From: a virus
Reading direction: 5' to 3' (one strand)
DNA: 64,000 bases
IMG/VR virus record: IMGVR_UViG_3300045988_168552
The notes below the pieces were generated by a model. The model saw nothing but the letters and a program-made list of their open reading frames with translations. It was not told where the DNA came from and made no database searches. Both the position numbers and the translations under genes were made by a program. Of this stretch, positions 1 through 64,000 are shown in pieces. The stretch's first letter is position 1. The number at the start of each line of letters is the position of its first letter.

Positions 1-167
1 TGGCTGGATGATGTCTCCCAGGGGTGCGAGGCGGTGCGGTGGTGGCTGGATGATGTCTCCCAGGGGTGCGAGGCGGTGCGGTGGTGGCTGGATGATACCT
101 CCCAGGGGTGCGAGGCGGTGCGGTGGTGGCTGGATGATGTCTCCCAGTGGTGCGAGGCGGTGCGGCG
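1..167. repeat. 42-bp tandem repeat, 4 units (1-42, 43-84, 85-126, 127-167), cut by the window edge
   Basis: Unit TGGCTGGATGATGTCTCCCAGGGGTGCGAGGCGGTGCGGTGG read directly. Units 3 and 4 carry a few substitutions. A T-run (168-173) and AT-rich DNA follow. Confidence 0.95.
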
Positions 168-335
168 TTTTTTCTTTATATATAATAAGGTATATAATAT
201 AATAAGCATAAATTCTGCAACAATACGTAAAAACAGACAATAAATGAGTTTATTTGCAATATATGTAAATTTAAGGTATTTATTTGTAAACAAAGGTTAA
301 AAATAAAGGAAAACATAAACTTTTTGCGAGAAATA

Positions 336-367
336 TTTGCGGGTAACAAATAAATATATTACCTTTG
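336..367 (+). promoter_or_regulatory. Bacteroidota-type promoter (-33 TTTG 336-339, -7 TACCTTTG 360-367)
   Basis: Matches the TTTG / TAnnTTTG consensus with 20-nt spacing. About 420 nt without a convincing ORF follows before the ATG at 788. Confidence 0.55.
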
Positions 368-760
368 CAATCGTAAAACAAAAGGTAATAGTTTTACAAT
401 TGATCTTTGACTTAATTACATATTGTGTGTAACTGAAGGCAGTTACTCAAAATCACAAACGAAATGAAAATATATAATAAGTAGTAAATACTTATTAATA
501 AACATATAAGGATTTTTGCCGTTAACCTTCAGGAAACGGCGGGCACTAACAACAGGCTATTATAAAGAATGTAGCGAGCTATTAGGTAGTGTATCTTATT
601 ACAGGCGCGGGCGTCGTTGGGAGTATTATAACGGTAAGAAACGGCGACAACTCAAGCCAAACAAAATACAAAATACATTACATTATAGACGGAGAAAACA
701 TTTAGCTTTTGGAAAGGGGGCGGGTCCCTTTATAGCCACAAAATTAAAACAAGAAACAAG

Positions 761-787
761 GTATTAAACATTTAAAATTAAAAAGTT
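761..787 (+). promoter_or_regulatory. Early-gene 5' box, variant (GTATTAAACATTTAAAATTAAAAAGTT)
   Basis: Shares the ACATTTAAAAT..AAGTTATG part of the box family found before most ORFs up to 13.4 kb. Confidence 0.4.
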
Positions 788-1165
788 ATGAAAAAGGATT
801 TAGTTATTTCAACAATTGCAGCGATCGCCGCTCAAAATCCAGAAGGTTACACCGTTAACGCTGCAACTCTGCAGCCTATAACTTCAGGTTATGCTGTAGC
901 CCTTGCAGTTACTCAAGACTCTTTTGGGGCCAAAGGTCTCAAAAAGGTAGTTGATGTTATCAATAAAATGCAGAATCAGGGAGAAGCTTCTCGTTTTGAC
1001 AGCCTCGCTTTTGGTGGCTGGTATGACACGAAAAGCGGTTGCTACTATTACGATGCAACCGTAATAGTAAAGGATCGCACGGAGGCCCTGGAACTTGCAC
1101 GAGTTAACGGCCAACTGGCAATTTATGATCTGGACAATTCAGATGAAATCAGACTCGACGATTAA
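788..1165 (+). CDS. Hypothetical protein (early cassette)
   Basis: 125-aa ORF with the box upstream and a perfect 9-bp-stem hairpin downstream. No motif recognised. Confidence 0.6.
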   Translation: MKKDLVISTIAAIAAQNPEGYTVNAATLQPITSGYAVALAVTQDSFGAKGLKKVVDVINKMQNQGEASRFDSLAFGGWYDTKSGCYYYDATVIVKDRTEALELARVNGQLAIYDLDNSDEIRLDD

Positions 1166-1175
1166 ATAAAGCCAT

Positions 1176-1195
1176 GGGAGCCGGTCCCGGCTCCC
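1176..1195 (+). terminator. Hairpin GGGAGCCGG-TC-CCGGCTCCC after ORF 788..1165
   Basis: Perfect 9-bp inverted repeat 11 nt after the stop, followed by TTATT. Confidence 0.55.
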
Positions 1196-1209
1196 TTATT
1201 ATCTATTTA

Positions 1210-1239
1210 TTATAGAAACATTTAAAAATTTAGAAAATC
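1210..1239 (+). promoter_or_regulatory. Early-gene 5' box (TTATAGAA type)
   Basis: TTATAGAAACATTTAAAAATTTAGAAAATC, followed directly by the ATG at 1240. Confidence 0.5.
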
Positions 1240-1677
1240 ATGGCAACAAAAATATATAATAGAAAAACTTTTGAGTTTACAGTTAACGGCGAAAAGATTT
1301 ATTTTTACTGTAGCACTACATACACGAAAAATGGATTTTGCCATCATGTTTATACTGTTGGCGGCGGAAAAGATTATGAACACTCCCGCGTATCATACCT
1401 TAACCGTACATGGGAATCTTTTGAGTATGAGACGGCATTATTCCACGCCGTGGATAAATTCTCTAAAAGTATGCGCGTATCTTTGCGCCTGGAGATCCAG
1501 ACCGTCGCAAAGAATGAACACGAAAAAGCTGAAGCCTTTTGTGCTGCATTCCAGACTAACTTTGCGGCATTAAGTACTGAACAAAAGAAATTTGTCCAGG
1601 AACACACTCCAGTTATTACTAGCATGGAACAGGCAAAAGTTGTAAATTCTGCCATGGCTATGATGGCAGCATTATAA
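1240..1677 (+). CDS. Hypothetical protein (early cassette)
   Basis: 145-aa ORF directly behind the box. The longer of two overlapping frames. Confidence 0.6.
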   Translation: MATKIYNRKTFEFTVNGEKIYFYCSTTYTKNGFCHHVYTVGGGKDYEHSRVSYLNRTWESFEYETALFHAVDKFSKSMRVSLRLEIQTVAKNEHEKAEAFCAAFQTNFAALSTEQKKFVQEHTPVITSMEQAKVVNSAMAMMAAL

Positions 1678-1695
1678 TATATTTATAGAATCCAG

Positions 1696-1748
1696 GGTGC
1701 AAAGGTTCGAGGCCTTAAATGGTGGATCATTCCCGCCGGCACCTTCTA
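1696..1748 (+). repeat. Structured intergenic element, copy A (GGTGC...GGTGGATCATTCCCGCC.GGCACC)
   Basis: One of three near-identical ~52-nt copies (1696, 2417, 2747). Outer GGTGC/GCACC and inner GGYGG/CCGCC inverted repeats. Confidence 0.7.
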
Positions 1749-1749
1749 T

Positions 1750-1775
1750 TTATAAACTTTTAAATTTTTTAGGTT
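1750..1775 (+). promoter_or_regulatory. Early-gene 5' box, variant (TTATAAAC)
   Basis: TTATAAACTTTTAAATTTTTTAGGTT, followed directly by the ATG at 1776. Confidence 0.45.
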
Positions 1776-2051
1776 ATGGCAAAATATACAAAAGAAATGG
1801 AATATAACGAACTTGCAAAACGCGGGGAGTGTTTTTGTGCGACTAGTAATTGCGGCGGTTTGGGGATCGTTGTAAGTAATGATGGCAGCGGGGTTTTATG
1901 GCGCCGTTACTGTATGGATAAATCGCACACGGCGCAAAGATGGCAAGAAATAAAGTACACGTTCCCAAGAAACGAGGACCAGGAGGCGCGCCCGTATATT
2001 ACCATATATGGCACACGTTACTATCTCGATAACTTCATGAGATGTGCGTAA
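1776..2051 (+). CDS. Hypothetical protein
   Basis: 91-aa ORF behind the box, with a hairpin downstream. Confidence 0.55.
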   Translation: MAKYTKEMEYNELAKRGECFCATSNCGGLGIVVSNDGSGVLWRRYCMDKSHTAQRWQEIKYTFPRNEDQEARPYITIYGTRYYLDNFMRCA

Positions 2052-2057
2052 AATACC

Positions 2058-2085
2058 CGGTGCCCTGGATTCTTCCAGGGTACCC
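2058..2085 (+). terminator. Hairpin CCCTGGA-TTCT-TCCAGGG with extended stem
   Basis: Inverted repeat right after the stop of 1776..2051. No T-run, so it may be an insulator or processing hairpin rather than a classic terminator. Confidence 0.4.
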
Positions 2086-2100
2086 ACAAAATAGCGATAT

Positions 2101-2126
2101 TATATAATCTTTAAAATATTAGAATT
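2101..2126 (+). promoter_or_regulatory. Early-gene 5' box, variant (TATATAAT)
   Basis: TATATAATCTTTAAAATATTAGAATT, followed directly by the ATG at 2127. Confidence 0.45.
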
Positions 2127-2384
2127 ATGAATAATAGTATCAATATTTCACGCCGTACCAGTACGGCGGCGCTAGTAAGCGTTTTATTTGCCGTGTGTGC
2201 TCTTCTTTTTGCACGCCTGAACAAGAGTATCTTTGCGGCTGCAAAAACCGCATGGAGATGGCTTTTTGTGCCTAAAACTTACTTTGCCGGCGACGGGGAG
2301 GGGGTGACAGTTAACGGCCTGCAGTTTATCGGAATAAATTTATTTGCGGCGGTTGTGTGTATGTTGTTATCAGTATCTTTATAA
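2127..2384 (+). CDS. Small membrane protein (2 predicted hydrophobic helices)
   Basis: 85 aa with hydrophobic stretches AALVSVLFAVCALLFA and GINLFAAVVCMLLSV. Confidence 0.55.
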   Translation: MNNSINISRRTSTAALVSVLFAVCALLFARLNKSIFAAAKTAWRWLFVPKTYFAGDGEGVTVNGLQFIGINLFAAVVCMLLSVSL

Positions 2385-2416
2385 AGATATTCTTTTTCAA
2401 ACTTTAAATATATCAA

Positions 2417-2468
2417 GGTGCAAAGGTTTAAGGCCTTCATGGTGGATCATTCCCGCCGGCACCTTCTA
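2417..2468 (+). repeat. Structured intergenic element, copy B
   Basis: Near-identical to 1696-1748 and 2747-2798. Confidence 0.7.
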
Positions 2469-2471
2469 GAT

Positions 2472-2512
2472 GGTGATAAAAGCCGCTATTATAGCGGCTG
2501 CAAAATATCACC
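2472..2512 (+). repeat. Two-tier hairpin module GGTGATA..GCCGCT-attat-AGCGGC..TATCACC, copy 1
   Basis: Nested inverted repeats read directly. A second copy sits at 2803-2843. Confidence 0.65.
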
Positions 2513-2530
2513 AGGGAATTAGTAAACATA

Positions 2531-2557
2531 TTATAGAATCTTTAAAATATTAGAGTT
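2531..2557 (+). promoter_or_regulatory. Early-gene 5' box (TTATAGAA type)
   Basis: TTATAGAATCTTTAAAATATTAGAGTT, followed directly by the ATG at 2558. Identical to the box at 2861. Confidence 0.5.
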
Positions 2558-2746
2558 ATGAAAGAAACTGTATTTATTACTTCTGAAAAATACGAAGGTG
2601 AAGACCTTTGCGAAATTTACTTGGGCCGTCGGGCCGCTGAAGAAGGGTACCAAAGTATCTTGGAGCTTATTTCAGACTTACCAAACAGAACGCACAAGGG
2701 CAAACGGAGTGGATTCGGTATCTGGTCGTTGTGTTTTAAAAAATAA
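2558..2746 (+). CDS. Hypothetical small protein
   Basis: 62-aa ORF behind the box. Confidence 0.45.
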   Translation: MKETVFITSEKYEGEDLCEIYLGRRAAEEGYQSILELISDLPNRTHKGKRSGFGIWSLCFKK

Positions 2747-2798
2747 GGTGCAAAGGTTTTAGGCCTTCATGGCGGATCATTCCCGCCGGCACCTTCTA
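2747..2798 (+). repeat. Structured intergenic element, copy C
   Basis: As copies A and B, but the inner stem reads GGCGG/CCGCC (G-C) where A and B have GGTGG/CCGCC (G.U in plus-sense RNA). Confidence 0.7.
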
Positions 2799-2802
2799 GT
2801 AA

Positions 2803-2843
2803 GGTGATAAAAGCCGCTTTTATAGTGGTTGTAATATATCACT
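2803..2843 (+). repeat. Two-tier hairpin module, copy 2 (GGTGATA..GCCGCT-tttat-AGTGGT..TATCACT)
   Basis: Three C-to-T differences from copy 1 all fall in stems. Each gives a G.U pair only in plus-sense RNA. Confidence 0.65.
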
Positions 2844-2860
2844 GGGAATAAATAAACATA

Positions 2861-2887
2861 TTATAGAATCTTTAAAATATTAGAGTT
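2861..2887 (+). promoter_or_regulatory. Early-gene 5' box (TTATAGAA type)
   Basis: Identical 27-mer to 2531-2557, followed directly by the ATG at 2888. Confidence 0.5.
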
Positions 2888-3274
2888 ATGAAGACTTTTC
2901 ATTTTAGCTACACTGTGACTCCTTCCGAATCATACGATAAGGATGGTAATGTAAAACGTGCGGATTTTTGGATTGATATTAGAAATCAGCACAGCGAGAT
3001 CCAGGCAGAAAACCTGAAGGAGGCGTGCCAGGCATTCAGCGAGATTTTAAGCCGTAACTGGTGTATAGATTTAACCAAAAACGGCATTAAAACCGCTACA
3101 GGTATGTATCGAGATACCGACGAAGGAGCGGAACAAGTAGGCCTTGTATTTAAGGCTCGCACGGAGGTGGAATTTGATTACACCTACAAAAGACGTAATA
3201 TCCAGGTATGGACATCAATTCGTGAAGAGTTCATTCCAGATTTCAAGAAGGAGGGCTTTAAAACTTCATTATAG
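2888..3274 (+). CDS. Hypothetical protein
   Basis: 128-aa ORF behind the box. Confidence 0.6.
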   Translation: MKTFHFSYTVTPSESYDKDGNVKRADFWIDIRNQHSEIQAENLKEACQAFSEILSRNWCIDLTKNGIKTATGMYRDTDEGAEQVGLVFKARTEVEFDYTYKRRNIQVWTSIREEFIPDFKKEGFKTSL

Positions 3275-3295
3275 AACACGCAAAATATCACTATA

Positions 3296-3324
3296 TTATA
3301 GAACATTTTTAATTTTTAGAAATT
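3296..3324 (+). promoter_or_regulatory. Early-gene 5' box (TTATAGAA type), with a second TTATAGAA at 3269-3276
   Basis: TTATAGAACATTTTTAATTTTTAGAAATT, followed directly by the ATG at 3325. AAATATCAC lies between the two boxes. Confidence 0.5.
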
Positions 3325-4149
3325 ATGGAAGCAAAGATAGATTTAAAAAATTTGGAGAATGAGAATATCAGTAAAATCGCGGACCGCTTGTGTGATTTAA
3401 TCGATGCCCCTGGAGACGTTTTCCTATGGACCGGCGATTCTATTTCAACTAAAAAGCCAGGGCGCTTCAGTAGCGTGGAAAACGCAAAGGAATACGGAAT
3501 CCTGAAAAATGAGTACTACATGCGCCGTGGTATGATTGATCGTGACAAGCCTATAAACTACATGATAGGCACGGAAAAAGATTACCAGAACGCCGTGCAG
3601 GCCTGGCAGCGTCGCAAGAAAAACGAGGAAGTAAGAAAGTACCGCGAACACGTCGAAAAACTCGTGGACCGCTCCAACAAAGAAATAATAGCCATGAAGG
3701 CGTTAAAAGATGTTTGCCGTACCTTCGATGGTAAAGTGATAAATAAGCGCTTCCTGGATGCTGCAAAGGAGGCGACGGGCTTTTATTGCAGCTTTTATGA
3801 AAGCTGCCTGGAATTAAGCGCTGTCAATTCATACGGAGAATACGCGCCGGGCATCACGTTTTACGGTTCCTGGAACTCTCAGAAGGGCAAGGAGTGGAAA
3901 TGGTTCACGGGCGACCGTATGAATGCAGAAGAAGCCATTGGGGTGATTGACTGGTATATTCTAGATAAAAGAAAGGATATAGCTAGATATAAAGATAATA
4001 TCAAACATTACGCAAAGTATGTGGACGAAGTACGCAAAATCGAGGCTTCCGTCCATGAGCTGGTCAAAACAGATAGTACTATTAGATGCTGGGCACGTGA
4101 ACATGATTTGAAGAAGTACCCACTTTTTAGCCACATCTGGATATGTTAA
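3325..4149 (+). CDS. Hypothetical protein
   Basis: 274-aa ORF with the box upstream and a hairpin downstream. Confidence 0.65.
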   Translation: MEAKIDLKNLENENISKIADRLCDLIDAPGDVFLWTGDSISTKKPGRFSSVENAKEYGILKNEYYMRRGMIDRDKPINYMIGTEKDYQNAVQAWQRRKKNEEVRKYREHVEKLVDRSNKEIIAMKALKDVCRTFDGKVINKRFLDAAKEATGFYCSFYESCLELSAVNSYGEYAPGITFYGSWNSQKGKEWKWFTGDRMNAEEAIGVIDWYILDKRKDIARYKDNIKHYAKYVDEVRKIEASVHELVKTDSTIRCWAREHDLKKYPLFSHIWIC

Positions 4150-4156
4150 TAGCTAG

Positions 4157-4175
4157 CCCTGGATAGCATCCAGGG
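4157..4175 (+). terminator. Hairpin CCCTGGAT-AGC-ATCCAGGG
   Basis: Perfect 8-bp inverted repeat 8 nt after the stop of 3325..4149. Confidence 0.45.
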
Positions 4176-4207
4176 CACCTATTATAGAACGTGTGAAATA
4201 TCACTTA

Positions 4208-4236
4208 TTATAGACCATTTTAAATTTTGAGAATTT
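4208..4236 (+). promoter_or_regulatory. Early-gene 5' box (TTATAGAC), with an upstream TTATAGAA at 4182-4189
   Basis: TTATAGACCATTTTAAATTTTGAGAATTT, followed directly by the ATG at 4237. AAATATCAC lies between the boxes. Confidence 0.5.
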
Positions 4237-4953
4237 ATGAAAGATATGATCAATACGAAGGTGTATGTAGATACCCTGAGCCAACAGGCAAAGAAGGACG
4301 GCCGACCTTATGAAATGGCATTGAATGATTTCTGTGACTTCCTTCTGGATTTATTCAGCGTGGAAGCATTCAAGAATGATTCCAAGGGTCTTCTGAAATG
4401 GCAGCAGGAACGCCTTCAGGCAAAACCGCATTTCGGCTTTTTGACTCTCGCCTGGATGGATGATGTATCACGTGCCATAGAGCGCGGAAAATGGCTTGAT
4501 GTTTTCGGTACGTTGTATGAAGATATGTATCTAACATCCGGCAAAGCTTCGAGAACGGGTCAATTTTTCACGCCTGAGAGTGTTTCGGATTTAATGAGTA
4601 ATATTATAGGCTCAAAAAAAAATGAAGCCTCCAGCGTGAAAATTGGCGGATATAAAGTGAATGATTGCGCCGCTGGCAGTGGTCGCCTTCTCCTGTCTCA
4701 TTATATGGATGTTAGCAAAACAGACCATTCAGCCGGTCGCCCTTATTGCTATATTGCCCAGGATTCGGACCCGCTGGCATGTAAGATGTGCGCCCTGAAC
4801 ATGATGATCCACGGAATGAATGGAAGGGTAATTTGCCAAGACACCCTTACTTTGAGTACTCCAACGGTGGAGTATATCGTTAACGAAATAAGATACCCAT
4901 TTATCACGCCTTATTATAGCGTGCGTACAAAACCAGGGAATCCAGAAAAATAG
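4237..4953 (+). CDS. HsdM/N6_Mtase-like SAM-binding protein lacking the catalytic NPPF/NPPY motif (truncated methyltransferase-like)
   Basis: GQFFTPESVSDLM (the G.fyTP hallmark), VNDCAAGSGRLLL (motif I) and CALNMMIHGMNG...QDTL are present. The ORF stops ~35 aa later without a (N/D)PP(F/Y/W) motif. Confidence 0.6.
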   Translation: MKDMINTKVYVDTLSQQAKKDGRPYEMALNDFCDFLLDLFSVEAFKNDSKGLLKWQQERLQAKPHFGFLTLAWMDDVSRAIERGKWLDVFGTLYEDMYLTSGKASRTGQFFTPESVSDLMSNIIGSKKNEASSVKIGGYKVNDCAAGSGRLLLSHYMDVSKTDHSAGRPYCYIAQDSDPLACKMCALNMMIHGMNGRVICQDTLTLSTPTVEYIVNEIRYPFITPYYSVRTKPGNPEK

Positions 4954-4982
4954 GATTCCCCCGGGAATAAAGAAAAAACATA

Positions 4983-5009
4983 TTATAGAACATTAAAATT
5001 TTTAAGGTT
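4983..5009 (+). promoter_or_regulatory. Early-gene 5' box (TTATAGAA type)
   Basis: TTATAGAACATTAAAATTTTTAAGGTT, followed directly by the ATG at 5010. Confidence 0.5.
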
Positions 5010-5648
5010 ATGGAAAAGAAAAAGAAATTAGATGTATCAAACATCGACCTGGTAAGCTTCGAGGGCTTCTATCAGACCATTTGGGATTCCGCTTTTGAAG
5101 TTTCAGATTACGAGTATCGAAACGAAGTTGTGGAGGATGAGGATTTTACCTTCGACGACGACAGCTATCAGAAGGTAGTTTGCGAGGCTTACACCCAGCA
5201 GTGGGAACGCTGGCTCCAGCAGTATGTTTGCAAGGATATTAAATTGTCCTTTGTAGGCGTTCAGCATCCACTGGCTTATAATTTCAGTACCGATACCATC
5301 CAGGCGAAAATCTGGCTATCTAGCGAGGCTAAAAATGCGATTATAGCCAAGGTAAAATATCACCGTGAAGAGATAGCCGGCTGGATCAAGGAGAATCATT
5401 CTTCCTGCGATGGCTTCTGGTCCTTCCTGAGCGATGATATAAAAGACTGGAACCGTGCAGCCCTATTCAGTCACAAAAGCAACCGCCAGGAAGCCTATCT
5501 CGCCTATATGCTGTATTATATAGTGAAGGCAGAAATCGGGGCAAAAAACGGCGATGATCGCCTGGAGATGATGGCTTATTATAACATCTCCGAGCAGATA
5601 AGCATCACCGAGTTTATCACATACCCTGGCAATAATAAGGCAGCCTAA
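5010..5648 (+). CDS. Hypothetical protein with acidic N-terminal third
   Basis: 212-aa ORF. The D/E-rich segment EVSDYEYRNEVVEDEDFTFDDD is present. No family recognised. Confidence 0.6.
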   Translation: MEKKKKLDVSNIDLVSFEGFYQTIWDSAFEVSDYEYRNEVVEDEDFTFDDDSYQKVVCEAYTQQWERWLQQYVCKDIKLSFVGVQHPLAYNFSTDTIQAKIWLSSEAKNAIIAKVKYHREEIAGWIKENHSSCDGFWSFLSDDIKDWNRAALFSHKSNRQEAYLAYMLYYIVKAEIGAKNGDDRLEMMAYYNISEQISITEFITYPGNNKAA

Positions 5649-5692
5649 GCGCTGCCCTATTATAGCCCATCTGGAAAATCAGAAATCACTCA

Positions 5693-5720
5693 TTATAGAA
5701 CATTCAAAATATCAGGAATT
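5693..5720 (+). promoter_or_regulatory. Early-gene 5' box (TTATAGAA type), with an upstream TTATAGCC at 5660-5667
   Basis: TTATAGAACATTCAAAATATCAGGAATT, followed directly by the ATG at 5721. Confidence 0.5.
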
Positions 5721-6710
5721 ATGGCAAACAAAGTTACAGACTTATTCAAGAAGTCATCATCATACGACAAGAAACATATTAAGAATCTGAGTACAAAGAA
5801 GGTTCCGGCAGCCTTGCTTCAGGCAGTGGAGAAGGGATGCAGTTTCGAGACTCTGGAGAAACTGGCAAAGGGCTTCCCTATCTGCAAGTATCAGACGCAA
5901 ATCACCGTCCATGGCATCTTTGATGATCCGAGTACCCGCTGTGTAGGTTTTTACGTGAATCTCACGAAAAACAAAAACCAGTCTTTGGGCATCAGATGGA
6001 CCGCTATCGACCACGAAAAGAAGGAGAAACTTTTCTCTTATATCAAATTGATGGATAATGAATGGCACATCCAGGAGGACAGCAGCAGCTTCTATATGCG
6101 CAAAATGGTGCGAGTCACCAGCCACGAAGAACTTCTGAAGGTGCAGGAAAGATACCAGGCAGAAGTGGATAAGATAGACGTAAATCTGTTTACTGGCAGT
6201 GCCAACGTCTTCAAACTGGAAGGCCTTTGGGGTATTACCTATGTAGGTTTGGCACTGGTCATCCAGTGCTTCCCAGAAGGCAGTTTTTGGCAGATAGCCG
6301 AGAATATCACGGGCAAGAAGAACACAGAGATCCTGGCAGCAGAAGCGGCTAAGATAATCGAGGAGAAGAAACGAGATGAGGAACGGGAGGCTGAAAAGAA
6401 GAGATACCAGGAGGAAGCAGATCGCAGACGTGCAGCATACGAGGCACGCCGTGCAGCCTGGAAAGCCGAAAATCCTATTCCGGCAGGATTCGAGAAGGTG
6501 GAGAATTACACCTTCCAGCCGGGAGATATGGAACTGCTTCGACCGATGGCCACCGAAACATCAGAGTTTGCGTACCGATACCGTATCTATTATAAGAGTT
6601 TTGGCAGATTATGCAACTGCCTTTGCGATGCAGTTGGAAAGCATCTGGGGCGTGGCAATGAGGTATGGAAGCATACGGTGGCAGAAGCATACGTTAAGAA
6701 GGCAGCATAA
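5721..6710 (+). CDS. Hypothetical protein with charged coiled-coil segment
   Basis: 329-aa ORF with the segment EEKKRDEEREAEKKRYQEEADRRRAAYEARRAAW. Confidence 0.65.
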   Translation: MANKVTDLFKKSSSYDKKHIKNLSTKKVPAALLQAVEKGCSFETLEKLAKGFPICKYQTQITVHGIFDDPSTRCVGFYVNLTKNKNQSLGIRWTAIDHEKKEKLFSYIKLMDNEWHIQEDSSSFYMRKMVRVTSHEELLKVQERYQAEVDKIDVNLFTGSANVFKLEGLWGITYVGLALVIQCFPEGSFWQIAENITGKKNTEILAAEAAKIIEEKKRDEEREAEKKRYQEEADRRRAAYEARRAAWKAENPIPAGFEKVENYTFQPGDMELLRPMATETSEFAYRYRIYYKSFGRLCNCLCDAVGKHLGRGNEVWKHTVAEAYVKKAA

Positions 6711-6724
6711 GTAGTAATCACTTA

Positions 6725-6742
6725 TTATAGAACATATAGAAA
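6725..6742 (+). promoter_or_regulatory. Early-gene 5' box, short variant
   Basis: TTATAGAACATATAGAAA, followed directly by the ATG at 6743. Confidence 0.4.
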
Positions 6743-7099
6743 ATGAAGAAATCATCAGTTATATATAATTTCGCCATCTCGCAGCAGCAGGGTAAAATCC
6801 TGCTGACTGCCCAGGAATATCCCTGGAGTGTGCTCCAGGTAGTGACTTTCGACCCAAAGTATTTTGAATGGTGGGTAGAAGTTTGCGAGAGTCACGGAAT
6901 GGTAGCTACACACGACAAGGACCGCTCCTTCTGCATCATCCATCTTTGTAGTGGAGATCAGAACGGAAAATATCCTGATAGGCACGTGCCAATGGATACG
7001 CCTAAAGATACAGACAATTATCTGAAGGCACTGAAAGATGCCATGGCTCAGGCAGCAGTCTGGTATTATACGAATATTATAGAATCAACAAAAAATTAG
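6743..7099 (+). CDS. Hypothetical protein
   Basis: 118-aa ORF. Its last codons contain the box for the next gene. Confidence 0.55.
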   Translation: MKKSSVIYNFAISQQQGKILLTAQEYPWSVLQVVTFDPKYFEWWVEVCESHGMVATHDKDRSFCIIHLCSGDQNGKYPDRHVPMDTPKDTDNYLKALKDAMAQAAVWYYTNIIESTKN

Positions 7100-7104
7100 A
7101 AATT
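7077..7104 (+). promoter_or_regulatory. Early-gene 5' box (TTATAGAA type) overlapping the 3' end of the preceding ORF
   Basis: TTATAGAATCAACAAAAAATTAGAAATT, followed directly by the ATG at 7105. Confidence 0.45.
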
Positions 7105-7665
7105 ATGGAAGCAAAGAATAATAATAAGAACGGTATGAACGTTATAGAGAATGTAGAGAACGAAGTGCAGGTAACAGAAGAGAGCCGCAAGGCATACGGC
7201 AGACCATCCGTCAACGAGGAGAAGGGATGGAAACTGGACCACGTTATCCCTTTCGATTTCTATCACGATGCTTATATCAAGAGCCGCGCGAGCATCGACG
7301 AGCTGGTGAATATGGTACTGCAGGAATGCAATATCAAGCCGGACGATACCTGTTCTTGGGCAAAGGACATCCGCACGATTATCAAGCACGAAATCATGAA
7401 GTATGATGAGCAGCTGGACGCGAGCGGAGAAACTCCGGACGAATGGAACCAGACAGTATCAGGAACGGAGATAGGCGACGCTATCGAAATTCGATCTGAG
7501 GCGTATTATTCTGCTGAAAATTTCGTTCCTCATACCTTCGAGGAGGTGAAGGAGGAGTATATCCGAGAAGGATCTTGGGAGACGTTTTTAGCCATTAGTG
7601 GCATGACGGAGGCAGAATGCAAGAAAAACCGTGATAGCCGCTATGCTCATCTGTATGAGGCTTAG
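7105..7665 (+). CDS. Hypothetical protein
   Basis: 186-aa ORF. A GC-rich multi-hairpin stretch follows (about 7700-7790). Confidence 0.6.
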   Translation: MEAKNNNKNGMNVIENVENEVQVTEESRKAYGRPSVNEEKGWKLDHVIPFDFYHDAYIKSRASIDELVNMVLQECNIKPDDTCSWAKDIRTIIKHEIMKYDEQLDASGETPDEWNQTVSGTEIGDAIEIRSEAYYSAENFVPHTFEEVKEEYIREGSWETFLAISGMTEAECKKNRDSRYAHLYEA

Positions 7666-7819
7666 AAAAGAAATATACCGTGACCATTTATAATGGTCCG
7701 TCATCTATAAAGGGGGAGCCTGAGAGCCTTCCCCTACCCCGTCCGGCAGACCGGCAAGGGTGGATCGCCACCGCCACGGGGAGCATTTTTAAACATAACT
7801 TTAAGATTTTAATTGTTTC

Positions 7820-7842
7820 GCGGAAGCGTCCGCATTTGTTTT
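7820..7842 (+). terminator. Hairpin GCGGA-AGCG-TCCGC plus ATTTGTTTT
   Basis: Short stem with a T-rich tail at the end of the early block. Confidence 0.4.
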
Positions 7843-8047
7843 AGTTTACACGCTGTTTGCGGTCTGTGAGGATAGCAGCAGCAATTTTGCCTATGGTTGG
7901 CCGAGGATGATATGCTTCATCTTCCGGGGTCCGAATCCCTGGTGGGCGACAAGAGAAGAAAAGAAGATAAAAAGGTGTTGAGAATTTACTTTGCAAATAA
8001 AACAAACGTTAAAAATGCACCTAAAAGCATAATTAAAGTGCATTTTA

Positions 8048-8079
8048 TTTGGTAGTTTCAGAAATTCTTTGTACCTTTG
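8048..8079 (+). promoter_or_regulatory. Bacteroidota-type promoter (-33 TTTG 8048-8051, -7 TACCTTTG 8072-8079)
   Basis: Consensus match with 20-nt spacing, 88 nt upstream of the ATG at 8167. Confidence 0.6.
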
Positions 8080-8166
8080 CAAACAGAAAAAACAAGAAGA
8101 TAAATAAAAACAATAACCGGCTGTGCCAGATAGCCAAATAAGTCTCAAGGGCATGAGCAGAGAATT

Positions 8167-9543
8167 ATGATTATCACTTTCAAGGAGTTTAAAGACAGAG
8201 TTCGCAAAAACGCTACAGTATGCTTCGGATCATTCAGATTTGAAGAGGCAGACGAGCACAAGGGTCGCGAGGTTAGTATTCATCGCTTCGGTAAGGACGA
8301 ACAGTACCGCTACGGAGATGCTTCTATCTTCTTCGACCTTCCACTCTCAGACAGCTACAAGATGGACGTACACACCGAACATGAGACATCTTTCGGCAGC
8401 AACTTTGTGAAGGAGGATGCGCCTGTAGATTTCAACGCTGATACGTTCTTTATCATCGCTCCAAATTTCCTCGCTGACATCGAGAAGGCTTACAAGCGCA
8501 AGAATGATTATAAGCACTGCTGCATCAATAACCACGTGATTTCTTCCGTTTCCGTGGCCTGCGCTACCTGGATGCGCCTTACCAACTATCTGAAGGGCAA
8601 GAACGAAGTAGAACTGCTGGAAGGTTCTATCATCATCGGCGCGTGCGAGAAGGATGAGATCAAGCGCGCAGCGAAGGTTCATAAGTATATCGTTCTTGCA
8701 GAGAAGGCTTTTAAAAAGTATCTGGAAAAGAAAGGTCTTGCCTACGAAAACGAATATCTGAGTATGCTTGCACGTAAGGCAGCAGAGAAGAAGGAGGAAG
8801 AAAAGGCAGCGAAGAAGGCTGCGAAAGCGAGAGCCAAGGAACAGGCTTATATCAAGGAGCATATCTGTGTATTTGGCAAGGCTGGCGAAAAGGTAGATTT
8901 CAGTGCAGATCAGCTCATCTGCCGCTGTCTGGAACTGGGCAAAAATCACGGAGGTATCGATGCAAAAATCGCCGAGGAAAACGGCGTGGAGTGCTACGAG
9001 TGGAAAGATTATGACGGATATAGCAAAAGATGCAATTTTACCATGGTGCGCCGTTCCTTCACCCTGTATCTGAAGAAGGGATATTATATCCATATCGTAG
9101 GCGGTCTGATTACCTTCGTGCGTGGCGAAATCAAGCGCCATGGCGTGGCTTGTGAGTGGATTGAGCAGGGCAAGGCTATCGCTGATATTAAAACCGTAAA
9201 GGGCTTCCTGGTAAGGGGTGAGCACATCGTTGCTAAGTCATTAAAGGAGGCGCAGCGTATCAGCGCCGAGAAGCGAAACAAGCAGGCTCTTAGTCTGCTG
9301 AATGCCAGAAGCAAGAATCAGCTCATTTACCAGAAGGTAGGAAATCACATGTTCACCTTTGAGGAGTCTTTGGCTTCCGGTAACTGCCGTCCAGGTACTC
9401 AGGGCTTCAAAAATCGCTACGAGGCTGCCATCGGTCACGAGGCCACCGAGATTTCACTTGCCGACCTTCGCAAGTATGGCAAGAAGTTTGGTCTTGAGGA
9501 ATATACCGAGCGTGTTATCCGTTACGTTATGAACAAATTGTAG
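8167..9543 (+). CDS. Hypothetical protein (458 aa) with its own host-type promoter
   Basis: Long ORF with the Lys/Glu-rich central segment AAEKKEEEKAAKKAAKARAKEQ. No family recognised. Confidence 0.65.
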   Translation: MIITFKEFKDRVRKNATVCFGSFRFEEADEHKGREVSIHRFGKDEQYRYGDASIFFDLPLSDSYKMDVHTEHETSFGSNFVKEDAPVDFNADTFFIIAPNFLADIEKAYKRKNDYKHCCINNHVISSVSVACATWMRLTNYLKGKNEVELLEGSIIIGACEKDEIKRAAKVHKYIVLAEKAFKKYLEKKGLAYENEYLSMLARKAAEKKEEEKAAKKAAKARAKEQAYIKEHICVFGKAGEKVDFSADQLICRCLELGKNHGGIDAKIAEENGVECYEWKDYDGYSKRCNFTMVRRSFTLYLKKGYYIHIVGGLITFVRGEIKRHGVACEWIEQGKAIADIKTVKGFLVRGEHIVAKSLKEAQRISAEKRNKQALSLLNARSKNQLIYQKVGNHMFTFEESLASGNCRPGTQGFKNRYEAAIGHEATEISLADLRKYGKKFGLEEYTERVIRYVMNKL

Positions 9544-9567
9544 AATCATATATATTATTTATAGAAT

Positions 9568-9792
9568 ATGGAAAAAATGATATTATCACCCTTGCAGCTA
9601 TCCTCTGTAGCCAAAAGCTACTACGAGGGTAGCATCCCTAAGAACACTTACGGGATGGAGAAGTATGTAGCCACAGACGGCGAGAATGCGATGTTCGTAA
9701 AGTCAGACTATCAGCCGGCACCGGGCGAAGTGGTCTTTTATATCAAGCGCATGAGATCAGAGCTGTATTGTCAGCTTTACAAAGAATCATAA
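9568..9792 (+). CDS. Hypothetical small protein
   Basis: 74-aa ORF with TTATAGAA directly before the ATG (9559-9566). Confidence 0.45.
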   Translation: MEKMILSPLQLSSVAKSYYEGSIPKNTYGMEKYVATDGENAMFVKSDYQPAPGEVVFYIKRMRSELYCQLYKES

Positions 9793-9805
9793 AATACTTG
9801 GAGAT

Positions 9806-10333
9806 ATGGCAAAAAGAGAAATTCCCCTGTTTATTATAGACACGCTACGAAATCACAAGCGTGGTGAGTGTGATTTCCTCGTCTGCACTGACAAGGATTG
9901 CGGTTTTATCGCAAAGGTTGATTACATCGACGAGGAGAAGGAGGAGGTGGGCGATGACTACCGCATCGGCTTCCCTCGCCGTGGGTGTAGCCTGAGAATC
10001 AAGATTCACCAGATGATAGGGCAGCATCCTGATACGGGCAGAATCAGAACCTTGCTGAAGAAGGGTATGGAGTACTTTCTGAAGGCTGTTACCTGCGAGG
10101 TTCACGTGAACAATCCGAGCCGTGAAGAGTGCGCTGACTTCCTGAACACGCTGGTCCGCATGAATAAGCAGTATGTGGATGATGCCGGCTCAGACTATCA
10201 CGCAAGACAGGCCACCATCCACACGATTATGATGCTGGAGGCAACGAGAAAGCTCCTTCTGGAAAAGCCGGAAGGTATCGAGATTGAGAACGGCGGCGAT
10301 AATGATCCGCTCAAAGGTGTAGATTTCAAGTAA
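9806..10333 (+). CDS. Hypothetical protein
   Basis: 175-aa ORF, 13 nt after the preceding stop. Confidence 0.6.
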   Translation: MAKREIPLFIIDTLRNHKRGECDFLVCTDKDCGFIAKVDYIDEEKEEVGDDYRIGFPRRGCSLRIKIHQMIGQHPDTGRIRTLLKKGMEYFLKAVTCEVHVNNPSREECADFLNTLVRMNKQYVDDAGSDYHARQATIHTIMMLEATRKLLLEKPEGIEIENGGDNDPLKGVDFK

Positions 10334-10373
10334 TAATCATTCAGCCCTCGACAGCACGGTGAAGTCATAAGAT

Positions 10374-10697
10374 ATGCTTATTTATAAAGTTGAAGTACAG
10401 GACATGAAAAGCGGTCAGAATTTATTTGGTACTGAATATTTTGGAGCATTTGAACCTCTTTGCGATTACATATTGATACATGATAGTGACTTATCCTGGT
10501 GTCAAGATTGGATGGCTGAGCGATTGGATAAAACCCGTCTTATGGGTCTTTTAAAAAGACACTTAGTTGACTTGGATGAAGGTATGATTTATCTTTATAG
10601 AACGTTTGATGATCTGCTTTCGGAGCTTCTTGGTAGCAAAAAAGATTGTTCTACATGGCGATATGTTATCAGTACGATAAATGTAAAAATGAAGTAA
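10374..10697 (+). CDS. Hypothetical protein (visibly more AT-rich than its neighbours)
   Basis: 107-aa ORF followed by two hairpins. Confidence 0.5.
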   Translation: MLIYKVEVQDMKSGQNLFGTEYFGAFEPLCDYILIHDSDLSWCQDWMAERLDKTRLMGLLKRHLVDLDEGMIYLYRTFDDLLSELLGSKKDCSTWRYVISTINVKMK

Positions 10698-10708
10698 ATC
10701 ACGAAAAA

Positions 10709-10748
10709 GCCCCGACCTAAGCCGGGGCACTGCGAGCCTTCTGGCTCG
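10709..10748 (+). terminator. Double hairpin (GCCCCG..CGGGGC and CGAGCC-TTCT-GGCTCG)
   Basis: Two adjacent inverted repeats 12 nt after the stop of 10374..10697. Confidence 0.5.
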
Positions 10749-11009
10749 AATCTACTATAGTAGAAATTTGGCTCTTTAAGAGCGTTTGAATCCACAGACT
10801 TTTGAAAGTCTGACCGTCAACGGAAGTTTTATTTTTCTTTTTATTCCATAAAGGTTCGATTGAATCAATATCCATAAAGGTACGATTAAAAGCCTTCCGA
10901 AGACGGTGCAAATTTAAAAAATAAAACAATACGGTGTATCATTTCACCCGAATTATTAATATTAATTAAGATATTTCAGCCCTACCGCAGCACGGCGAAG
11001 CGGATTTTT

Positions 11010-11483
11010 ATGGAGGATATTAAGAATCAGGCATCATCTTCAGCCACGAAAGATAGTATCAGCATCGCTCCTCGTGATGTGCTCCAGCGTTACGACTTGC
11101 TGGAGGCTCACCTGGATAAATTGAAGCCTGGCGAGTATTCCGTCTGCATCAATTACAAGAAGAAGGGTGTTGTTGAGCTGCGCAGAAACCCACGTCCTGC
11201 TGATCACCTGAATGTATTGGAGAAGGTGACGAAGGAGGAGAAGGATACAAAGGCTGCCCTGCATCGTTTTGCTGTCGAGGTTCGTAAGGTGTACCAGTCT
11301 GGTATCACTATCATCGGCAAGACTCACGCCCTGAAAAGCTTCGGCAAACGTATCGTAGATGCAGCGCTATGTATCAAGGAAGCCAACAACCAGTTTTATT
11401 CCTGCGCTGCTCCTCGCCAGTATTACGATAAGAATGCGCTGGTATATATGAAGCTGGAGCAGATAGAGGACGAAGATAAATAA
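11010..11483 (+). CDS. Hypothetical protein
   Basis: 157-aa ORF. Confidence 0.6.
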   Translation: MEDIKNQASSSATKDSISIAPRDVLQRYDLLEAHLDKLKPGEYSVCINYKKKGVVELRRNPRPADHLNVLEKVTKEEKDTKAALHRFAVEVRKVYQSGITIIGKTHALKSFGKRIVDAALCIKEANNQFYSCAAPRQYYDKNALVYMKLEQIEDEDK

Positions 11484-11489
11484 AAGTAT

Positions 11490-11520
11490 TTATAGTAACT
11501 ATTAAAATTCACTTGAAGTT
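11490..11520 (+). promoter_or_regulatory. Early-gene 5' box, variant (TTATAGTA)
   Basis: TTATAGTAACTATTAAAATTCACTTGAAGTT, followed directly by the ATG at 11521. Confidence 0.4.
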
Positions 11521-12186
11521 ATGAAGAAAGATAGATTTGTTGTAAAATCCAGCAAGACCGAATCTGTAGTATGGACGGTTGAAGATAATGTGTCGGGCAT
11601 AGGCATCACTTTCGTAGAAGGAGATTTGTTTGATACTTGTAGATATTTTGTTATCGACAAAGCAAAATGCAAGAATAAGGATATTGATGGCATCGTTGCA
11701 AATATCACTAAGTGGATAGGTGAGAATCACCTGGATTTAGCTGTATGTAACGTTTCTGCCCGATTCCGTGCTATTTGGCTGCTGAACGATTCCTACAGCC
11801 TGACAGTCATCACTGAGGCTATTAAGGGTATCTCTCCTAACGATGTGGATATGGCCAAAGCTTCTTATACTCTCTTTAACAAGGTTCACGATTACGTTCT
11901 TACGGGCGATGGCGAAAATGAGTTCTGTTCCGAGCAGGAGATTACCCGACTCCTTGGCGCGGTATCTATGCTATCAGATAAAGAGGCGATGGAGGTGTAT
12001 TGTCTGGCTTCCGTGTTCTGGAATTACAAGGATAAGGCAGAAATAGATATTGGCAATTATGCAGATGATCTTATTTGTTGGCAGGTCTATTTATCCCGAG
12101 AGCAACAAGCCGAGGCGATGGGTAATGATAGCAAGATTATCGAAGCTGAAGGTTTTGAACTCGAAGAAGAGGATAAGGAAAATTAG
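11521..12186 (+). CDS. Hypothetical protein with acidic C-terminus
   Basis: 221-aa ORF ending EAEGFELEEEDKEN. Confidence 0.6.
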   Translation: MKKDRFVVKSSKTESVVWTVEDNVSGIGITFVEGDLFDTCRYFVIDKAKCKNKDIDGIVANITKWIGENHLDLAVCNVSARFRAIWLLNDSYSLTVITEAIKGISPNDVDMAKASYTLFNKVHDYVLTGDGENEFCSEQEITRLLGAVSMLSDKEAMEVYCLASVFWNYKDKAEIDIGNYADDLICWQVYLSREQQAEAMGNDSKIIEAEGFELEEEDKEN

Positions 12187-12265
12187 AACATAAAAAGGCT
12201 TTGGCCAAACTTCTATTTCGGAAAAATAGAACATTTTATAGCAAATTTTTTTATTCACAAAGAAA

Positions 12266-12451
12266 ATGGAGAATACCAAAACATCAAATAAGAAAGGCAG
12301 ACCAGCAGCAGAGGGCAGCGTCCACAAATATGTGGTGCCCGATGACGTTCACGACTGGATCAAGAAGCATGGAGGCAGCAGATATGTTACAGAGACCTTC
12401 CGCGCTATCAAGGCTGCGACCTTACAGGCGCAGAAGAATCCTTCATTATAA
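12266..12451 (+). CDS. Small basic protein, possible ribbon-helix-helix-like DNA binder
   Basis: 61 aa. KKGRPAAEGSVHKYVVPDDVHDWIKKHGG resembles a strand-helix start. Preferred over the overlapping low-quality ORF 12201..12503. Confidence 0.4.
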   Translation: MENTKTSNKKGRPAAEGSVHKYVVPDDVHDWIKKHGGSRYVTETFRAIKAATLQAQKNPSL

Positions 12452-12516
12452 CATCGGTGGAACATCACTGATGCTGCGACAAAAATATAAACTTCAATTT
12501 TAAAATTCTCAAGACT

Positions 12517-12816
12517 ATGAATAAAGAAGAAATCAAAGTGCTTGTTTGTAAGAAGCTCGCAAATGATCTGAATTGGAATGAAATGCAGATTCGCCAGGAA
12601 ACTATTACGGATATTACCAACGCATGCGGTACCCTGCAACCTTGCATCATTGCGATGCAGCCGGTAGTAGATTGGTTTAATTCGCATAAACTCGAAAACA
12701 AGTCGAGGGGAGAACAAGAGCCTTATGTGGGTGTGCTCATCAATCTGATTTGGCTCCTTGCTGCAAACGATATTGCAGGTATGATGCAGAACTGGGTACT
12801 CAGCGATATGGAATAG
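12517..12816 (+). CDS. Hypothetical protein
   Basis: 99-aa ORF with a variant box (ATATAAAC..TTTTAAAAT) at 12485-12516. Confidence 0.5.
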   Translation: MNKEEIKVLVCKKLANDLNWNEMQIRQETITDITNACGTLQPCIIAMQPVVDWFNSHKLENKSRGEQEPYVGVLINLIWLLAANDIAGMMQNWVLSDME

Positions 12817-12854
12817 AAAACATCAATTTTAATACATTTAAAGATTATAGCATT

Positions 12855-12977
12855 ATGAAGAAAGCAATTACTTATTCCCTTGCAGCCCTCGCCTTCGTAG
12901 GTGTAGCAGTGCTGCTCTTCTCTACCATCGGTGTAGCAGTATTCTTCCTGCCACTTCTGGCTGGAGCATTCAAGTAG
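12855..12977 (+). CDS. 40-aa membrane peptide
   Basis: MKKAITYSLAALAFVGVAVLLFSTIGVAVFFLPLLAGAFK. Start chosen at the internal ATG of track ORF 12750..12977, where the AT-rich leader ends. Confidence 0.4.
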   Translation: MKKAITYSLAALAFVGVAVLLFSTIGVAVFFLPLLAGAFK

Positions 12978-12986
12978 AAAAAATAT

Positions 12987-13019
12987 CGTGCGGGATACAA
13001 TATCCCTGCATCCCGCACG
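12987..13019 (+). terminator. Hairpin CGTGCGGGA...TCCCGCACG
   Basis: 9-bp inverted repeat 10 nt after the stop at 12977. Confidence 0.5.
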
Positions 13020-13026
13020 TTATCAA

Positions 13027-13054
13027 TTATAGAAACTTTAAAAACTTAGTAAAT
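13027..13054 (+). promoter_or_regulatory. Early-gene 5' box (TTATAGAA type)
   Basis: TTATAGAAACTTTAAAAACTTAGTAAAT, followed directly by the ATG at 13055. Confidence 0.5.
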
Positions 13055-13318
13055 ATGAAGAATTATATCTGTTATGAAGGACATTGCTTTGGCAGTTTTG
13101 AGGAACTATCTGATTTCGCCAAGAACAATCCAGCCAGCGATGTGCTCGTATGGGACTATCAGGAACGTCAAAACCTGGTAATCGCAAACGGGAAGCTGGT
13201 CCCACGGGGTAAGCAGGGACGTGGCAAATGTACCTATAAGGGTAAGGCCTATGAGGGCGATGTGGAATACATCGACAACAAGCTTTATGTAGGCGGCAGG
13301 TACGTTAAGGATATGTAG
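13055..13318 (+). CDS. Hypothetical protein
   Basis: 87-aa ORF with a long hairpin downstream (about 13335-13368). Confidence 0.5.
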   Translation: MKNYICYEGHCFGSFEELSDFAKNNPASDVLVWDYQERQNLVIANGKLVPRGKQGRGKCTYKGKAYEGDVEYIDNKLYVGGRYVKDM

Positions 13319-13375
13319 AAATTCCTACGTTATGGCATCGGCAAACCTTTACAGAGTTTCGCCGATGCGACAAAA

Positions 13376-13407
13376 TTATAAACTCAAACCTTTTAAATTT
13401 TTGGCTT
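13376..13407 (+). promoter_or_regulatory. Early-gene 5' box, variant (TTATAAAC)
   Basis: TTATAAACTCAAACCTTTTAAATTTTTGGCTT, followed directly by the ATG at 13408. Confidence 0.4.
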
Positions 13408-13677
13408 ATGAAAACTAGAATGTTTTTATTTGCCACCACCTTACTGATGATGGCAGCGAGTGCGGGCTTCGGCTCTTGCGCCCAAAGCGATGGAGTGTTG
13501 AACACCAATGACAGCCAGCAGACTGATAAGCCCTACTCCACCTTCACGGTTCCTGATGTGCAGTTTGAGCGCAATAAGATTACAACGATTAAGGGTCAGT
13601 ACTTCAATCATCAATCGGGCATCTCTATGTCGCTGAATACTGAATGGAGCGAAAAGGGTTTTGATGTTGAGATTTAG
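13408..13677 (+). CDS. Small lipoprotein
   Basis: Signal peptide MKTRMFLFATTLLMMAASAGFGS-C with a lipobox cysteine. Confidence 0.55.
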   Translation: MKTRMFLFATTLLMMAASAGFGSCAQSDGVLNTNDSQQTDKPYSTFTVPDVQFERNKITTIKGQYFNHQSGISMSLNTEWSEKGFDVEI

Positions 13678-13711
13678 TTGATAGTTTATAGGCTATAGGG
13701 AAATTTAAAAA

Positions 13712-14007
13712 GGTACATTCGCACTTTAGTACTTTCGTACTTTGTGATATGTTTGCACTTTTGTACTTTTGTACGTTTACACCTTTATACTTTCGTATAT
13801 TTGTATCTTATGTATCTTAGTACTAACGCACTTTCATACCTCAGCACATTAATACTTTCGTACCTTAGTACAACTACATCTTAGTACTTTGGTACATCTG
13901 TTCTTTAGTACCTTAGTACTTTTACACCTTAGCTCATTCGTTCCTCGGCACTTTAGTTCCTTAGCACTTTCGCACTTCGGTACGTTTGCGCCTTAGTACT
14001 AAAGTAC
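13712..14007. repeat. 8-bp-phased array of G(T/C)AC tetramer boxes with YTTN spacers: centromere-like (parS/parH-type) block 1
   Basis: 37 octamers. From 13816 to 14007, 24 consecutive units keep exact phase (cttaGTAC taacGCAC tttcATAC ... taaaGTAC). Confidence 0.8.
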
Positions 14008-14064
14008 TATTATAGATACTAATAATTAAATATGATTAAAATCTAAAAAATAATAAGGTAATTA

Positions 14065-14096
14065 TTTGTGGGAATGAATATTTTTTAGTACTTTTG
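14065..14096 (+). promoter_or_regulatory. Bacteroidota-type promoter for parA (-33 TTTG 14065-14068, -7 TACTTTTG 14089-14096)
   Basis: Consensus match with 20-nt spacing. The -7 box is itself made of repeat units (gTAC TTTT Gcac). Confidence 0.55.
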
Positions 14097-14275
14097 CACC
14101 GAAGTAGAAAAGTACTTTGGTACATTTAAGGATACCTTCATTCGTCGTTGATGGATTTCCACTTTAACACATTGGCTGATTTCTACTTTAGCACTTTTCT
14201 TCTTTAGTACATTAGTACTTCGGTACGATTGTACTTTTAAACTTTTAAACTTTTAAAGAATAAACTAGAAGTAGA
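14087..14275. repeat. Centromere-like octamer array, block 2
   Basis: ttaGTAC ttttGCAC cgaaGTAG aaaaGTAC tttgGTAC ... tttaGTAC attaGTAC ttcgGTAC gattGTAC ttttAAAC x3, ending 24 nt before the parA ATG. Confidence 0.7.
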
Positions 14276-14298
14276 ACGTTTTTAATACATTACAAGAA

Positions 14299-15207
14299 AT
14301 GGCAGAAATTAGATTGAAAGAAGTTCTCGCCTTCGTGAATCACAAGGGTGGGGTAGGTAAGACAACATCAGTTCAGAGTTTGGCAACTGGCTTGCGCCGT
14401 TATGGCAAGGGCTATTTCGGCAAGGGCGAGGATGGCAAGGAGCGTAAGCCCCGCGTGTTGCTCATCGACTTAGACCCACAGTCAAGTCTCTCCTTCCTTT
14501 TCGGATGGAGTGAAGTGCAGAATCCGGGCAAGCCTACGGTATATGATGCGCTCATCAAGCAGTCACCGCTTACGGTGTACCAGGTGGAAGAAGGCATCCA
14601 TCTTGCACCTGCGTCGGCAAATCTGATAAGCATTGAGCCGTTTCTCAATCAGATGCCGGTACCTCGCAAGGCACTCACAAAACTGCTGGCGAAACCTTTT
14701 GCCGTGATGCAGGACTACAAGTTCACCGACAAGGACGGACAGAAGGTAGAAAATGAGTTTGCCGGCAAGGACGGAATGAAGGTAGAAGAGGTGTTTGACT
14801 ATATCCTGATAGACTGCCCACCAGCTATGTCATTGCTCACCCATAACGCACTCTCTTGCGCCACAAGCGTAGTTATTCCAGTACAGTTGGAAATGCTGGC
14901 CACGAAAGGTATTGCTGAAATCCTGAATGCCATCAAGGAGACGAGAGAAGACTTGAACCCTAACCTGGATATTCGAGGTTTGTTGATGGTGATGAGTAAC
15001 GATCAGACGAAGGCTACCAAGCAGTTCAAGGAGTATCTGGGTGATAAGTTCGACGACTATATGTTTGATGCCTACACCCGCCGAGACACCAAGATGGTGG
15101 AAGCGCAGGCGATGTCGAAGGATATTTTTACCTATGCGCCATACAGCAGGGTAGGCAACGACTATGCAGCCTTCACGAAAGAGATATTGGCAAGTATGCC
15201 TAAATAG
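14299..15207 (+). CDS. parA: ParA/Soj-family partition ATPase
   Basis: Deviant Walker A FVNHKGGVGKTTS near the N-terminus, plus LIDLDPQ and ILIDCPP motifs. Confidence 0.9.
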   Translation: MAEIRLKEVLAFVNHKGGVGKTTSVQSLATGLRRYGKGYFGKGEDGKERKPRVLLIDLDPQSSLSFLFGWSEVQNPGKPTVYDALIKQSPLTVYQVEEGIHLAPASANLISIEPFLNQMPVPRKALTKLLAKPFAVMQDYKFTDKDGQKVENEFAGKDGMKVEEVFDYILIDCPPAMSLLTHNALSCATSVVIPVQLEMLATKGIAEILNAIKETREDLNPNLDIRGLLMVMSNDQTKATKQFKEYLGDKFDDYMFDAYTRRDTKMVEAQAMSKDIFTYAPYSRVGNDYAAFTKEILASMPK

Positions 15208-15233
15208 TGTTTAATATTAAATGTTTAGCGATT

Positions 15234-15707
15234 ATGGCAAGACAAGCACAGAACGGCTTCTCAAAGTTTGATATTACCAAGTCGAAGGCGATGAGGAATA
15301 TTGAAGATATTTACGACTCAGAGTCATCGGCAGCAGAGGAGCCGGAAAAGACTGAGACCCAGACAGTGGATTTGGAATCAACAGAAGAGAATGCTCCGGC
15401 AGCAAAGCAGGAGCCAGCAGAAGAGACACCAGCCGAGAAAAAACCCGCCGAGGAGATAGCCCCCGTTCCCAGCGATTCTATCGCTGGTCCCTCATCATCT
15501 CTCAATAGCGGAATGCCATCTGGCATGAAGCCTTTGAAGGCAGAGAAGGGTGTAAAGATCTCCCTCCCTATGGAGTATTACTTCAAGCTCGTGCAGATAA
15601 AAGTCTGCACGGGCAAGAGCCTTCAGGACTTGGCAGCGCAGGGCGTGATGGAGTTTATCGATCGTTTCAGCCAACCAGACAGTCAGGTAAACGAAAAGTC
15701 AGATTGA
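15234..15707 (+). CDS. Small centromere-binding protein candidate (ParG-like, disordered N-terminus plus RHH-like C-terminus)
   Basis: Lies immediately downstream of parA. PAEE-rich low-complexity N-half. The C-terminus KISLPMEYYFKLVQIKVCTGKSLQDLAAQGVMEFIDRF fits a strand-helix-helix pattern. Start set at the ATG at 15234 rather than the GTG at 15207. Confidence 0.5.
   Translation: MARQAQNGFSKFDITKSKAMRNIEDIYDSESSAAEEPEKTETQTVDLESTEENAPAAKQEPAEETPAEKKPAEEIAPVPSDSIAGPSSSLNSGMPSGMKPLKAEKGVKISLPMEYYFKLVQIKVCTGKSLQDLAAQGVMEFIDRFSQPDSQVNEKSD
15459..15490 (+). repeat. Dispersed hairpin element, copy 1 (inside a CDS, read as APVPSDSIAGP)
   Basis: GCCCCCGTTCCCAGCGATTCTATCGCTGGTCC. Stem CCAGCGA/TCGCTGG, loop TTCTA. 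Confidence 0.9.
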
Positions 15708-15761
15708 GGTAAAATCTTACTAAAGTCTTTTACCTCGATGAGGTACCGAAATAATACCGAA

Positions 15762-15779
15762 GGGTATAGTTTTCGGTAC
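15762..15779 (+). repeat. Iteron (isolated copy)
   Basis: GGGTATAGTTTTCGGTAC. Confidence 0.8.
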
Positions 15780-15964
15780 CAACTCACTACATTTATGGCT
15801 AAGTTTATGTCGTAAAACGTTGATTTATAGCTATTTATGTGCTACGAAATACGTTACACCAATATAATCTTCACTATACCAAAAGGTTAAATAACTGATT
15901 TCCTGATGGTTACGATGAAAACTTAGCCATTTATGTAGTGACTTTCGTACCAAAAGGTACAAAA

Positions 15965-15983
15965 GGGTTATAGTTTTTGGTAC
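15965..15983 (+). repeat. Iteron (isolated, 1-nt longer variant)
   Basis: GGGTTATAGTTTTTGGTAC. Confidence 0.7.
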
Positions 15984-16066
15984 GAACAAGTCACAACATC
16001 TGTGGCCAAGTTTGAGGTAAAATCCTACTAAAGTATTTTACCTTCTTACTAAATCCTTTTACCGAA

Positions 16067-16128
16067 GGGTATAGTTTTCGGTACGTAAGGGTATAGTTTT
16101 CGGTACGTAAGGGTATAGTTCTTGGTAC
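16067..16128 (+). repeat. Three tandem iterons with 22-bp phasing (16067, 16089, 16111)
   Basis: GGGTATAGTT(T/C)T(C/T)GGTAC repeated with GTAA spacers. Confidence 0.9.
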
Positions 16129-16147
16129 GAACTTTCCAAAATCGGAA

Positions 16148-16209
16148 AGGTATAGTTTTCGGTACGTAAGGGTATAGTTTTCGGTACCAAAAGGTATAGT
16201 TCTTGGAAC
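16148..16209 (+). repeat. Three tandem iterons with 22-bp phasing (16148, 16170, 16192)
   Basis: (A/G)GGTATAGTT(T/C)T(C/T)GG(T/A)AC repeated. Confidence 0.9.
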
Positions 16210-16335
16210 CTCGTTTTTCCGAAACCCCTAGTGTTTATCGGCATTTCGGGCGATTTTTAAGTCTCTATACTAATACTGATACTATTTATTATATCTGTAT
16301 ATATAAAAATGAATGAAAATATATAAGTAATAGTT

Positions 16336-17619
16336 ATGGGCGCAAATGAAAACAAGCGAATAAATGAAAACCAGGTTACTTTCCGTGATTTGGAAAAGCA
16401 GCCGACAGAGCAGCAGCTTTGTAATTTGCGGTGGATCAAGACTCCGTGCTCTTACGCTTCACTGGGCAGCACTTTTTCGCTTTTGCAGCAGGATATTATG
16501 CTCCAGGTAAGTGTAAAGCTACAGGAGTACATCAATCAGTACTACGACCAGATGCGCTATAAGGAGAAGACTTATCCTAAGTCTCCATTCCTATCTGAGG
16601 CGCAGAAGAGGGAAGCCCTTCATATTCGCATCGATATGTCCGAGCTCGTAGATAATCATAGCAACTACAAGGAGATGTTTCAGGAGTATGCCGATGGTAA
16701 GGTGCCTATCGTGGAAGAGATAGGCGCTCTGAGGGTGTTCGTGAAGAAAGATAAGCTATCAGACTTCTACCCTGTATTCGACCGCATATCGCTGCCTAAG
16801 AAAACGTGGGTAAGCAAGGATGGCACCATCAGAGATGTTTATTCGGGTGTTGTTGAACTCTACATCAATCATTTTGTGGCTGATTACGCTTTCGACCTGA
16901 GCAAGGGATATGTGCCGCACATGGCGCGTGTAGCGAAGACCAGCAAGCGAAGAGTTACACCGAGGGTTTACCTTTGGCTGATGGAAAACAAGGACCGCCC
17001 ACGCAAAAGGGGGCAGGGCAATCCCTTATCGATTACGGTAGAGAAGCTGAAGGATTTCCTGGGCTGCTATGAGATAGACCCGGAAACGAAGGAAAAGGTT
17101 TATCAGTATGCCAAGTATTCAAAGTTCAAGAAGGATGTTCTGGATAAGGCAAAAGCTGACCTGGTGGCGCAGGCAAAGAAAAACGATATAGATATTACTT
17201 TTGATTATACGGAACATTATCCGGAAGGCAGAAAGCGAGGCAATCCCGATTATATCACCTTTGAGGTGTTCTATACGCCGCTCGGCAAACTCCATAAAGC
17301 AGGAAAGTATTCTGAGGGTGAGCTATTCGATGCGAAGGCATTCGATGTAGCGAAGAGCGTGCAGCCTGCTTCTTCCAAGATAGAGACGAAGGTAGGCGAG
17401 GGCAGCGACAAGTGGAAGGCATTCTGCAAGCTCTTTATAGGCGATGCTGAGAAATCACTGATTTCCCGCATTTCCTTCGTCGGCATGAAGAACGGAAGGT
17501 TTTGTGTGGAGTGCAGCGATGATGATTTCGATATGATCAGAAATCTTGGTATTGAAGACAAGGCAAAGGAGTTCTTCGATTGCAAAGGGTCTTTCGCTCC
17601 GGTGTTCTACCGCGGATAA
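16336..17619 (+). CDS. Putative iteron-binding replication initiator (Rep)
   Basis: 427-aa ORF 127 nt downstream of the iteron field. The call is mainly positional. The N-terminal region is loosely Rep_3-like. Confidence 0.55.
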   Translation: MGANENKRINENQVTFRDLEKQPTEQQLCNLRWIKTPCSYASLGSTFSLLQQDIMLQVSVKLQEYINQYYDQMRYKEKTYPKSPFLSEAQKREALHIRIDMSELVDNHSNYKEMFQEYADGKVPIVEEIGALRVFVKKDKLSDFYPVFDRISLPKKTWVSKDGTIRDVYSGVVELYINHFVADYAFDLSKGYVPHMARVAKTSKRRVTPRVYLWLMENKDRPRKRGQGNPLSITVEKLKDFLGCYEIDPETKEKVYQYAKYSKFKKDVLDKAKADLVAQAKKNDIDITFDYTEHYPEGRKRGNPDYITFEVFYTPLGKLHKAGKYSEGELFDAKAFDVAKSVQPASSKIETKVGEGSDKWKAFCKLFIGDAEKSLISRISFVGMKNGRFCVECSDDDFDMIRNLGIEDKAKEFFDCKGSFAPVFYRG

Positions 17620-17625
17620 AAGTAA

Positions 17626-17665
17626 AAAGGTAAAAAGGTTAAATCTCCTTTTTACCTTTTTTTTG
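17626..17665 (+). terminator. Rho-independent terminator (13-bp perfect stem plus T-run)
   Basis: AAAGGTAAAAAGG-ttaaatct-CCTTTTTACCTTT followed by TTTTTT, immediately after the rep stop. Confidence 0.8.
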
Positions 17666-17698
17666 TCCCACCTGTTTCCCCTTCTTTTCGTACCTTTG
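17662..17698 (+). promoter_or_regulatory. Bacteroidota-type promoter (-7 TACCTTTG 17691-17698, TTTG 17662-17665)
   Basis: -7 consensus lies 30 nt upstream of the ATG at 17728. The -33 spacing is 25 nt, longer than typical. Confidence 0.5.
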
Positions 17699-17727
17699 CA
17701 CCAGAAACATTAAATAAATGAAGACGT

Positions 17728-18357
17728 ATGAAAAGGAAAGAGATTATTCATCTACTCTTGATTGCAGTAGCGATGATGATGCTAGCGGCTTGCACTACTT
17801 CTCGACGGGTGGTTAGCGATAACCACCAGGAAACGAAAGATAGCGTGAGGACCGAGCAGACGGATAGCGTGCATAAGCAGGTAGCGGCAAGTGATAGTGC
17901 AGCCAGGAAGCTCATCGAGGATAAGCAGACCACTGTCACCTCCTCGGAATCGGGCGAGTATGAAGAAACCGTCCAGGAACATATCACCGAGACTACCGAT
18001 TCTTCCGGCAACAGGCAGAAGACTACCCAGCGCACCACCCATCGCAAAGGCAGCCACAGCAACCAGTCATCCTACGATGAACGTTTGCAGCTTCAGCAGC
18101 AGGAAATCAATCAGATGCAGAAAATCATCGACAGCCTATCCGTCCGCACCCGCAGCAACGTGAGTACTCACTGGGAAGCTACCGACAGCCTATCCGACAC
18201 CAAGGATAAGAACACCAGGGAGACGAGAAAGGCAACCTGGCAGGAAACGGCAAGAAAGAACGCCCTAGGGTTATTCCTGGCGCTCATCGCCATTCTGTTA
18301 TTCACTACCATCAATAAGTACACCGACCATGGGCAAGGGAAGAAAGAACAGAAATGA
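17728..18357 (+). CDS. Lipoprotein with C-terminal membrane anchor (possible moron or exclusion factor)
   Basis: Signal peptide with lipobox LLIAVAMMMLAA-C, S/T/Q-rich body, and C-terminal hydrophobic helix LGLFLALIAILLFTTI. Confidence 0.65.
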   Translation: MKRKEIIHLLLIAVAMMMLAACTTSRRVVSDNHQETKDSVRTEQTDSVHKQVAASDSAARKLIEDKQTTVTSSESGEYEETVQEHITETTDSSGNRQKTTQRTTHRKGSHSNQSSYDERLQLQQQEINQMQKIIDSLSVRTRSNVSTHWEATDSLSDTKDKNTRETRKATWQETARKNALGLFLALIAILLFTTINKYTDHGQGKKEQK

Positions 18358-18640
18358 TTACGACCTCGTAGATAATGAGGAGCAGGCAGAAGTTACGCTG
18401 CAGGATTTTGTCATTCCGGCAAAGATAGAAGCCTTCTGCAATCAGTATGAACCGCAGGATCATTGGACGGAAGGTTGCGATACCTACACCGATTACCAAC
18501 TGCGAAGTTACTTCAAAGCAGTAGTCTGTCCGCTTGGCGACCCGTTGAGCCTATATCTCCTGGAGTTAGGTTATCGTGGCTTCAAAATGCGGAACGATGA
18601 AAGCGGGGAGCCAGTCATCTATTGCAAGGCGAAGATTTAA
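18329..18640 (+). CDS. Hypothetical protein
   Basis: 103-aa ORF overlapping the preceding gene by 29 nt. Confidence 0.5.
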   Translation: MGKGRKNRNDYDLVDNEEQAEVTLQDFVIPAKIEAFCNQYEPQDHWTEGCDTYTDYQLRSYFKAVVCPLGDPLSLYLLELGYRGFKMRNDESGEPVIYCKAKI

Positions 18641-18654
18641 AAAGCCTTATGGCT

Positions 18655-18734
18655 GCGGATTTCAAATCCGCAAGGAAATATGTCGAGCCTTTTTAGACGG
18701 CGGATTTCAAATCCGCCGGAACGCCTAGCGGGCT
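18655..18734 (+). repeat. Second dispersed repeat family: two GCGGATTTCAAATCCGC hairpins (18655-18671, 18700-18716), the second followed by CGGAACGCCTAGCGGGC
   Basis: Matches 58785-58815. The 3' half also matches 48061-48085 in inverted orientation. Confidence 0.8.
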
Positions 18735-18744
18735 CCCCCCCCCC
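18735..18744. repeat. C10 homopolymer
   Basis: Ten consecutive C read directly. Confidence 0.9.
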
Positions 18745-18757
18745 ACCTAGCAGAAAA

Positions 18758-18803
18758 CACAATATTTCGCCGAAAATATACGCAATATTTCTCGAAAATT
18801 ATA
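18758..18803 (+). promoter_or_regulatory. Two tandem 23-nt operator-like repeats (CACAATATTTCGCCGAAAATATA / CGCAATATTTCTCGAAAATTATA)
   Basis: Direct repeats, each nearly palindromic (ATATTT-CGCCG-AAAATAT), 36 nt upstream of the ATG at 18839. Confidence 0.5.
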
Positions 18804-18838
18804 CAATAGATTTCTAATTATTTAAAATACAAGGATTT

Positions 18839-19399
18839 ATGGGTAAAGATAACAGACCTCACAACTATCTGAAGATAGCAGAGGTGAGTGAAACAGGCAA
18901 GAAGCTGAAAGCATTTCTTGCCGAGTGCAGTGAAGCAAGCGAGAAGGCAAGAGCCTGGGCAGAGAAGCAGGGAGCCAATACCTACTACGAGTCACCCGAA
19001 GGCTTTGCCGGAGGTGTAGTGATGGTAGAGTTCAAGAATACCATCCACAAGGAGGGATGGAAGAACGTGCAGATGCCTACCAAGGACGGATGGCAGAGTA
19101 CTTCACTCTTCGTTCCCGAGGAGAACAGTGACCTGGAGAAGGAAATGATGGCACTTCCTATTGTAAATGAAGCGGCACTCATCTCCATCCTGCAGTTCAA
19201 ACCAAAGATGGCAAAGGGCAAGGATGGAAAGGAAGCGCAGCTTCCGTTCACCTTCGGCACCACAACGCCACCGCTCTTCCTGCATCACGGCTTCTTCTAC
19301 ACCGATGTGCCCTATGAGAGCACGAGTACCGATTGCCAGGTAATCGAGGAGAAGGAGTTCCTTCGCCGCAAAATGGCAGCAACCAATGAGCAAAAGTAG
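18839..19399 (+). CDS. Hypothetical protein
   Basis: 186-aa ORF. Confidence 0.6.
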   Translation: MGKDNRPHNYLKIAEVSETGKKLKAFLAECSEASEKARAWAEKQGANTYYESPEGFAGGVVMVEFKNTIHKEGWKNVQMPTKDGWQSTSLFVPEENSDLEKEMMALPIVNEAALISILQFKPKMAKGKDGKEAQLPFTFGTTTPPLFLHHGFFYTDVPYESTSTDCQVIEEKEFLRRKMAATNEQK

Positions 19400-19418
19400 T
19401 ATTTCATATATAATTAAG

Positions 19419-19452
19419 GTTTTTATTTAAGTTTTTATTTAGTTTTTATTTA
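19419..19452. repeat. GTTTTTATTTA x3 tandem
   Basis: Copies at 19419, 19431 and 19442. Confidence 0.8.
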
Positions 19453-19496
19453 GGTTAACTAGTTTTTTCAAAAAGTTTAAAAGGTTATACTTTGTT

Positions 19497-19535
19497 GCAG
19501 CCAGCCGTCCGTGATGGATAGCTGGCTGCTTTTTT
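19497..19535. terminator. Terminator hairpin GCAGCCAGC...GCTGGCTGC plus T6 between convergent genes
   Basis: 9-bp perfect stem with T-run 19530-19535. Lies between the plus gene ending at 19399 and the minus gene ending at 19543. Confidence 0.75.
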
Positions 19536-19542
19536 CTTCAAA

Positions 19543-20238
19543 TCACTCACCTTCCCGATGATGAACGTCTTCCGCCACCATCCTAAATCCCCCTTGCTGG
19601 GCATTCAGTCGATGAGTCAGCTCATTGATAAGCTTCTGCTGATCGCCTATCTGCTTCTGCTGTTCGGCGATAATATCGAGCATGCGGTTAAGGGTAGCCA
19701 TACTGATGTCCGGATCAGCATTTGGAACTGGCTCCGCAATCGGAGTAGGGGCAGTCTCATTCATAGGCGCAGGGGCAGCCTCTCTTTTGTACTCTCCCTT
19801 TTGCTTGTGCCCCTTTGCGCCCCCGTTCCCAGCGATTCCATCGCTGGTCCACCCCGGTACCACCGATTTCACTCTCTCCACATCGAGCGGATTGCGCAGC
19901 GCACGCGTACCCAGTTTGCGCTTCTCATCATTATCTATATATCCGCCATCCGGTTCAAACTGGTCATCTATGCCAGGGCATACATACCCCTCTTCGCAGC
20001 AGCCTCCCTTCTCCTGAAGGTCCTTATCCGCATCTACAATAAAAGCCGAGAGCGGAACGTGGAACGCATTGCAGAAGCGCAGCAGGGCGATGGTAGGCAG
20101 TGGCGACTTCTTTCTTATCCAGCTATCCAGGCACGCATTACTCGTGGTACCCATAGCCTTCATAATTTGCTTATTGGTGATTTTTCTGTTTGCTTCCATC
20201 CACTTGTCGAGGAAGCTGTAGTTATAAAAGTACTTCAT
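19543..20238 (-). CDS. HTH (Cro/CI-like) transcriptional regulator, repressor candidate
   Basis: The N-terminus ITNKQIMKAMGTTSNACLDSWIRKKSPLPTIALLRFCNAFHVPLSAF fits an XRE-type helix-turn-helix. Gly/acidic linker and C-terminal coiled coil (LDIIAEQQKQIGDQQKLINELTHRL). Transcribed divergently from the neighbouring genes. Confidence 0.65.
   Translation of the reverse strand: MKYFYNYSFLDKWMEANRKITNKQIMKAMGTTSNACLDSWIRKKSPLPTIALLRFCNAFHVPLSAFIVDADKDLQEKGGCCEEGYVCPGIDDQFEPDGGYIDNDEKRKLGTRALRNPLDVERVKSVVPGWTSDGIAGNGGAKGHKQKGEYKREAAPAPMNETAPTPIAEPVPNADPDISMATLNRMLDIIAEQQKQIGDQQKLINELTHRLNAQQGGFRMVAEDVHHREGE
19819..19850 (+). repeat. Dispersed hairpin element, copy 2 (antisense inside the HTH gene linker, read there as DGIAGNGGA)
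   Basis: GCCCCCGTTCCCAGCGATTCCATCGCTGGTCC. Confidence 0.9.
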
Positions 20239-20351
20239 ATCTCAAGTATATTTAAAAGGTGAATAAACTCTAATCTGCTCATCTAAAAATCAATCAATAT
20301 ACCTTACCTATGTTAAATTCCCCTAATTTCTGAAAGAAAATATAGGTAACA

Positions 20352-20384
20352 TTTGGTAGTTATGGTTTTATTTCCTAAATTTGC
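20352..20384 (+). promoter_or_regulatory. Rightward Bacteroidota-type promoter (-33 TTTG 20352-20355, -7 TAAATTTG 20377-20384)
   Basis: Consensus match with 21-nt spacing, 26 nt upstream of the ATG at 20410. Confidence 0.6.
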
Positions 20385-20386
20385 AC

Positions 20387-20417
20387 CAAAATTAAGAAAT
20401 AAAATTGAGATGACAAA
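20387..20417 (-). promoter_or_regulatory. Leftward Bacteroidota-type promoter (-7 TAATTTTG = CAAAATTA 20387-20394, -33 = CAAA 20414-20417)
   Basis: Reverse-complement consensus with 19-nt spacing. It is back to back with the rightward -7 box, forming the near-palindrome TAAATTTG-CAC-CAAAATTA. Confidence 0.55.
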
Positions 20418-20901
20418 GGAAATTATAGAAAAAGTTACGCAGAATAATACTCCGTTAGAGGTAAATGATATTTCTGCTGACGAAAAGAAGAACTTAGCTG
20501 AGTTTTTATCAGCCAAAGGCTTCACGATTTCGACTTTTTACCTTCGTTTCTTCCAGAAGGGTTTCGATGCTTGGGAAATCCTAGGCATCAAGAACTGCAA
20601 AAAGCAGTTCTTAGCTATACCGGAAGTAGCTAACCTATTATCCGAGTATGTGGAGACCGATGCCCTGGGTAACGAGATTGGAAAGAAAGGTTATCTGACA
20701 GAGGCTGCCAAGAGCGAGGAGCCAGGTGTATTCTACACCTGTCTGAAAAAAGCCAGCAGCGGTCTCTGCATGAAGTTCTTTGCCTTCATGGAGGAACGCG
20801 GTATGAGCCGCACCACCATCATCAAGCGGTTTACCGCCGATGATTGGAAACCGTGGGAGCAGGAAGGCATCAGGGCGCTCTTGCAGACAAGAGTAGCCTA
20901 A
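20410..20901 (+). CDS. Hypothetical protein, first rightward gene of the switch
   Basis: Start set at the ATG at 20410 (MTKEIIEK), downstream of the promoter, instead of the track start at 20353. Confidence 0.55.
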   Translation: MTKEIIEKVTQNNTPLEVNDISADEKKNLAEFLSAKGFTISTFYLRFFQKGFDAWEILGIKNCKKQFLAIPEVANLLSEYVETDALGNEIGKKGYLTEAAKSEEPGVFYTCLKKASSGLCMKFFAFMEERGMSRTTIIKRFTADDWKPWEQEGIRALLQTRVA

Positions 20902-20918
20902 GCTGTCATATCCCCCTC

Positions 20919-20949
20919 GCTCCCGTTCCCAGCGATTCCATCGCTGGTC
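20919..20949 (+). repeat. Dispersed hairpin element, copy 3 (intergenic, 26 nt before the ATG at 20975)
   Basis: GCTCCCGTTCCCAGCGATTCCATCGCTGGTC. Confidence 0.9.
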
Positions 20950-20974
20950 TTTAATGAAACATTCATAACTACAA

Positions 20975-21652
20975 ATGATAGATGTAACTGTTGATTTTGA
21001 AACCTGTTCGCTTTCTCCCACCGCAGCCGTTATGAGTATCGGCGCAGTGGCATGGAAGCGCTACGGTAAAGAGAGTCCCTTCTTTGATGAAGGTGACGGC
21101 GTTTTGAGAAATTCCACATTCTCTGCCCACGTTGACCTGCGAAGCATGTTCCTGAATGGGTTCGCCTTTGATCAATCGACGGCAGACTGGTGGGCAAAGC
21201 AGAGTGACGAGGCAAAAGCTGCCTTGCTCGATAGCGACAGCGACGAGTCACCTTGCCAGCCTATTGATGTGGTAGTGACGTGGTTCTTCGAGTGGATACA
21301 AGATGTGAAGAAGAAACTCGGTGATGAAGACCTTTGCCTTTGGGCGCAGGGTACCGACTTTGACCCAGCTATCCTGAGATATATCTGTTACAAGCTGGGC
21401 ATCAAGTTCCAGATTAAGCATACCCAACTGAGAGATCATCGAACGTTCTATCTTGAACTTGCGAGAATCATCTGGGATGCAGCCGAGCCAAACGAGGAAC
21501 GTTTCGACCTAGACAAGGCTTACGCCCTGACTACGGACTACAAGGACATCGCCGATGACGAGGGTGCGGCACACGCCCCGCTCTTCGACTGCAAGCGAAG
21601 TATCTACAGTACCTGGCAGATGATGAAGAAGATAAGAGAAGCCTATGCCTAG
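20975..21652 (+). CDS. DEDDh-type 3'-5' exonuclease (DnaQ-like / Rv2179c-like)
   Basis: Exo I VDFETCS, Exo II GTDFDPAIL, Exo III HAPLFDC. Confidence 0.75.
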   Translation: MIDVTVDFETCSLSPTAAVMSIGAVAWKRYGKESPFFDEGDGVLRNSTFSAHVDLRSMFLNGFAFDQSTADWWAKQSDEAKAALLDSDSDESPCQPIDVVVTWFFEWIQDVKKKLGDEDLCLWAQGTDFDPAILRYICYKLGIKFQIKHTQLRDHRTFYLELARIIWDAAEPNEERFDLDKAYALTTDYKDIADDEGAAHAPLFDCKRSIYSTWQMMKKIREAYA

Positions 21653-22061
21653 GCTATTCGATTTGCCCTATATCCCTAACCGGACGGGCATACAGCAGAG
21701 GCACAGGAATCTATCCCGATATAAGATGCTCCATCGCTTCGCCTATACCGAGACGATGAGCGGACTGAGGGATGACATTCCAACTCTTCTCTTCTATGCT
21801 CCCTTCGCCCTATTGAAAGATACCTGCGAGTATCTTTGCAGGATGATGACGGGCAGTGTGGAAGATATGATTATCACGCCTTCGCATAGTTGCCGTCGAA
21901 AGAACGGCAAGATATATTGGAGGCAGGAGGTGCAGATCATCGGTCTTGATACCGATTTCCTCACGATGGAAAGTCTCTCGCAGATGATCGTACATCGTAT
22001 CGAAACCATCTGCAACTGCAAGATAAGGCATTACCGCCTGGAAACATTCTTGAATTTATAA
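21645..22061 (+). CDS. Hypothetical protein (uncertain)
   Basis: 138-aa ORF overlapping the exonuclease stop by 8 nt. No motif. Competing antisense ORFs exist. Confidence 0.35.
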   Translation: MPRLFDLPYIPNRTGIQQRHRNLSRYKMLHRFAYTETMSGLRDDIPTLLFYAPFALLKDTCEYLCRMMTGSVEDMIITPSHSCRRKNGKIYWRQEVQIIGLDTDFLTMESLSQMIVHRIETICNCKIRHYRLETFLNL

Positions 22062-22560
22062 AAACGTGAAGATATGAAGAAATAAAAGATATTCTGCATG
22101 ACATCATGCAAACTTCGGTACGATACACTCGATCCGACTTTATTTTATTAGACAACCGAGCCATCGGTTAAATGGCAGGAAGAACTGGACGGGTAATGAG
22201 TGAACGCTGCAAAGCTTCACTGATAAGTTGATACCCTCCACCGTAACCTCGGAACGATAAGTGAAAAGTCTGATTAAAAAGCTTGGGAAATACTTATCGA
22301 TGCGGTAAAAAGGCATCCTCGAAATTTGGCGGCATTACCCCGAAGGTTCTTCTTTCTTTGAAACATTGATATAAAGAGAATAGGGGAGGCATTCTGGAAA
22401 CGCTCTTATGCAAGGGTAGTGGGAGTCAGTAATGCCCTACGACTACGTATGCTGCATCTTTGCCGCGGGCGAGTACCACAGATTTTCAAATGCTCCGACC
22501 GCTCGCTTTGGAATATAACCTGGCAAGGTGTAAACACTTGAAGTTTGGCCTACCCTTTGC
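22062..22560 (+). other. ORF-poor, hairpin-rich spacer upstream of the primase (structured RNA or lytic-origin candidate)
   Basis: No plus-strand ORF of 60 aa or more. Perfect short inverted repeats at 22096-22109 (GCATGA/TCATGC) and 22154-22169 (AACCGA/TCGGTT). Long-range complement GGCATTAC 22331-22338 / GTAATGCC 22429-22436. Confidence 0.35.
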
Positions 22561-22590
22561 GCCTCCGTTCCCAGCGATTCTATCGCTGGT
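22561..22590 (+). repeat. Dispersed hairpin element, copy 4 (65 nt before the primase ATG)
   Basis: GCCTCCGTTCCCAGCGATTCTATCGCTGGT. Shares the extended 5' flank CCCTTTGCGCC with copy 2. Confidence 0.9.
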
Positions 22591-22654
22591 TAATAGCCGA
22601 AGAGTGGTGCCTTCCCTGTCTCTTTTAACTCTATAAATACTCTTACTGTAAGAT

Positions 22655-25600
22655 ATGTTATTCCACCCGATATTGAACCAGATTGCCAACCTTGACATGG
22701 CATTCCTCGTAAAGCCAGCCGATGAGCAGCGCATCGAGGGACAGACTGCCTGTTTCTGTCCGCTCTGCCAGAAGGAAGAGGCAGACGATGGCGAGCAGGG
22801 CAAGGCAAAACAGACACCACACCTCATTATATACAATAATGAGCGTGGCGGTATGTATAACGGCGTAGGGGTGGATAATAATACCAAGGCAGAGCACGGT
22901 GCCCTGCGCTGGATGTGTACCAAGACCGGTAAATACGGCTACGGTGCGATCGAGCTTTATGCTGCCATGCGCAAGCTGCCGATGCACGGAGCCAGTCTGC
23001 TGCGTCTTTGCCACGACCTCGTAGTGAGGGTATGTGGCGACAACGAGAAGACGAAAGCCAAATGGCCTGCGCTCTTTGCCAAGATGGACTATCGGACAAT
23101 CGCTCCACAAACGATAGAGACATTCTCTTTTATGCCCAAAACTGATTTCAACCCCCAGGAGCTTGCAGCCCTGGGGTGCGAAGTCACATCAGTAAAAGGC
23201 ATCCCTCAGTACGGCTTCGGAAAGGACTTCAATACAAGAATGCTGAATGAAGATTTCCGTATCTATGCCGTGGACCAGGTGACGCTGCCAAACGTAGTGA
23301 GAAACGGACAACTGGTGAGTGAAGTGATTTACGGCACTCCCTGGAACCCGCTGTTCGTCTGCTTCGCTACAGACGTAATAGCGCCGCAGGGAAGCTGCGG
23401 ATGCTTCTTCCGTCCAGCCATGCAGCAAGACCCGATAGTCTTCTCCACCAGCGAGGACCACAGCGTGAGAAAAGTGAGCAAGTGGCTGATGGGCGATAAG
23501 GTTTTTACCTATGCGATGGATCATCGGAGTAACAACTCTACTGCCGTTCACTCGGCTATAGAAAAGTTGCAACCGGGAGAACCTTATACAGAGACTAAGG
23601 AAATTTGGGTAGAGAATGAAACGAAAGAAGGAGCGCCGAAAGGTACTTACCATAGCGAAGAAGAACCTATAGAAGTAGGCGACATCAAGGCTCAGAACAT
23701 CGTTTTCTGTCGAACACCAGAAGACGCATTGAGTATCTATTACGCCATGCGTTCCCTGCGTCAGGATAAGGCGCAGGATAAACATTTTCAGAAATACTGC
23801 TGGTACCACGTAGCTTTCTCGTTAGGCAGAAGAAACTTCTGGTATATCGAGCGTGGGCAGTGGAGGCAGGAAAAGTTAGACTTCAATGCCCTGCAGTATC
23901 AGAAAATGAAGCGATTTGCCGAGAGGGTTATTATGATTTACCCTAACGACATCGCCAGCCAGAGGGATTGCGGAGCCATCGCAACCAAGTATTGCGATAT
24001 TTGTTATGCCACATTACCCGATGGATTCAGAAGTAGATATAATCAAAGGTGGAACTGGTTGTATGGCTGTTCTCCACGAAGCGTGAGAGATTATCTGATG
24101 TGTTACCACATGGATGATGCCGACAACTTCAAGTTCGACCACGATATAAGGTTGCCGTTATATTCGCGGTTGCGGGGTGCCAACAATACGGACCCATTTG
24201 AGATAGAATATCCCCGAGACCCGAGAAGCGGCAAGCCTAAACCGCCTACCTGCAAGGTATCGCCTACAAAGGTTTGGCTCTTTATGACTTGCCATGGCTA
24301 TTACAGAATGGTAGATCCAGAGAGTACCGACCTCGTAGGTCAGTATATCCACCTGGATAGATGTTTCGTAGAATACATCGACCAGAAGAGTATCATCCAG
24401 GCAACAAAAAACCAACTTCTGCAGTTTACCGAACAGAGTTGGCGGCATAATAACCAGGAGCGCAAGATGATGTCAGATTGCGCCAACCTGATAGACAAGA
24501 ATTTCAGTGAGAAATCGGCTGGAGGCTTGCAAAGTATGGTGATAGACTTCACCGAGAGCTTCGATGCCCATACGGAATATTTCTTTTTCCGAAATGTAGC
24601 GTTGAAAATCACTCCCGAAACTATCATGCCAGTCAGCTACGAGAAGTTGAATTTCTTCATCCCAGCCCTGGCAAAGAAACCGTATGATTTCACGATGAGG
24701 GTTTTCAATCCTCCTTTTGTTATCAGCGAAAGCCAGGAATATAAGGATAAAGTGGCTGCCATTGCCCAAGAGGAAGCGCAGGTTAATGAGGATGGCTCAC
24801 CAGTCTTTACGAGAGCCGAAATCGACCAGAAGAAGAAAGACTTGGATGAATGGTCTCATACCTATCAGTGGTACGTAGATTGGCAAGGTAAGCAGGAGAA
24901 AGAACTTTGGGCACCGCTCCGTGTTATCAGAGGCTGTTCCAACGTATTGTGGCGAAGAGAACGTGATGCGATTCGTAACAAGGAACCTCTTACCAAAGAA
25001 GAACAGGCTATCATTGATTCTCATTTTGCCAACATGATTTCCTGCATCGGAAGAGTGTGCTATCGTTCTTGGGCAGATATGACAACTATATGCCCATATC
25101 TTCTGGAAGATGAAGTGAAGGATGAGAAACAGGCAAGTGGTGGTACGGGAAAATCCATGATGATTAATATCCTCGTCAACTCGGCCGTAAATGTACTGCA
25201 TATAGACCTGAAGAAATACAAGACAGAAGACAAAGCGCAGTTTGCGCTTACTGATATTCTGAAGTATCCTGGAAAATATAGGGTAGTGCATTGGGAGGAT
25301 AAACCATCTAATTTCTCGGTGGAATACTTCTATAATATAGTCACATCAGGTTCGCAGGTTGAACGGAAGTTCGGAGATCCAATATCACTGAATCTGGATA
25401 ACTCTCCTATCAATGTCATATCAAGTAACTCACAGCTGAATAATGCGGCAGGTTCTACCGCCAGACGTTTTCCGCTGGTATCGTTTTCTGATAGATTTGC
25501 AGGAGCCAATCCGATGCTGCATGAGTTGGAACGTTCACCTAAAGACTTAATGAAAAGTCTTGCAGATTCTCCCGAGAAGATAGCTGAGCGAGACCGCAAT

Positions 25601-26335
25601 CAAATCATTTACATCTGCGCTCTTGCCGTCCAGTTCATCATGCGCTATCATACCTTTGCTATCGCCCCTCAGAAGAACGTTCAGCGAAGATTGATGGTAA
25701 GGGAAATGACCGAAAATTCGGTGAACTACTTTGAGTGGTTCTTCAGTCGCAATGATGTCTATGGAGTACCTATCTGCGCAGACGACATGTTTAGTGAGTT
25801 TATGCGAGATTGGTCTGATGCCAGCGAGGGCAAGAGCAAGGAATATAGCCGAGCTACCTTCAAGAAGAAAATCAGGAAGTATTGCGAACACATGGGTATT
25901 ACCTGCAATCCTGATAATCTCTTGGTAGGTGAGGACAACAAGCGCCATGGCTGCTTCAAACTCCGTGCCTGGGTAACGGAGGAATACTTCGTAGGCAGAG
26001 AGTGGGAGAATGATGATAGCGTCGAGCCGAAACTCATCCGCAGGGTAAAGACGAGCAAGCACGTCTATTTCTTCTTCCGTAGCGGCAAGGATCATATTCC
26101 TGAAAGCTACGACGAGTTAAAGCGGATAGCGAAGGAATATGTAGAAGGTCCCGACCCATTACCGTACCGTGATGACGATGGCAACATCGTCTCCCTCACC
26201 TCAGAAGAGGAAGAACGCTGGAAGGCATTCACCTCCCGCAAGCAGGGCAGAAGGCAAGCGATACCTAACGGCAGCAATAGCAGCAATGCAGCAGCTACGG
26301 TAGGCGAAATAGATAAGAGCGACTTGCCGTTCTAG
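22655..26335 (+). CDS. Primase-helicase fusion (Zn-finger and toprim-like N-terminal part plus P-loop D5/P4-type SF3 helicase part)
   Basis: CPLCQ...WMCTKTGKYGYGAIELYAAM (primase-type zinc-binding region). NIVFCRTPEDAL and IMIYPNDIAS (toprim-like E and DxD). Walker A SGGTGKSMMIN with HWED downstream. 1226 aa. Confidence 0.8.
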   Translation: MLFHPILNQIANLDMAFLVKPADEQRIEGQTACFCPLCQKEEADDGEQGKAKQTPHLIIYNNERGGMYNGVGVDNNTKAEHGALRWMCTKTGKYGYGAIELYAAMRKLPMHGASLLRLCHDLVVRVCGDNEKTKAKWPALFAKMDYRTIAPQTIETFSFMPKTDFNPQELAALGCEVTSVKGIPQYGFGKDFNTRMLNEDFRIYAVDQVTLPNVVRNGQLVSEVIYGTPWNPLFVCFATDVIAPQGSCGCFFRPAMQQDPIVFSTSEDHSVRKVSKWLMGDKVFTYAMDHRSNNSTAVHSAIEKLQPGEPYTETKEIWVENETKEGAPKGTYHSEEEPIEVGDIKAQNIVFCRTPEDALSIYYAMRSLRQDKAQDKHFQKYCWYHVAFSLGRRNFWYIERGQWRQEKLDFNALQYQKMKRFAERVIMIYPNDIASQRDCGAIATKYCDICYATLPDGFRSRYNQRWNWLYGCSPRSVRDYLMCYHMDDADNFKFDHDIRLPLYSRLRGANNTDPFEIEYPRDPRSGKPKPPTCKVSPTKVWLFMTCHGYYRMVDPESTDLVGQYIHLDRCFVEYIDQKSIIQATKNQLLQFTEQSWRHNNQERKMMSDCANLIDKNFSEKSAGGLQSMVIDFTESFDAHTEYFFFRNVALKITPETIMPVSYEKLNFFIPALAKKPYDFTMRVFNPPFVISESQEYKDKVAAIAQEEAQVNEDGSPVFTRAEIDQKKKDLDEWSHTYQWYVDWQGKQEKELWAPLRVIRGCSNVLWRRERDAIRNKEPLTKEEQAIIDSHFANMISCIGRVCYRSWADMTTICPYLLEDEVKDEKQASGGTGKSMMINILVNSAVNVLHIDLKKYKTEDKAQFALTDILKYPGKYRVVHWEDKPSNFSVEYFYNIVTSGSQVERKFGDPISLNLDNSPINVISSNSQLNNAAGSTARRFPLVSFSDRFAGANPMLHELERSPKDLMKSLADSPEKIAERDRNQIIYICALAVQFIMRYHTFAIAPQKNVQRRLMVREMTENSVNYFEWFFSRNDVYGVPICADDMFSEFMRDWSDASEGKSKEYSRATFKKKIRKYCEHMGITCNPDNLLVGEDNKRHGCFKLRAWVTEEYFVGREWENDDSVEPKLIRRVKTSKHVYFFFRSGKDHIPESYDELKRIAKEYVEGPDPLPYRDDDGNIVSLTSEEEERWKAFTSRKQGRRQAIPNGSNSSNAAATVGEIDKSDLPF

Positions 26336-26338
26336 TCA

Positions 26339-26365
26339 CCGTTCCCGGCGATTCTATCGCTGGTC
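26339..26365 (+). repeat. Dispersed hairpin element, copy 5 (23 nt before the ATG at 26388)
   Basis: CCGTTCCCGGCGATTCTATCGCTGGTC. The stem CCGGCGA/TCGCTGG has one G.U pair in plus-sense RNA. Confidence 0.85.
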
Positions 26366-26387
26366 ATCTTAAACTCAGAAAGCAAAA

Positions 26388-26642
26388 ATGGCAAAGAAAG
26401 AAGAAACAAAGAAGAAAGGCATCCGGGTAGCCAATCGGCAAGCCTGGGTAGATACCTTTGTGTATCTCTGCCCTTGTCACCGAGGCGGTACAGGCCCCGG
26501 TGAGTATTGTGAGAATCCAGACGGTACCCGAACCAACTGCACGGGCAGATGCACCTATACCGGTAGCGGAGCCTGCGAGCAGGTAACGCAGTTCTTCAAA
26601 ACATATCTTAAATTTGTAAACAAGGAAATTGAATTTCTATAA
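26388..26642 (+). CDS. Cys-rich small protein
   Basis: 84 aa with CPCHRGG..C..C..C..C cysteines. Confidence 0.5.
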   Translation: MAKKEETKKKGIRVANRQAWVDTFVYLCPCHRGGTGPGEYCENPDGTRTNCTGRCTYTGSGACEQVTQFFKTYLKFVNKEIEFL

Positions 26643-26656
26643 AAAATAAAAGCAAA

Positions 26657-27853
26657 ATGAAAATACAAGCGCAATCATCTCTCTTGCTCCGTCAGGCTTT
26701 GCAGAAGGCTGCGAAGTGTATCGACAGCAAGACCGCTATCGCCATCTTGAGCAACGTGCTCTTAACCCAGCGCAAGGAAGACGGTAAGTTCTTCTTCGTA
26801 TCAGCTACCACTGATTCCGAACTCACCATTCCTGCACCCCTTACCATCGTAGAGGGCAGCTTCAAGGAAGATGTCGTTCTGCCTATCACGTCTCTGTTAT
26901 CACTCCTCTCCACCCTTCCTGCTGACTGCGTAGTCACCATGGACCTCTCTCAGGACAAGGATCACTGTTTGAACATCGAGTACTGCACTCAGAACGGCGA
27001 AAATGTAAAGAAGGGCAACGTGAGTCTGGTATATTTCAGCGCAGAGGCATTCCCTCGGGCTGCGCAGCCCGATAATGCCAGTCTTCACATCTCTCTGCCG
27101 ATGGCATCCTTCAGCAATGTACTTTCTCATGCCGGCAAGTTCGTATCCGATTCCGAGCTTCGCCCAGTGATGAGATGCCTCTGCATCGATGTAGCCGAGG
27201 ATAGAAGTGAGGTTATCTTTGTAGCCTCCAACGGCCACGTCCTCATTAAACTGATTCATACCAACAATCCTGATTCAGGAGGCAGCAACTTCTTCCGTAG
27301 CGGAACACCGGGAAAGATTCTCGTATATAGCTCCTTCTTCAAGACTTTTTCAGCTTTCGATGGTGAAGAGGATATTGATATTGAGGCAAACGAGAGCATG
27401 GTGAGATTCACGGCAGGTGACATTACCTTCGTCTGCAAGAAGGCAGAGGGCCAATACCCTAACTACAATTCCGTGATTCCTCGCAACAACCCTTATAAGG
27501 TTACAGTAGATAAGCGGGAGTTGGCAAGCGTAGTAAAGCGCGTGGCACTCTTCTCCAGCGAGAGCAGCAACCTGATTGTCCTGAAGAAGGACGGCATGTT
27601 CCTGGATATTTCTGCCCAGGACTTAGACTTCAATATGTCAGCCAACGACCAGGTGCTCATCACCGACGGCAGTTGTCCGGAAGGTCATAGCATCGGTTTC
27701 AAGGCAAGCAGTCTGCTTGATGTCCTGGCACCAATCCCAAGTGATACCGTCACCCTTCATCTGGGTGACCCAAGCCGTGCAGGAGTCGTCACCGCCAACG
27801 AGTCTTCACCCCGAGCGTTGACCCTGCTCATGCCGATGATTTTGAACGAATAA
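26657..27853 (+). CDS. dnaN: DNA polymerase III beta sliding clamp
   Basis: The N-terminus LLRQALQKAAKCIDSKTAIAILSNVLL, the motif EGQYPNYNSVIP and the C-terminal LTLLMPMIL are typical of DnaN. 398 aa. Confidence 0.9.
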   Translation: MKIQAQSSLLLRQALQKAAKCIDSKTAIAILSNVLLTQRKEDGKFFFVSATTDSELTIPAPLTIVEGSFKEDVVLPITSLLSLLSTLPADCVVTMDLSQDKDHCLNIEYCTQNGENVKKGNVSLVYFSAEAFPRAAQPDNASLHISLPMASFSNVLSHAGKFVSDSELRPVMRCLCIDVAEDRSEVIFVASNGHVLIKLIHTNNPDSGGSNFFRSGTPGKILVYSSFFKTFSAFDGEEDIDIEANESMVRFTAGDITFVCKKAEGQYPNYNSVIPRNNPYKVTVDKRELASVVKRVALFSSESSNLIVLKKDGMFLDISAQDLDFNMSANDQVLITDGSCPEGHSIGFKASSLLDVLAPIPSDTVTLHLGDPSRAGVVTANESSPRALTLLMPMILNE

Positions 27854-27881
27854 TAGATTCTCAGAAAATACTGATAAGATT

Positions 27882-28598
27882 ATGGATGATACTTTGTTAT
27901 TCATACCTCCCTGCTGTGTAGATAAAAAGCTGCCCAAGGCAGTGATGCAGGCTCCACGGCGAGCATTGAGCTTCTACACTCACGGTGATGTGCTGCTGGA
28001 TAAATTCTTCCACGCCATAGGATATTTGGCGGACGTGAATCCCAATCGGGCACAGAAAAAGCATTTCTGCGTGATGGTGCTGGCGATGACCGTAAGCAGA
28101 ACATCCGCCACTGGATATATGGTCCAGTATTTACGCACCTGCTTCGATCGGAAATGGATCACCCACCTGGTACTCTCCACCGATAAGAATGTGGAAGATT
28201 GGATAGATGTTCACCTGCAGGAGTATAAGGACCGCATCTTATATACCAGCCACAAGGACGTAAGTACTCAGACCTCGCACCTGGTTCTCTACAATGAGGA
28301 GAAGGCTTTCACCCTGGCGGGTCCGATGCTCGATGCCCAAAACGGCAAACTGTCGCATTATATGATGGTCCTCTATCCCGACTATTCGGCTTGCAGCAAT
28401 GCCTCCGACTGGTCGAACCCGCTGCGAAATATCTGTTTGCCTGATATATTGCGACACCGGCAGCGGGTAGCCAAGAGCAAGCTGGAGGTAAAGAGTATGA
28501 TCCTCGACCGATTTCTGCATGCGAACTTGCCGCCTTATCCGGAAGACAAGGAGCAGGAAAGTCATCGTGACTATCACGATTTCGGTGGAATGATGTAG
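27882..28598 (+). CDS. Hypothetical protein
   Basis: 238-aa ORF. Confidence 0.55.
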   Translation: MDDTLLFIPPCCVDKKLPKAVMQAPRRALSFYTHGDVLLDKFFHAIGYLADVNPNRAQKKHFCVMVLAMTVSRTSATGYMVQYLRTCFDRKWITHLVLSTDKNVEDWIDVHLQEYKDRILYTSHKDVSTQTSHLVLYNEEKAFTLAGPMLDAQNGKLSHYMMVLYPDYSACSNASDWSNPLRNICLPDILRHRQRVAKSKLEVKSMILDRFLHANLPPYPEDKEQESHRDYHDFGGMM

Positions 28599-28629
28599 GC
28601 ATTTATAAACCGATAAATAAAGTGTTGTT

Positions 28630-28941
28630 ATGGCAAAATATCATCAGTCTTATCAGAACCTCCGCCAGTTCTGCGAAAAGTGGCAGTGGATAGACCCCCG
28701 CAGCGGACAGCAGGTAACTGGCTATGTGCATCCGCAGACAGCGAGGAAAGTAGAGCGCAAGCCGTTCTACATCAAATTCCTCACCAAGACTGGACACGTA
28801 GATGAGGGCGAATGCGTCTGTCTGAAGGTGGATATTATGCGCCACCAGAGAAAGGTGCAGTTCGTCAAGAGCGGAGAAATCAGGGTAGTGAACGATATAC
28901 TGGTACTGGAAGTAGATGGTACCAGGTTCATCACCCATTAA
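28630..28941 (+). CDS. Hypothetical protein
   Basis: 103-aa ORF. Confidence 0.5.
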   Translation: MAKYHQSYQNLRQFCEKWQWIDPRSGQQVTGYVHPQTARKVERKPFYIKFLTKTGHVDEGECVCLKVDIMRHQRKVQFVKSGEIRVVNDILVLEVDGTRFITH

Positions 28942-29183
28942 AGAAGCATCTTCATGTTTAAGAATAGATCAAAATACGGTTTCTAAACTCTAAAGTGTTC
29001 ATCTTTTTTTAGGTGAAATTTTGAGATTGAGCCTTTAGCGAAAGGCAGCATAACAAGGTAATAAAGTTCGTGTAAGGTAAAAAGCAATGCAGGTTTCTAC
29101 CATGTACCTGCACCTCCCTGGTTCGTGAGAATAGGGCGCTTTTTCTTAACTAGAGTATTCATTTTAAAAACAAGATATAAACA

Positions 29184-29741
29184 ATGTGGAATCCATTTAA
29201 GAGAATCAGACAGAAGTTGTCGGTCAAGCGTCTGAGACATATCTCCAGCGCCGTATCGACACTCAAGAAGTTAGAGCGTGACGGTCTGCTTCACTGGCAG
29301 GTAAAGGGCAAGACCCTTCTGTTGGAACAGAGCCTTGCCATCGTTATGATGTCGCATGGCAGAAAGGACTTCATGAAGTTCCTCGACCTCGTAGCTCAGT
29401 ATAAGAACGCTGAACTGATAAGCGATGCCTACGAGCAGCAGCGCATCGACCTGGAAACGGCAGCCGTAAGAAAGGCGCAGGAGCAGACCAAGACCAAACT
29501 TACCGATGCTGATATTCAGCGCATCCGTCAGAATGCACGCGAAGATATACAGCATATCGACATCAGTAGTATTTTGAATGCTATTAACGCGTTCGATATT
29601 ATGATCATCCGCAGCAATGCCGTATCAGAGCAGGAAGCAACCCAGGAAGGCGGTCAGCTCGTAGCCGTCGGTCATTACGATGGCAAGAAGGTGGAAATGG
29701 CAATGTGGGATGAAATCAAGAATGAATTGTCCCAAGGATAA
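29184..29741 (+). CDS. Hypothetical protein
   Basis: 185-aa ORF after a 240-nt hairpin-containing spacer. Confidence 0.55.
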   Translation: MWNPFKRIRQKLSVKRLRHISSAVSTLKKLERDGLLHWQVKGKTLLLEQSLAIVMMSHGRKDFMKFLDLVAQYKNAELISDAYEQQRIDLETAAVRKAQEQTKTKLTDADIQRIRQNAREDIQHIDISSILNAINAFDIMIIRSNAVSEQEATQEGGQLVAVGHYDGKKVEMAMWDEIKNELSQG

Positions 29742-29747
29742 GAGCTT

Positions 29748-30131
29748 ATGAGAGCAGTTATATTCGCCAAGGGATTTTGGCTGTATAGCCAACTGAGTGT
29801 AGCCAGATATTCCGGAGGCATAGATATATCAGAACCAGGAGATGACAAGCGCCATTTCCTGATTGTGGATGAGAAAGGTCAGCCGTTTTGTGGCGACCTC
29901 TCACCTGAAAACGTCCAAGCCGATTTGGTGGATAAGGAGTTTATTCCTCTCTACAAGAAGCTGGGCAGAGATTTGTTTATCTCCATCGTCAAGGCAAATC
30001 CTTTGATGTCCCGCAAGGATTTGAAGCAACGTCTCACTGATGCTGCCGAAGTGAAGAAAGGTTACGAGGAGAAAATGAAGGCAGCGAAAGAAGCGAAGTT
30101 GAAGGCTCAAAACCCTTCGCTTTTTGACTAG
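29748..30131 (+). CDS. Hypothetical protein
   Basis: 127-aa ORF, 6 nt after the preceding stop. Confidence 0.5.
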   Translation: MRAVIFAKGFWLYSQLSVARYSGGIDISEPGDDKRHFLIVDEKGQPFCGDLSPENVQADLVDKEFIPLYKKLGRDLFISIVKANPLMSRKDLKQRLTDAAEVKKGYEEKMKAAKEAKLKAQNPSLFD

Positions 30132-30169
30132 AAAGAAAGTTTTTAATACATTAAAGGATTTATAGAGAA

Positions 30170-30655
30170 ATGAGAACATTAGAACAATTTCAGAAAGAAG
30201 TCCTTGCGCCGTTGCGTAAGGAGAGAGACGACAAGCATGCAGCAGCTTTGAAAATCAAGACCGATGGGGGGGCTGCCTTTGCGAAGCGTAAGAAGGAACT
30301 CGTGGAGAAAGAAGGGGAGTTCAAGGAGCATCAGAAATCCTGCCTGAAAGAGTTTCTGAGCAAGCAGACCTTGGAAAAGAAATCTTTCTTCGTCCTGCAG
30401 GATGCCGAGCGTGCCGATGCTCACGCTCAGTATCAGAAAGCTACCCAAGACTACAAGATTGCTAAACGCCGTGCCAACGAGGAATATATGGATAAGTTAG
30501 CCATAGCCTTTGCTGAGTACAACAAGGAGCGAGTAGCCGCAGGTGAGCAGCCTGTATATTACGACAACCGCCGTGAGATGTCAGCCGAAGAACATAATTC
30601 GTGCCATCAGGAGGATGGCTGGCCAGCAGACCCGGCACAAGAGGTTGAAGCATGA
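30170..30655 (+). CDS. Hypothetical charged/helical protein
   Basis: 161-aa K/E-rich ORF. Confidence 0.55.
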   Translation: MRTLEQFQKEVLAPLRKERDDKHAAALKIKTDGGAAFAKRKKELVEKEGEFKEHQKSCLKEFLSKQTLEKKSFFVLQDAERADAHAQYQKATQDYKIAKRRANEEYMDKLAIAFAEYNKERVAAGEQPVYYDNRREMSAEEHNSCHQEDGWPADPAQEVEA

Positions 30656-30689
30656 GTTTCAGAAATACAAAATAAACAATAATAAAAAC

Positions 30690-31763
30690 ATGAACACGAA
30701 ACAACAGAATATTCTCCGCTCATTACTCAAGAAGTATAAATACAAGAGCGTGAGCAACGTGGTTCGCCAGGCACTCGGAATCAACTTCGAGAACTTCCTA
30801 CAGAAGGCTGAACCTCTCTATATTCTCCCCCGCATCGCCTCCTGCTATGCCGACGAGAAAGACAAGAAGGATCTGAATGGCATTATCTACAAGGAATGGC
30901 TCAAAGACGTGGTAGAAAAAGAATGGGTAGCCCCTCTCAATACCTATATCGAGGAGCACGGAGACCGCATCGTTCTCTCTGCCATCTACTATCTCATAGA
31001 CAATGGTCTATGGGAAACCTACGAAGGTCGCCTCTCCCTGGGTTCCCAGGATGAAGCCTATTATGATAAGCTCTCCGATATGCCTTCCGCCATCGCTATG
31101 GTGCAGGAGCAGCAAGCCGAGGATAAGGCAGCCGAAAAAGCAGCCGAGGAAGCAGCAAAGAAGGAAGCCCAGCATTCAGCCGAGGAGAGTGCCCCCGTTC
31201 CCAGCGATTCCATCGCTGGTCAACCCCCCGGCTATACCCTAACCGCCGAAGAAGCCGCAGCCCTCATCGCCACCACCTCCGATACCTGCTCCCAGCTAAA
31301 GCAGAACATCGAGCGCCTGTTTGATTTCATTCACACCGCCACCGATACCGATGCCTTGCGCCAGAAGCTCGCCACACTTCAGCATCAGCTAGAAGATCAG
31401 AAATCTCAGCATCAGAAAGAAGTCACCACCCTGCAGCAGAAAATCGATGATGCCTATACTACGGCGAATAAAGCCAGCGATTACATCTCTAAGCTGAAGC
31501 AGGAAGCCAAGGAAACCCAGAAGCAGTACGATGAGCTGAATGCCAAATACAAGAAAGCCCTGGATGAGCGTGATGATGCCGACAAGGAGTTGGAAACTTG
31601 CAAGAAGCTCCTCGAAGAAGAAGCCAACCGTGAGCAGCTTCCTAAGAAGAAGGTTATCCCATATAGTGTGCTCGATGCCGTTCCACTTCTGGGCAAAGGC
31701 GTAATGACTGGTCTAGAACCCGTCCTCGCCAAATACAACATCATCATCGACCACAACAAGTAG
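30690..31763 (+). CDS. Hypothetical protein with C-terminal coiled coil
   Basis: Start set at the ATG at 30690 (MNTKQQN), after the stop of the previous gene. The linker AAEKAAEEAAKKEAQHSAEESAPVPSDSIAG contains repeat copy 6. Long coiled coil QKLATLQHQLEDQKSQHQKE... Confidence 0.6.
   Translation: MNTKQQNILRSLLKKYKYKSVSNVVRQALGINFENFLQKAEPLYILPRIASCYADEKDKKDLNGIIYKEWLKDVVEKEWVAPLNTYIEEHGDRIVLSAIYYLIDNGLWETYEGRLSLGSQDEAYYDKLSDMPSAIAMVQEQQAEDKAAEKAAEEAAKKEAQHSAEESAPVPSDSIAGQPPGYTLTAEEAAALIATTSDTCSQLKQNIERLFDFIHTATDTDALRQKLATLQHQLEDQKSQHQKEVTTLQQKIDDAYTTANKASDYISKLKQEAKETQKQYDELNAKYKKALDERDDADKELETCKKLLEEEANREQLPKKKVIPYSVLDAVPLLGKGVMTGLEPVLAKYNIIIDHNK
31191..31221 (+). repeat. Dispersed hairpin element, copy 6 (inside a CDS, same frame as copy 1: APVPSDSIAGQ)
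   Basis: GCCCCCGTTCCCAGCGATTCCATCGCTGGTC. Shares the upstream GCCGAGGAGA with copy 1. Confidence 0.9.
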
Positions 31764-31765
31764 AA

Positions 31766-32470
31766 ATGCGTATGGATCAGGGTATCATCAATCCAAAGAG
31801 TCTGTTTCTCTCAAGGGTAGAAAGAAAGGACAACATCGTTCTGATGCCTACTCCTGCTGGTAGCCCCGAAGAGTTCGGCTGCATAAAATTCAACAACGCT
31901 ACAGAACGTATGTCGAAGCCACGAGTAGTAGATCATGCAGAAACGGATGTTGAATTTGTCTTCCGAAACAAGCTTGGCAGCGTTTATGCTGTGGTTTATC
32001 ACAACGAAAAGGGCGAGGTTCTCACAGATATGCTGACTAAGGCGAAAAGTTCTAAGTGGGAGTTTCATAACTTCAGAATCTTTTTTCTGCCTTGTTTTAC
32101 AAATGCTTATATCTCGTCGATATATGGCTACAGGCAGATTTCCGAATTGCAGGTTGCGCAGGAATTATCCCGCTTCTTCGCATTTGAAGGCGTTAAGTCA
32201 GTTATCGGAGATTATTCCATGCTGGCACTCCCCGGGGGTATAGCCGTAGCTCGGTGCATCTTCAAGGATGAATATATAGTTTCTGCTGAGTTGTTCGATT
32301 TCGTAACATACGAGTCTCTTGATAGGGATGAAATCAAGGACATCTACTATCAGGAGTTTCATCGACACATTTCCGGAGAAGAAATGAATATCTCTAATTT
32401 CCCCGAAGATCTTCTGAGGGAAATTCTTGAGGATAGTGTAGAGAAGATGCAGAAGAAATGTAATAAATAA
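31766..32470 (+). CDS. Hypothetical protein
   Basis: 234-aa ORF, 2 nt after the preceding stop. Confidence 0.6.
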   Translation: MRMDQGIINPKSLFLSRVERKDNIVLMPTPAGSPEEFGCIKFNNATERMSKPRVVDHAETDVEFVFRNKLGSVYAVVYHNEKGEVLTDMLTKAKSSKWEFHNFRIFFLPCFTNAYISSIYGYRQISELQVAQELSRFFAFEGVKSVIGDYSMLALPGGIAVARCIFKDEYIVSAELFDFVTYESLDRDEIKDIYYQEFHRHISGEEMNISNFPEDLLREILEDSVEKMQKKCNK

Positions 32471-32483
32471 AAACAAAGCAAGT

Positions 32484-32753
32484 ATGGATAAGAAAAAGTT
32501 AAAGAAACTCTTTTATGAGGTGAAAGCAACAACCTCAGATGTGATATTTACAGTATTCATGTTTGGCATGCTCTATCTGCTTATTCATGCGATTATCACC
32601 GATGTTAAAAGAGATGACAACCGCATAAAAGGTAGTAGCATCACCGTAACTTCAAAAGGTCACGAGTACATCATCTTTGAAACCGCCAGAGGCTACACCT
32701 GCTGCATTCACTCAGCCTCCTGCCCCTGCGAAAAAAATCACTTAAAGCGATAG
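32484..32753 (+). CDS. Small membrane-anchored protein
   Basis: 89 aa with the hydrophobic helix VIFTVFMFGMLYLLIHAII. Confidence 0.5.
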   Translation: MDKKKLKKLFYEVKATTSDVIFTVFMFGMLYLLIHAIITDVKRDDNRIKGSSITVTSKGHEYIIFETARGYTCCIHSASCPCEKNHLKR

Positions 32754-32755
32754 TT

Positions 32756-33304
32756 ATGGATAATAAAATGAATATGTTAAAAGAAACGCTAGGTGAGGAC
32801 GGTTTAGACCGTCTGGCTGGTTTATCTGATAAGTGCTTTTTCATTAAAAAGGAAGACATCGAAAAAACGTTTGGTCGGAATTTGATTAATGACGGAAGTA
32901 TTTTGGTAGGTGACAAGTCTCATTTTATTCCGGTTGATCTTACCAGTGATACGACAATCCAGGCAGAAGAACCAAGAAGAAGTTTCCGGTGTTCTTTCAC
33001 TATAGTAGATAAGCAGGAAGAACGTTATAATGCTCAGATGTTGGTAGTCTGCGTACTGCCGGTATTCGGTAAGTCGCTGTTTCCTGTAACTCCCCCTCAC
33101 CTTCCATTTCGATTGGCTGATGGCTACACAACGCTGTATCGCAACCGTCATAACTTCTTTTATGCGGCAATGAGAAATCTCTTCTCTCATTCCTTATCTG
33201 AGAAATCTGAAGAAGAGCAGTTGTTTGAAAGGCTAGAAACAGCGCAAGAGTTTGGCAATTATGAATATAACCCCCTGCTGACCAGCGATTCCATCGTTGG
33301 TTAG
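32756..33304 (+). CDS. Hypothetical protein
   Basis: 182-aa ORF. The C-terminal codons (TSDSIVG) are encoded by repeat copy 7. Confidence 0.55.
   Translation: MDNKMNMLKETLGEDGLDRLAGLSDKCFFIKKEDIEKTFGRNLINDGSILVGDKSHFIPVDLTSDTTIQAEEPRRSFRCSFTIVDKQEERYNAQMLVVCVLPVFGKSLFPVTPPHLPFRLADGYTTLYRNRHNFFYAAMRNLFSHSLSEKSEEEQLFERLETAQEFGNYEYNPLLTSDSIVG
33281..33301 (+). repeat. Dispersed hairpin element, copy 7 (hairpin part only; 3' end of a CDS, 30 nt before the ATG at 33331)
   Basis: ACCAGCGATTCCATCGTTGGT. The stem CCAGCGA/TCGTTGG has one G.U pair in plus-sense RNA. Confidence 0.8.
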
Positions 33305-33330
33305 TAGGGAGAGGATAAAAAGAAGAGAAT

Positions 33331-33744
33331 ATGATGACAATAAACAAAGAAATAATCCGGAGGACGAGTTTTTTTCTTCAGGCAATAGTTGAAGGCAAGA
33401 CTATTCAAATGAATGAAGGAGCCGTTTGGAAGGATATAGATATTGACGGGGAAGGAATAGATATTTCTATGCTCATATCGTGCCCATACCTTTACCGCAT
33501 TAAGCCGGAAGTAAAGTACCGTTCTTTTAAGGACAAAAAAGAGTGCTGGGCTGAGATGCAAAAACATCAGCCGTTTGGGTGGATAAAGTGCGAAGAAGGC
33601 TGTTTTAATATCGTTTATGTCACTGACGAATATGTAGGCCTGGCAGATCCCGATGGTAGCTCCATCTTGCTGGCATCAAAAAACAGCTATCAAGACAACA
33701 CCTTTGCAGACGGCACTCCATTTGGTATGAAAGTGGAGGAATAG
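33331..33744 (+). CDS. Hypothetical protein; N-terminal module shared with 41582..42163
   Basis: FLQAIVEGKTIQMNEG..W.DIDIDGEG....YLYRIKPE compares with LLQVLQAIKEGKPVEF...W.DFDPENCDID...KYRIKPRE. Confidence 0.55.
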   Translation: MMTINKEIIRRTSFFLQAIVEGKTIQMNEGAVWKDIDIDGEGIDISMLISCPYLYRIKPEVKYRSFKDKKECWAEMQKHQPFGWIKCEEGCFNIVYVTDEYVGLADPDGSSILLASKNSYQDNTFADGTPFGMKVEE

Positions 33745-33746
33745 TT

Positions 33747-34088
33747 ATGGCACTTGAACAATGCTTAGATTTACAGCTTATACTTCTTGCGGTATTTGTA
33801 ATATCCCTTATCGTGTTGATGGAGCAGATAGCTGAGTATATTTATTTTAAAAAAGATAACAGTATGAAGATAAAAATTATTTCAGTTCGTTTTCCCAGGT
33901 TCTTTAATGTGGAGAGATTACCGAGCTTTACGGATGAAGTGAAGTACTTCATCATGTATAAAAAACATTGGTGGCAGAGATACAGATACTTGAATGACTG
34001 TTTCACCCGCCCTATGAAGTTTGACAGCGCTGATGCAGCAAAAGAATATCTCAAAAAGCAAGGTATAGATTATAAAGGAAAAGCATAA
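33747..34088 (+). CDS. Hypothetical protein with N-terminal hydrophobic helix
   Basis: 113-aa ORF. Confidence 0.45.
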   Translation: MALEQCLDLQLILLAVFVISLIVLMEQIAEYIYFKKDNSMKIKIISVRFPRFFNVERLPSFTDEVKYFIMYKKHWWQRYRYLNDCFTRPMKFDSADAAKEYLKKQGIDYKGKA

Positions 34089-34104
34089 TATTTTTGATTA
34101 GCGT

Positions 34105-34860
34105 ATGGCAGATGAAAGTTTTTTAAAGCAAGCCTACACCCTCGAAGACCTGGCAAACGATATATTCTGGCGAGACCTAAAAGAATTGCCGGCAGATCAG
34201 GTTTATTGGAACCACGGTTTTTGGGCAGAACAGGAGCGGTTGCGTAAGGCTCTCGATGAGGGCGTAGTAATCAATAATGAATGGTACAATGAGGATTTTC
34301 GCATTCCAAGAACTCTGCATCATGGGATGTATGAATATTTGAAAGGTGCAGACGAGTTTCGTTGCAGAGTAGGAGTTGTCTTGTACTATGGTGATAAATT
34401 CACGCAAGATGGTGCGTGTTTGTCCTTCTATTCCGGAGATACGAAATACCAGCAGCGTCCTGCGCCTGATTACGTCGCTCGTTATTTTACTAAAAGAAGA
34501 CAGACTATGACAGAGAAAAAAGTGTTGCCCCTCGTCCTAGAAAAAAAATGGTTTAAGAAAATCGTTTCGGGCGAGAAGACTGAAGAATATCGGGAAATCA
34601 AGAAGTATTGGGCTTCCCGACTGGTAAATCAGCAAGCCGAAAGCGGTGAAGTGTTGTTTGATGAGTTCGGCGGCTATACCACCGTGATAGGCGAGCCGGA
34701 ATATAAACCCTTCACCCACGTCCTATTCTATGCTGGTTACGCAAAAGACCGTCAGGTAGTAGAAAAGAAAATCGAAAGCATCACCATCGGCAAACCGCAG
34801 AAGGGTATGTGTCCGGATGAGTGGCTAGGCAAGGATGTTTTCATCATCAAATTCAAGTAA
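34105..34860 (+). CDS. ASCH (PUA-like) domain protein
   Basis: The C-terminal half VLPLVLEKKWFKKIVSGEKTEEYREIKKYWASRL...HVLFYAGY fits the ASCH pattern. Confidence 0.5.
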   Translation: MADESFLKQAYTLEDLANDIFWRDLKELPADQVYWNHGFWAEQERLRKALDEGVVINNEWYNEDFRIPRTLHHGMYEYLKGADEFRCRVGVVLYYGDKFTQDGACLSFYSGDTKYQQRPAPDYVARYFTKRRQTMTEKKVLPLVLEKKWFKKIVSGEKTEEYREIKKYWASRLVNQQAESGEVLFDEFGGYTTVIGEPEYKPFTHVLFYAGYAKDRQVVEKKIESITIGKPQKGMCPDEWLGKDVFIIKFK

Positions 34861-34864
34861 GCGT

Positions 34865-35002
34865 ATGGCAAAGAAAGAAGAGAAATGCTGTGGCAACTGC
34901 TTTTGGTTCGACAACGAGGATGCTTACGGCCAAGGCTGGTGCATCGATGAGCAATGTGAAACATCCTGCGGCAGTATTTGTGGTAATCACTTAAACAGAT
35001 AA
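34865..35002 (+). CDS. 45-aa Cys-rich peptide (not in the ORF track)
   Basis: MAKKEEKCCGNCFWFDNEDAYGQGWCIDEQCETSCGSICGNHLNR. Bounded by TAAGCGTATG junctions on both sides. Confidence 0.4.
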   Translation: MAKKEEKCCGNCFWFDNEDAYGQGWCIDEQCETSCGSICGNHLNR

Positions 35003-35006
35003 GCGT

Positions 35007-35477
35007 ATGAAAGAAGAAGATTATATTAAGTCATATCCTTATGATACCTACACCGAGCGTGTAGATGCGGATAAGCTGGCAGAAGGTAGAATATACCTTA
35101 TTGAAACGCCGAGAGCTGAGACAAGATTTCTGAGAGCGTATGTTTGCGTAAAGCAGGTTCTTCCTTCTGATGGTGGTATTGTATTGCATTTTGGTATTTA
35201 TATTGAGCGAGCAGGAATGACGGTTCATATTTCTGACCCTCACGCAAAGAATTACCAAAGCGTTGCGTCTTCACGTTGCGCCAATGCTATATATAAAGAT
35301 ATAGGTTTAATGCGATATGATGATTATAATTTCTATATTCCTAGTCAAGATCAGGTAAAGGATGTCCTAGACAACCTTCGCAGTTTGGGCTATATGTTTA
35401 TAGATGATGAAATGAGAAAGATCGACATCGCACCTCTATTTCCGGCGGTTCCATTTTGTATAAAGAATAAAGAATAA
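35007..35477 (+). CDS. Hypothetical protein; C-terminal module shared with 41582..42163
   Basis: EGRIYLIE..YVCVKQ..LHFGIY..FYIPSQDQVKDVLDNLRSLGYMFIDDEMRKI compares with EDRIYLLR..FICVKY..LHFSW..IYHPSLAQVQMLESKLREIGYEFSNGKMQKL. Confidence 0.55.
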   Translation: MKEEDYIKSYPYDTYTERVDADKLAEGRIYLIETPRAETRFLRAYVCVKQVLPSDGGIVLHFGIYIERAGMTVHISDPHAKNYQSVASSRCANAIYKDIGLMRYDDYNFYIPSQDQVKDVLDNLRSLGYMFIDDEMRKIDIAPLFPAVPFCIKNKE

Positions 35478-35494
35478 TAAAAACGTTAAAGATT

Positions 35495-35758
35495 ATGGCA
35501 TGTGATTGTATTAGCAGAGTAGAGAAATTGGTTAAGGCAAAGACTAACGAGAGTGGTTGTCTTGATACAAGTATCGGTGTTCCATCTGGCATTGCGATGG
35601 TAAACATTTATGGTTTGTTCCATAAGCAGAAGAAGGATGGTTCCTTCTGTGAAAAGTGGAACCAGATAAATATCCTCCCCCAGTATTGCCCTTTCTGTGG
35701 CAAGAAGTATGTGGAGGATAAAAAAGAAGATGTTCAACAGGAAGAAAAGGAAAAATAG
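35495..35758 (+). CDS. Small zinc-ribbon-like protein
   Basis: 87 aa with MACDCIS and YCPFCGKKY. Confidence 0.5.
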   Translation: MACDCISRVEKLVKAKTNESGCLDTSIGVPSGIAMVNIYGLFHKQKKDGSFCEKWNQINILPQYCPFCGKKYVEDKKEDVQQEEKEK

Positions 35759-35761
35759 CGT

Positions 35762-35896
35762 ATGAAAGAAAGTCTTAGAGATTATTATTATCACCCGGAA
35801 TTTACAATGGCGGATAAATCATTTATGATGATTCCTACCCCAAAAGACTACGGGCAGTATTTACAGAATAAGCGTAATAGGAGAAGAAAGAAATGA
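35762..35896 (+). CDS. 44-aa basic peptide (not in the ORF track)
   Basis: TAGCGTATG junction at the start and an ATGA overlap with the next ORF at the end. Confidence 0.3.
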   Translation: MKESLRDYYYHPEFTMADKSFMMIPTPKDYGQYLQNKRNRRRKK

Positions 35897-36159
35897 CGTT
35901 AGAGTTATCGATGGAGGAAAAGGTAATCGTAACCGTTCTTTGGGTGTTTACGATATTCTTTATGATGTTTCTTTCCGGAATGTTTGAAGGCAGTCGCGAG
36001 TCAATAAGGGCATCAAATATTCCGCCACCACTACCACCATCGCCCTCTCACTCCCGTTCCCTGCGATTCCATCGCAGACCAAAAATAAAGAGTAATAACA
36101 AAAATAAAAACAAAAAAGATTATGGCAGAAATAACAAAACAACAGAATGTAGAGAATGA
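35893..36159 (+). CDS. Small membrane protein (C-terminal part doubtful)
   Basis: Hydrophobic N-terminus VIVTVLWVFTIFFMMFLSGMF. The frame then runs through repeat copy 8 and A-rich spacer sequence. Confidence 0.35.
   Translation: MTLELSMEEKVIVTVLWVFTIFFMMFLSGMFEGSRESIRASNIPPPLPPSPSHSRSLRFHRRPKIKSNNKNKNKKDYGRNNKTTECRE
36051..36080 (+). repeat. Dispersed hairpin element, copy 8 (42 nt before the ATG at 36122)
   Basis: CTCCCGTTCCCTGCGATTCCATCGCAGACC. The stem CTGCGA/TCGCAG has one A-T pair swapped to T-A relative to consensus. Confidence 0.85.
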
Positions 36160-36427
36160 ATCAGAAGAAGAGGAGTGCGGCAAGCAGATTTTTCAGCTCA
36201 ACCTTTCCTACTATGAGATGAAGGACGACAAGTTCACCGTCAAGGTAACTTGCGAGAAGGATGGCAAGGAGTCTGACCTGAAAATCCTCACCGATGATAA
36301 TTCTATCGGTATGGTGTATGAGGGAATGAAAATCGTCCTTGGTACCGTGGCTCGCTTCTACCTGATGAGCCTTTTGGATAAAGGCGCAATCACCCAGGAG
36401 GAGTACGATAAAATGACGGGTAATTAA
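36122..36427 (+). CDS. Hypothetical acidic protein
   Basis: 101-aa ORF. Its N-terminus MAEITKQQNVENESEEEE is duplicated at 38127. Confidence 0.5.
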   Translation: MAEITKQQNVENESEEEECGKQIFQLNLSYYEMKDDKFTVKVTCEKDGKESDLKILTDDNSIGMVYEGMKIVLGTVARFYLMSLLDKGAITQEEYDKMTGN

Positions 36428-36444
36428 TCGGAAATGATAGATAT

Positions 36445-36612
36445 ATGAAGCAAGAAGAAAAAAGCTCTATTAAGTCTTCATTACCCTGCAAGTCTCAGGA
36501 GTCAGCAGAGGAGTATGATAGTAATGATGTTCCTCTCATTTCTCCTCCGTTGACTCCAAGAGTATTATTGCTACAAATGATACATGTTTTTATAAAGACA
36601 AAAAAGAAATAG
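36445..36612 (+). CDS. 55-aa peptide (not in the ORF track)
   Basis: Ends in a TAGCGTATG junction. The C-terminal 33 aa are duplicated at 38178-38276. Confidence 0.35.
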   Translation: MKQEEKSSIKSSLPCKSQESAEEYDSNDVPLISPPLTPRVLLLQMIHVFIKTKKK

Positions 36613-36615
36613 CGT

Positions 36616-37164
36616 ATGTTGTACGAAGCAAAGAAAGGAACAAAGACTTATGAATACATAAACAGTATTCTTGAAGCCGAATTTGAAGAGTACAAAGCTT
36701 ATATGAAGCGAGTACACGAAGCCGTAGATTTCGAGTTTCAGAAGTACAAAGGTTATCAGCCGAACGGCAGCTTGTTGCGAGAGCACGAGATAATCGCAAT
36801 CTGGGTACCAGCCGAGCAGTATGATACGATGGATAAGAAGCTATGGCGAAAGGTAGATAGCACCACAATCAAGAACGTTCTCCACGTAGCGGTAATGCCT
36901 AACAAGCGTTACAAGTGGGGCAAAAGAGTGGATGCCATCCTTTCCTCTTACAAACCAGTAACAAATCACTGGAAGTTGTTAAAGGCATTGAATGTAAAAG
37001 AGCCTGCATCCAGCAGTTTCTCCATTACTCAGCTCCTCAGTCATAAAGACCGTATCTTTGCCTTCTTTGACGATAGCATCCGAGCCGAGAAGTGCAATCC
37101 TGATTTCAAGGAAATCACGATAGGAGAGTATGAGGATCTTATAAATAGTGATAAAGAAGGGTAG
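36616..37164 (+). CDS. Hypothetical protein, paralog A of 38280..38822
   Basis: MLYEAKKGTKTYEYINSILEAEFEEYKAYMKRV... aligns along its full length with MLYEAKQETKAYEYIKGILDAEFKEHQAYMKRV... Confidence 0.65.
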   Translation: MLYEAKKGTKTYEYINSILEAEFEEYKAYMKRVHEAVDFEFQKYKGYQPNGSLLREHEIIAIWVPAEQYDTMDKKLWRKVDSTTIKNVLHVAVMPNKRYKWGKRVDAILSSYKPVTNHWKLLKALNVKEPASSSFSITQLLSHKDRIFAFFDDSIRAEKCNPDFKEITIGEYEDLINSDKEG

Positions 37165-37167
37165 CGT

Positions 37168-37623
37168 ATGAAGATAAATATGAATCAGGTGAAGGAGAAG
37201 ATTGCAGGCTTTATTTTTGACCTTATCATAGAATCGGGCAGTAAGTCTAAGTTCTTCCGTAAGTACACCAACCATCGCTTCCGTAAGCAGTACGAACGAT
37301 TGAAGGATGATTCCTATTTTCATCAGTATAAACGCAACAGCGATTTAGAAAAAGTGAATAGTAAGCTGCATGAAAAGATCAGCGCTTTAAACTACAGACT
37401 TCGCTCTATTTATGATGCGGTGAAAGTCGTAGCCACGGAGTACCCTAAGAACATCCCGTGCCCTCACGGAGAAAAGGATGAAGTAAACGATTGCCCTGTC
37501 AGAACAGATTCCACTGAATGCTGGTGCTGCCCAGGTTTCGTATGTAGAATACCTGAAAAAGGTACCATCATTTGTTGGAATGAGAACTTTGAACAGAGTG
37601 AGGATTTAGAAAAGAAGGAGTAG
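37168..37623 (+). CDS. Hypothetical protein with Cys-rich C-terminus
   Basis: 151-aa ORF with CPHGEKDEVNDCPVRTDSTECWCCPGFVC. Confidence 0.55.
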   Translation: MKINMNQVKEKIAGFIFDLIIESGSKSKFFRKYTNHRFRKQYERLKDDSYFHQYKRNSDLEKVNSKLHEKISALNYRLRSIYDAVKVVATEYPKNIPCPHGEKDEVNDCPVRTDSTECWCCPGFVCRIPEKGTIICWNENFEQSEDLEKKE

Positions 37624-37626
37624 AGT

Positions 37627-38040
37627 ATGGAAATAAAAGATTATAAGTTTAAGGCAAAAAGTATTGAAGATTCCAGATACCATCCTGCAAAAGGCTCCTG
37701 GGTTATCGGTTGTTTCTATTATGACAACGAGAATGCTTATATCCGTCATCCTTACAAGGTAGATAAGAACGGCAGACCTACGTCATATATGAGCACAAGA
37801 GTTGATCCTGATACGCTTTGTCAATATACCGGAATGAAGGATAAAAACGGTGTAGAGATATATGAGTACGATTTGTTGTCATGTGAGGATCATACTAAAC
37901 TTCGCTTATTTTGTAACACGTGCCTTCCTTGTCTAGATGATACTGTAGTCTTTTTGCAGTTATCATCTGAATCAAGTGTACAAAATGCTGAGGTGTATGG
38001 TAACATCTTTGATGATCACTACATTAGAGCGCCCCGATAG
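37627..38040 (+). CDS. YopX-family protein
   Basis: LCQYTGMKDKNGVEIYEYDLL matches the YopX core (qyTGlkDknGkeIyEgD). Confidence 0.65.
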   Translation: MEIKDYKFKAKSIEDSRYHPAKGSWVIGCFYYDNENAYIRHPYKVDKNGRPTSYMSTRVDPDTLCQYTGMKDKNGVEIYEYDLLSCEDHTKLRLFCNTCLPCLDDTVVFLQLSSESSVQNAEVYGNIFDDHYIRAPR

Positions 38041-38053
38041 ACGTTGCCCTCTC

Positions 38054-38084
38054 GCCCCCGTTCCCAGCGATTCCATCGCAGGTC
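38054..38084 (+). repeat. Dispersed hairpin element, copy 9 (43 nt before the ATG at 38127)
   Basis: GCCCCCGTTCCCAGCGATTCCATCGCAGGTC. One A.A mismatch in the stem. Confidence 0.85.
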
Positions 38085-38126
38085 AAAAGTAAAGAGTAAT
38101 AACGAAAATAAAAACAAAAAAAGATT

Positions 38127-38276
38127 ATGGCAGAAAAAACAATGTTACAGAATGTAGAGAATGAATCAGAAGAGGAGTATGATTGTAATGATGTTCCTCT
38201 CATTTCTCCTCCGTTGATTCCAAGAGTATTATTGCTAAAAATGATACATGTTTTTATAAAGACAAAAAAGAAATAG
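38127..38276 (+). CDS. 49-aa fusion peptide (N-terminus of the 36122 ORF type joined to the C-terminus of the 36445 ORF type)
   Basis: MAEKTMLQNVENESEEEYDCNDVPLISPPLIPRVLLLKMIHVFIKTKKK. Ends in a TAGCGTATG junction. Confidence 0.35.
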   Translation: MAEKTMLQNVENESEEEYDCNDVPLISPPLIPRVLLLKMIHVFIKTKKK

Positions 38277-38279
38277 CGT

Positions 38280-38822
38280 ATGTTGTACGAAGCAAAACAA
38301 GAAACAAAGGCGTACGAATACATTAAAGGTATTCTCGATGCTGAATTTAAAGAACATCAAGCCTACATGAAACGAGTAGAAGAAGCCGTAGGCTTCGAGT
38401 TTGAAAAATATCAGGGCTATCAGCCTAACAGAACTCTCACAAGAGAGTACGAGATTACTGCTATATGGGTTCTTTCTGAGCGTTACGATACACTAGATAA
38501 GAAGGTGTGGAAGAAGATAGACGGTGTAAAATTGGAGGACGGTTACTATGTAGCTATTGCGCCTAATAAGCGATATAAGCAAGGCAAGGCAATAGCCTCC
38601 GTTCTTCTCTCCTATAAATCAGTTGCTAACCATTTCAAGGTAATGAAGGAACTGAATATAGAAGTCCCTCAAACTAGCCGTTTCTCTATTACTCAGCTCC
38701 TCCGTCATAAAGACCGCATTTTCGTTTACTTTGATGACAGCATCCGAGCCGAGAAAAAAAATCCTGATTTCAAGGAAATCACGATAGGAGAGTATGAGGA
38801 TTTCGTTAATAGCAAAGATTAG
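38280..38822 (+). CDS. Hypothetical protein, paralog B of 36616..37164
   Basis: Full-length similarity to 36616..37164, including the C-terminal SIRAEK.NPDFKEITIGEYED. Confidence 0.65.
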   Translation: MLYEAKQETKAYEYIKGILDAEFKEHQAYMKRVEEAVGFEFEKYQGYQPNRTLTREYEITAIWVLSERYDTLDKKVWKKIDGVKLEDGYYVAIAPNKRYKQGKAIASVLLSYKSVANHFKVMKELNIEVPQTSRFSITQLLRHKDRIFVYFDDSIRAEKKNPDFKEITIGEYEDFVNSKD

Positions 38823-38827
38823 AGCGT

Positions 38828-39622
38828 ATGGAAACAAATGATTATGTAAGCATCATCAAGAATATGCTAAAGTTTAGTAATATGGTGGAATGCGTTTATC
38901 CCGACCAATACAAGTTTGTCTGTCATCTGCATAATATTCAGGAGCGTGAAGCGATGGATATGTACGGTGATCTACGTAAGATAGCTTCGGGTCAGTATTG
39001 GAGTATCAACGATAAGAAGGACGGGTATCTTTATTCCATGATAAACATGGCGTTGGAAGCTAGTAAGATTCAAGTCTTCAACTCTCTCATCAAAGATACC
39101 GCAGCCATTGGCGAGGATAGAAAGCCAAATATCCTTGCATTCTTTAAAAGAGGCGATGAGCGTTTTCAGCAGGAGTTTAATTTGCAATGGCAGGTTGCAT
39201 ATCTTGATATAGCCGAAATGATAAAGAACGGCTATACGCTAACGGCTACCGCCCGCCAGGTAGATAATGTTGATGCCAAAGATTACGTAGGCGAGAATAA
39301 TAACAAGAAATCATATATTCCTATTTACGATGGCGATGTAATGCTTTGCTATGTAAGAAACCCGAAATGGTGGAGTTCTGATTGCGAGAACAGCGGTCTG
39401 TATCTCTGTAAAGATGGCGTTTACTATCGTCTCATTTATACCCCAGGTAAAGGTTATATCAGACACGGTGAGCCTGATACTGACGAAGCCTTCGAGTTGG
39501 ATATTGAGGAGAATGCCTTCAGCAGCTATGTGATGACTCTCAGTCAGAAGTGGTATAAGCTTGGTAATATCCACGCTGGTATCGGATTCTTAATTGAAAA
39601 ACCAGAAGATAAAGACGAATAG
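38828..39622 (+). CDS. Hypothetical protein
   Basis: 264-aa ORF. Confidence 0.6.
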   Translation: METNDYVSIIKNMLKFSNMVECVYPDQYKFVCHLHNIQEREAMDMYGDLRKIASGQYWSINDKKDGYLYSMINMALEASKIQVFNSLIKDTAAIGEDRKPNILAFFKRGDERFQQEFNLQWQVAYLDIAEMIKNGYTLTATARQVDNVDAKDYVGENNNKKSYIPIYDGDVMLCYVRNPKWWSSDCENSGLYLCKDGVYYRLIYTPGKGYIRHGEPDTDEAFELDIEENAFSSYVMTLSQKWYKLGNIHAGIGFLIEKPEDKDE

Positions 39623-39625
39623 CGT

Positions 39626-40603
39626 ATGGAAATAGAAACGAAAGAAACTCCCGTAAAGGGAGCATTGATTTATCAGCCGCAGGGTGCGGCTGGTGAATAT
39701 GCCAAATGGGCAATCAATCTATACCATGGTTGCTCTAACGGTTGCACGTATTGTTATAACCGCAGAGGGGTGTTGAGCCATGTCTTCGGTGATAAGCCGG
39801 AACTGGCAGCACCTATCATCAAGCAGCGAGATAAGTTGCTCAATGAATATCTGAAGAAAAACAATATGACTGCACATGATGCTATTAAGAAAGGTGTTGT
39901 AAACCATGAAAGTCTTGTTGCTGCCCGTGATCTTATCTCGAAGGATCTAGAGAAGATAGGAATAGATAAAATACGTCAGGATGGCGGTATCTTTTTCTCT
40001 TTCACCTGCGACCCATTCGATATAGAGGCAGATATGTTTATCCTGCAGCAGGTGGTTTTACATTTGCTATTTGATCGTATTCCAGTCACGATATTAACAA
40101 AAAACGTGCATTGGATGCAGACGGGTTTGTGGAAGAGTACACTTCGAGACCTTACAACAGATTATAAGGATATAGCTCGCTACCTCACCATCGGTTTTAC
40201 TATTACCGGTAAAGATAAGCTGGAGCCTGGCGCTCCTTCTACCGAGGAACGTATCGAAGCTTTGCGTGAACTGCACGACAAATACGTGGTTAAGAACTTT
40301 GTGTCTTTAGAGCCAATAACGAGTATTCATACCGCATCGGAAGTAATCAAGAAAACATATCAGATTACGGACGAGATACGTATTGGTGTCCAGTCGCCTA
40401 TCAAGAAGGACAGATATGATCCGAACGAGTTTACTGGTTTCGTTATCGCGGTTAAAACCCTGGCACGCGGTCTTGATTGCCGTTTCATGGTAAAGGATAG
40501 TATGTATAAGCTGGCTGAAACTTTTGAAGGTGCTTATAGAGATTTGTGTGTTACAAAACTTGATGAGATAAGAGAAATTTATGCAACAAAAAGTAAAGAA
40601 TAA
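39626..40603 (+). CDS. Radical SAM enzyme
   Basis: CxxxCxxC cluster motif GCSNGCTYCYN near the N-terminus. 325 aa. Confidence 0.75.
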   Translation: MEIETKETPVKGALIYQPQGAAGEYAKWAINLYHGCSNGCTYCYNRRGVLSHVFGDKPELAAPIIKQRDKLLNEYLKKNNMTAHDAIKKGVVNHESLVAARDLISKDLEKIGIDKIRQDGGIFFSFTCDPFDIEADMFILQQVVLHLLFDRIPVTILTKNVHWMQTGLWKSTLRDLTTDYKDIARYLTIGFTITGKDKLEPGAPSTEERIEALRELHDKYVVKNFVSLEPITSIHTASEVIKKTYQITDEIRIGVQSPIKKDRYDPNEFTGFVIAVKTLARGLDCRFMVKDSMYKLAETFEGAYRDLCVTKLDEIREIYATKSKE

Positions 40604-40607
40604 AATT

Positions 40608-41297
40608 ATGAAAAGTAAATTGAAGTATTACGCCCAGGTTATCGCTGTTAACCTGTTGGCATTTTTGGTACCCGTTTTAGCCGTTGCCCTTATCTATGTT
40701 CTCGGCAAGTTGAAGAACATCTGTTCCCATCCTTGCATTCTGTCGCAGGAGATATACGATTGCTGCCTGGAGGCAACCATCGTGGTATTGGCTGGTTTCT
40801 CCGTAGGTTTTTGGCTTCTCTCCTGGGCTGATAGCTGGAGAAAGACAAAGCTTATGGCTTTAAAGTTAAGGCATCGATGTAAACGTGAAGAAGAAAAAAT
40901 AGCCTCTAAAATTTTTTTTGCTATGGGTGTAGATCCTGCAAAAGGTAGAGTAGAGCCTAAAGTGGATATGGCAGAGCAGAAGAATACGCCTGCGCTTGGC
41001 GATTCCGAGTTTGAGGATATTTCCGGATTGACGGTTAAAGAGATTTATCATCTCTATCACGGTCGTCAAGTTCTGATTACGGCTGGTAAGGCGAAGGGAA
41101 ATTTTCTCGGCCGTCTTGCTGGCTATGACAATGAAGGTTCTATTCTTTACATAGGTTTCACTCAATACTGCCTGGGTTCTTACTCCCTGGATGAAATAAA
41201 CGCTATGCGTGATACAAATCCAGAGGTTAGCTATGTAGAACCAGGATATAAAGGTTACGATTGCTATATCCCTAGTCTCATCCGTATTCATAAGTAA
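40608..41297 (+). CDS. Membrane protein
   Basis: Start set at the ATG at 40608, after the radical SAM stop. Hydrophobic helices VIAVNLLAFLVPVLAVALIYVL and ATIVVLAGFSVGFWLL. Confidence 0.55.
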   Translation: MKSKLKYYAQVIAVNLLAFLVPVLAVALIYVLGKLKNICSHPCILSQEIYDCCLEATIVVLAGFSVGFWLLSWADSWRKTKLMALKLRHRCKREEEKIASKIFFAMGVDPAKGRVEPKVDMAEQKNTPALGDSEFEDISGLTVKEIYHLYHGRQVLITAGKAKGNFLGRLAGYDNEGSILYIGFTQYCLGSYSLDEINAMRDTNPEVSYVEPGYKGYDCYIPSLIRIHK

Positions 41298-41315
41298 TGG
41301 TATAAAGCTTAGATT

Positions 41316-41579
41316 ATGACAACAGCAGAAGAGGCAAGAAGAAAAACCCTTAACGCCATCAAGGAGATATATGAAGACCAGCTCGAATTAGTAGATGCAA
41401 TCATCCGTCGTGCTTGTGATGATTTAAAGTATGAAGATACTGTAACGTTCGATAGTGATGAAGACAGAAGTAACGTAAGGTTATATCTTGATGAACTCGG
41501 TTATGAAACCTGGTGTGGGGTAGATGGTGAGTGTAAGTTGACTATCTCATGGCGACATGAAAGAAGTAATAAAAAATAG
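41316..41579 (+). CDS. Hypothetical protein
   Basis: 87-aa ORF. Confidence 0.5.
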   Translation: MTTAEEARRKTLNAIKEIYEDQLELVDAIIRRACDDLKYEDTVTFDSDEDRSNVRLYLDELGYETWCGVDGECKLTISWRHERSNKK

Positions 41580-41581
41580 TT

Positions 41582-42163
41582 ATGAAGAAGAATTATTTGT
41601 TTGACGTTGATGGCTTGCTGCAGGTGCTGCAAGCCATCAAGGAGGGGAAGCCGGTGGAGTTTCGCCTATTGGAGGAACCTGATTGGCGAGACTTCGACCC
41701 GGAGAATTGCGATATTGATACCGAGAACTGCAAGTACCGTATCAAGCCTCGTGAATATGGCAAGAATATCGGTACCACGCCTATCTCTCCCGAAGATTTA
41801 CAGGAGGATAGAATCTATCTTTTGAGAAGCGATATTGATGCCGGTACGATTAAGGGCTTTATTTGCGTAAAATATAATGAGTGGCGGGGAAGAAAGATTA
41901 TCACGCTGCATTTCTCTTGGAATAGCGATGGCGTTTGCTCTACGCTTTATGTAGGCGATCCTGATGTGGATTTTTGTTGCAGCGAGCGGTCTTCTGGCTT
42001 CGCTAACAATATTTGTCCTAACCTCGTGACGAATAACTTTGATAGTGTTTCCATCTATCACCCTTCTCTGGCGCAAGTTCAGATGTTAGAATCTAAACTG
42101 CGGGAAATAGGCTATGAGTTTAGTAATGGCAAAATGCAAAAGCTCAATGGAACCAAAGCGTAA
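41582..42163 (+). CDS. Hypothetical two-module protein (N-module like 33331 ORF, C-module like 35007 ORF)
   Basis: See the motif comparisons under 33331..33744 and 35007..35477. Confidence 0.55.
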   Translation: MKKNYLFDVDGLLQVLQAIKEGKPVEFRLLEEPDWRDFDPENCDIDTENCKYRIKPREYGKNIGTTPISPEDLQEDRIYLLRSDIDAGTIKGFICVKYNEWRGRKIITLHFSWNSDGVCSTLYVGDPDVDFCCSERSSGFANNICPNLVTNNFDSVSIYHPSLAQVQMLESKLREIGYEFSNGKMQKLNGTKA

Positions 42164-42743
42164 ACAAACATCGCTCCTTACCAAGGAGCAGGTAACAGAG
42201 CAGCTTCTTCAGCAGCATTTGCGCGGCTGGAAATCGAACCCTAAGTTCATCGTAGAAAACTTTTATGTGTTCGGCTGGGAGAGTGATATGCTCATCAAGA
42301 CCCGAAGCGGATATTGGTATGAGGTGGAATGCAAAATATCCCTTGCTGATTTCAAGAACGATTTCACCCATAAGCGGCAGAAGCATGAATTGCTGAAGAA
42401 TGGAGATGAGAAACGTCGTCGCCCGAATTTCTTTTATTATTGCGTACCTTGGTACCTTAGTGCGAAAGTATATCCTCTCCTTCCTGATTATGCCGGGTTG
42501 ATTGTACTTAAAGCGGATGGTAAACTGAATGAGATAAAACAGGCACACTGTCTGCATCTGCAAAAGTACACCGATGAGGAACTGAAGCTATGCGATAAGT
42601 TTTATTATGCCTACCGCAACTGGAAAAAGTGTGTAGAGCGTAATCAGCCTACCGCAGAAATCAAGCGCCTGAAGGATGAGATTGCTTTCCTCAAGGCAGA
42701 ATACAAGGCAGTAGCCGGATGTGATATTAAAGACGCATTTTAA
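42114..42743 (+). CDS. PD-(D/E)XK nuclease-fold protein candidate (MmcB-like)
   Basis: WESDMLIKTRSGYWYEVECKISLADFKND fits a D...E.K core. The start is uncertain (ATGs at 42114, 42126, 42147) and overlaps the previous gene. Confidence 0.45.
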   Translation: MSLVMAKCKSSMEPKRKQTSLLTKEQVTEQLLQQHLRGWKSNPKFIVENFYVFGWESDMLIKTRSGYWYEVECKISLADFKNDFTHKRQKHELLKNGDEKRRRPNFFYYCVPWYLSAKVYPLLPDYAGLIVLKADGKLNEIKQAHCLHLQKYTDEELKLCDKFYYAYRNWKKCVERNQPTAEIKRLKDEIAFLKAEYKAVAGCDIKDAF

Positions 42744-42764
42744 TGATTAAAAGATTTATAGATT

Positions 42765-43418
42765 ATGGAAAAGATTGAATTTACAAAGGAACAGATAGAA
42801 AAGATAGCTGAAGACATCAGTATTATCTGCTTTCGTTCTAACTCGGAGGCAAAGAAGTTTTTGCTTATGGAATATCCGAAGGTTAAGGATGTGCTCGGTA
42901 AATCCTGTATCTGGGATGAGCCTATCTATAATGAGGAACACCCCAAGGAAGTGAAAAGCGTGCTGCCTAGTTTTGAGGCAGTTCATACTTTCGGCTCATC
43001 GGCTTTATTCAAACCGACTCTCGCTGAGATTATCCAGGCTTGCCCTATCAACCTTCTTGGAAACTTTAACGCTGTCACCATTCATTACAATGGTTTTACA
43101 GAGGACGCTTCCAAGCATCAGAGTATCGTGACTCCTTACGTGATTTGTGAGAAGAAGAAGCCATTCGTTCCTTGTTTCAGCGACGAAGAGGGGAAGAAGC
43201 TACACCCTTCGCCATTGAAGATAGGCGACCTTGTTGGCACTATCATCGACGAGTTCTGCCAGGTAAGCATTGATGTTATCCAGCCCGATACCCGCAACCT
43301 TCAGACATTGTTTGATGGGCCGATGAATGAAGTTCCCGAGAAATACCTGGATAAGCATTTCCGCCCGATAGAGATTATCAAGGACAGCGAATATAAGATT
43401 CATTTAATCATTAACTAA
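42765..43418 (+). CDS. Hypothetical protein
   Basis: 217-aa ORF. Confidence 0.55.
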   Translation: MEKIEFTKEQIEKIAEDISIICFRSNSEAKKFLLMEYPKVKDVLGKSCIWDEPIYNEEHPKEVKSVLPSFEAVHTFGSSALFKPTLAEIIQACPINLLGNFNAVTIHYNGFTEDASKHQSIVTPYVICEKKKPFVPCFSDEEGKKLHPSPLKIGDLVGTIIDEFCQVSIDVIQPDTRNLQTLFDGPMNEVPEKYLDKHFRPIEIIKDSEYKIHLIIN

Positions 43419-43438
43419 GCTTTCTAAAGCAATAGATT

Positions 43439-44035
43439 ATGTTTGAGATATACGTTAAAATGAAGAGAAAAAAGTGCTGGGAACTTGCTATAGAGGTTCC
43501 CAACGCTTGTGGTGGGATGCCTCATCTTTGGATGTATTTGGAAAAGAAATACCTTCCATCTTACGTACCGGTAGGAGCTGATGGAAAACCGCTGGAGCTG
43601 GACTGGGTGAAGGAAAAACAGACAAAAGGTGAATATGTAAGCCGCTGGATCTGTGCTTCATCCAAAAAGGAGATCGAGGATTTACAGAAAGATTTCCGCT
43701 TAACTTATGAGGAAATGATGGTATTCAGATCTACCTTTGATTTTGCAAAGGTTCTAGGCGAAGATATACCAGTTTATCTTGAATGCTTAAAGGTTGTCGC
43801 TGACGAGTGTGGAGGTATATATCCACAACAATACGAAAAGTTGAGTGCCTTTATTAAGGTTCACAGCATAAATGACATAGAGGCGATCGCTTTCAACCAG
43901 ACAAGCGTAAACTGCGCCTGTGATTTCTTTGGCAACAGATACAATGAGCCAACAGATAACTTCTGGGACTGCATGTGTCCAAAGGATTTTTATGACAATC
44001 TTAGAAAAGATTGTGATACTAAAGACGCATTTTAA
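43439..44035 (+). CDS. Hypothetical protein
   Basis: 198-aa ORF. Its C-terminal CDTKDAF and 3' flank are shared with 42114..42743. Confidence 0.55.
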   Translation: MFEIYVKMKRKKCWELAIEVPNACGGMPHLWMYLEKKYLPSYVPVGADGKPLELDWVKEKQTKGEYVSRWICASSKKEIEDLQKDFRLTYEEMMVFRSTFDFAKVLGEDIPVYLECLKVVADECGGIYPQQYEKLSAFIKVHSINDIEAIAFNQTSVNCACDFFGNRYNEPTDNFWDCMCPKDFYDNLRKDCDTKDAF

Positions 44036-44059
44036 TGATTTTAAATAGATATAAAATTT

Positions 44060-45277
44060 ATGAGTTTATACACAAAAGAAGAAAAGAAAAAATCCCTTTG
44101 GCATCCTATTACCGATGAGGATTTTGATATTGACTTCAGTAAGCCGTTTATCGTTTGCTGCGATGATGCTTCTCTCTTCATCGTGAAAGATTTTGCAGAT
44201 ATGTTTAACTATCTGGATGAAGACCGATTCTACGATGTCAAGGCGCAAACCTTGTCTGAAGAAGGCAAGGAGGAATTTCGAGAAGACTATTATGGATATA
44301 TGTATCTTGACGAGGATTTCTACCATGCGATAGATTGGGCGAAGGGCGAGTGTATCGAGGACGTGAAAGGCGATCGAGAGAGGCCTGAATTGTTCGTAAT
44401 GTATGAATCGGGTCCAAAGGTGTTTGACCGTTTCGATTTCGGTCCGAGCGGTACTCCGGCATACGGTGGTGCGCCGTTACTGCGCAGAGATTTCGCTGCA
44501 AACTATCCCGAATTATATCACGTAGAATATATCGTTAACTTAGATCGGGTCTCAGAAACTCAACTCAGTGCTCTCTTTAGAGCGTCTCTTGATAAGCCTA
44601 AAACCGCTTATGTGGTAACATCGGGCGAGTATAGCGACTACCGCGTCGATGGAGTATTTTCTGATAAAGAGAAGGCAGATTCGTTCGTTACTAAAGCCGA
44701 GGATAGAACTATTGAAACATATAATATTGATGACGAGGAGCAGCTTCGAGAGGAATGCTGGTATGAAATTAATATTAGTATATATAAATCTTCAAAAGTA
44801 ATGGGAGTTTCCGTTCATGATCTGTGTCTGTCAGATAAGTATTTCGACGCAGTAAGGTTTACGCTTAGAGATGGCGTAAACGGTTATTTCTCCTTTTACC
44901 TGAAAGCTCTCAACCGTGATAAGGCAAAAGCAATAGCTTTGGAGCGTTTCCATGCTCTCTTGGCAGTAGAGTCCTCTCACTTTCCAATGCTAAGATGGAC
45001 GCGTGTCAGAAAACCTTGTTATGGTTCTGAAGATTTCCAAGAAGGTCTCGTATTTGGGTATTTCGATTATAAGGCTTATTTCTATCCAAGTAATAGAATG
45101 GAGCGAACACAAGACCTGTTTATGGAGATTAAGTTTTCCTTGCCTATTCCATTGACCGAAGAGGAGGAGAACAATATCGACTGGCAAAATCTCATAGAGT
45201 CCGTTTGTCTGCAGCTTATGAATAGTCATGGCTTGAAGATAGAATCAAGAAAAGATTTGCCTGCAGAATTTATTTGA
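44060..45277 (+). CDS. Hypothetical protein
   Basis: 405-aa ORF. Confidence 0.6.
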   Translation: MSLYTKEEKKKSLWHPITDEDFDIDFSKPFIVCCDDASLFIVKDFADMFNYLDEDRFYDVKAQTLSEEGKEEFREDYYGYMYLDEDFYHAIDWAKGECIEDVKGDRERPELFVMYESGPKVFDRFDFGPSGTPAYGGAPLLRRDFAANYPELYHVEYIVNLDRVSETQLSALFRASLDKPKTAYVVTSGEYSDYRVDGVFSDKEKADSFVTKAEDRTIETYNIDDEEQLREECWYEINISIYKSSKVMGVSVHDLCLSDKYFDAVRFTLRDGVNGYFSFYLKALNRDKAKAIALERFHALLAVESSHFPMLRWTRVRKPCYGSEDFQEGLVFGYFDYKAYFYPSNRMERTQDLFMEIKFSLPIPLTEEEENNIDWQNLIESVCLQLMNSHGLKIESRKDLPAEFI

Positions 45278-45315
45278 TTAGCAAGTAACTTTAAGAATTT
45301 ATAGAAAAAGAAGAT

Positions 45316-45678
45316 ATGATGATACAGATTCAAGATTGGGAATCTTCCCAGAAAATCATTGTCGTAGATGAAATCAATCACGGCACCGTACAGGTGGAGG
45401 TACCGAAGCCTGGACCCTACAAGGACGAGTATTACCAGTATGCCGATTGCGCTATCTATAACCTATGGGTAGATGAGAAGTACCGCAAACAGGGAACGGC
45501 TCGCCTCCTGATAGAGACCGCAGAGCGGGAAGCTAAGGAACTGGGCTGCAAATCGGTACAGCTGGAGTGGAACGATAAAGACACCGAGGTTTTCGTTCTC
45601 GCATGGTATAAACGTCTTGGCTATCATGTAAAGGGATTGAGTGAAAACGATCTGCTGTTGCTGGTAAAGAAACTCTAG
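45316..45678 (+). CDS. GNAT-family N-acetyltransferase
   Basis: YNLWVDEKYRKQGTARLLIETAEREAKELGCKSVQLEW matches GNAT motif A (the acetyl-CoA binding Q/RxxGxG/A region). Confidence 0.7.
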   Translation: MMIQIQDWESSQKIIVVDEINHGTVQVEVPKPGPYKDEYYQYADCAIYNLWVDEKYRKQGTARLLIETAEREAKELGCKSVQLEWNDKDTEVFVLAWYKRLGYHVKGLSENDLLLLVKKL

Positions 45679-45750
45679 TTGCAATGTTGAATGTTGAACA
45701 TTGAAAAGCATTCAGCACTACTTTGTCCAACCCATTACAAGGAAAAGTAT

Positions 45751-45852
45751 TACCTTTGTAAATAGAAATGAATAAAGAAACTATTTCGTTCTAAATATTT
45801 AATGAGTTATTAGGTTATATGATTACTTAACTGCAAGGAGTTGCAGCGTTTT
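45751..45852 (+). ncRNA. Candidate small RNA: host-type -7 box TACCTTTG (45751-45758) to hairpin CTGCAA-GGAG-TTGCAG plus CGTTTT (45831-45852)
   Basis: Promoter consensus without a following ORF (only an 8-codon ATG frame). A terminator-like hairpin lies ~70 nt downstream. Confidence 0.3.
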
Positions 45853-45970
45853 AGATTATTCATTATGATTATAAGGGCTTCTTCGCTGCGAAGCAGGGGA
45901 GCCTTTTCCCATTTACTTTTTAGATATTTCTTATATATATAGATAATGTATTAATTTCCAAAAACGCAGA

Positions 45971-45999
45971 AGGGCGGGTGTCGTGATGACATCCGCCCT
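45971..45999. terminator. Bidirectional terminator hairpin between convergent blocks
   Basis: AGGGCGG(G)TGTC-gtgat-GACA(T)CCGCCCT with T-rich sequence on both sides. Lies 8 nt beyond the terL stop. Confidence 0.7.
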
Positions 46000-46006
46000 T
46001 TTATCT

Positions 46007-48007
46007 TTAAACGTTCCTTCCGTCCGGAAGCACGAACCAGCCGATATTTCCTCGCCAGAATTTGCATCCCATATATAGCGAGTCGAAGGCATCGGTGAAG
46101 TCAGTACGCTGCTGCAACGGCAGGTTGTCTTCCGTTTCCGGTTTCTTCTCCTGACTCTTATCCTTTCTGAATCCCTGATAGCCGATGCTTACTTCACAGA
46201 GCTGCAAGGCTATAATCAGGTCGGGATTGTTAGGCTGATTGATACGAATAGCAGGATATTCTATGCCGGCAAGACCATTATTGATGATGCGATGCTTCAC
46301 CTCATGCTTTTCCGGCACACCCATATCTATCGCCGTCACGTTCCAGCCATTGCGCTCCAACTCTTTTATGACTGCCTGGTAGAATTTCTCATCGGTCAAA
46401 GCATACGATGCACCCTGCTTTGCGGTGGCATCGTAGTAGTAAACCACATCACGGTTCACGGCCCTCTTCGGAGCATAATAATGTGAGAAATCATCTACCA
46501 ACTCCCTCAGCTTGCGCTCGTTCTTTACATAGAAGCTCTTGATTACATTCACTGCCTCCACTCCGTCACGTTGATATACCTGACCTACCACCAACGTATT
46601 GATGTTGGCGTTATAGTCAAATGCGAGATAGAGAGGGAGGTCGTTCACGCAGTCGGCATCCATACGGCAGTCGTTTCTCTCGGACAGTTCCTTAAAGTCC
46701 GGCTGATAGCTTTCTGATGTAATCTTCTTGCCACCGATGATGCCCGTAGTCTTCTGAGTGCTCCAGTTGGCTTGCGAAAGGGGGTCTATCTCATCGCAGG
46801 TGTAACCGTGAACATGATCTATATCCAGGTTAGAATAGAAACCATCATTAGATTTTTTGATTTTCACGTTCAGGATGGAAACCATGAAGGTATAGTTAGG
46901 CAAATCTCGCTTCATCGTGCGGATATAGTCTTCCGTAAGCAAATCTACATTGTCGAGGGTAGAAGCACGCCTAACGAGGAATGCAGAACGGCGAAGCTCT
47001 CTCAGATAGTCGTCTCGAAACTTATCCGCCTTGTCAAACATCTGCATTTCCCACCATTCTTCTTCCGTAAACAGATATTCATAATCATAGATGAGTTCTG
47101 CATCCGCTGCATCCACCAGCTTATAGTTTACCGCCATATCCACCATGTTCTTGGTGAGCTGGTTGCCATGGTTAGGCAGAATCTTAAACTGCCCCTCGTG
47201 CTTAATCATCTTGAGGGCGATGGCACGTATCATCAATCTTAAATCAGGTGGCACGGCATGAGGGATATGCCCGGTCTTTTTGGCATTATAGATAAGGTCG
47301 TTGTAACGGATAATCTTGTTTGCATAGTCTTCCAACTGCTCCTGCACCCATCTGTAAGTCTTGCCTTGAAATTTACCTGATTCTATCGTAAGGTCAAGTT
47401 TCTCCTCCTCACGCTCCAGCCAACTGCCCTTGGTAGTAAGCGAAGCATCAGATAGGAATCTTGTCGATTTATAGAGCGGGTTGTAATCAGTAAAGTTGAG
47501 GTTACCCAAAGGGTGAGTCTGGCCTGATAACGCCGGCATCAACTCATCGGTTACTTTCTTATAAGGGAAGAATCTTGCCTCGTCACCTACCATCGCTGAA
47601 AAAGTGTAGCTGTTGGCACTTGCGGTCTGCGAGAGGGAGATGAGCACCCACTGGGCACCATTGGCAAACCAAATGATATTGTCATAGCTTTTCGGCTTAA
47701 AGATAGCCTCACGAGCGTGCTTCGGTGGTCGTCCCCAACCGAAATGAATGCCCTGCGTAAAGCCGAACATTCGTTCCATGGCAGCCATGGTACCAGGAAT
47801 AGTTTTGCCGAATCCCTGCTGTCGTGATACGGCTACCCAGGCTCCCAGCATACCGGGCATGGAGTTAGAAGCCATCCAGACGTAAGGAGCCACAAGACCA
47901 TCGGTTTTACCCACACGTCTTGCGGCAATCACCCTTTCATCCTTCGCAGCCATATACAGAGATTGCTGCTGGAATTTGGTTAGGTATATCAAATGTGGTT
48001 GTTGCAT
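46007..48007 (-). CDS. terL: Terminase large subunit
   Basis: 666 aa. N-terminal ATPase (VIAARRVGKTDG Walker A-like, MVGDEARF Walker B-like) and C-terminal nuclease-like region (LAFDYNANINTLVVGQ). Confidence 0.85.
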   Translation of the reverse strand: MQQPHLIYLTKFQQQSLYMAAKDERVIAARRVGKTDGLVAPYVWMASNSMPGMLGAWVAVSRQQGFGKTIPGTMAAMERMFGFTQGIHFGWGRPPKHAREAIFKPKSYDNIIWFANGAQWVLISLSQTASANSYTFSAMVGDEARFFPYKKVTDELMPALSGQTHPLGNLNFTDYNPLYKSTRFLSDASLTTKGSWLEREEEKLDLTIESGKFQGKTYRWVQEQLEDYANKIIRYNDLIYNAKKTGHIPHAVPPDLRLMIRAIALKMIKHEGQFKILPNHGNQLTKNMVDMAVNYKLVDAADAELIYDYEYLFTEEEWWEMQMFDKADKFRDDYLRELRRSAFLVRRASTLDNVDLLTEDYIRTMKRDLPNYTFMVSILNVKIKKSNDGFYSNLDIDHVHGYTCDEIDPLSQANWSTQKTTGIIGGKKITSESYQPDFKELSERNDCRMDADCVNDLPLYLAFDYNANINTLVVGQVYQRDGVEAVNVIKSFYVKNERKLRELVDDFSHYYAPKRAVNRDVVYYYDATAKQGASYALTDEKFYQAVIKELERNGWNVTAIDMGVPEKHEVKHRIINNGLAGIEYPAIRINQPNNPDLIIALQLCEVSIGYQGFRKDKSQEKKPETEDNLPLQQRTDFTDAFDSLYMGCKFWRGNIGWFVLPDGRNV

Positions 48008-48060
48008 ATTTTAAAATTTTGTTATCCTGAATGTATGTTGATTTAGCCGCGTCCTTGCGT

Positions 48061-48085
48061 CCGTTAGGCGTTCCTGCGGATCATA
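48061..48085 (-). repeat. Second dispersed repeat family, partial inverted copy (3' half only)
   Basis: The reverse complement reads GATCCGCAGGAACGCCTAACGGACGCAAGG, matching 58796-58822. Lies between ORF 48090..48428 and the terL start. Confidence 0.7.
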
Positions 48086-48089
48086 GCAC

Positions 48090-48428
48090 CTATCCTTTGC
48101 AGTACTCCATCCTAAACTGTCTTGCAAGAAACTTATCGTTTTTGATAAGGTTTACGATTTCCTCCTCCGTATGACAGCCTTCCCAGAAGAGTTCGGTATG
48201 GTCTCCGTCCCTGTCTTCATCTACAGAGAAAGGCACACCGTAGTTGGTGTAGGTTTCTCCGTGATGTTGAACCAGGTGGCGACCTGGGCTTTTTCGGATG
48301 TTTTCTATCCAGACTTTATTATCACACTCGCACCATTTATTGTATTCTTCTCCTGTCAGGGTCATGTCAATACCGATAGGGTAGTGACCGGAACATCCAT
48401 TGGTTCCGAAATAAATAATCTTTGCCAT
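48090..48428 (-). CDS. Hypothetical protein
   Basis: 112-aa ORF within the packaging operon. Confidence 0.55.
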   Translation of the reverse strand: MAKIIYFGTNGCSGHYPIGIDMTLTGEEYNKWCECDNKVWIENIRKSPGRHLVQHHGETYTNYGVPFSVDEDRDGDHTELFWEGCHTEEEIVNLIKNDKFLARQFRMEYCKG

Positions 48429-48440
48429 AATTTCTCAGAT

Positions 48441-49382
48441 TTAAAATAGGCTCGGCTGCGCCAACTCTAATTTGATACGCTTGCAAGCCTTGTCGTAATA
48501 TTCTTTGTTCACCTCAAAGCCGATAAAATTCCTCTTTTCTCTGATGCAGGCGATGGCAGTAGTGCCGCTGCCCATGCAGTTATCGAGAACCAAATCACCT
48601 TCATTAGAATGCTTGGTTATGATTTTCCGAATCAAATCTACTGGCTTTTGGGTAGGGTGAAATCTATCCTTTTCATGGCAGATAGGGTAAGAATATACGC
48701 CATTATCGTACTCGCTTTTGAATATAGGAGACGAACCTTTTACGGCACAAACGGCAAATTCCTTGGCGTTCGTGAGATAGTTAATCTTACTATTAATAGG
48801 AACGGGGTTTGTCTTCTGCCACTCTATCAATCGTAGCTGATTAAAGCCCGCTTCCTCCATCGCTTCTTTTACGATATTGATTTTCCACAAATCGTAAAAG
48901 CAGACGATATATCCGCCATCCTTTAGACATCGATATGATTCCTTAATCATCTTTTTTATATCAAAAGCGTCAGGTTGGTCCCATTCCCCAAAATCAATGG
49001 ATATACGAAATCTGTCGGTGTCTTTTCCTGTTGGCTTAGACTTAGCATAGTTAGAATCCCGAGAAATTGCGTATGGCGGGTCGGTTATTATCAGCGAGAT
49101 TGAATCCTTGCCAATCTTCTTGATCCCCTTCAAGCAATCCTCATTGTATATCCTATTGCATTCCAGTAGGTCGTCACCATTTCCGTTCCAATAATCGGCA
49201 TAATCGTTAAACTTATCTTCTTCGGTTGGTTCCAAGCTAGTGAATGTGGTACCGCATCGGTCACAGCGATATGTATTTTCTACTCGACCATCTGGTACGT
49301 CGTTCTCTCCGCACCAAACAATACCCCCACCACAAGTAGGGCATTGAAGTGAAACGATTTCAAGTATTTTGTCTTTTGCCAT
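48441..49382 (-). CDS. DNA methyltransferase (N4/N6 type, beta-class motif order) with N-terminal zinc ribbon
   Basis: Motif IV IITDPPYA precedes motif I VLDNCMGSGTTAIAC. N-terminal CPTCGGG...CDRCG. Confidence 0.9.
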   Translation of the reverse strand: MAKDKILEIVSLQCPTCGGGIVWCGENDVPDGRVENTYRCDRCGTTFTSLEPTEEDKFNDYADYWNGNGDDLLECNRIYNEDCLKGIKKIGKDSISLIITDPPYAISRDSNYAKSKPTGKDTDRFRISIDFGEWDQPDAFDIKKMIKESYRCLKDGGYIVCFYDLWKINIVKEAMEEAGFNQLRLIEWQKTNPVPINSKINYLTNAKEFAVCAVKGSSPIFKSEYDNGVYSYPICHEKDRFHPTQKPVDLIRKIITKHSNEGDLVLDNCMGSGTTAIACIREKRNFIGFEVNKEYYDKACKRIKLELAQPSLF

Positions 49383-49394
49383 AAAGCCTATTAA

Positions 49395-49634
49395 CTATAA
49401 ATTATTAACTCTTAACTTTCCCACATGCCATTTCGAGCAAACCTTGCACTGATAAGCCGTATATCCGGCAGCCATGATTTTAGGGTGCAGCTTCAGAAAC
49501 TCGCAGGCTTCATCCTCACTCTCGTAGGCAACCTTGGCTTTCCAGCCGTGGCTGCTTTTTCTCGTCCAGTGTTCCGGATCAGGACGGAAGGGAGGTATCT
49601 TGTTGGGATGATGATTTCCGTATCGCTTACTCAT
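49395..49634 (-). CDS. Hypothetical small protein
   Basis: 79-aa ORF with C-terminal CKVCSKWH. Confidence 0.5.
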   Translation of the reverse strand: MSKRYGNHHPNKIPPFRPDPEHWTRKSSHGWKAKVAYESEDEACEFLKLHPKIMAAGYTAYQCKVCSKWHVGKLRVNNL

Positions 49635-50412
49635 CGGCTGGTCCCTCCTTCATTTCTTTAGCTTGTTTGTCAGCCTCCTTCTCTTCCATCACCTCTTCCA
49701 TGTAGTCGAAGTAATCAGGAGCTTTTTCCGGAGTAGCATTCAGACTCTCCTCATCGGCTATCTGCTGCATATCCTTCACCGTAAGACCGTACTTGCGAGC
49801 CATCTTGCGCTTATACTCATCGGTATAGTTGATGCGGTCGTGTTTCACGATGCTTACATCCTGGGTAATGGCAATGCGGCTCATATCCGGCATCTCATCC
49901 GTAGCATCTTTATCCTCCACGAAGTTACCATATACGTTAGCCAGGGCTTGCATACCCTTATCCACCGCGCGGTCGTTGTTCTGCTGCTTACCCGTGCGGA
50001 TGAGCCATTCAGCGCTGCTCAGATACATCGCTTTGTGTCGAGGACTTTCGTCGGTCTGAAAGAAGCGGATTATATGGTTGCATACCGCCACATCATTATT
50101 CAGTTCCGTAACCGTTCGAGGTTTGATATTTCCTTCATCGTCAATATCAATATGCAGCGCCATCACCATTTCCTGCGCCTCTTTGTTGCCCTGTCCTGCC
50201 TGGTTCACGAAGAGCGTATAATCGCGTCGTGCGATATTGCGGCAGGTGGTACGCGGGTCTATGTCGTTGTTCTGAACCCATCGCTTGTAGAACTCAGCAC
50301 AAATCTGCATGCGGTATCGCTGTTCCAGTTTGGGGAACATCGTCTCCATGCTGAGACCATTTGATAGCCATTTGTCTATCCTCTGCAGGGTGTTCTGTGT
50401 TAATTGGCTCAT
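49627..50412 (-). CDS. Hypothetical protein (positional candidate for small terminase)
   Basis: 261-aa first gene of the minus-strand operon that ends in terL. No motif recognised. Confidence 0.5.
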   Translation of the reverse strand: MSQLTQNTLQRIDKWLSNGLSMETMFPKLEQRYRMQICAEFYKRWVQNNDIDPRTTCRNIARRDYTLFVNQAGQGNKEAQEMVMALHIDIDDEGNIKPRTVTELNNDVAVCNHIIRFFQTDESPRHKAMYLSSAEWLIRTGKQQNNDRAVDKGMQALANVYGNFVEDKDATDEMPDMSRIAITQDVSIVKHDRINYTDEYKRKMARKYGLTVKDMQQIADEESLNATPEKAPDYFDYMEEVMEEKEADKQAKEMKEGPADE

Positions 50413-50471
50413 TCCTTATTAATGTTTAATGTATAAAATGTATAATTTGTGGAGCATCGAAAAACGAAATC

Positions 50472-50498
50472 CGTGTCATTCGTGTCATTCGTGTTCAA
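50472..50498. repeat. CGTGTCATT x3 tandem (third copy degenerate)
   Basis: Read directly in the divergent control region. Confidence 0.8.
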
Positions 50499-50543
50499 AA
50501 CCCCGAACCCCGGAAGGCTATATACCATCCGCACATCTGATTG

Positions 50544-50551
50544 CAAAATTA
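50544..50551 (-). promoter_or_regulatory. Leftward -7 box (CAAAATTA = TAATTTTG) for the packaging operon
   Basis: Reverse-complement TAnnTTTG, 132 nt upstream of the start at 50412. No clear -33 box. Confidence 0.4.
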
Positions 50552-50588
50552 CGAAATTGCCCCTAGATGGTTGGGACAAGAAAATCCT

Positions 50589-50625
50589 TTTGTCCCCATC
50601 TCTCAATTAAAAACCGATACCTTTG
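50589..50625 (+). promoter_or_regulatory. Rightward Bacteroidota-type promoter (-7 TACCTTTG 50618-50625, TTTG 50589-50592)
   Basis: -7 consensus 47 nt upstream of the ATG at 50672. -33 spacing is 25 nt. Confidence 0.5.
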
Positions 50626-50671
50626 CAATAGTATTAAGACAACATAGGATAACAATAAAAAGAAAAAAGAA

Positions 50672-51292
50672 ATGCAAAGTTTAATTCCAACTCTTACAAG
50701 GTTTCTTGCAGCCATTATCGGCTTAGTGTGGTGCACACTGGAACCATCTCTTAACTACATTGCCGTATGCTTCTTCGCCCTTGTCTGCGACTGCTACACG
50801 GCGTGGCGCTGCAACTGCCGCATCTATTCCCGCTATCGTGAGGCTATCAAGAAAGACCCTCGATGCAGAATCGATGGGAAACTGAAATCTAAGAAAATGG
50901 CAAAGATGGTGAAAGATTTCTCCGTCCTCATCCTTGCGATATTCTTGGCCACGATGGTGGATACCGTCATACTCGATTTCCAAAACCCTCTCCATCTCGC
51001 CAACTATCTTGCCGCCATTTATTGTGGTGTGCAGCTCGTGAGCATCCTCGAAAACGAGAGCACCTGCAATGGGGCACCCTGGGCAAGAGTGATGCAGAAG
51101 ATTGTGGCCGATAAAACCGAAAGGCACTTCAATGTGAAGCTGAAAGACTTGATGAAGGAAGAAGAGGAGGAAACTCCATCAGCTGAGAAGAAAGATGAAG
51201 TAGAGACTACTCTGAAAGAGGATAAGAAGAAAGAAGATGATAATGACGACTGGATTCCGCAGAAACCTGCAGACCCGGTAATGGGCATGTAA
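50672..51292 (+). CDS. Holin-like membrane protein (Phage_holin_4-type pattern) with acidic C-terminal tail
   Basis: Hydrophobic helices, D..TAW in helix 2, KSKKMAKMVKDFSVLILAIFLATMVD and SILENESTCNG resemble the family signature. Confidence 0.5.
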   Translation: MQSLIPTLTRFLAAIIGLVWCTLEPSLNYIAVCFFALVCDCYTAWRCNCRIYSRYREAIKKDPRCRIDGKLKSKKMAKMVKDFSVLILAIFLATMVDTVILDFQNPLHLANYLAAIYCGVQLVSILENESTCNGAPWARVMQKIVADKTERHFNVKLKDLMKEEEEETPSAEKKDEVETTLKEDKKKEDDNDDWIPQKPADPVMGM

Positions 51293-51356
51293 TGTGCCAA
51301 TATCTCTTAATTTCTGTACGTTATCAGTTAATAATGTGTTAAAATCTCTTTGAATT

Positions 51357-51959
51357 ATGACAATATCAAATGTTTTGGAACACTGGGCTACGATATATAA
51401 GCCCTTGTCTCACGACCCGACAAGCAAGAAGCTGGAGGATCAGAGTTTCTTTCGTATTCGTGATATTGATGAGGAAAATATCTTTTCCCGTAACGCCAAT
51501 ATCATCCACTCTCCCTGTATGCTCTATCGTGTAGTTAACTCCGGAGAGTTGAAATCGGATAAGCAAGCCCTGATTACTTATCAGGTTTGTTTCCTTACCA
51601 GACTGAAAGACTCCTCTGCTACGTTGGGCAGATATGATGGCGGCAAATTGCAGGCTGCATCGGATGATCTGATGGAGTATTGCGAAGACCTTGCGTCTTA
51701 TCTCACTCAGCTTCGCCGCACAGGTATCTGTCCTATCACGGGCAGAAACTTCAAGACGGAAGAGCCTAAGTTGGGCATAGAGTTATCATCCATTGATATA
51801 GAGAGTTTTGCCTATGGTGTAAATCCTCTTTTCCGTGGTCCGAGCTGGCTCCTTGCTGATTGTTATTGGCAGACTATCCGTCCGCTCTATAATTTCCAAT
51901 GTGAAAAGGAGCAGAAATATATCATTCCTGCATCGACAGAAGACGGAAAGGAGGGATAA
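51357..51959 (+). CDS. Hypothetical protein (virion or tail-assembly region)
   Basis: 200-aa ORF upstream of the tape measure. Confidence 0.55.
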   Translation: MTISNVLEHWATIYKPLSHDPTSKKLEDQSFFRIRDIDEENIFSRNANIIHSPCMLYRVVNSGELKSDKQALITYQVCFLTRLKDSSATLGRYDGGKLQAASDDLMEYCEDLASYLTQLRRTGICPITGRNFKTEEPKLGIELSSIDIESFAYGVNPLFRGPSWLLADCYWQTIRPLYNFQCEKEQKYIIPASTEDGKEG

Positions 51960-51962
51960 GTC

Positions 51963-52517
51963 ATGCCTATCAGAACCCAACCTATTAAGTCGCCTTTTGC
52001 ACCCCTGAAAGAGGTGGCAGGTGTATATCTGAAACAAGCCCTTCTTGATATAGAAGTCAACTTCAATACCCAGAAGATTTATCCGGTAGAAGTATATCGC
52101 GGCTATGAGAAGGTGAACAAATACCGCGAGGAACACGGCATGTGGTATTCTACGGGTGAAGGTAAGAAATCCTTTGAGGGTACGGTATATCAGGCTGATG
52201 AAAAGACGGGTAATCTGATGGTAGGAATCCGTTATAACGATTATCTCCGATATGTGGATATTGGTGTAGGTTTGACGGGTGATCCTCGTGACCCTGCAGC
52301 CCATATCACTGCCGATAAGGTGGACCGCTCAAAGAAAGCCAAGTTTAAAACCCGCTACATCGGCAAGTGGGATAGAAGGGCAGGTAAATCTCACCGCCCT
52401 GCCATCATGCGAACCGTCCGCAGACTGAAAACAAGATACGAAAATCATCTTGCCGATTACTATGGCTACCAAGGCTTGTTGCAGATAATGAACGCCCTGG
52501 AAGGCAAAGACGAGTAA
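51963..52517 (+). CDS. Hypothetical protein, weakly HK97 gp10-like (tail completion or head-tail joining)
   Basis: YLRYVDIGVG ... SHRPAIM loosely matches the gp10-family Ya.yvE.G...PF.rpa pattern. Positional support only. Confidence 0.45.
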   Translation: MPIRTQPIKSPFAPLKEVAGVYLKQALLDIEVNFNTQKIYPVEVYRGYEKVNKYREEHGMWYSTGEGKKSFEGTVYQADEKTGNLMVGIRYNDYLRYVDIGVGLTGDPRDPAAHITADKVDRSKKAKFKTRYIGKWDRRAGKSHRPAIMRTVRRLKTRYENHLADYYGYQGLLQIMNALEGKDE

Positions 52518-52525
52518 CCCATCTC

Positions 52526-52550
52526 GCCCCCGTTCCTGGCGATTCCATTC
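52526..52550 (+). repeat. Dispersed hairpin element, copy 10 (3' arm degenerate; 40 nt before the tape-measure ATG)
   Basis: GCCCCCGTTCCTGGCGATTCCATTC. Confidence 0.7.
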
Positions 52551-52589
52551 TCATATCCTCAAAAAATAAACATTAAAAAATAAAAAGCA

Positions 52590-55500
52590 ATGGCAAAGAA
52601 TAAAACAGAGGCTATCATCACGCTCAACGGTCAGCAGCCGCTCCAGGTACTGAAGCAGTTGCAGGAGGCAGCAGCGGGTATATCCGACCAGATAGATGTG
52701 GCTCAGGCGAAGCTGAAAAACCTGAAGCCAAATACCGACCCATATAAAGCCCTCGATGCCACCATCAAGGATTTGAAGAAGCAGTATGATTTGCTGGCTT
52801 CTGCACAGATTAAAGATATAGCTGCCAATGAACGTTTGCAGAGTGTAGTGGACCAACTTAGTAATACTTCACTCCGCAATCTGCGCCGTGCATTGGGCGA
52901 CGGCAAACGTCAGCTTGAAGGCTTGTCAGAGGCAGAACTGGAGCAGGCTAATTCCATCCGCGCTATGATGAAGACAGTAGGCGACCAGATACGTCTGCTC
53001 GAAGGAAAGTATGTGAAGGTTAAGGAAAATTTAAAAAATGTTGGTGAGCAATCCGACCAATGGCTCAGTAAGGCTCTTACTCAGCAGAGAGAGCTTGTTT
53101 CTTCTTTAAAGAAAACATCCTCCGGCTATCAGTTTAACCTCGATATTTTAAAGCAACTGGAGGCTGAAGAGGATAGACGTAACGGCAAGATGAGTGCCAG
53201 TGAAGCTATGCTAGCCGTCGGTAATAAAAACGCTACCGCCTCCGAACTTCGCCGTGCTAGAACATCACTTACTCAGGCGAGGGATAATGTAGATACATCT
53301 GATACCGCTCTGATTAAATCTTTTAACGATGCCCTTGCTCAGATTGAGGAACGCCTGGATGCCGTATCGGGCAAGGCTCAGAAAGCAGCCATCAGTTGGC
53401 AGAAAATGCGTCAGGTATTATCTAACCCTGGTAAGGCTTCAGGCGAGGACATTAAGCGCACCATGGACGCTATTCAGCAGAAAATACAGCAACTCCCTGC
53501 TGGAAGTAAGGCTGTATCTGATTTGCGGAGACAATACGCCCAGTTGGAGCAGACTCTGAAAGGTACCCGCCTCTCGCAAGCGCAGCTCAATGATATTGTT
53601 GCCCGCAGTAAGACTGGCAAGGCAAATATCAATGAGCTGAGACAGGCTTATAAGCAACTTGAGGAGGAACTGAACTTTGTCAACACCAAGAGCGAGACAT
53701 TTGCAAACAGACAGAAGGAGCTGAAGAACCTCAAAAAGGTTATTGATGACGCAACGGGTGCAGCCAATAAGCAGAGTGGTGCGTGGAATACGGCGTTAAA
53801 GAACTTAACCGCATACGTAGGTCTGTTTGCGGTATTTAACCAGGCAAAGACTTACTTTGTTGATTTATTCCGTCTGAACATGAAGTTTATGGATCAGTTG
53901 ACGGATATTCGTAAGGTTGCGCTTTCTACTACGGATGAAATAGCAAATCTTTCTCGTGAGTTGGCAAAAATTGATACCCGTACCAGTCTTGAAGAGTTAA
54001 ACCGAATCGCTTATGCTGGTGCCAAGTTAGGTATTCAAACACAGGGTGGCACTATGGCACTCGCTGGCTTCGTCCGTGCCGCCGACCAGGTAAATGTGGC
54101 GCTTAAAGAAGATTTGGGCGAGGAAGCGCTCACGGCTTTGGCAAAGATTACTGAGGTAATGGGATTGGTTGGCAAGTATGGTGTAGAAAAAGCCATGCTG
54201 AAGACCGGTTCTGCAATCTTCCGTCTGGCATCTACATCTACCGCTACTAGTGGCAAAATTGTTGATTTCTCTAATCGTATGCTTGCCCTTGGCGAACAGG
54301 CTGCCCTTACCACGCCTGATATTCTCGCCCTTGGTTCTGCGGTAGATAGTATGGCATTGGAGCCAGAAGTTGCTGCTACTGCTTTCGGTAAACTGGTAAC
54401 TGAGTTACGAAAAGGCACAAGCCCTATTGAAAAATCCCTGGGTATTGCTACTGGAAGTTTGAAGAAGATGATCGAGAGCGGAAGAGGTATGGACGCTATT
54501 CTTACTATCTTTAGAAGAATGGGCGAAACCAAAAACGTTTTTGCTCTTGATGGATTGTTTAAAGACTTAGGCTCTGACGGTGCCCGACTCGTGAAGACGA
54601 TGGTTACGATGGCTGCCAAGAATGGTATGCTTACAAAAGCTGTTGAGGAATCCAACAAAGCTTTTAATGACGGTACGGCTGTAACGGTAGAGTATAATAT
54701 GCAGCAGGAAACCGCTATGGCTTATATGGAGCGTGCCAATAACCTTTGGGAGAAACAGTTTGTTTCGTCTAGCGCAGCGGCAGGTCCCGTTCACGATATA
54801 GCCAAGGCGTGGTTTGAGTTAACTAAGGAGTTGACTAGCAGCCTCGGTTTTATGACAGAGGTAAAATTAGCCATCGGACTTATCTTTGCTTCTGTCAAAA
54901 TGCTGCTGAATATCCTTCCTACGCTCATATCTATGCTCAGTATGGCAGGTTTGGCGGGTGCGTTTGCATACGTACTTGATTATGCTCAGAAGTTGAGTTC
55001 TGCTTCGGCCTCACTGAGCGTGGTTTGGGCTAAGATGGTTTCAACTTTCAATAAACTGTCATTAGTAAAACAGGCTGGTGTCTTCGGTGGCATAATCGGC
55101 TTGTTAGGTATTCTTGTCGTAAAGTTGGCTGAATATACGTCTTCTCTGAATCAGGCTTCAGCCGGTCAGCGTGTACTGAACGAAGTACAGGAGGAAGGTA
55201 AGCGTAGGGCAATGGAAGAGCAGGAGCAACTGAATCGTCTTCATAATGTAATGAAAGATACTTCTGCTTCTATGAAGTTGCGAATCGATGCGATGAATCA
55301 GTTGAATAGTGCTATTCCTGGACTCAATGCAAAGATTAATGCTGAAACCGGTGCTGTCAAGGAAAATACTCAGGCATGGGATGCAAACTTTACCCGCTTG
55401 CAGAAGTATTACGAACTTGAAGGTGCCCGTTCTAAGCTGGCAGAGTTGGGTCGTCAGAAGGTGGATGCAATTCTTGATTTGCAGAAAAAAGAAGATGCTT

Positions 55501-58500
55501 ACGCTAACTCGAAGGTACAGACACCTAACGGCTCCTATATTCAGACTTCCGGCGGTGCCATGATGCCTTCTCAGGTTCAGGGCGCTATCGGCCAAGCAGG
55601 TCAGAGGGCTGCGGCAAAGAGTGCTCGTGATAAGGCTCAACGCCGATTGGACGATGTTATTGCGCAGGAAAACGCATTAAGAGATAGATTCGGCGCGGAA
55701 TTGGATGTGGCAACTGGTAAAGAGACGGGAACCCCACAACATATTGATGAAACTGGGAAGGGCGGTAAAGGCTCTGCTACAACTCCTGAAGACGATGCCC
55801 GCAACAATATATCCGAGTTCATAACCAAAATCAAGAACTTCTACGAACGCCAGAAGACGGCAATGGTAGAGGAAATGACAAAGGATAATGTAGAAAAGGA
55901 GATACAGAAGCAGGTTGTTTATGACTTGGATATAAAGCTGAAATCGGCTCTCGCTGCGGCAAAGCAATCTATTGTTCTCGGTAAGAAAACCTGGGATGAT
56001 TTCAAAAAGACAATGGATAAAGACCGCAAGGAGAAGGATGATGAGTTTGGCCAGTCTCAGTCTCGTACCTTGCTGGAACAGATTAATGCTTACGATGTGT
56101 CAAAACTCCGTGCTGACCTTTTAAAGCAACTGCCTAAAATCAAGAAGGGCAAGATCGTTGGCTATAAATCCGATGAGCGGGATAGGGCATACCTCGACCG
56201 TCAATGGCTCGATGCGTCAAAGGGCGAAAACAGTAACGCCAATATCATACAGGAACGCATGGAGCAGCGCCGTAAAGAACTGCTGGAGCATGATTACACC
56301 AAAGTGGTGCAGGAAAATTCTTTCCTCGGTCTGATAAGCTCTCGCTTTGCAGATGTATCCCTCGATTCTCTTCAGAAGGACAAAAATGATGTTATCAAGG
56401 TTCTTGAAAAGGCAAGAACGCAGATGGCTGATCTTTTTGCTACTGAAGGAAAGAAAGATAACTTACTGAAATTCCTCTTTGGCGAGAATTACGAAAATAC
56501 ACCTTCCGTCTTTCTTGCGCTTTTGGATGATACGGAGGAGGACGTAAAGCTGTTCTATCAGAAACTCATCCAGTATTCTGATGAATATACTGCTGCAGAA
56601 AAGAAACATTACGATGAAGCAAAGAAGATTACTGATTTCTTGTGGAAAACCAATCAGCGCAATCTTGCCAACCAGGAAGCCCTTCGCAAGATGCAGCAGG
56701 AAAGTGCGCTCTTCGGTAAGCGAACTAATATGTGGTCTAACCTCGGTCTCGGCGACCTCACCGCCGACCCAGAGGTGGAGCTGATGAAGATGAAGATGCA
56801 GATGGCAGAAGATTATTATGCTTTCGTTTTCAAAAACTCACGCAACAAGCAGCTCCTCGATGAAGCAGACAAGGCTCGTCAGGAGGCAGAACTTGCCTAT
56901 GTCAACCAAATGGCAACGGCGATGAAGAACCGCCTCTCGCAGATGCAGCAGCTCGTGCAGCCTATCGAAACCTTCGGTTCGGAAGTAGGCAAGGCATTTG
57001 CCGAAATGCGTAACGATGTAAGCAGCGCGCAGGAAGCCATTAAGAACGCCCTGAAGTCTATGCTTGAGTCATGGGCTAATATGGCACTCAACGACGTGAA
57101 TACACAGATGTGGAAGGCTATCAACGATGCAGGAGCCAAGCGAGCTAAGAAAAGAGCGCAGCCTGATATTGATAAAGCGAGAGCCAACGCTAATGCCAAT
57201 GCCGTGAAGGAAGATTTCTCTCATCTCGGCACGAAGGCTAACCCGATGTATGTGCGACTGGTAGATGAGGGTGCAGCTTACCTTACTCCGCAACCGCAGT
57301 CTAGTTTCGAGAATATGAGTTCACGGCAGCAGCCTATCGGTTGGAATCCTGATGGCTCGCCTATCATGCCTGGCAAATCTCCTATTGCGCCTGATAACAC
57401 TCCCGTCGTGCCTTATGCGCCTACCGATACCAAGCAGCAGGGTACACCAGAGCAGCAAAACGGTGCTCCTCATGCGTGGGCACATCGCAACCGAGACAAC
57501 GCCAATGCGTTCTATCAGGATGCCGCAACGCAAACGGGTGCGGCAGCAGCCGATGCTATCGCAGGTGGCGGTTCCTGGTCCGATGTCGCAGCAGGTATCG
57601 GTGGTTCTTTCATCGGTGGTGTGATGAATACCGAGTTCAAGACTGGCGGCGGCAAATCTAAGGAAGACAAGGAGAAAGCCGAGCAACTGAAGAAGGAAAA
57701 GAAGCACCAGAAGGAACTGAGCAAAGAGGTAAAGAAGGGCAATAAGGATCGTGAGAAGGTAACTACCCAGGGCGTGAAGAACATCACTAACGTAACTGAT
57801 GCCGGAAACAAGGAGCAGACTGAGGGCACAAAGGTGGCTTTGAATGCGGGTATGGCTATGACCCAAACTGCGCTCACTGAGAACCTTAATAAAACGCAGG
57901 AAAATAACGAGGCCATCATTCAATCGGATGCGGACCGCATGCAAGCAGGAATGACCTTCTCTATCGCTGGTGCCATCGGTAAGTGTTTTGATTTCCTGGG
58001 TCCTATCGCGGGTCCTATTGCAGCCGCAGGTGTAATGGCTACCCTGATGGGCTTGCTCCAGTGGGCACTCAATTCTGCATTCAGCGGCGGCAAGAAGAAG
58101 AGTAATACCAATACCACCAACACCAAGCTTGTAACAGGCATGCTTACCTACGATAGCGGTAACGTGCAGGATTTGAAGCCATTTGTGGCTGATAATGGCG
58201 AAGTGTATTGGGCGAAGGAAGATGATGGCAAGCAGATGCAGGGTGTGAAGATGCTCACGTCTCCAACCGCCACCACCGTGAACGGTCAGCCGTCTCTCGT
58301 AGCCGAGAGAGGACCAGAAATCGTGATTGGTAGGGAAACCACCCACGCCATGATGATGAATAACCCTGGCTTGCTGAAAGCGCTCGTGAACTACGACCGC
58401 AACTATTCAGGAAGAAACTCAGCAAGAAGGGCATTTGATAATGGCAATGTGGGTGATGTTCTTGCAGCAGGCACGAAAGCAGGCAATGGTAATCTTTCGT

Positions 58501-58685
58501 CTGGCGCGTCAGCGGCAGGCGACCTGGTTACCGCAGGCATTGCAAGCAATGCGGCGCTCCTGCAAGCCGTGAATGCGCTCATTCAGCGCCTGAATGAGCC
58601 TATCAACGCCAAGATTAATATGTTTGGTCGTGGCGAGCTGTATGATAGCCTGAATAAGGCTAATCAGTTTATGAAGAATAAATAG
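52590..58685 (+). CDS. Tail tape measure protein (2031 aa)
   Basis: Very long ORF. Extensive coiled-coil N-terminal third, central Ala/Gly/Leu-rich hydrophobic segments (e.g. LAIGLIFASVKMLLNILPTLISMLSMAGLAGAFAYVL), further hydrophobic patches near the C-terminus. Confidence 0.9.
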   Translation: MAKNKTEAIITLNGQQPLQVLKQLQEAAAGISDQIDVAQAKLKNLKPNTDPYKALDATIKDLKKQYDLLASAQIKDIAANERLQSVVDQLSNTSLRNLRRALGDGKRQLEGLSEAELEQANSIRAMMKTVGDQIRLLEGKYVKVKENLKNVGEQSDQWLSKALTQQRELVSSLKKTSSGYQFNLDILKQLEAEEDRRNGKMSASEAMLAVGNKNATASELRRARTSLTQARDNVDTSDTALIKSFNDALAQIEERLDAVSGKAQKAAISWQKMRQVLSNPGKASGEDIKRTMDAIQQKIQQLPAGSKAVSDLRRQYAQLEQTLKGTRLSQAQLNDIVARSKTGKANINELRQAYKQLEEELNFVNTKSETFANRQKELKNLKKVIDDATGAANKQSGAWNTALKNLTAYVGLFAVFNQAKTYFVDLFRLNMKFMDQLTDIRKVALSTTDEIANLSRELAKIDTRTSLEELNRIAYAGAKLGIQTQGGTMALAGFVRAADQVNVALKEDLGEEALTALAKITEVMGLVGKYGVEKAMLKTGSAIFRLASTSTATSGKIVDFSNRMLALGEQAALTTPDILALGSAVDSMALEPEVAATAFGKLVTELRKGTSPIEKSLGIATGSLKKMIESGRGMDAILTIFRRMGETKNVFALDGLFKDLGSDGARLVKTMVTMAAKNGMLTKAVEESNKAFNDGTAVTVEYNMQQETAMAYMERANNLWEKQFVSSSAAAGPVHDIAKAWFELTKELTSSLGFMTEVKLAIGLIFASVKMLLNILPTLISMLSMAGLAGAFAYVLDYAQKLSSASASLSVVWAKMVSTFNKLSLVKQAGVFGGIIGLLGILVVKLAEYTSSLNQASAGQRVLNEVQEEGKRRAMEEQEQLNRLHNVMKDTSASMKLRIDAMNQLNSAIPGLNAKINAETGAVKENTQAWDANFTRLQKYYELEGARSKLAELGRQKVDAILDLQKKEDAYANSKVQTPNGSYIQTSGGAMMPSQVQGAIGQAGQRAAAKSARDKAQRRLDDVIAQENALRDRFGAELDVATGKETGTPQHIDETGKGGKGSATTPEDDARNNISEFITKIKNFYERQKTAMVEEMTKDNVEKEIQKQVVYDLDIKLKSALAAAKQSIVLGKKTWDDFKKTMDKDRKEKDDEFGQSQSRTLLEQINAYDVSKLRADLLKQLPKIKKGKIVGYKSDERDRAYLDRQWLDASKGENSNANIIQERMEQRRKELLEHDYTKVVQENSFLGLISSRFADVSLDSLQKDKNDVIKVLEKARTQMADLFATEGKKDNLLKFLFGENYENTPSVFLALLDDTEEDVKLFYQKLIQYSDEYTAAEKKHYDEAKKITDFLWKTNQRNLANQEALRKMQQESALFGKRTNMWSNLGLGDLTADPEVELMKMKMQMAEDYYAFVFKNSRNKQLLDEADKARQEAELAYVNQMATAMKNRLSQMQQLVQPIETFGSEVGKAFAEMRNDVSSAQEAIKNALKSMLESWANMALNDVNTQMWKAINDAGAKRAKKRAQPDIDKARANANANAVKEDFSHLGTKANPMYVRLVDEGAAYLTPQPQSSFENMSSRQQPIGWNPDGSPIMPGKSPIAPDNTPVVPYAPTDTKQQGTPEQQNGAPHAWAHRNRDNANAFYQDAATQTGAAAADAIAGGGSWSDVAAGIGGSFIGGVMNTEFKTGGGKSKEDKEKAEQLKKEKKHQKELSKEVKKGNKDREKVTTQGVKNITNVTDAGNKEQTEGTKVALNAGMAMTQTALTENLNKTQENNEAIIQSDADRMQAGMTFSIAGAIGKCFDFLGPIAGPIAAAGVMATLMGLLQWALNSAFSGGKKKSNTNTTNTKLVTGMLTYDSGNVQDLKPFVADNGEVYWAKEDDGKQMQGVKMLTSPTATTVNGQPSLVAERGPEIVIGRETTHAMMMNNPGLLKALVNYDRNYSGRNSARRAFDNGNVGDVLAAGTKAGNGNLSSGASAAGDLVTAGIASNAALLQAVNALIQRLNEPINAKINMFGRGELYDSLNKANQFMKNK

Positions 58686-58746
58686 AAGAAGGTTTTGTTG
58701 ATTATTAGTTGTTAGTTTTTAGGTTAATTAGTTATTTGTTTATTGA

Positions 58747-58780
58747 GGCTGTTTCGCTGTGAAGCGAGGCAGCCTTTTTT
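58747..58780 (+). terminator. Rho-independent terminator after the tape measure
   Basis: GGCTG-TTTCGCT-gtga-AGCGAGG-CAGCC followed by TTTTTT. Confidence 0.8.
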
Positions 58781-58784
58781 GTCT

Positions 58785-58815
58785 GCGGATTTCAAATCCG
58801 CAGGAACGCCTAACG
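58785..58815 (+). repeat. Second dispersed repeat family, full copy
   Basis: GCGGATTTCAAATCCGCAGGAACGCCTAACGG. Confidence 0.8.
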
Positions 58816-58826
58816 GACACAATTTC

Positions 58827-59384
58827 TTTTTGGTCCCATTTTGTGACCAAACCCATCATTTAGTGGGCTTTTGATAACTCGCTGATTTTGTGGGCTTTTT
58901 GGTCTCAAAAGCATATCTTGGTCTCATTTTTCGCCGAAATTCACTACTATATATAAAATTTTCCGTGTATTTTTTCTTTTCCCTAAAATCAAAATCCCCT
59001 AACCTCAAGCTAGAAGTTAGTAGCATTAACGGCTATGCTGTAAACATCAGACAATAAGGTAGTTATGAGGATATGAAAGAGTGGCAGCTAGCGAGAGAAA
59101 TGCAGGATTTTCTACATATTTTCTACATATTCCAAATATATTTTTGCATTCCTGCGTACATTAGTTTATAGAAATTAATTAAAAAATGAGACCAAAAATA
59201 AGAAAATCGCTGAAAAACAATCAGATAGCGAAAAATCGTAGTGGGCTAGCTGTGGGACAATGGTGGGTCAGCAGTGGGGCAAAATCCCCCATTTTCTTTA
59301 TTAGGGGACTTTAACATTTCACCCTTCAAAAATAAAATGAGACCAAAATGAGACTTTTGAGACCAAAATCGGGAGTTTGGTCCC
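58827..59384. repeat. Inverted clusters of GAGACCAAAA / TTTTGGTC(T/C)C boxes flanking an AT-rich core
   Basis: Left cluster: 58827-58836, 58897-58906, 58917-58930 (TTGGTC orientation). Right cluster: 59188-59197, 59339-59348, 59359-59368 (GAGACCAA orientation). There is one opposite-sense copy in each cluster. Direct repeat ATTTTCTACAT x2 near 59108-59133. Confidence 0.75.
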
Positions 59385-59422
59385 ATTTTTGAAAAAATGA
59401 AGTTTCGGGTGTGAAAGCTTTT

Positions 59423-59500
59423 GCCCTTACAGGGCGCATTGCTGATTGCCATTATACCCAGGGCGATGCCCTGGGCTAGGAGCTTCTGCCCCTTCAGGGC
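59423..59500. repeat. Three GC-rich hairpins (GCCCTTACAGGGC, CCCAGGGCGATGCCCTGGG, GCCCCTTCAGGGC)
   Basis: Inverted repeats at 59423-59435, 59457-59475 and 59488-59500 in otherwise AT-rich DNA. Confidence 0.7.
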
Positions 59501-59605
59501 GTGTGGGGATCACGAAAAATCCGTCTAAATATATAATATTTCTTAAAAATATAACTTATATTATATATTATATAGCTTACCTATACTCTTTTCGATTTAT
59601 TTTTG

Positions 59606-59613
59606 TATCTTTG
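59606..59613 (+). promoter_or_regulatory. -7 box TATCTTTG upstream of the primase-like gene
   Basis: TAnnTTTG match 35 nt upstream of the ATG at 59648. No clear -33 box. Confidence 0.45.
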
Positions 59614-59647
59614 CAGCAGATTTTATATAATATAATATATGTAAGGT

Positions 59648-60724
59648 ATGTTTGAGGAGATATGTTCCATCTATCGGGATGCGAAAGATGCACTCGGAAG
59701 ATACGTCGATATGGAGACGGGCGAGTGCATCACGCAGATGTCTATCCGTGAGTTCTGTCTTACGGATAGGTGGAAGCCGTATGTAGAGAAGCTGAGAGAC
59801 ATGCGGCAGGAATTTGGCAGCAAGGCGAAGAAGATGTCGGAGTACATCGAAACAAAAAAGATGCTTCCGGGAGCCACACTGAGCGGTCTCTTCCGTCTTT
59901 ACGAAGACGAAAGCCTTACCCACCCCGGTCAGCGGGTGATGGTTTCCCGAAGAGAAACCCACCTTCAGCAGCATACTGGATGGCTCGCCATCGACATCGA
60001 CCTTCAGGACAATCAGCAGCTTACCAATTTCGAGAATATCCGCATGGTGACTCGCTTCCGCCCGGAGATAGGCTTGCTGATGCGTTCCTGTTCGGGTACC
60101 GGATATTTCGGACTGGTTCGCCTGGCTTATCCCGATAGGCACAAGGAGCAGTTCAAGGCTATCCTCAAGGAATACGCAGCCCTGGGAATTGTGCTCGACA
60201 AGCAATGTGGCAATATCGGACGTGTGCGCTTCGCCTCATGGGATGATGCCGACCATATATATATTAATAATAATGTACAACCATACCTAGGCTTGGCGAC
60301 AGATGAGCCGCAGGTGATACCACAGGCACGCCCGATGTATCGGCAGACGCAGAGTAACACCTCTGCTGTTTACGGCAATGGCTACGACAATAAAGCCTTC
60401 TGGAATGATCCTCGCACGCAAGACCGCATCATCGAACTCATCGTAAAAGCCTTGGTGAGCCGAAACATCAACATCACGGAAAGCTACGATGAGTGGACCA
60501 AGGCAGGTTGGGCATTGAAGGCGCATCCCTATGGCGAACGTCTGTTTCACGAGCTTTCGGCATGTAGTCAGAAATACAATGCTGCTCAAGCATCGCAGAA
60601 GTGGCGACAGTTGGGCAGAAGCACCACCGTGAGTTACAATTACCTCATCCACGCCTGCAAGGAGAATTTAGGCCAAGGAGAATATCACTCTATCCTGCAG
60701 CAGGTATGGAGGGAAAGAGGCTAA
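59648..60724 (+). CDS. VirE/BT4734-like N-terminal domain plus PriCT-2-type primase (AEP superfamily)
   Basis: GWLAIDIDLQD, LMRSCSGTGYFGLVRL and CGNIGRVRFASWD fit the VirE_N/BT4734 pattern. SYDEWTKAGWALKAH fits the PriCT-2 core. Confidence 0.7.
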   Translation: MFEEICSIYRDAKDALGRYVDMETGECITQMSIREFCLTDRWKPYVEKLRDMRQEFGSKAKKMSEYIETKKMLPGATLSGLFRLYEDESLTHPGQRVMVSRRETHLQQHTGWLAIDIDLQDNQQLTNFENIRMVTRFRPEIGLLMRSCSGTGYFGLVRLAYPDRHKEQFKAILKEYAALGIVLDKQCGNIGRVRFASWDDADHIYINNNVQPYLGLATDEPQVIPQARPMYRQTQSNTSAVYGNGYDNKAFWNDPRTQDRIIELIVKALVSRNINITESYDEWTKAGWALKAHPYGERLFHELSACSQKYNAAQASQKWRQLGRSTTVSYNYLIHACKENLGQGEYHSILQQVWRERG

Positions 60725-60755
60725 TAAGAAAAGTTTTTTAAATACGTATAAGATT

Positions 60756-61040
60756 ATGGCAAAGAGAAATGTAAAAATCCCGAAGGGGTCATGGCTCGAC
60801 CAGAAAGGTCAGCGATGGATGAAAGTAATATTCGATGTAATGTCCGGTTTCGGGGGGTGTGAAAAGTTCATCCGTCAGATCAATTTGGACTTCACCTGCA
60901 ACTTCGATTTCGGACTGAAAAGATATGTAGTTAATATGGATGATTATGGTAATCTGCGAAACGTTGTGTTGCAGAAATACCCATCGCTGGCGAGGTATGG
61001 AGCCTTCCGACTGGTGATGACAACTCATCAAGTAAAATGA
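60756..61040 (+). CDS. Hypothetical protein
   Basis: 94-aa ORF. Confidence 0.5.
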   Translation: MAKRNVKIPKGSWLDQKGQRWMKVIFDVMSGFGGCEKFIRQINLDFTCNFDFGLKRYVVNMDDYGNLRNVVLQKYPSLARYGAFRLVMTTHQVK

Positions 61041-61047
61041 TAAGATT

Positions 61048-61581
61048 ATGAAATTGATAACGATTATTGGTCCCTCTGGGGCTGGCAAGGATACGGTAGC
61101 GCTCATGTTGTCTGCCATCCTGGGATATGAAGTGCTTTGTTCCTATACCACCAGACCTATGCGTGAAGGTGAAGTGGACGGCAAGGAGCATCATTTTGTC
61201 AAGGAATGCAACGTTCCCAAAAGCGAAATGCTTGCTTATACCCGATACGGCAACTATGAGTATTGGACGGAGAAGAAACAGATAAATGGTGCTGCCATTT
61301 ATGTCATCGACGAGAAAGGACTGATGGAGCTGATGGAGCGCTGCCCGAAGGCTAAGATCATCACCGTCTATGTTTCGGCAAAGCCGGAAACTTTGAAGAA
61401 GCGCGGTATCTCTGAGGAACGTACCGACAGAGACCAGTATCGTGTTCAGATTGATTTCAACAGCTATGACTATGTGATACCCAACAACCGCTCGATATTC
61501 CATCTTTGGGATTTCGTGGCGTTCGTAGCCAAGAAAATAAGAGAGCAGGAATTGGGCATTCCTAACCATGCTGTAAAGTAA
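61048..61581 (+). CDS. Guanylate-kinase-like nucleoside/deoxynucleoside monophosphate kinase
   Basis: P-loop IIGPSGAGKDT and the signature SYTTRPMREGEVDGKEHHFV. Confidence 0.8.
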   Translation: MKLITIIGPSGAGKDTVALMLSAILGYEVLCSYTTRPMREGEVDGKEHHFVKECNVPKSEMLAYTRYGNYEYWTEKKQINGAAIYVIDEKGLMELMERCPKAKIITVYVSAKPETLKKRGISEERTDRDQYRVQIDFNSYDYVIPNNRSIFHLWDFVAFVAKKIREQELGIPNHAVK

Positions 61582-61674
61582 GTTCAAAGTGAATATCCAG
61601 TACCGTTACAATACAGACTGAGTACAGACTGAGCATAGATAGAATAATATATAAACATCAAATAAAGAAACAAT

Positions 61675-62562
61675 ATGAAAATGATAATTCCTGGTGTTGA
61701 GTGGTGGCCTCAGAAGACCGCCGCTCAACAGATTGCTCGAGTAGGCAGAGTTTGCTACAAGAGCAAAGGTAAGCAGCCTGACGAGAATCTTCCTGAAGAC
61801 AAGAAAGAAGATTTTCTGGAGAAACAGGCAGTGCAGTTGGCCAACCGATTCTGGGAGAGCGGCCACCGCTCCATGTACCGACATGGTACCCTTTACTTCT
61901 TCGTGAAGAACGATAGTAGGCTGCCAAAACACCTCTGGTCTTTCCTCGTTGCATCACCTTACATCAATTATGCAGTGCAGGAAAAGAAGGTATGGATCAG
62001 CAGCAATATGCAGTTCCTTTGCGAGCACGGCAATATATTCGAAATGCTATCCCCATTCAATGTGAAGGAAGCCGAGTTTATCGAAAAGGCGCAGAAATAT
62101 GATTGCAAGGAAGCACTCAATCTCCTCCGAATGACGCTGGTGGTGACTACGCAGATCAGCACCAGCCGTGAGTTGAACCGCACATCACCTAATAGCATCA
62201 GTGAGCAGAGTACACGCTATGTGAACCTTGAGAAGAAAGGTGGCGTGCAGATTGCCCGTCCCCATTGGTTGCACGAGGGCACCCGCTGGCAGAAGTTCCT
62301 CTATCTCACCGGCTGCAAGATTGCCGACTGGCTCTATCGTCGATTGCTGAAATCGGGCATGAAGCCACAGGATGCAAGAGGCATTCTTCCTCTTGATACC
62401 TATACGGTAGTAGCTTACACCTACACCATCACCGAGTGGCAGCATATCCTCGACCTCCGCTTCAGAGAAACCACCGGCAAGGCGCATCCTAATGCCAAAG
62501 AGGTAGCCTTCGAGATCAACCGCATCATTGATGAAAGAATGGAGGCATTTAATAACAAATAA
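61675..62562 (+). CDS. thyX: ThyX-like (flavin-dependent thymidylate synthase family) protein with a deviant RHR motif
   Basis: GHRSMYRHGTLYFFV, SRELNRTSPNSISEQSTRYV (aligns by eye to aRq..RHR..S...lS.RY) and ARGILPLDTYT...EWQHILDLR resemble ThyX blocks. Confidence 0.6.
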   Translation: MKMIIPGVEWWPQKTAAQQIARVGRVCYKSKGKQPDENLPEDKKEDFLEKQAVQLANRFWESGHRSMYRHGTLYFFVKNDSRLPKHLWSFLVASPYINYAVQEKKVWISSNMQFLCEHGNIFEMLSPFNVKEAEFIEKAQKYDCKEALNLLRMTLVVTTQISTSRELNRTSPNSISEQSTRYVNLEKKGGVQIARPHWLHEGTRWQKFLYLTGCKIADWLYRRLLKSGMKPQDARGILPLDTYTVVAYTYTITEWQHILDLRFRETTGKAHPNAKEVAFEINRIIDERMEAFNNK

Positions 62563-62581
62563 AAAAGTAAGCAATCAGTCT

Positions 62582-62734
62582 ATGCCACGTCGCATTCATA
62601 AAGATTGCCCTTTTACAGCCGAAGAGATAGACGAGTTTCACGCTATGCTCTATAACGTGAACACGTCTTTCCCGTGCATCAATCCCGCACCCGTATCATG
62701 GCTGAAAGGCTTTCAGAATTATAGCAGTAAATAA
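62582..62734 (+). CDS. 50-aa peptide
   Basis: Start set at the ATG at 62582 (MPRRIHKDCPF), after the thyX-like stop. Confidence 0.35.
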   Translation: MPRRIHKDCPFTAEEIDEFHAMLYNVNTSFPCINPAPVSWLKGFQNYSSK

Positions 62735-62820
62735 TCGCCGTTAAGGGAGATTATGATTAATAGAGCCTCTTATGCCTCTTTTTTATGACGGTTTCCAAAA
62801 TTGCAACTGTCATAAATGGA

Positions 62821-62850
62821 GCCTCCGTTCCCAGCGATTCCGTCGCTGGT
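62821..62850 (+). repeat. Dispersed hairpin element, copy 11 (36 nt before the ATG at 62886)
   Basis: GCCTCCGTTCCCAGCGATTCCGTCGCTGGT. Confidence 0.9.
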
Positions 62851-62885
62851 TCGTACAGAAAAAAGTAAAAAAGCAATAAAAAGCA

Positions 62886-63860
62886 ATGGGAACAAAAAAC
62901 AAAAAACAACAGCAGCAGGCATTGGCCAAGCGTGAGCAGCAGATCAGAAATCTGCCGACCATCTATACTTTCAACTTCAAGGATGTGCCTGCAGAGCAAT
63001 ATATCAAACCATTGGAAACTCTCTTTTCCAATGCCGATTTCTATAATTTGATGGAGAATCGTAACGAGATGGTACGTTCTGCTTGCCGCATTCCTCAGAA
63101 CTCTCCTAAGATGCCCCTGCTTATCAAGGCTATCCAGGATAAGGATCTGAAACTTGCCAAGCAGGTATATGCCGCACTCGTACAGATAAACCTGCACAGC
63201 AAGGTAACTTTCGATTTCCTCAATTTCGGTCAGTTGCTCCGTTATTACGTAGATTATTCCAAGCCAGGCATCCGTGAGACGGTTTCCCGCCTTTCCATTA
63301 ATCTCGACAAGATAACTTTCTATGCCGATAGTCTGGAAGACCTTCTTAACCAGGCAAGAGCGGATATGAGAGAAATTTTCAATGGCACTACCGAGTTCAA
63401 GCAGTTTGATGGTGTAGTGGAAAGCCTGAAGCAGTTGGAAGGTTTCTTCAATTATTCCCGCACCAAAGACATCAACAGCAAAGATAATGCCCTCTACTGC
63501 GAGTATGCCGACAGCATCAATGCCTATATGGAGAAGCGAATGCAGACCTATTCGGCAAAATACCGCAAGCTGCATCCCCAGCTCCCTGGCTTCACCCAGG
63601 ATCAGATGATAGAAGCCCTCAACCTCTTCTTCGAGGAGAACGGTAAGTTCAATGAGAGCTTCATCAGTACTACCGAGAGTGGAGGCAAGTATATCGATGC
63701 CGTAAAGCTCTCCTTCAACATCGACGAAGAGCAGACCCAGAAGCTCGATAAGCTGGTACCCAAGCCGAAGGAAGGCAACTCCATCCAGAAGTATTGCCTG
63801 AACGTTACCGATGCAATCATGCTCTACTATGCCCAGCAGAAAGGCATCTCCTTCGCCTAA
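62886..63860 (+). CDS. Hypothetical protein
   Basis: 324-aa ORF. Preferred over the antisense ORF 62757..63575 because of the upstream element and A-rich leader. Confidence 0.6.
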   Translation: MGTKNKKQQQQALAKREQQIRNLPTIYTFNFKDVPAEQYIKPLETLFSNADFYNLMENRNEMVRSACRIPQNSPKMPLLIKAIQDKDLKLAKQVYAALVQINLHSKVTFDFLNFGQLLRYYVDYSKPGIRETVSRLSINLDKITFYADSLEDLLNQARADMREIFNGTTEFKQFDGVVESLKQLEGFFNYSRTKDINSKDNALYCEYADSINAYMEKRMQTYSAKYRKLHPQLPGFTQDQMIEALNLFFEENGKFNESFISTTESGGKYIDAVKLSFNIDEEQTQKLDKLVPKPKEGNSIQKYCLNVTDAIMLYYAQQKGISFA

Positions 63861-63879
63861 TCAATAAAGTAAAAAAACA

Positions 63880-64000
63880 ATGCCAAATATCTATCTCCGT
63901 CTCCCCACCTCCCGCTGCCAGTTTTTCCGGCACCGCGATCCCAAGCTCACCCTGGCAAAGGATGAGCCAGTGGTGTTCAGTAACTACTCGCACGAGCACT
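63880..64000 (+). CDS. Hypothetical protein, 5' partial (runs off the window)
   Basis: ATG at 63880 after an A-rich leader. MPNIYLRLPTSRCQFFRHRDPKLTLAKDEPVVFSNYSHEH... is open to the window end. Confidence 0.4.
   Translation, partial: MPNIYLRLPTSRCQFFRHRDPKLTLAKDEPVVFSNYSHEH

Follow-up and report, generated by a model that had tools for sequence, protein, structure and literature searches.

The hairpin repeat described here may well be a REP-like miniature mobile element common to the chromosomes of Segatella (Prevotella) copri and to ~100 kb phages of S. copri; we judge the chances of this to be about even. As to its nature and role, a mobile palindromic unit of the REP/RPE kind is the most likely, and its most likely role, if it has any, is that of a transcribed stem-loop. 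The same repeat stands between housekeeping genes of the host, which argues that it is not a phage-specific control site but a small mobile palindromic repeat resembling REPs. An interpretation made earlier from the letters of one phage stretch (the sequence-only reading) is partly supported.

In that 64-kb stretch, the whole of which we call the window, there are 11 copies where chance would give about one, and 11/11 lie on the + strand (Table 1). The stem pattern with up to two mismatches matches 20 times (the palindrome being scored on both strands), against 1.25 in shuffles. A 32-nt PWM recovers exactly the 11 sites, with nothing further in the window above 8 bits, and the covariance model R1 is concordant with it; five of the 11-12 copies are exact. 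Much of the earlier description thus holds. Pattern search, PWM and covariance model find all 11 co-oriented copies that it listed; the repeats end 23-64 nt before the listed ATGs; two copies are in frame as APVPSDSIAG within low-complexity linkers; and the blocks said to be empty, the early one and the minus-strand packaging one, have zero PWM or covariance-model copies (0-15 kb and 38.1-52.5 kb), the repeats being concentrated in the replication module at 15-38 kb. The codon-position mismatch pattern confirms the frame of ORF 15207..15707. It also fits 19543..20238(-) rather than the shadow ORF on the + strand, so the gene around copy 2 lies on the minus strand and the copy is antisense to it, as had been claimed; read on the gene strand, copy 2 gives TSDGIAGNGG.

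Table 1. Copies of the hairpin repeat in the 64-kb window; the PWM and the covariance model find copies 1-11
Copy	Coordinates	Strand	Setting	Next ATG (distance from repeat end)	Stem and flank	Found by
1	15458..15489	+	intragenic, in frame (APVPSDSIAG); linker of small ORF 15207..15707, downstream of parA			PWM, covariance model
2	19818..19849	+	within minus-strand gene 19543..20238, antisense			PWM, covariance model
3	20918..20949	+	intercistronic; ~550 nt downstream of canonical promoter 20352-20383	20975, exonuclease gene (26 nt)		
4	22560..22591	+		22655, 1226 aa, primase/helicase-like (64 nt)		
5	26334..26365	+	begins at stop codon of 22655..26335	26388 (23 nt)	CCGGCGAT variant; G.U pair in + sense	
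6	31190..31221	+	intragenic, in frame (APVPSDSIAG); linker of 30543..31763			
7	33271..33302	+	overlaps C-terminus and stop codon of 32756..33304, same SDSI(V)G frame	33331 (29 nt)	divergent 5' flank; G.U pair	PWM, covariance model
possible 12th	35425..35454	+		35495 (41 nt)	possible decayed relic (families D4 and D11), 67% identity, 3' arm lost	
8	36049..36080	+	part of duplicated gene cassette	36122 (42 nt)	compensated A-T -> T-A pair, CCTGCGAT/ATCGCAG	
9	38053..38084	+	second copy of duplicated cassette	38127 (43 nt)	single stem mismatch	
10	52525..52556	+	upstream of tape-measure gene	52590	decayed, 3' arm gone, 5' flank and 5' arm kept; 20 bits	
11	62820..62851	+		62886 (35 nt)	one substitution at loop-adjacent stem pair (U.G in + sense)	

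The hairpin itself had been drawn as a 30-nt element with a 7-bp stem and a 5-nt loop. The hairpin stands, but it is better drawn with an 8-bp stem, CCAGCGAT/ATCGCTGG, a TC(C/T) triloop and a conserved C-rich flank on its 5' side. The full unit of ~42 nt runs from the 5' flank, (CCCYTTGC)GCCCCCGTTCC, through CCAGCGAT-TC(C/T)-ATCGCTGG to a TC(C) tail; the ~42 nt include ~9 nt of weaker conservation at the 5' side (CCCYTTGC/CCCTCTC). The free energy of the hairpin is about -12 kcal/mol, with z between -2.4 and -3.2 in most of the intact copies. In the stem, 99% of cells are paired, and eight perfectly compensated stem variants fall at 4 stem positions. Such double substitutions indicate that pairing is preserved, rather than a sequence read by a protein, and we conclude that selection keeps the stem paired. 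The stem variants reported earlier for copies 5, 7, 8 and 9 were borne out. Single stem changes are of the G.U type in 20 cases and of the C.A type in 11; they are not independent and give no evidence on the RNA strand. Hardly any variation is seen in the 5' flank, the stem and two loop bases, and in the orthologous intragenic copy positions 0-24 do not vary while synonymous sites differ by 35-48%. The constancy of the core reflects purifying selection or continual copying.

Outside the phages, the exact 23-mer occurs in 118 genome-contig stretches, nearly all from S. copri or Prevotella, and host copies score 45-58 bits with the covariance model, equal to phage copies. Sites are spread around complete chromosomes: NZ_CP152484.1 has 7 dispersed loci from 0.33 to 3.85 Mb (orientations + at 0.33, - at 1.13, + at 1.83, - at 1.94, + at 2.17 and + at 3.85 Mb). 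The flanking genes include trpD|trpC, a PTS IIC gene, a histidine kinase|glycosyltransferase pair, a TonB-dependent receptor, a MATE transporter, Hsp15 and rhamnulokinase; across several species-level genomes the copies lie in ordinary operons or 3' UTRs, with no other phage DNA. They occur in both orientations and as inverted pairs, and the inverted doublets flank real terminators or build long palindromes. Scatter in both orientations, which the sequence-only reading had named as the mark of a generic REP or MITE, is therefore what the host chromosomes contain, but at only ~1-9 exact copies per 4 Mb. For that reason the phage family is the main habitat: exact copies are 30-300 times denser in phage, and the repeat as a whole is at least about 10 times denser in the family than in the host. 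Sorting host sites by the strand, relative to the repeat, of the gene before and the gene after it gives 70 (+,+), 21 convergent, 8 (-,-) and 1 divergent as raw counts, and 13, 4, 4 and 0 per independent site. Divergent intergenic regions hold 0 of ~25 independent host sites, and the repeat is antisense at 4 of the 21 co-directional ones. Host repeats thus lie downstream of co-oriented genes and avoid divergent promoter regions.

Canonical Bacteroidota promoters (TTTG-N17-23-TAnnTTTG) match 9 times in the window versus 2 expected (at 336, 8048, 13741, 14065, 20352(+), 20387(-) and 42012, among others), and the repeats are internal to the operons that these promoters define, not at their heads. 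For the host we used the starts mapped by dRNA-seq in S. copri HDD04 (bioRxiv 10.1101/2024.04.05.588293, Table S1A). The trp operon starts at 333688 and the next start is at 341621, an interval that spans the trpD|trpC copy; for four other host copies the table has no nearby start, and in all 5 of the 7 tabulated sites lack one. The sixth has a start from a canonical promoter downstream of the repeat, and the seventh a start at 1831048, 17 nt past a variant hairpin, with no canonical promoter box. We conclude that the repeat does not start transcription. The earlier suggestion of a 5'-UTR hairpin marking a middle regulon is accordingly unsupported as worded, given repeats inside operons and a startless trp copy, but a transcribed hairpin is plausible. 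A role as terminator was rejected: the repeat has no T tract, and genuine terminators often come directly after it in the host.

In the phage family, made up of uncultured gut phages, the repeat occupies ~45 independent sites, always on one strand, at ~1 per 5-6 kb. Relatives give more than 190 matches, confined at each locus to a single strand besides weak opposite-strand echoes of the palindromic stem, and every phage copy is a singlet. The phages resemble phage-plasmids: beside the tape-measure gene, the window has genes for ParA and for a Rep3-like initiator with iterons. Orthologous sites gain and lose units, some being filled and some empty with the neighbouring genes intact; loop flips and one partial duplication also occur. 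The site of copy 4 is empty in one relative (L102), holds a different palindrome in another (L025) and has a flipped loop in a third (L001). Copy 6, for whose gene 584 homologues were found and 13 aligned, is retained in all aligned homologues save P0015, which has an in-frame absence of 45 nt including the repeat. We sought target-site duplications at the compared insertion sites and saw none. Only two settings tolerate a unit: short spacers between genes and, with a single reading frame, disordered linkers of proteins. The claim of a miniature mobile element that tolerates linkers is therefore supported, through site polymorphism, in-frame copies, the 45-nt empty allele, and host copies in both orientations and inverted pairs.

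Among known systems, REPs occur between ORFs that run the same way or converge, sometimes inside genes, and also as head-to-head dimers (PMC3733652). Our repeat resembles the REP/REPIN elements of E. coli and Pseudomonas (GTAG- and CGTC-tagged, PMC3733652) in several respects. It joins a short stem-loop to a one-sided conserved single-stranded tag; it occupies short unidirectional or convergent spacers and keeps out of divergent promoter regions; it is probably transcribed in operons, forms inverted doublets in the host and has some intragenic copies; and its population contains subfamilies with compensated stems. Unlike REPs, it is a phage-family repeat with a handful of copies in the host chromosome; in place of a GTAG or CGTC tag its main form has CCGTTCC (CCGTCCC in some host copies); the phage proteins examined yielded no RAYT transposase; and the phage copies are all singlets in one orientation. 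Classical REPs are abundant in the chromosome, whereas the host copy number here is low. The repeat is probably transcribed within polycistronic mRNAs. Any effect it has would be that of a stem-loop between cistrons or in a 3' UTR, in the manner of classical REPs, such as blocking 3'-exonucleases or marking mRNA for punctuation or processing. The uniform + orientation in phage probably follows from nearly all genes lying on the + strand, with the sense orientation tolerated or selected. Copy 2, antisense to its gene, nevertheless keeps the genome-wide + orientation.

An alternative, which we consider unlikely but which keeps a real share of the probability, is that the repeat is a purely selfish, non-autonomous hairpin, spread or homogenised by copying or gene conversion, that leaves expression unaffected; where copies lie and which way they point would merely show where insertions do no harm. 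The presence or absence of units beside undamaged genes fits this, as do intragenic copies confined to disordered linkers in a single benign frame, and relics with one arm lost. Moreover, the same compensated stem variants reappear at several unrelated sites, as proliferation from master copies predicts. Decayed copies are rare, however (~15 of 180 score below 30 bits), and the intragenic copy is invariant despite its synonymous divergence. No mobilising enzyme (RAYT, IS200-type or other transposase) was found among the 79 window ORFs and 75 further conserved phage-family protein clusters, and phages usually purge useless DNA, yet the repeat is far denser in them than in the host. A close precedent for the repeat is the Rickettsia palindromic elements (RPE), reportedly described by Ogata et al. 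in 2000 as selfish palindromes lying in frame within protein-coding genes. RPEs are ~100-150 bp long, whereas our repeat has ~45 nt, is mostly intergenic and is carried by phage and a free-living gut bacterium. As with RPEs, its in-frame copies add PVPSDSIAG (TSDGIAGNGG from the other strand) to non-essential linkers, and an empty allele exists. RPE-4 and RPE-6 have been named as CGTC repeats (PMC3733652).

Somewhat less probable still is a cis-acting signal of the phage or phage-plasmid, which a protein of the phage would read as RNA or as single-stranded DNA for mRNA processing, antitermination or replication priming, the few chromosomal copies being secondary spill-over. The density in phage, the clustering in the replication module and the uniform orientation at ~45 phage sites, including the copy in a minus-strand gene, are consistent with such a signal, and the near-invariant flank, stem and two loop bases suggest sequence-specific recognition. 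But copies are dispensable at orthologous phage sites, host copies lie in ordinary operons and 3' UTRs apart from other phage DNA, and among window ORFs and phage-family clusters we identified no candidate for an RNA-binding protein, a nuclease or an antiterminator. Long phage operons do carry co-oriented intercistronic hairpins, namely the RNase III sites of phage T7 and the nut sites of lambda (boxA plus the boxB hairpin), the latter one per operon, at its head. Like these, the repeat has a short stem-loop behind a conserved single-stranded box; its stem is too short for RNase III, and it is common to host chromosomes and presence-polymorphic, as neither T7 nor nut sites are.

A site acting at the DNA level, where a cruciform or hairpin would serve gyrase, a nucleoid protein, recombination or the processing of lagging strands, akin to REP clusters of the BIME type or phage Mu's strong gyrase site, seems improbable. 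The near-perfect palindrome, the long-palindrome host doublets and the loop flips indicate extrusion in DNA, and the copy inside the minus-strand gene keeps its genome-strand orientation; a symmetric DNA site needs neither an asymmetric conserved flank nor a fixed orientation, however, and in NZ_CP152484.1 orientation tracks the neighbouring gene, not chromosome position. We regard as very improbable the network of repressor operators proposed earlier, with the product of 19543..20238(-) as a possible repressor. Stoperators of cluster A mycobacteriophages are phage-specific, double-stranded repressor sites of 13-14 bp that form no hairpin. They share with our repeat the many co-oriented asymmetric copies genome-wide, in short spacers and genes, and a 19-bp inverted repeat would suit a dimeric protein; co-oriented copies stand upstream of many genes, and divergent promoters at 20352(+)/20387(-) adjoin 19543..20238 in the manner of an immunity switch. 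Identical copies between dispersed host housekeeping genes speak against an operator, as do compensatory changes that alter both half-sites yet retain pairing, and repeats that are not at promoters; Pfam and PDB searches gave zero matches for the 19543..20238 product, which thus shows no detectable DNA-binding domain and nothing to back its earlier label of HTH regulator. Least probable of all is a non-canonical promoter, whether a hairpin of the N4 virion RNA polymerase type or one for a phage sigma factor or RNA polymerase: the promoter-like size of ~42 nt, ends often 20-45 nt before a start codon and the one host start 17 nt past a variant copy are outweighed by the startless host copies, the sixth site's own canonical promoter, the avoidance of divergent regions, the terminators directly downstream, the copies within ORFs, and window ORFs and phage-family clusters in which neither an RNA polymerase gene nor a credible sigma factor was found, the sole sigma-related match being weak (E 9.6e-06, Sigma-70 non-essential region, one cluster).

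Another class close to the repeat is that of the miniature inverted-repeat elements (MITEs). MITE-detection tools are believed to need a minimum length above that of the ~42-nt unit, so the repeat is probably not catalogued as a MITE. It differs from MITEs in having neither terminal inverted repeats nor target-site duplications. MITEs common to hosts and phages have been described, with Prevotella phages prominent (PMC11602168, NAR 2024); uniform orientation and in-frame copies are not in that account. The likenesses are that a bacterium and its phages have one and the same miniature repeat, that viral sequences contain more of it per kb, and that, being shared, it can be used for host assignment.

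The repeated C-rich-flank and hairpin unit is a miniature mobile palindrome like those of the REP and RPE (Rickettsia palindromic element) classes, common to Segatella copri and a family of its phage-plasmids. When each bacterial species was represented by one genome, the exact 23-mer was found in 118 stretches, nearly all of them from S. copri or Prevotella. Host copies score 45-58 bits with the covariance model of the element (R1), as high as phage copies, and thus include the 5' flank. The chromosome of S. copri strain HDD04 (NZ_CP152484.1) has seven dispersed loci, at 0.33, 1.13, 1.82, 1.94, 2.17, 2.74, and 3.85 Mb. The neighbors of host copies are ordinary genes of the chromosome. One copy lies at the trpD|trpC junction of the trp operon; other copies adjoin a PTS IIC gene, a convergent histidine kinase and glycosyltransferase, and genes for a rhamnogalacturonidase, a rhamnulokinase, Hsp15, a TonB-dependent receptor, and a MATE transporter. 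They stand in both orientations, and some form inverted doublets that flank genuine terminators or make long palindromes (host loci L120, L127, L159, L166, L173, L178, L179, L191, and L197); no doublets were found in phage loci. A dependence of host orientation on replichore was considered and dropped, as the seven loci of the one chromosome show no pattern. The sequence-only reading had listed phage-specific roles among its possibilities and had named scattering through host chromosomes in both orientations as the observation that would refute them; this is what the host chromosomes show.

In the S. copri intergenic regions, as in the phage, there are also runs of GGTAAAA(A/G)G. These units and their complement, CTTTTTACC, make long bidirectional terminator hairpins, and the element's copies in the chromosome are mostly embedded directly downstream of such runs.

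Within the window, the search for CAGCGA-N5-TCGCTGG with at most two mismatches gave 20 matches, the palindrome being counted on both strands, versus 1.25 in shuffled sequence. The 11 plus-strand copies first noticed from the sequence alone are borne out by a 32-nt weight matrix, which recovers exactly those sites; no other position on either strand scores above 8 bits, and the R1 scan is consistent with this result. The predicted fold, of about -12 kcal/mol, is an 8-bp stem (CCAGCGAT/ATCGCTGG) with a TC(C/T) triloop, and conservation spans ~42 nt, from ~13 nt upstream of CCGTTCC through the TC(C) past the stem. The placement relative to genes likewise stands: eight copies end 23-64 nt ahead of start codons, two lie in frame in low-complexity linkers of plus-strand genes, and one falls within the minus-strand gene 19543..20238, the strand of which is shown by substitution periodicity. 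The description of that gene as an HTH regulator is unsupported, because Pfam and PDB searches give no detectable HTH domain. Between it and the plus-strand operon, two Bacteroidota-type promoters stand back to back, a pair that resembles a CI/Cro-type switch. Elsewhere, a cassette has been duplicated ~2 kb away, with 68-91% identity between the copies; it consists of the element, a leader rich in A, and two ORFs, one small and acidic, the other of 180 aa. One half of a compensatory change separates the element of the first cassette from that of the second (CCTGCGAT/ATCGCAG versus CCAGCGAT/ATCGCAGG).

Beyond the window, IMG/VR contigs of 56-110 kb contain the exact 25-mer in at least 118 stretches, and R1 finds ~190 copies in 80 of these loci. 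In each phage locus all copies lie on one strand, except that the palindromic stem gives a few weak echoes on the opposite strand; flank clustering reduces the copies to ~45 independent sites. Comparison of orthologous sites in these sequences shows the element to be mobile. One relative, L029, has a 66-nt insertion absent from five other relatives. At another site, L103 and L029 carry the element and L033, L018, and L047 lack it. Upstream of the primase gene, the site is filled in L101, empty in L102, occupied by a different palindrome in L025, and present with its loop flipped in L001. In L101 there is also a partial duplication of the hairpin in tandem. No convincing target-site duplications were found on comparing filled with empty sites.

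The flipped loop recurs in a few copies, among them one at a host locus, in which the loop is reverse-complemented (TGGAA in L001) and the asymmetric 5' flank is unmoved. Such copies indicate that the hairpin flipped in situ, and they are evidence of its extrusion in DNA.

The evidence also shows the hairpin to be under selection. Over ~370 unique copies, 99% of stem cells are paired, with eight perfectly compensated variants over four stem positions. Some variants recur at unrelated sites, CAAGCGAT/ATCGCTTG at four, CCTGCGAT/ATCGCAGG at three, and CCAGCGTT/AACGCTGG at two, a recurrence that has the look of proliferating subfamilies of a mobile repeat. A comparison aimed at the strand of the RNA gave 20 single changes of the G.U kind versus 11 of the C.A kind, counts that are not independent of one another. 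Constraint is also visible where the element is translated. All intragenic copies, on either strand (15207..15707, 30543..31763, 19543..20238(-), and the C-terminus of 32756..33304), frame the palindrome as AGC GAT nnn ATC GCT, giving the benign peptides PSDSIAG or TSDGIAG. For 30543..31763, 584 homologues were found and 13 aligned, and (A/S)VPSDSIAG is kept in all but one of the 13, in a linker that is otherwise hypervariable; the exception (P0015) lacks exactly 45 nt (15 residues), element included. In orthologues that differ at 35-48% of third codon positions, element positions 0-24 are invariant except for the third loop base. The in-frame Rickettsia palindromic elements are similar: they too lie in tolerant ORF regions, with a homologue that is without the insert.

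The likeness to REP/REPIN sequences is close but not exact. As in those, the element is a short palindrome with maintained pairing, and its host copies form inverted doublets. Its placement is also that of REPs, which avoid divergent (promoter) regions and follow co-oriented genes (PMC3733652). We classed host copies by how the genes on either side are oriented with respect to the element, which gave 70 co-directional sense, 21 convergent, 8 antisense, and 1 divergent as raw counts, and 13, 4, 4, and 0, respectively, over roughly 30 independent sites. Three properties differ or may differ. First, copy number may be low: the element is dispersed (seven loci over 3.9 Mb in NZ_CP152484.1), yet exact copies number only ~1-9 per host genome. 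Second, REPs carry a GTAG/CGTC tag beside the stem (PMC3733652), whereas the main form of the element has CCGTTCC 5' of the stem; CCGTCCC appears only in some host copies, where the tag is 3 nt off the stem. Third, a cognate RAYT (Y1 HUH transposase), which the repeats often flank in REP systems, was not found among the 79 window ORFs or 75 further phage-family clusters; Pfam scans of both sets gave a homing-type nuclease (HNH/NUMOD4) but neither Y1_Tnp nor another transposase domain. The fit to MITEs (terminal inverted repeats and target-site duplication, ~50-500 bp) is poorer, as the phage units are singlets of ~42-45 nt with no clean duplication, but the host doublets, of ~100-150 bp, could qualify. 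Miniature repeats common to hosts and phages have been published as a general phenomenon, in which Prevotella phages figure prominently and viral sequences have the higher density (PMC11602168). The sequence of this element is absent from searchable papers and from Rfam 15, where neither the window nor host loci gave a match at gathering score, only chance-level ones (E>1).

On the REP/RPE-like classification, the uniform orientation in phages probably follows from their one coding strand and from a preference for lying in sense, and the element, if active at all, would act as a transcribed intercistronic or 3'-UTR stem-loop. Density argues against a plain host REP: exact copies number five in the 64 kb of the window (78 per Mb) versus ~0.25-2.3 per Mb in host genomes, and the phage is at least tenfold denser with diverged host copies allowed for.

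Going beyond this classification, the element could be, though we think this improbable, a REP-like replicator with its home in the S. copri phage-plasmids rather than the chromosome. There it would stand at 30-300 times the host density, in one orientation and under sequence-level purifying selection. A phage or host protein would recognize the 5' flank and hairpin, in RNA or single-stranded DNA form, and so punctuate long phage operons or process them; the copies in the chromosome would have spilled over during plasmid-like carriage. If true, this would be the first REP-type system centered on a virus, apparently without a RAYT transposase.

The evidence shows the element to be neither a promoter nor a terminator nor a repressor operator. 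A promoter, of either the sigma-A or a phage RNA polymerase type, is rejected, in part on the differential RNA-seq of HDD04 (bioRxiv 10.1101/2024.04.05.588293), whose coordinates we checked against trpD and canonical -33/-7 boxes. The trp operon starts at 333688 and the next start is at 341621; thus, the trpD|trpC copy at 335016, between the two, is intercistronic and silent as a promoter. The table of starts has none near four other copies, so that five of seven tabulated copies are start-free. Of the remaining two, start 1824471 comes from a canonical promoter between element and gene. The other, 1831048 in the preprint's numbering, listed as a primary start, lies 17 nt past an AAGCGAT-variant hairpin and 7 nt before the Hsp15 start codon, and is the only box-less start (no canonical -7/-33 box) at a tabulated copy. 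The element itself contains no -33 TTTG or -7 TAnnTTTG box. Neither an RNA polymerase nor an integrase was found in the window or in the 75 other conserved phage-family clusters, nor was a credible sigma factor, only one weak Sigma70_ner match (E 9.6e-06) in a single cluster. Bacteroidota-type promoters (TTTG-N17-23-TAnnTTTG) number nine in the window versus two expected; none coincides with the element, and the copies lie within the operons that these promoters define. A stoperator or repressor operator, as the sequence-only reading had suggested, does not fit: host housekeeping loci carry the element, stem changes are compensatory, and copies lie off promoters. Against an intrinsic terminator, likewise rejected, stands the lack of a T tract (a T-rich tail follows copy 20930 alone, by chance), and in the host a separate canonical terminator comes after the element. 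Finally, a known RNA family or tRNA or tmRNA relic (no Rfam or ARAGORN matches), a CRISPR-like solitary repeat (host loci hold only inverted pairs, no direct arrays with spacer-sized gaps), and a parS centromere or Rep iterons (for these there are other, clustered repeats in the window, at 13713-13970 and 16042-16212, and dispersed host copies fit neither) can be dismissed.

REP-type repeats are little described in Bacteroidota, and it is unusual for one to be strongly conserved, to lie in frame in proteins, and to reach a far higher density in a phage-plasmid than in the host. The element links a family of uncultured gut phages of ~100 kb, which GenBank phage collections lack, to the host S. 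copri, and offers a tractable case for the spread of miniature palindromes between viruses and hosts and for any benefit to either; HDD04, with its seven loci, already has dRNA-seq data. It also carries a caution: a conserved, co-oriented intergenic phage motif need not be a phage regulatory network, and a scan of host genomes is a quick arbiter.

Positions of the element's unusual copies and of neighboring features in the window, relatives, and hosts
Feature	Sequence	Position	Remark
Possible 12th copy (relic)	window	35425-35454	3' arm missing
Variant copy with start 1831048	host locus L207	~7004-7045	NZ_CP152484.1 ~1831004-1831045
Element positions, HDD04	NZ_CP152484.1	335016, 1131037, 1824321/383, 1831004, 1943633, 2169434, 2737280/396, 3855263
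Flipped-loop copy	phage L001	~9011-9053
Flipped-loop copy	host locus L149	7888-7940
Duplicated cassette	window	36042-37164, 38046-38822
GGTAAAA(A/G)G runs	window	17622-17665
GGTAAAA(A/G)G runs	host loci	L126:4380-4600, L163:5470-5560
GCGGATTTCAAATCCGC palindromes	window	18655-18671, 18700-18716, 58785-58801	also L006, L054, L111, host locus L206
~90-nt palindrome	phage L025	1640-1725	upstream of primase gene
Plasmid-type maintenance module	window	13713-13970, 14299-15707, 16042-16212, 16336-17619	clustered GTAC-type/GTAC-rich arrays (13713-13970, upstream of parA), parA, small downstream ORF, six or seven 22-nt iterons (16042-16212, ahead of Rep3-like gene), Rep3-like initiator
Promoters (among the nine)	window	336, 8048, 13741, 14065, 20352(+), 20387(-), 42012
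Back-to-back promoters	window	20352-20383 (+), 20387-20417 (-)
Early-block motif, examples	window	2083-2131, 2514-2562, 2844-2892, 3288-3335, 4200-4247, 4975-5022, 5685-5732, 6717-6764
Terminator-like hairpin repeats	window	2415-2511, 2745-2842	close to early-block motif
42-nt tandem repeat	window	1-165	left edge

Among the phage genes of the window are those for a holin and a tape-measure protein of 2031 aa. Replication is represented by a sliding clamp, a 1226-aa primase/helicase-like protein, an exonuclease, and ThyX, and methyltransferases are present too. The plasmid-type genes, for ParA and a Rep3-like initiator, belong to a maintenance module set within a tailed-phage genome. Its relatives additionally encode a P22-like portal and a GH108 lysin. 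With this gene content, the window looks like, and probably is, a ~100 kb phage-plasmid of S. copri. No close relative was found among GenBank phages, and annotated phage and plasmid collections gave one unannotated uncultured phage match and zero plasmid matches. The Rep3-like initiator is followed by a host-style GGTAAAAAG terminator.

Other repeats accompany the element. A second palindromic family, GCGGATTTCAAATCCGC, occurs in the window, in relatives, and on an S. copri contig. Two of its copies, at 18.65-18.72 kb, fill an intergenic site that in L101, L016, L048, and L084 holds the CAGCGAT element, which suggests that different hairpin repeats are interchangeable at one site. A third palindrome, TTAATAGTT...GCCTCGCTCGA...AACTATCAAC, takes the element's place in L025, and related sequence adjoins chromosomal element copies in S. 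copri (host loci L191 and L197). The early block (744-6764) has an upstream motif of its own, ATCAC-TATTATAGAAC-ATTTTAAAATTT-AGAA-TTATG. At no fewer than eight small genes this motif extends into the start codon, and it does not fit the -33 TTTG/-7 TAnnTTTG consensus used elsewhere in the window. At the left edge lie 3.9 copies, at 95% identity, of the tandem repeat TGGCTGGATGATGTCTCCCAGGGGTGCGAGGCGGTGCGGTGG, which may be coding.
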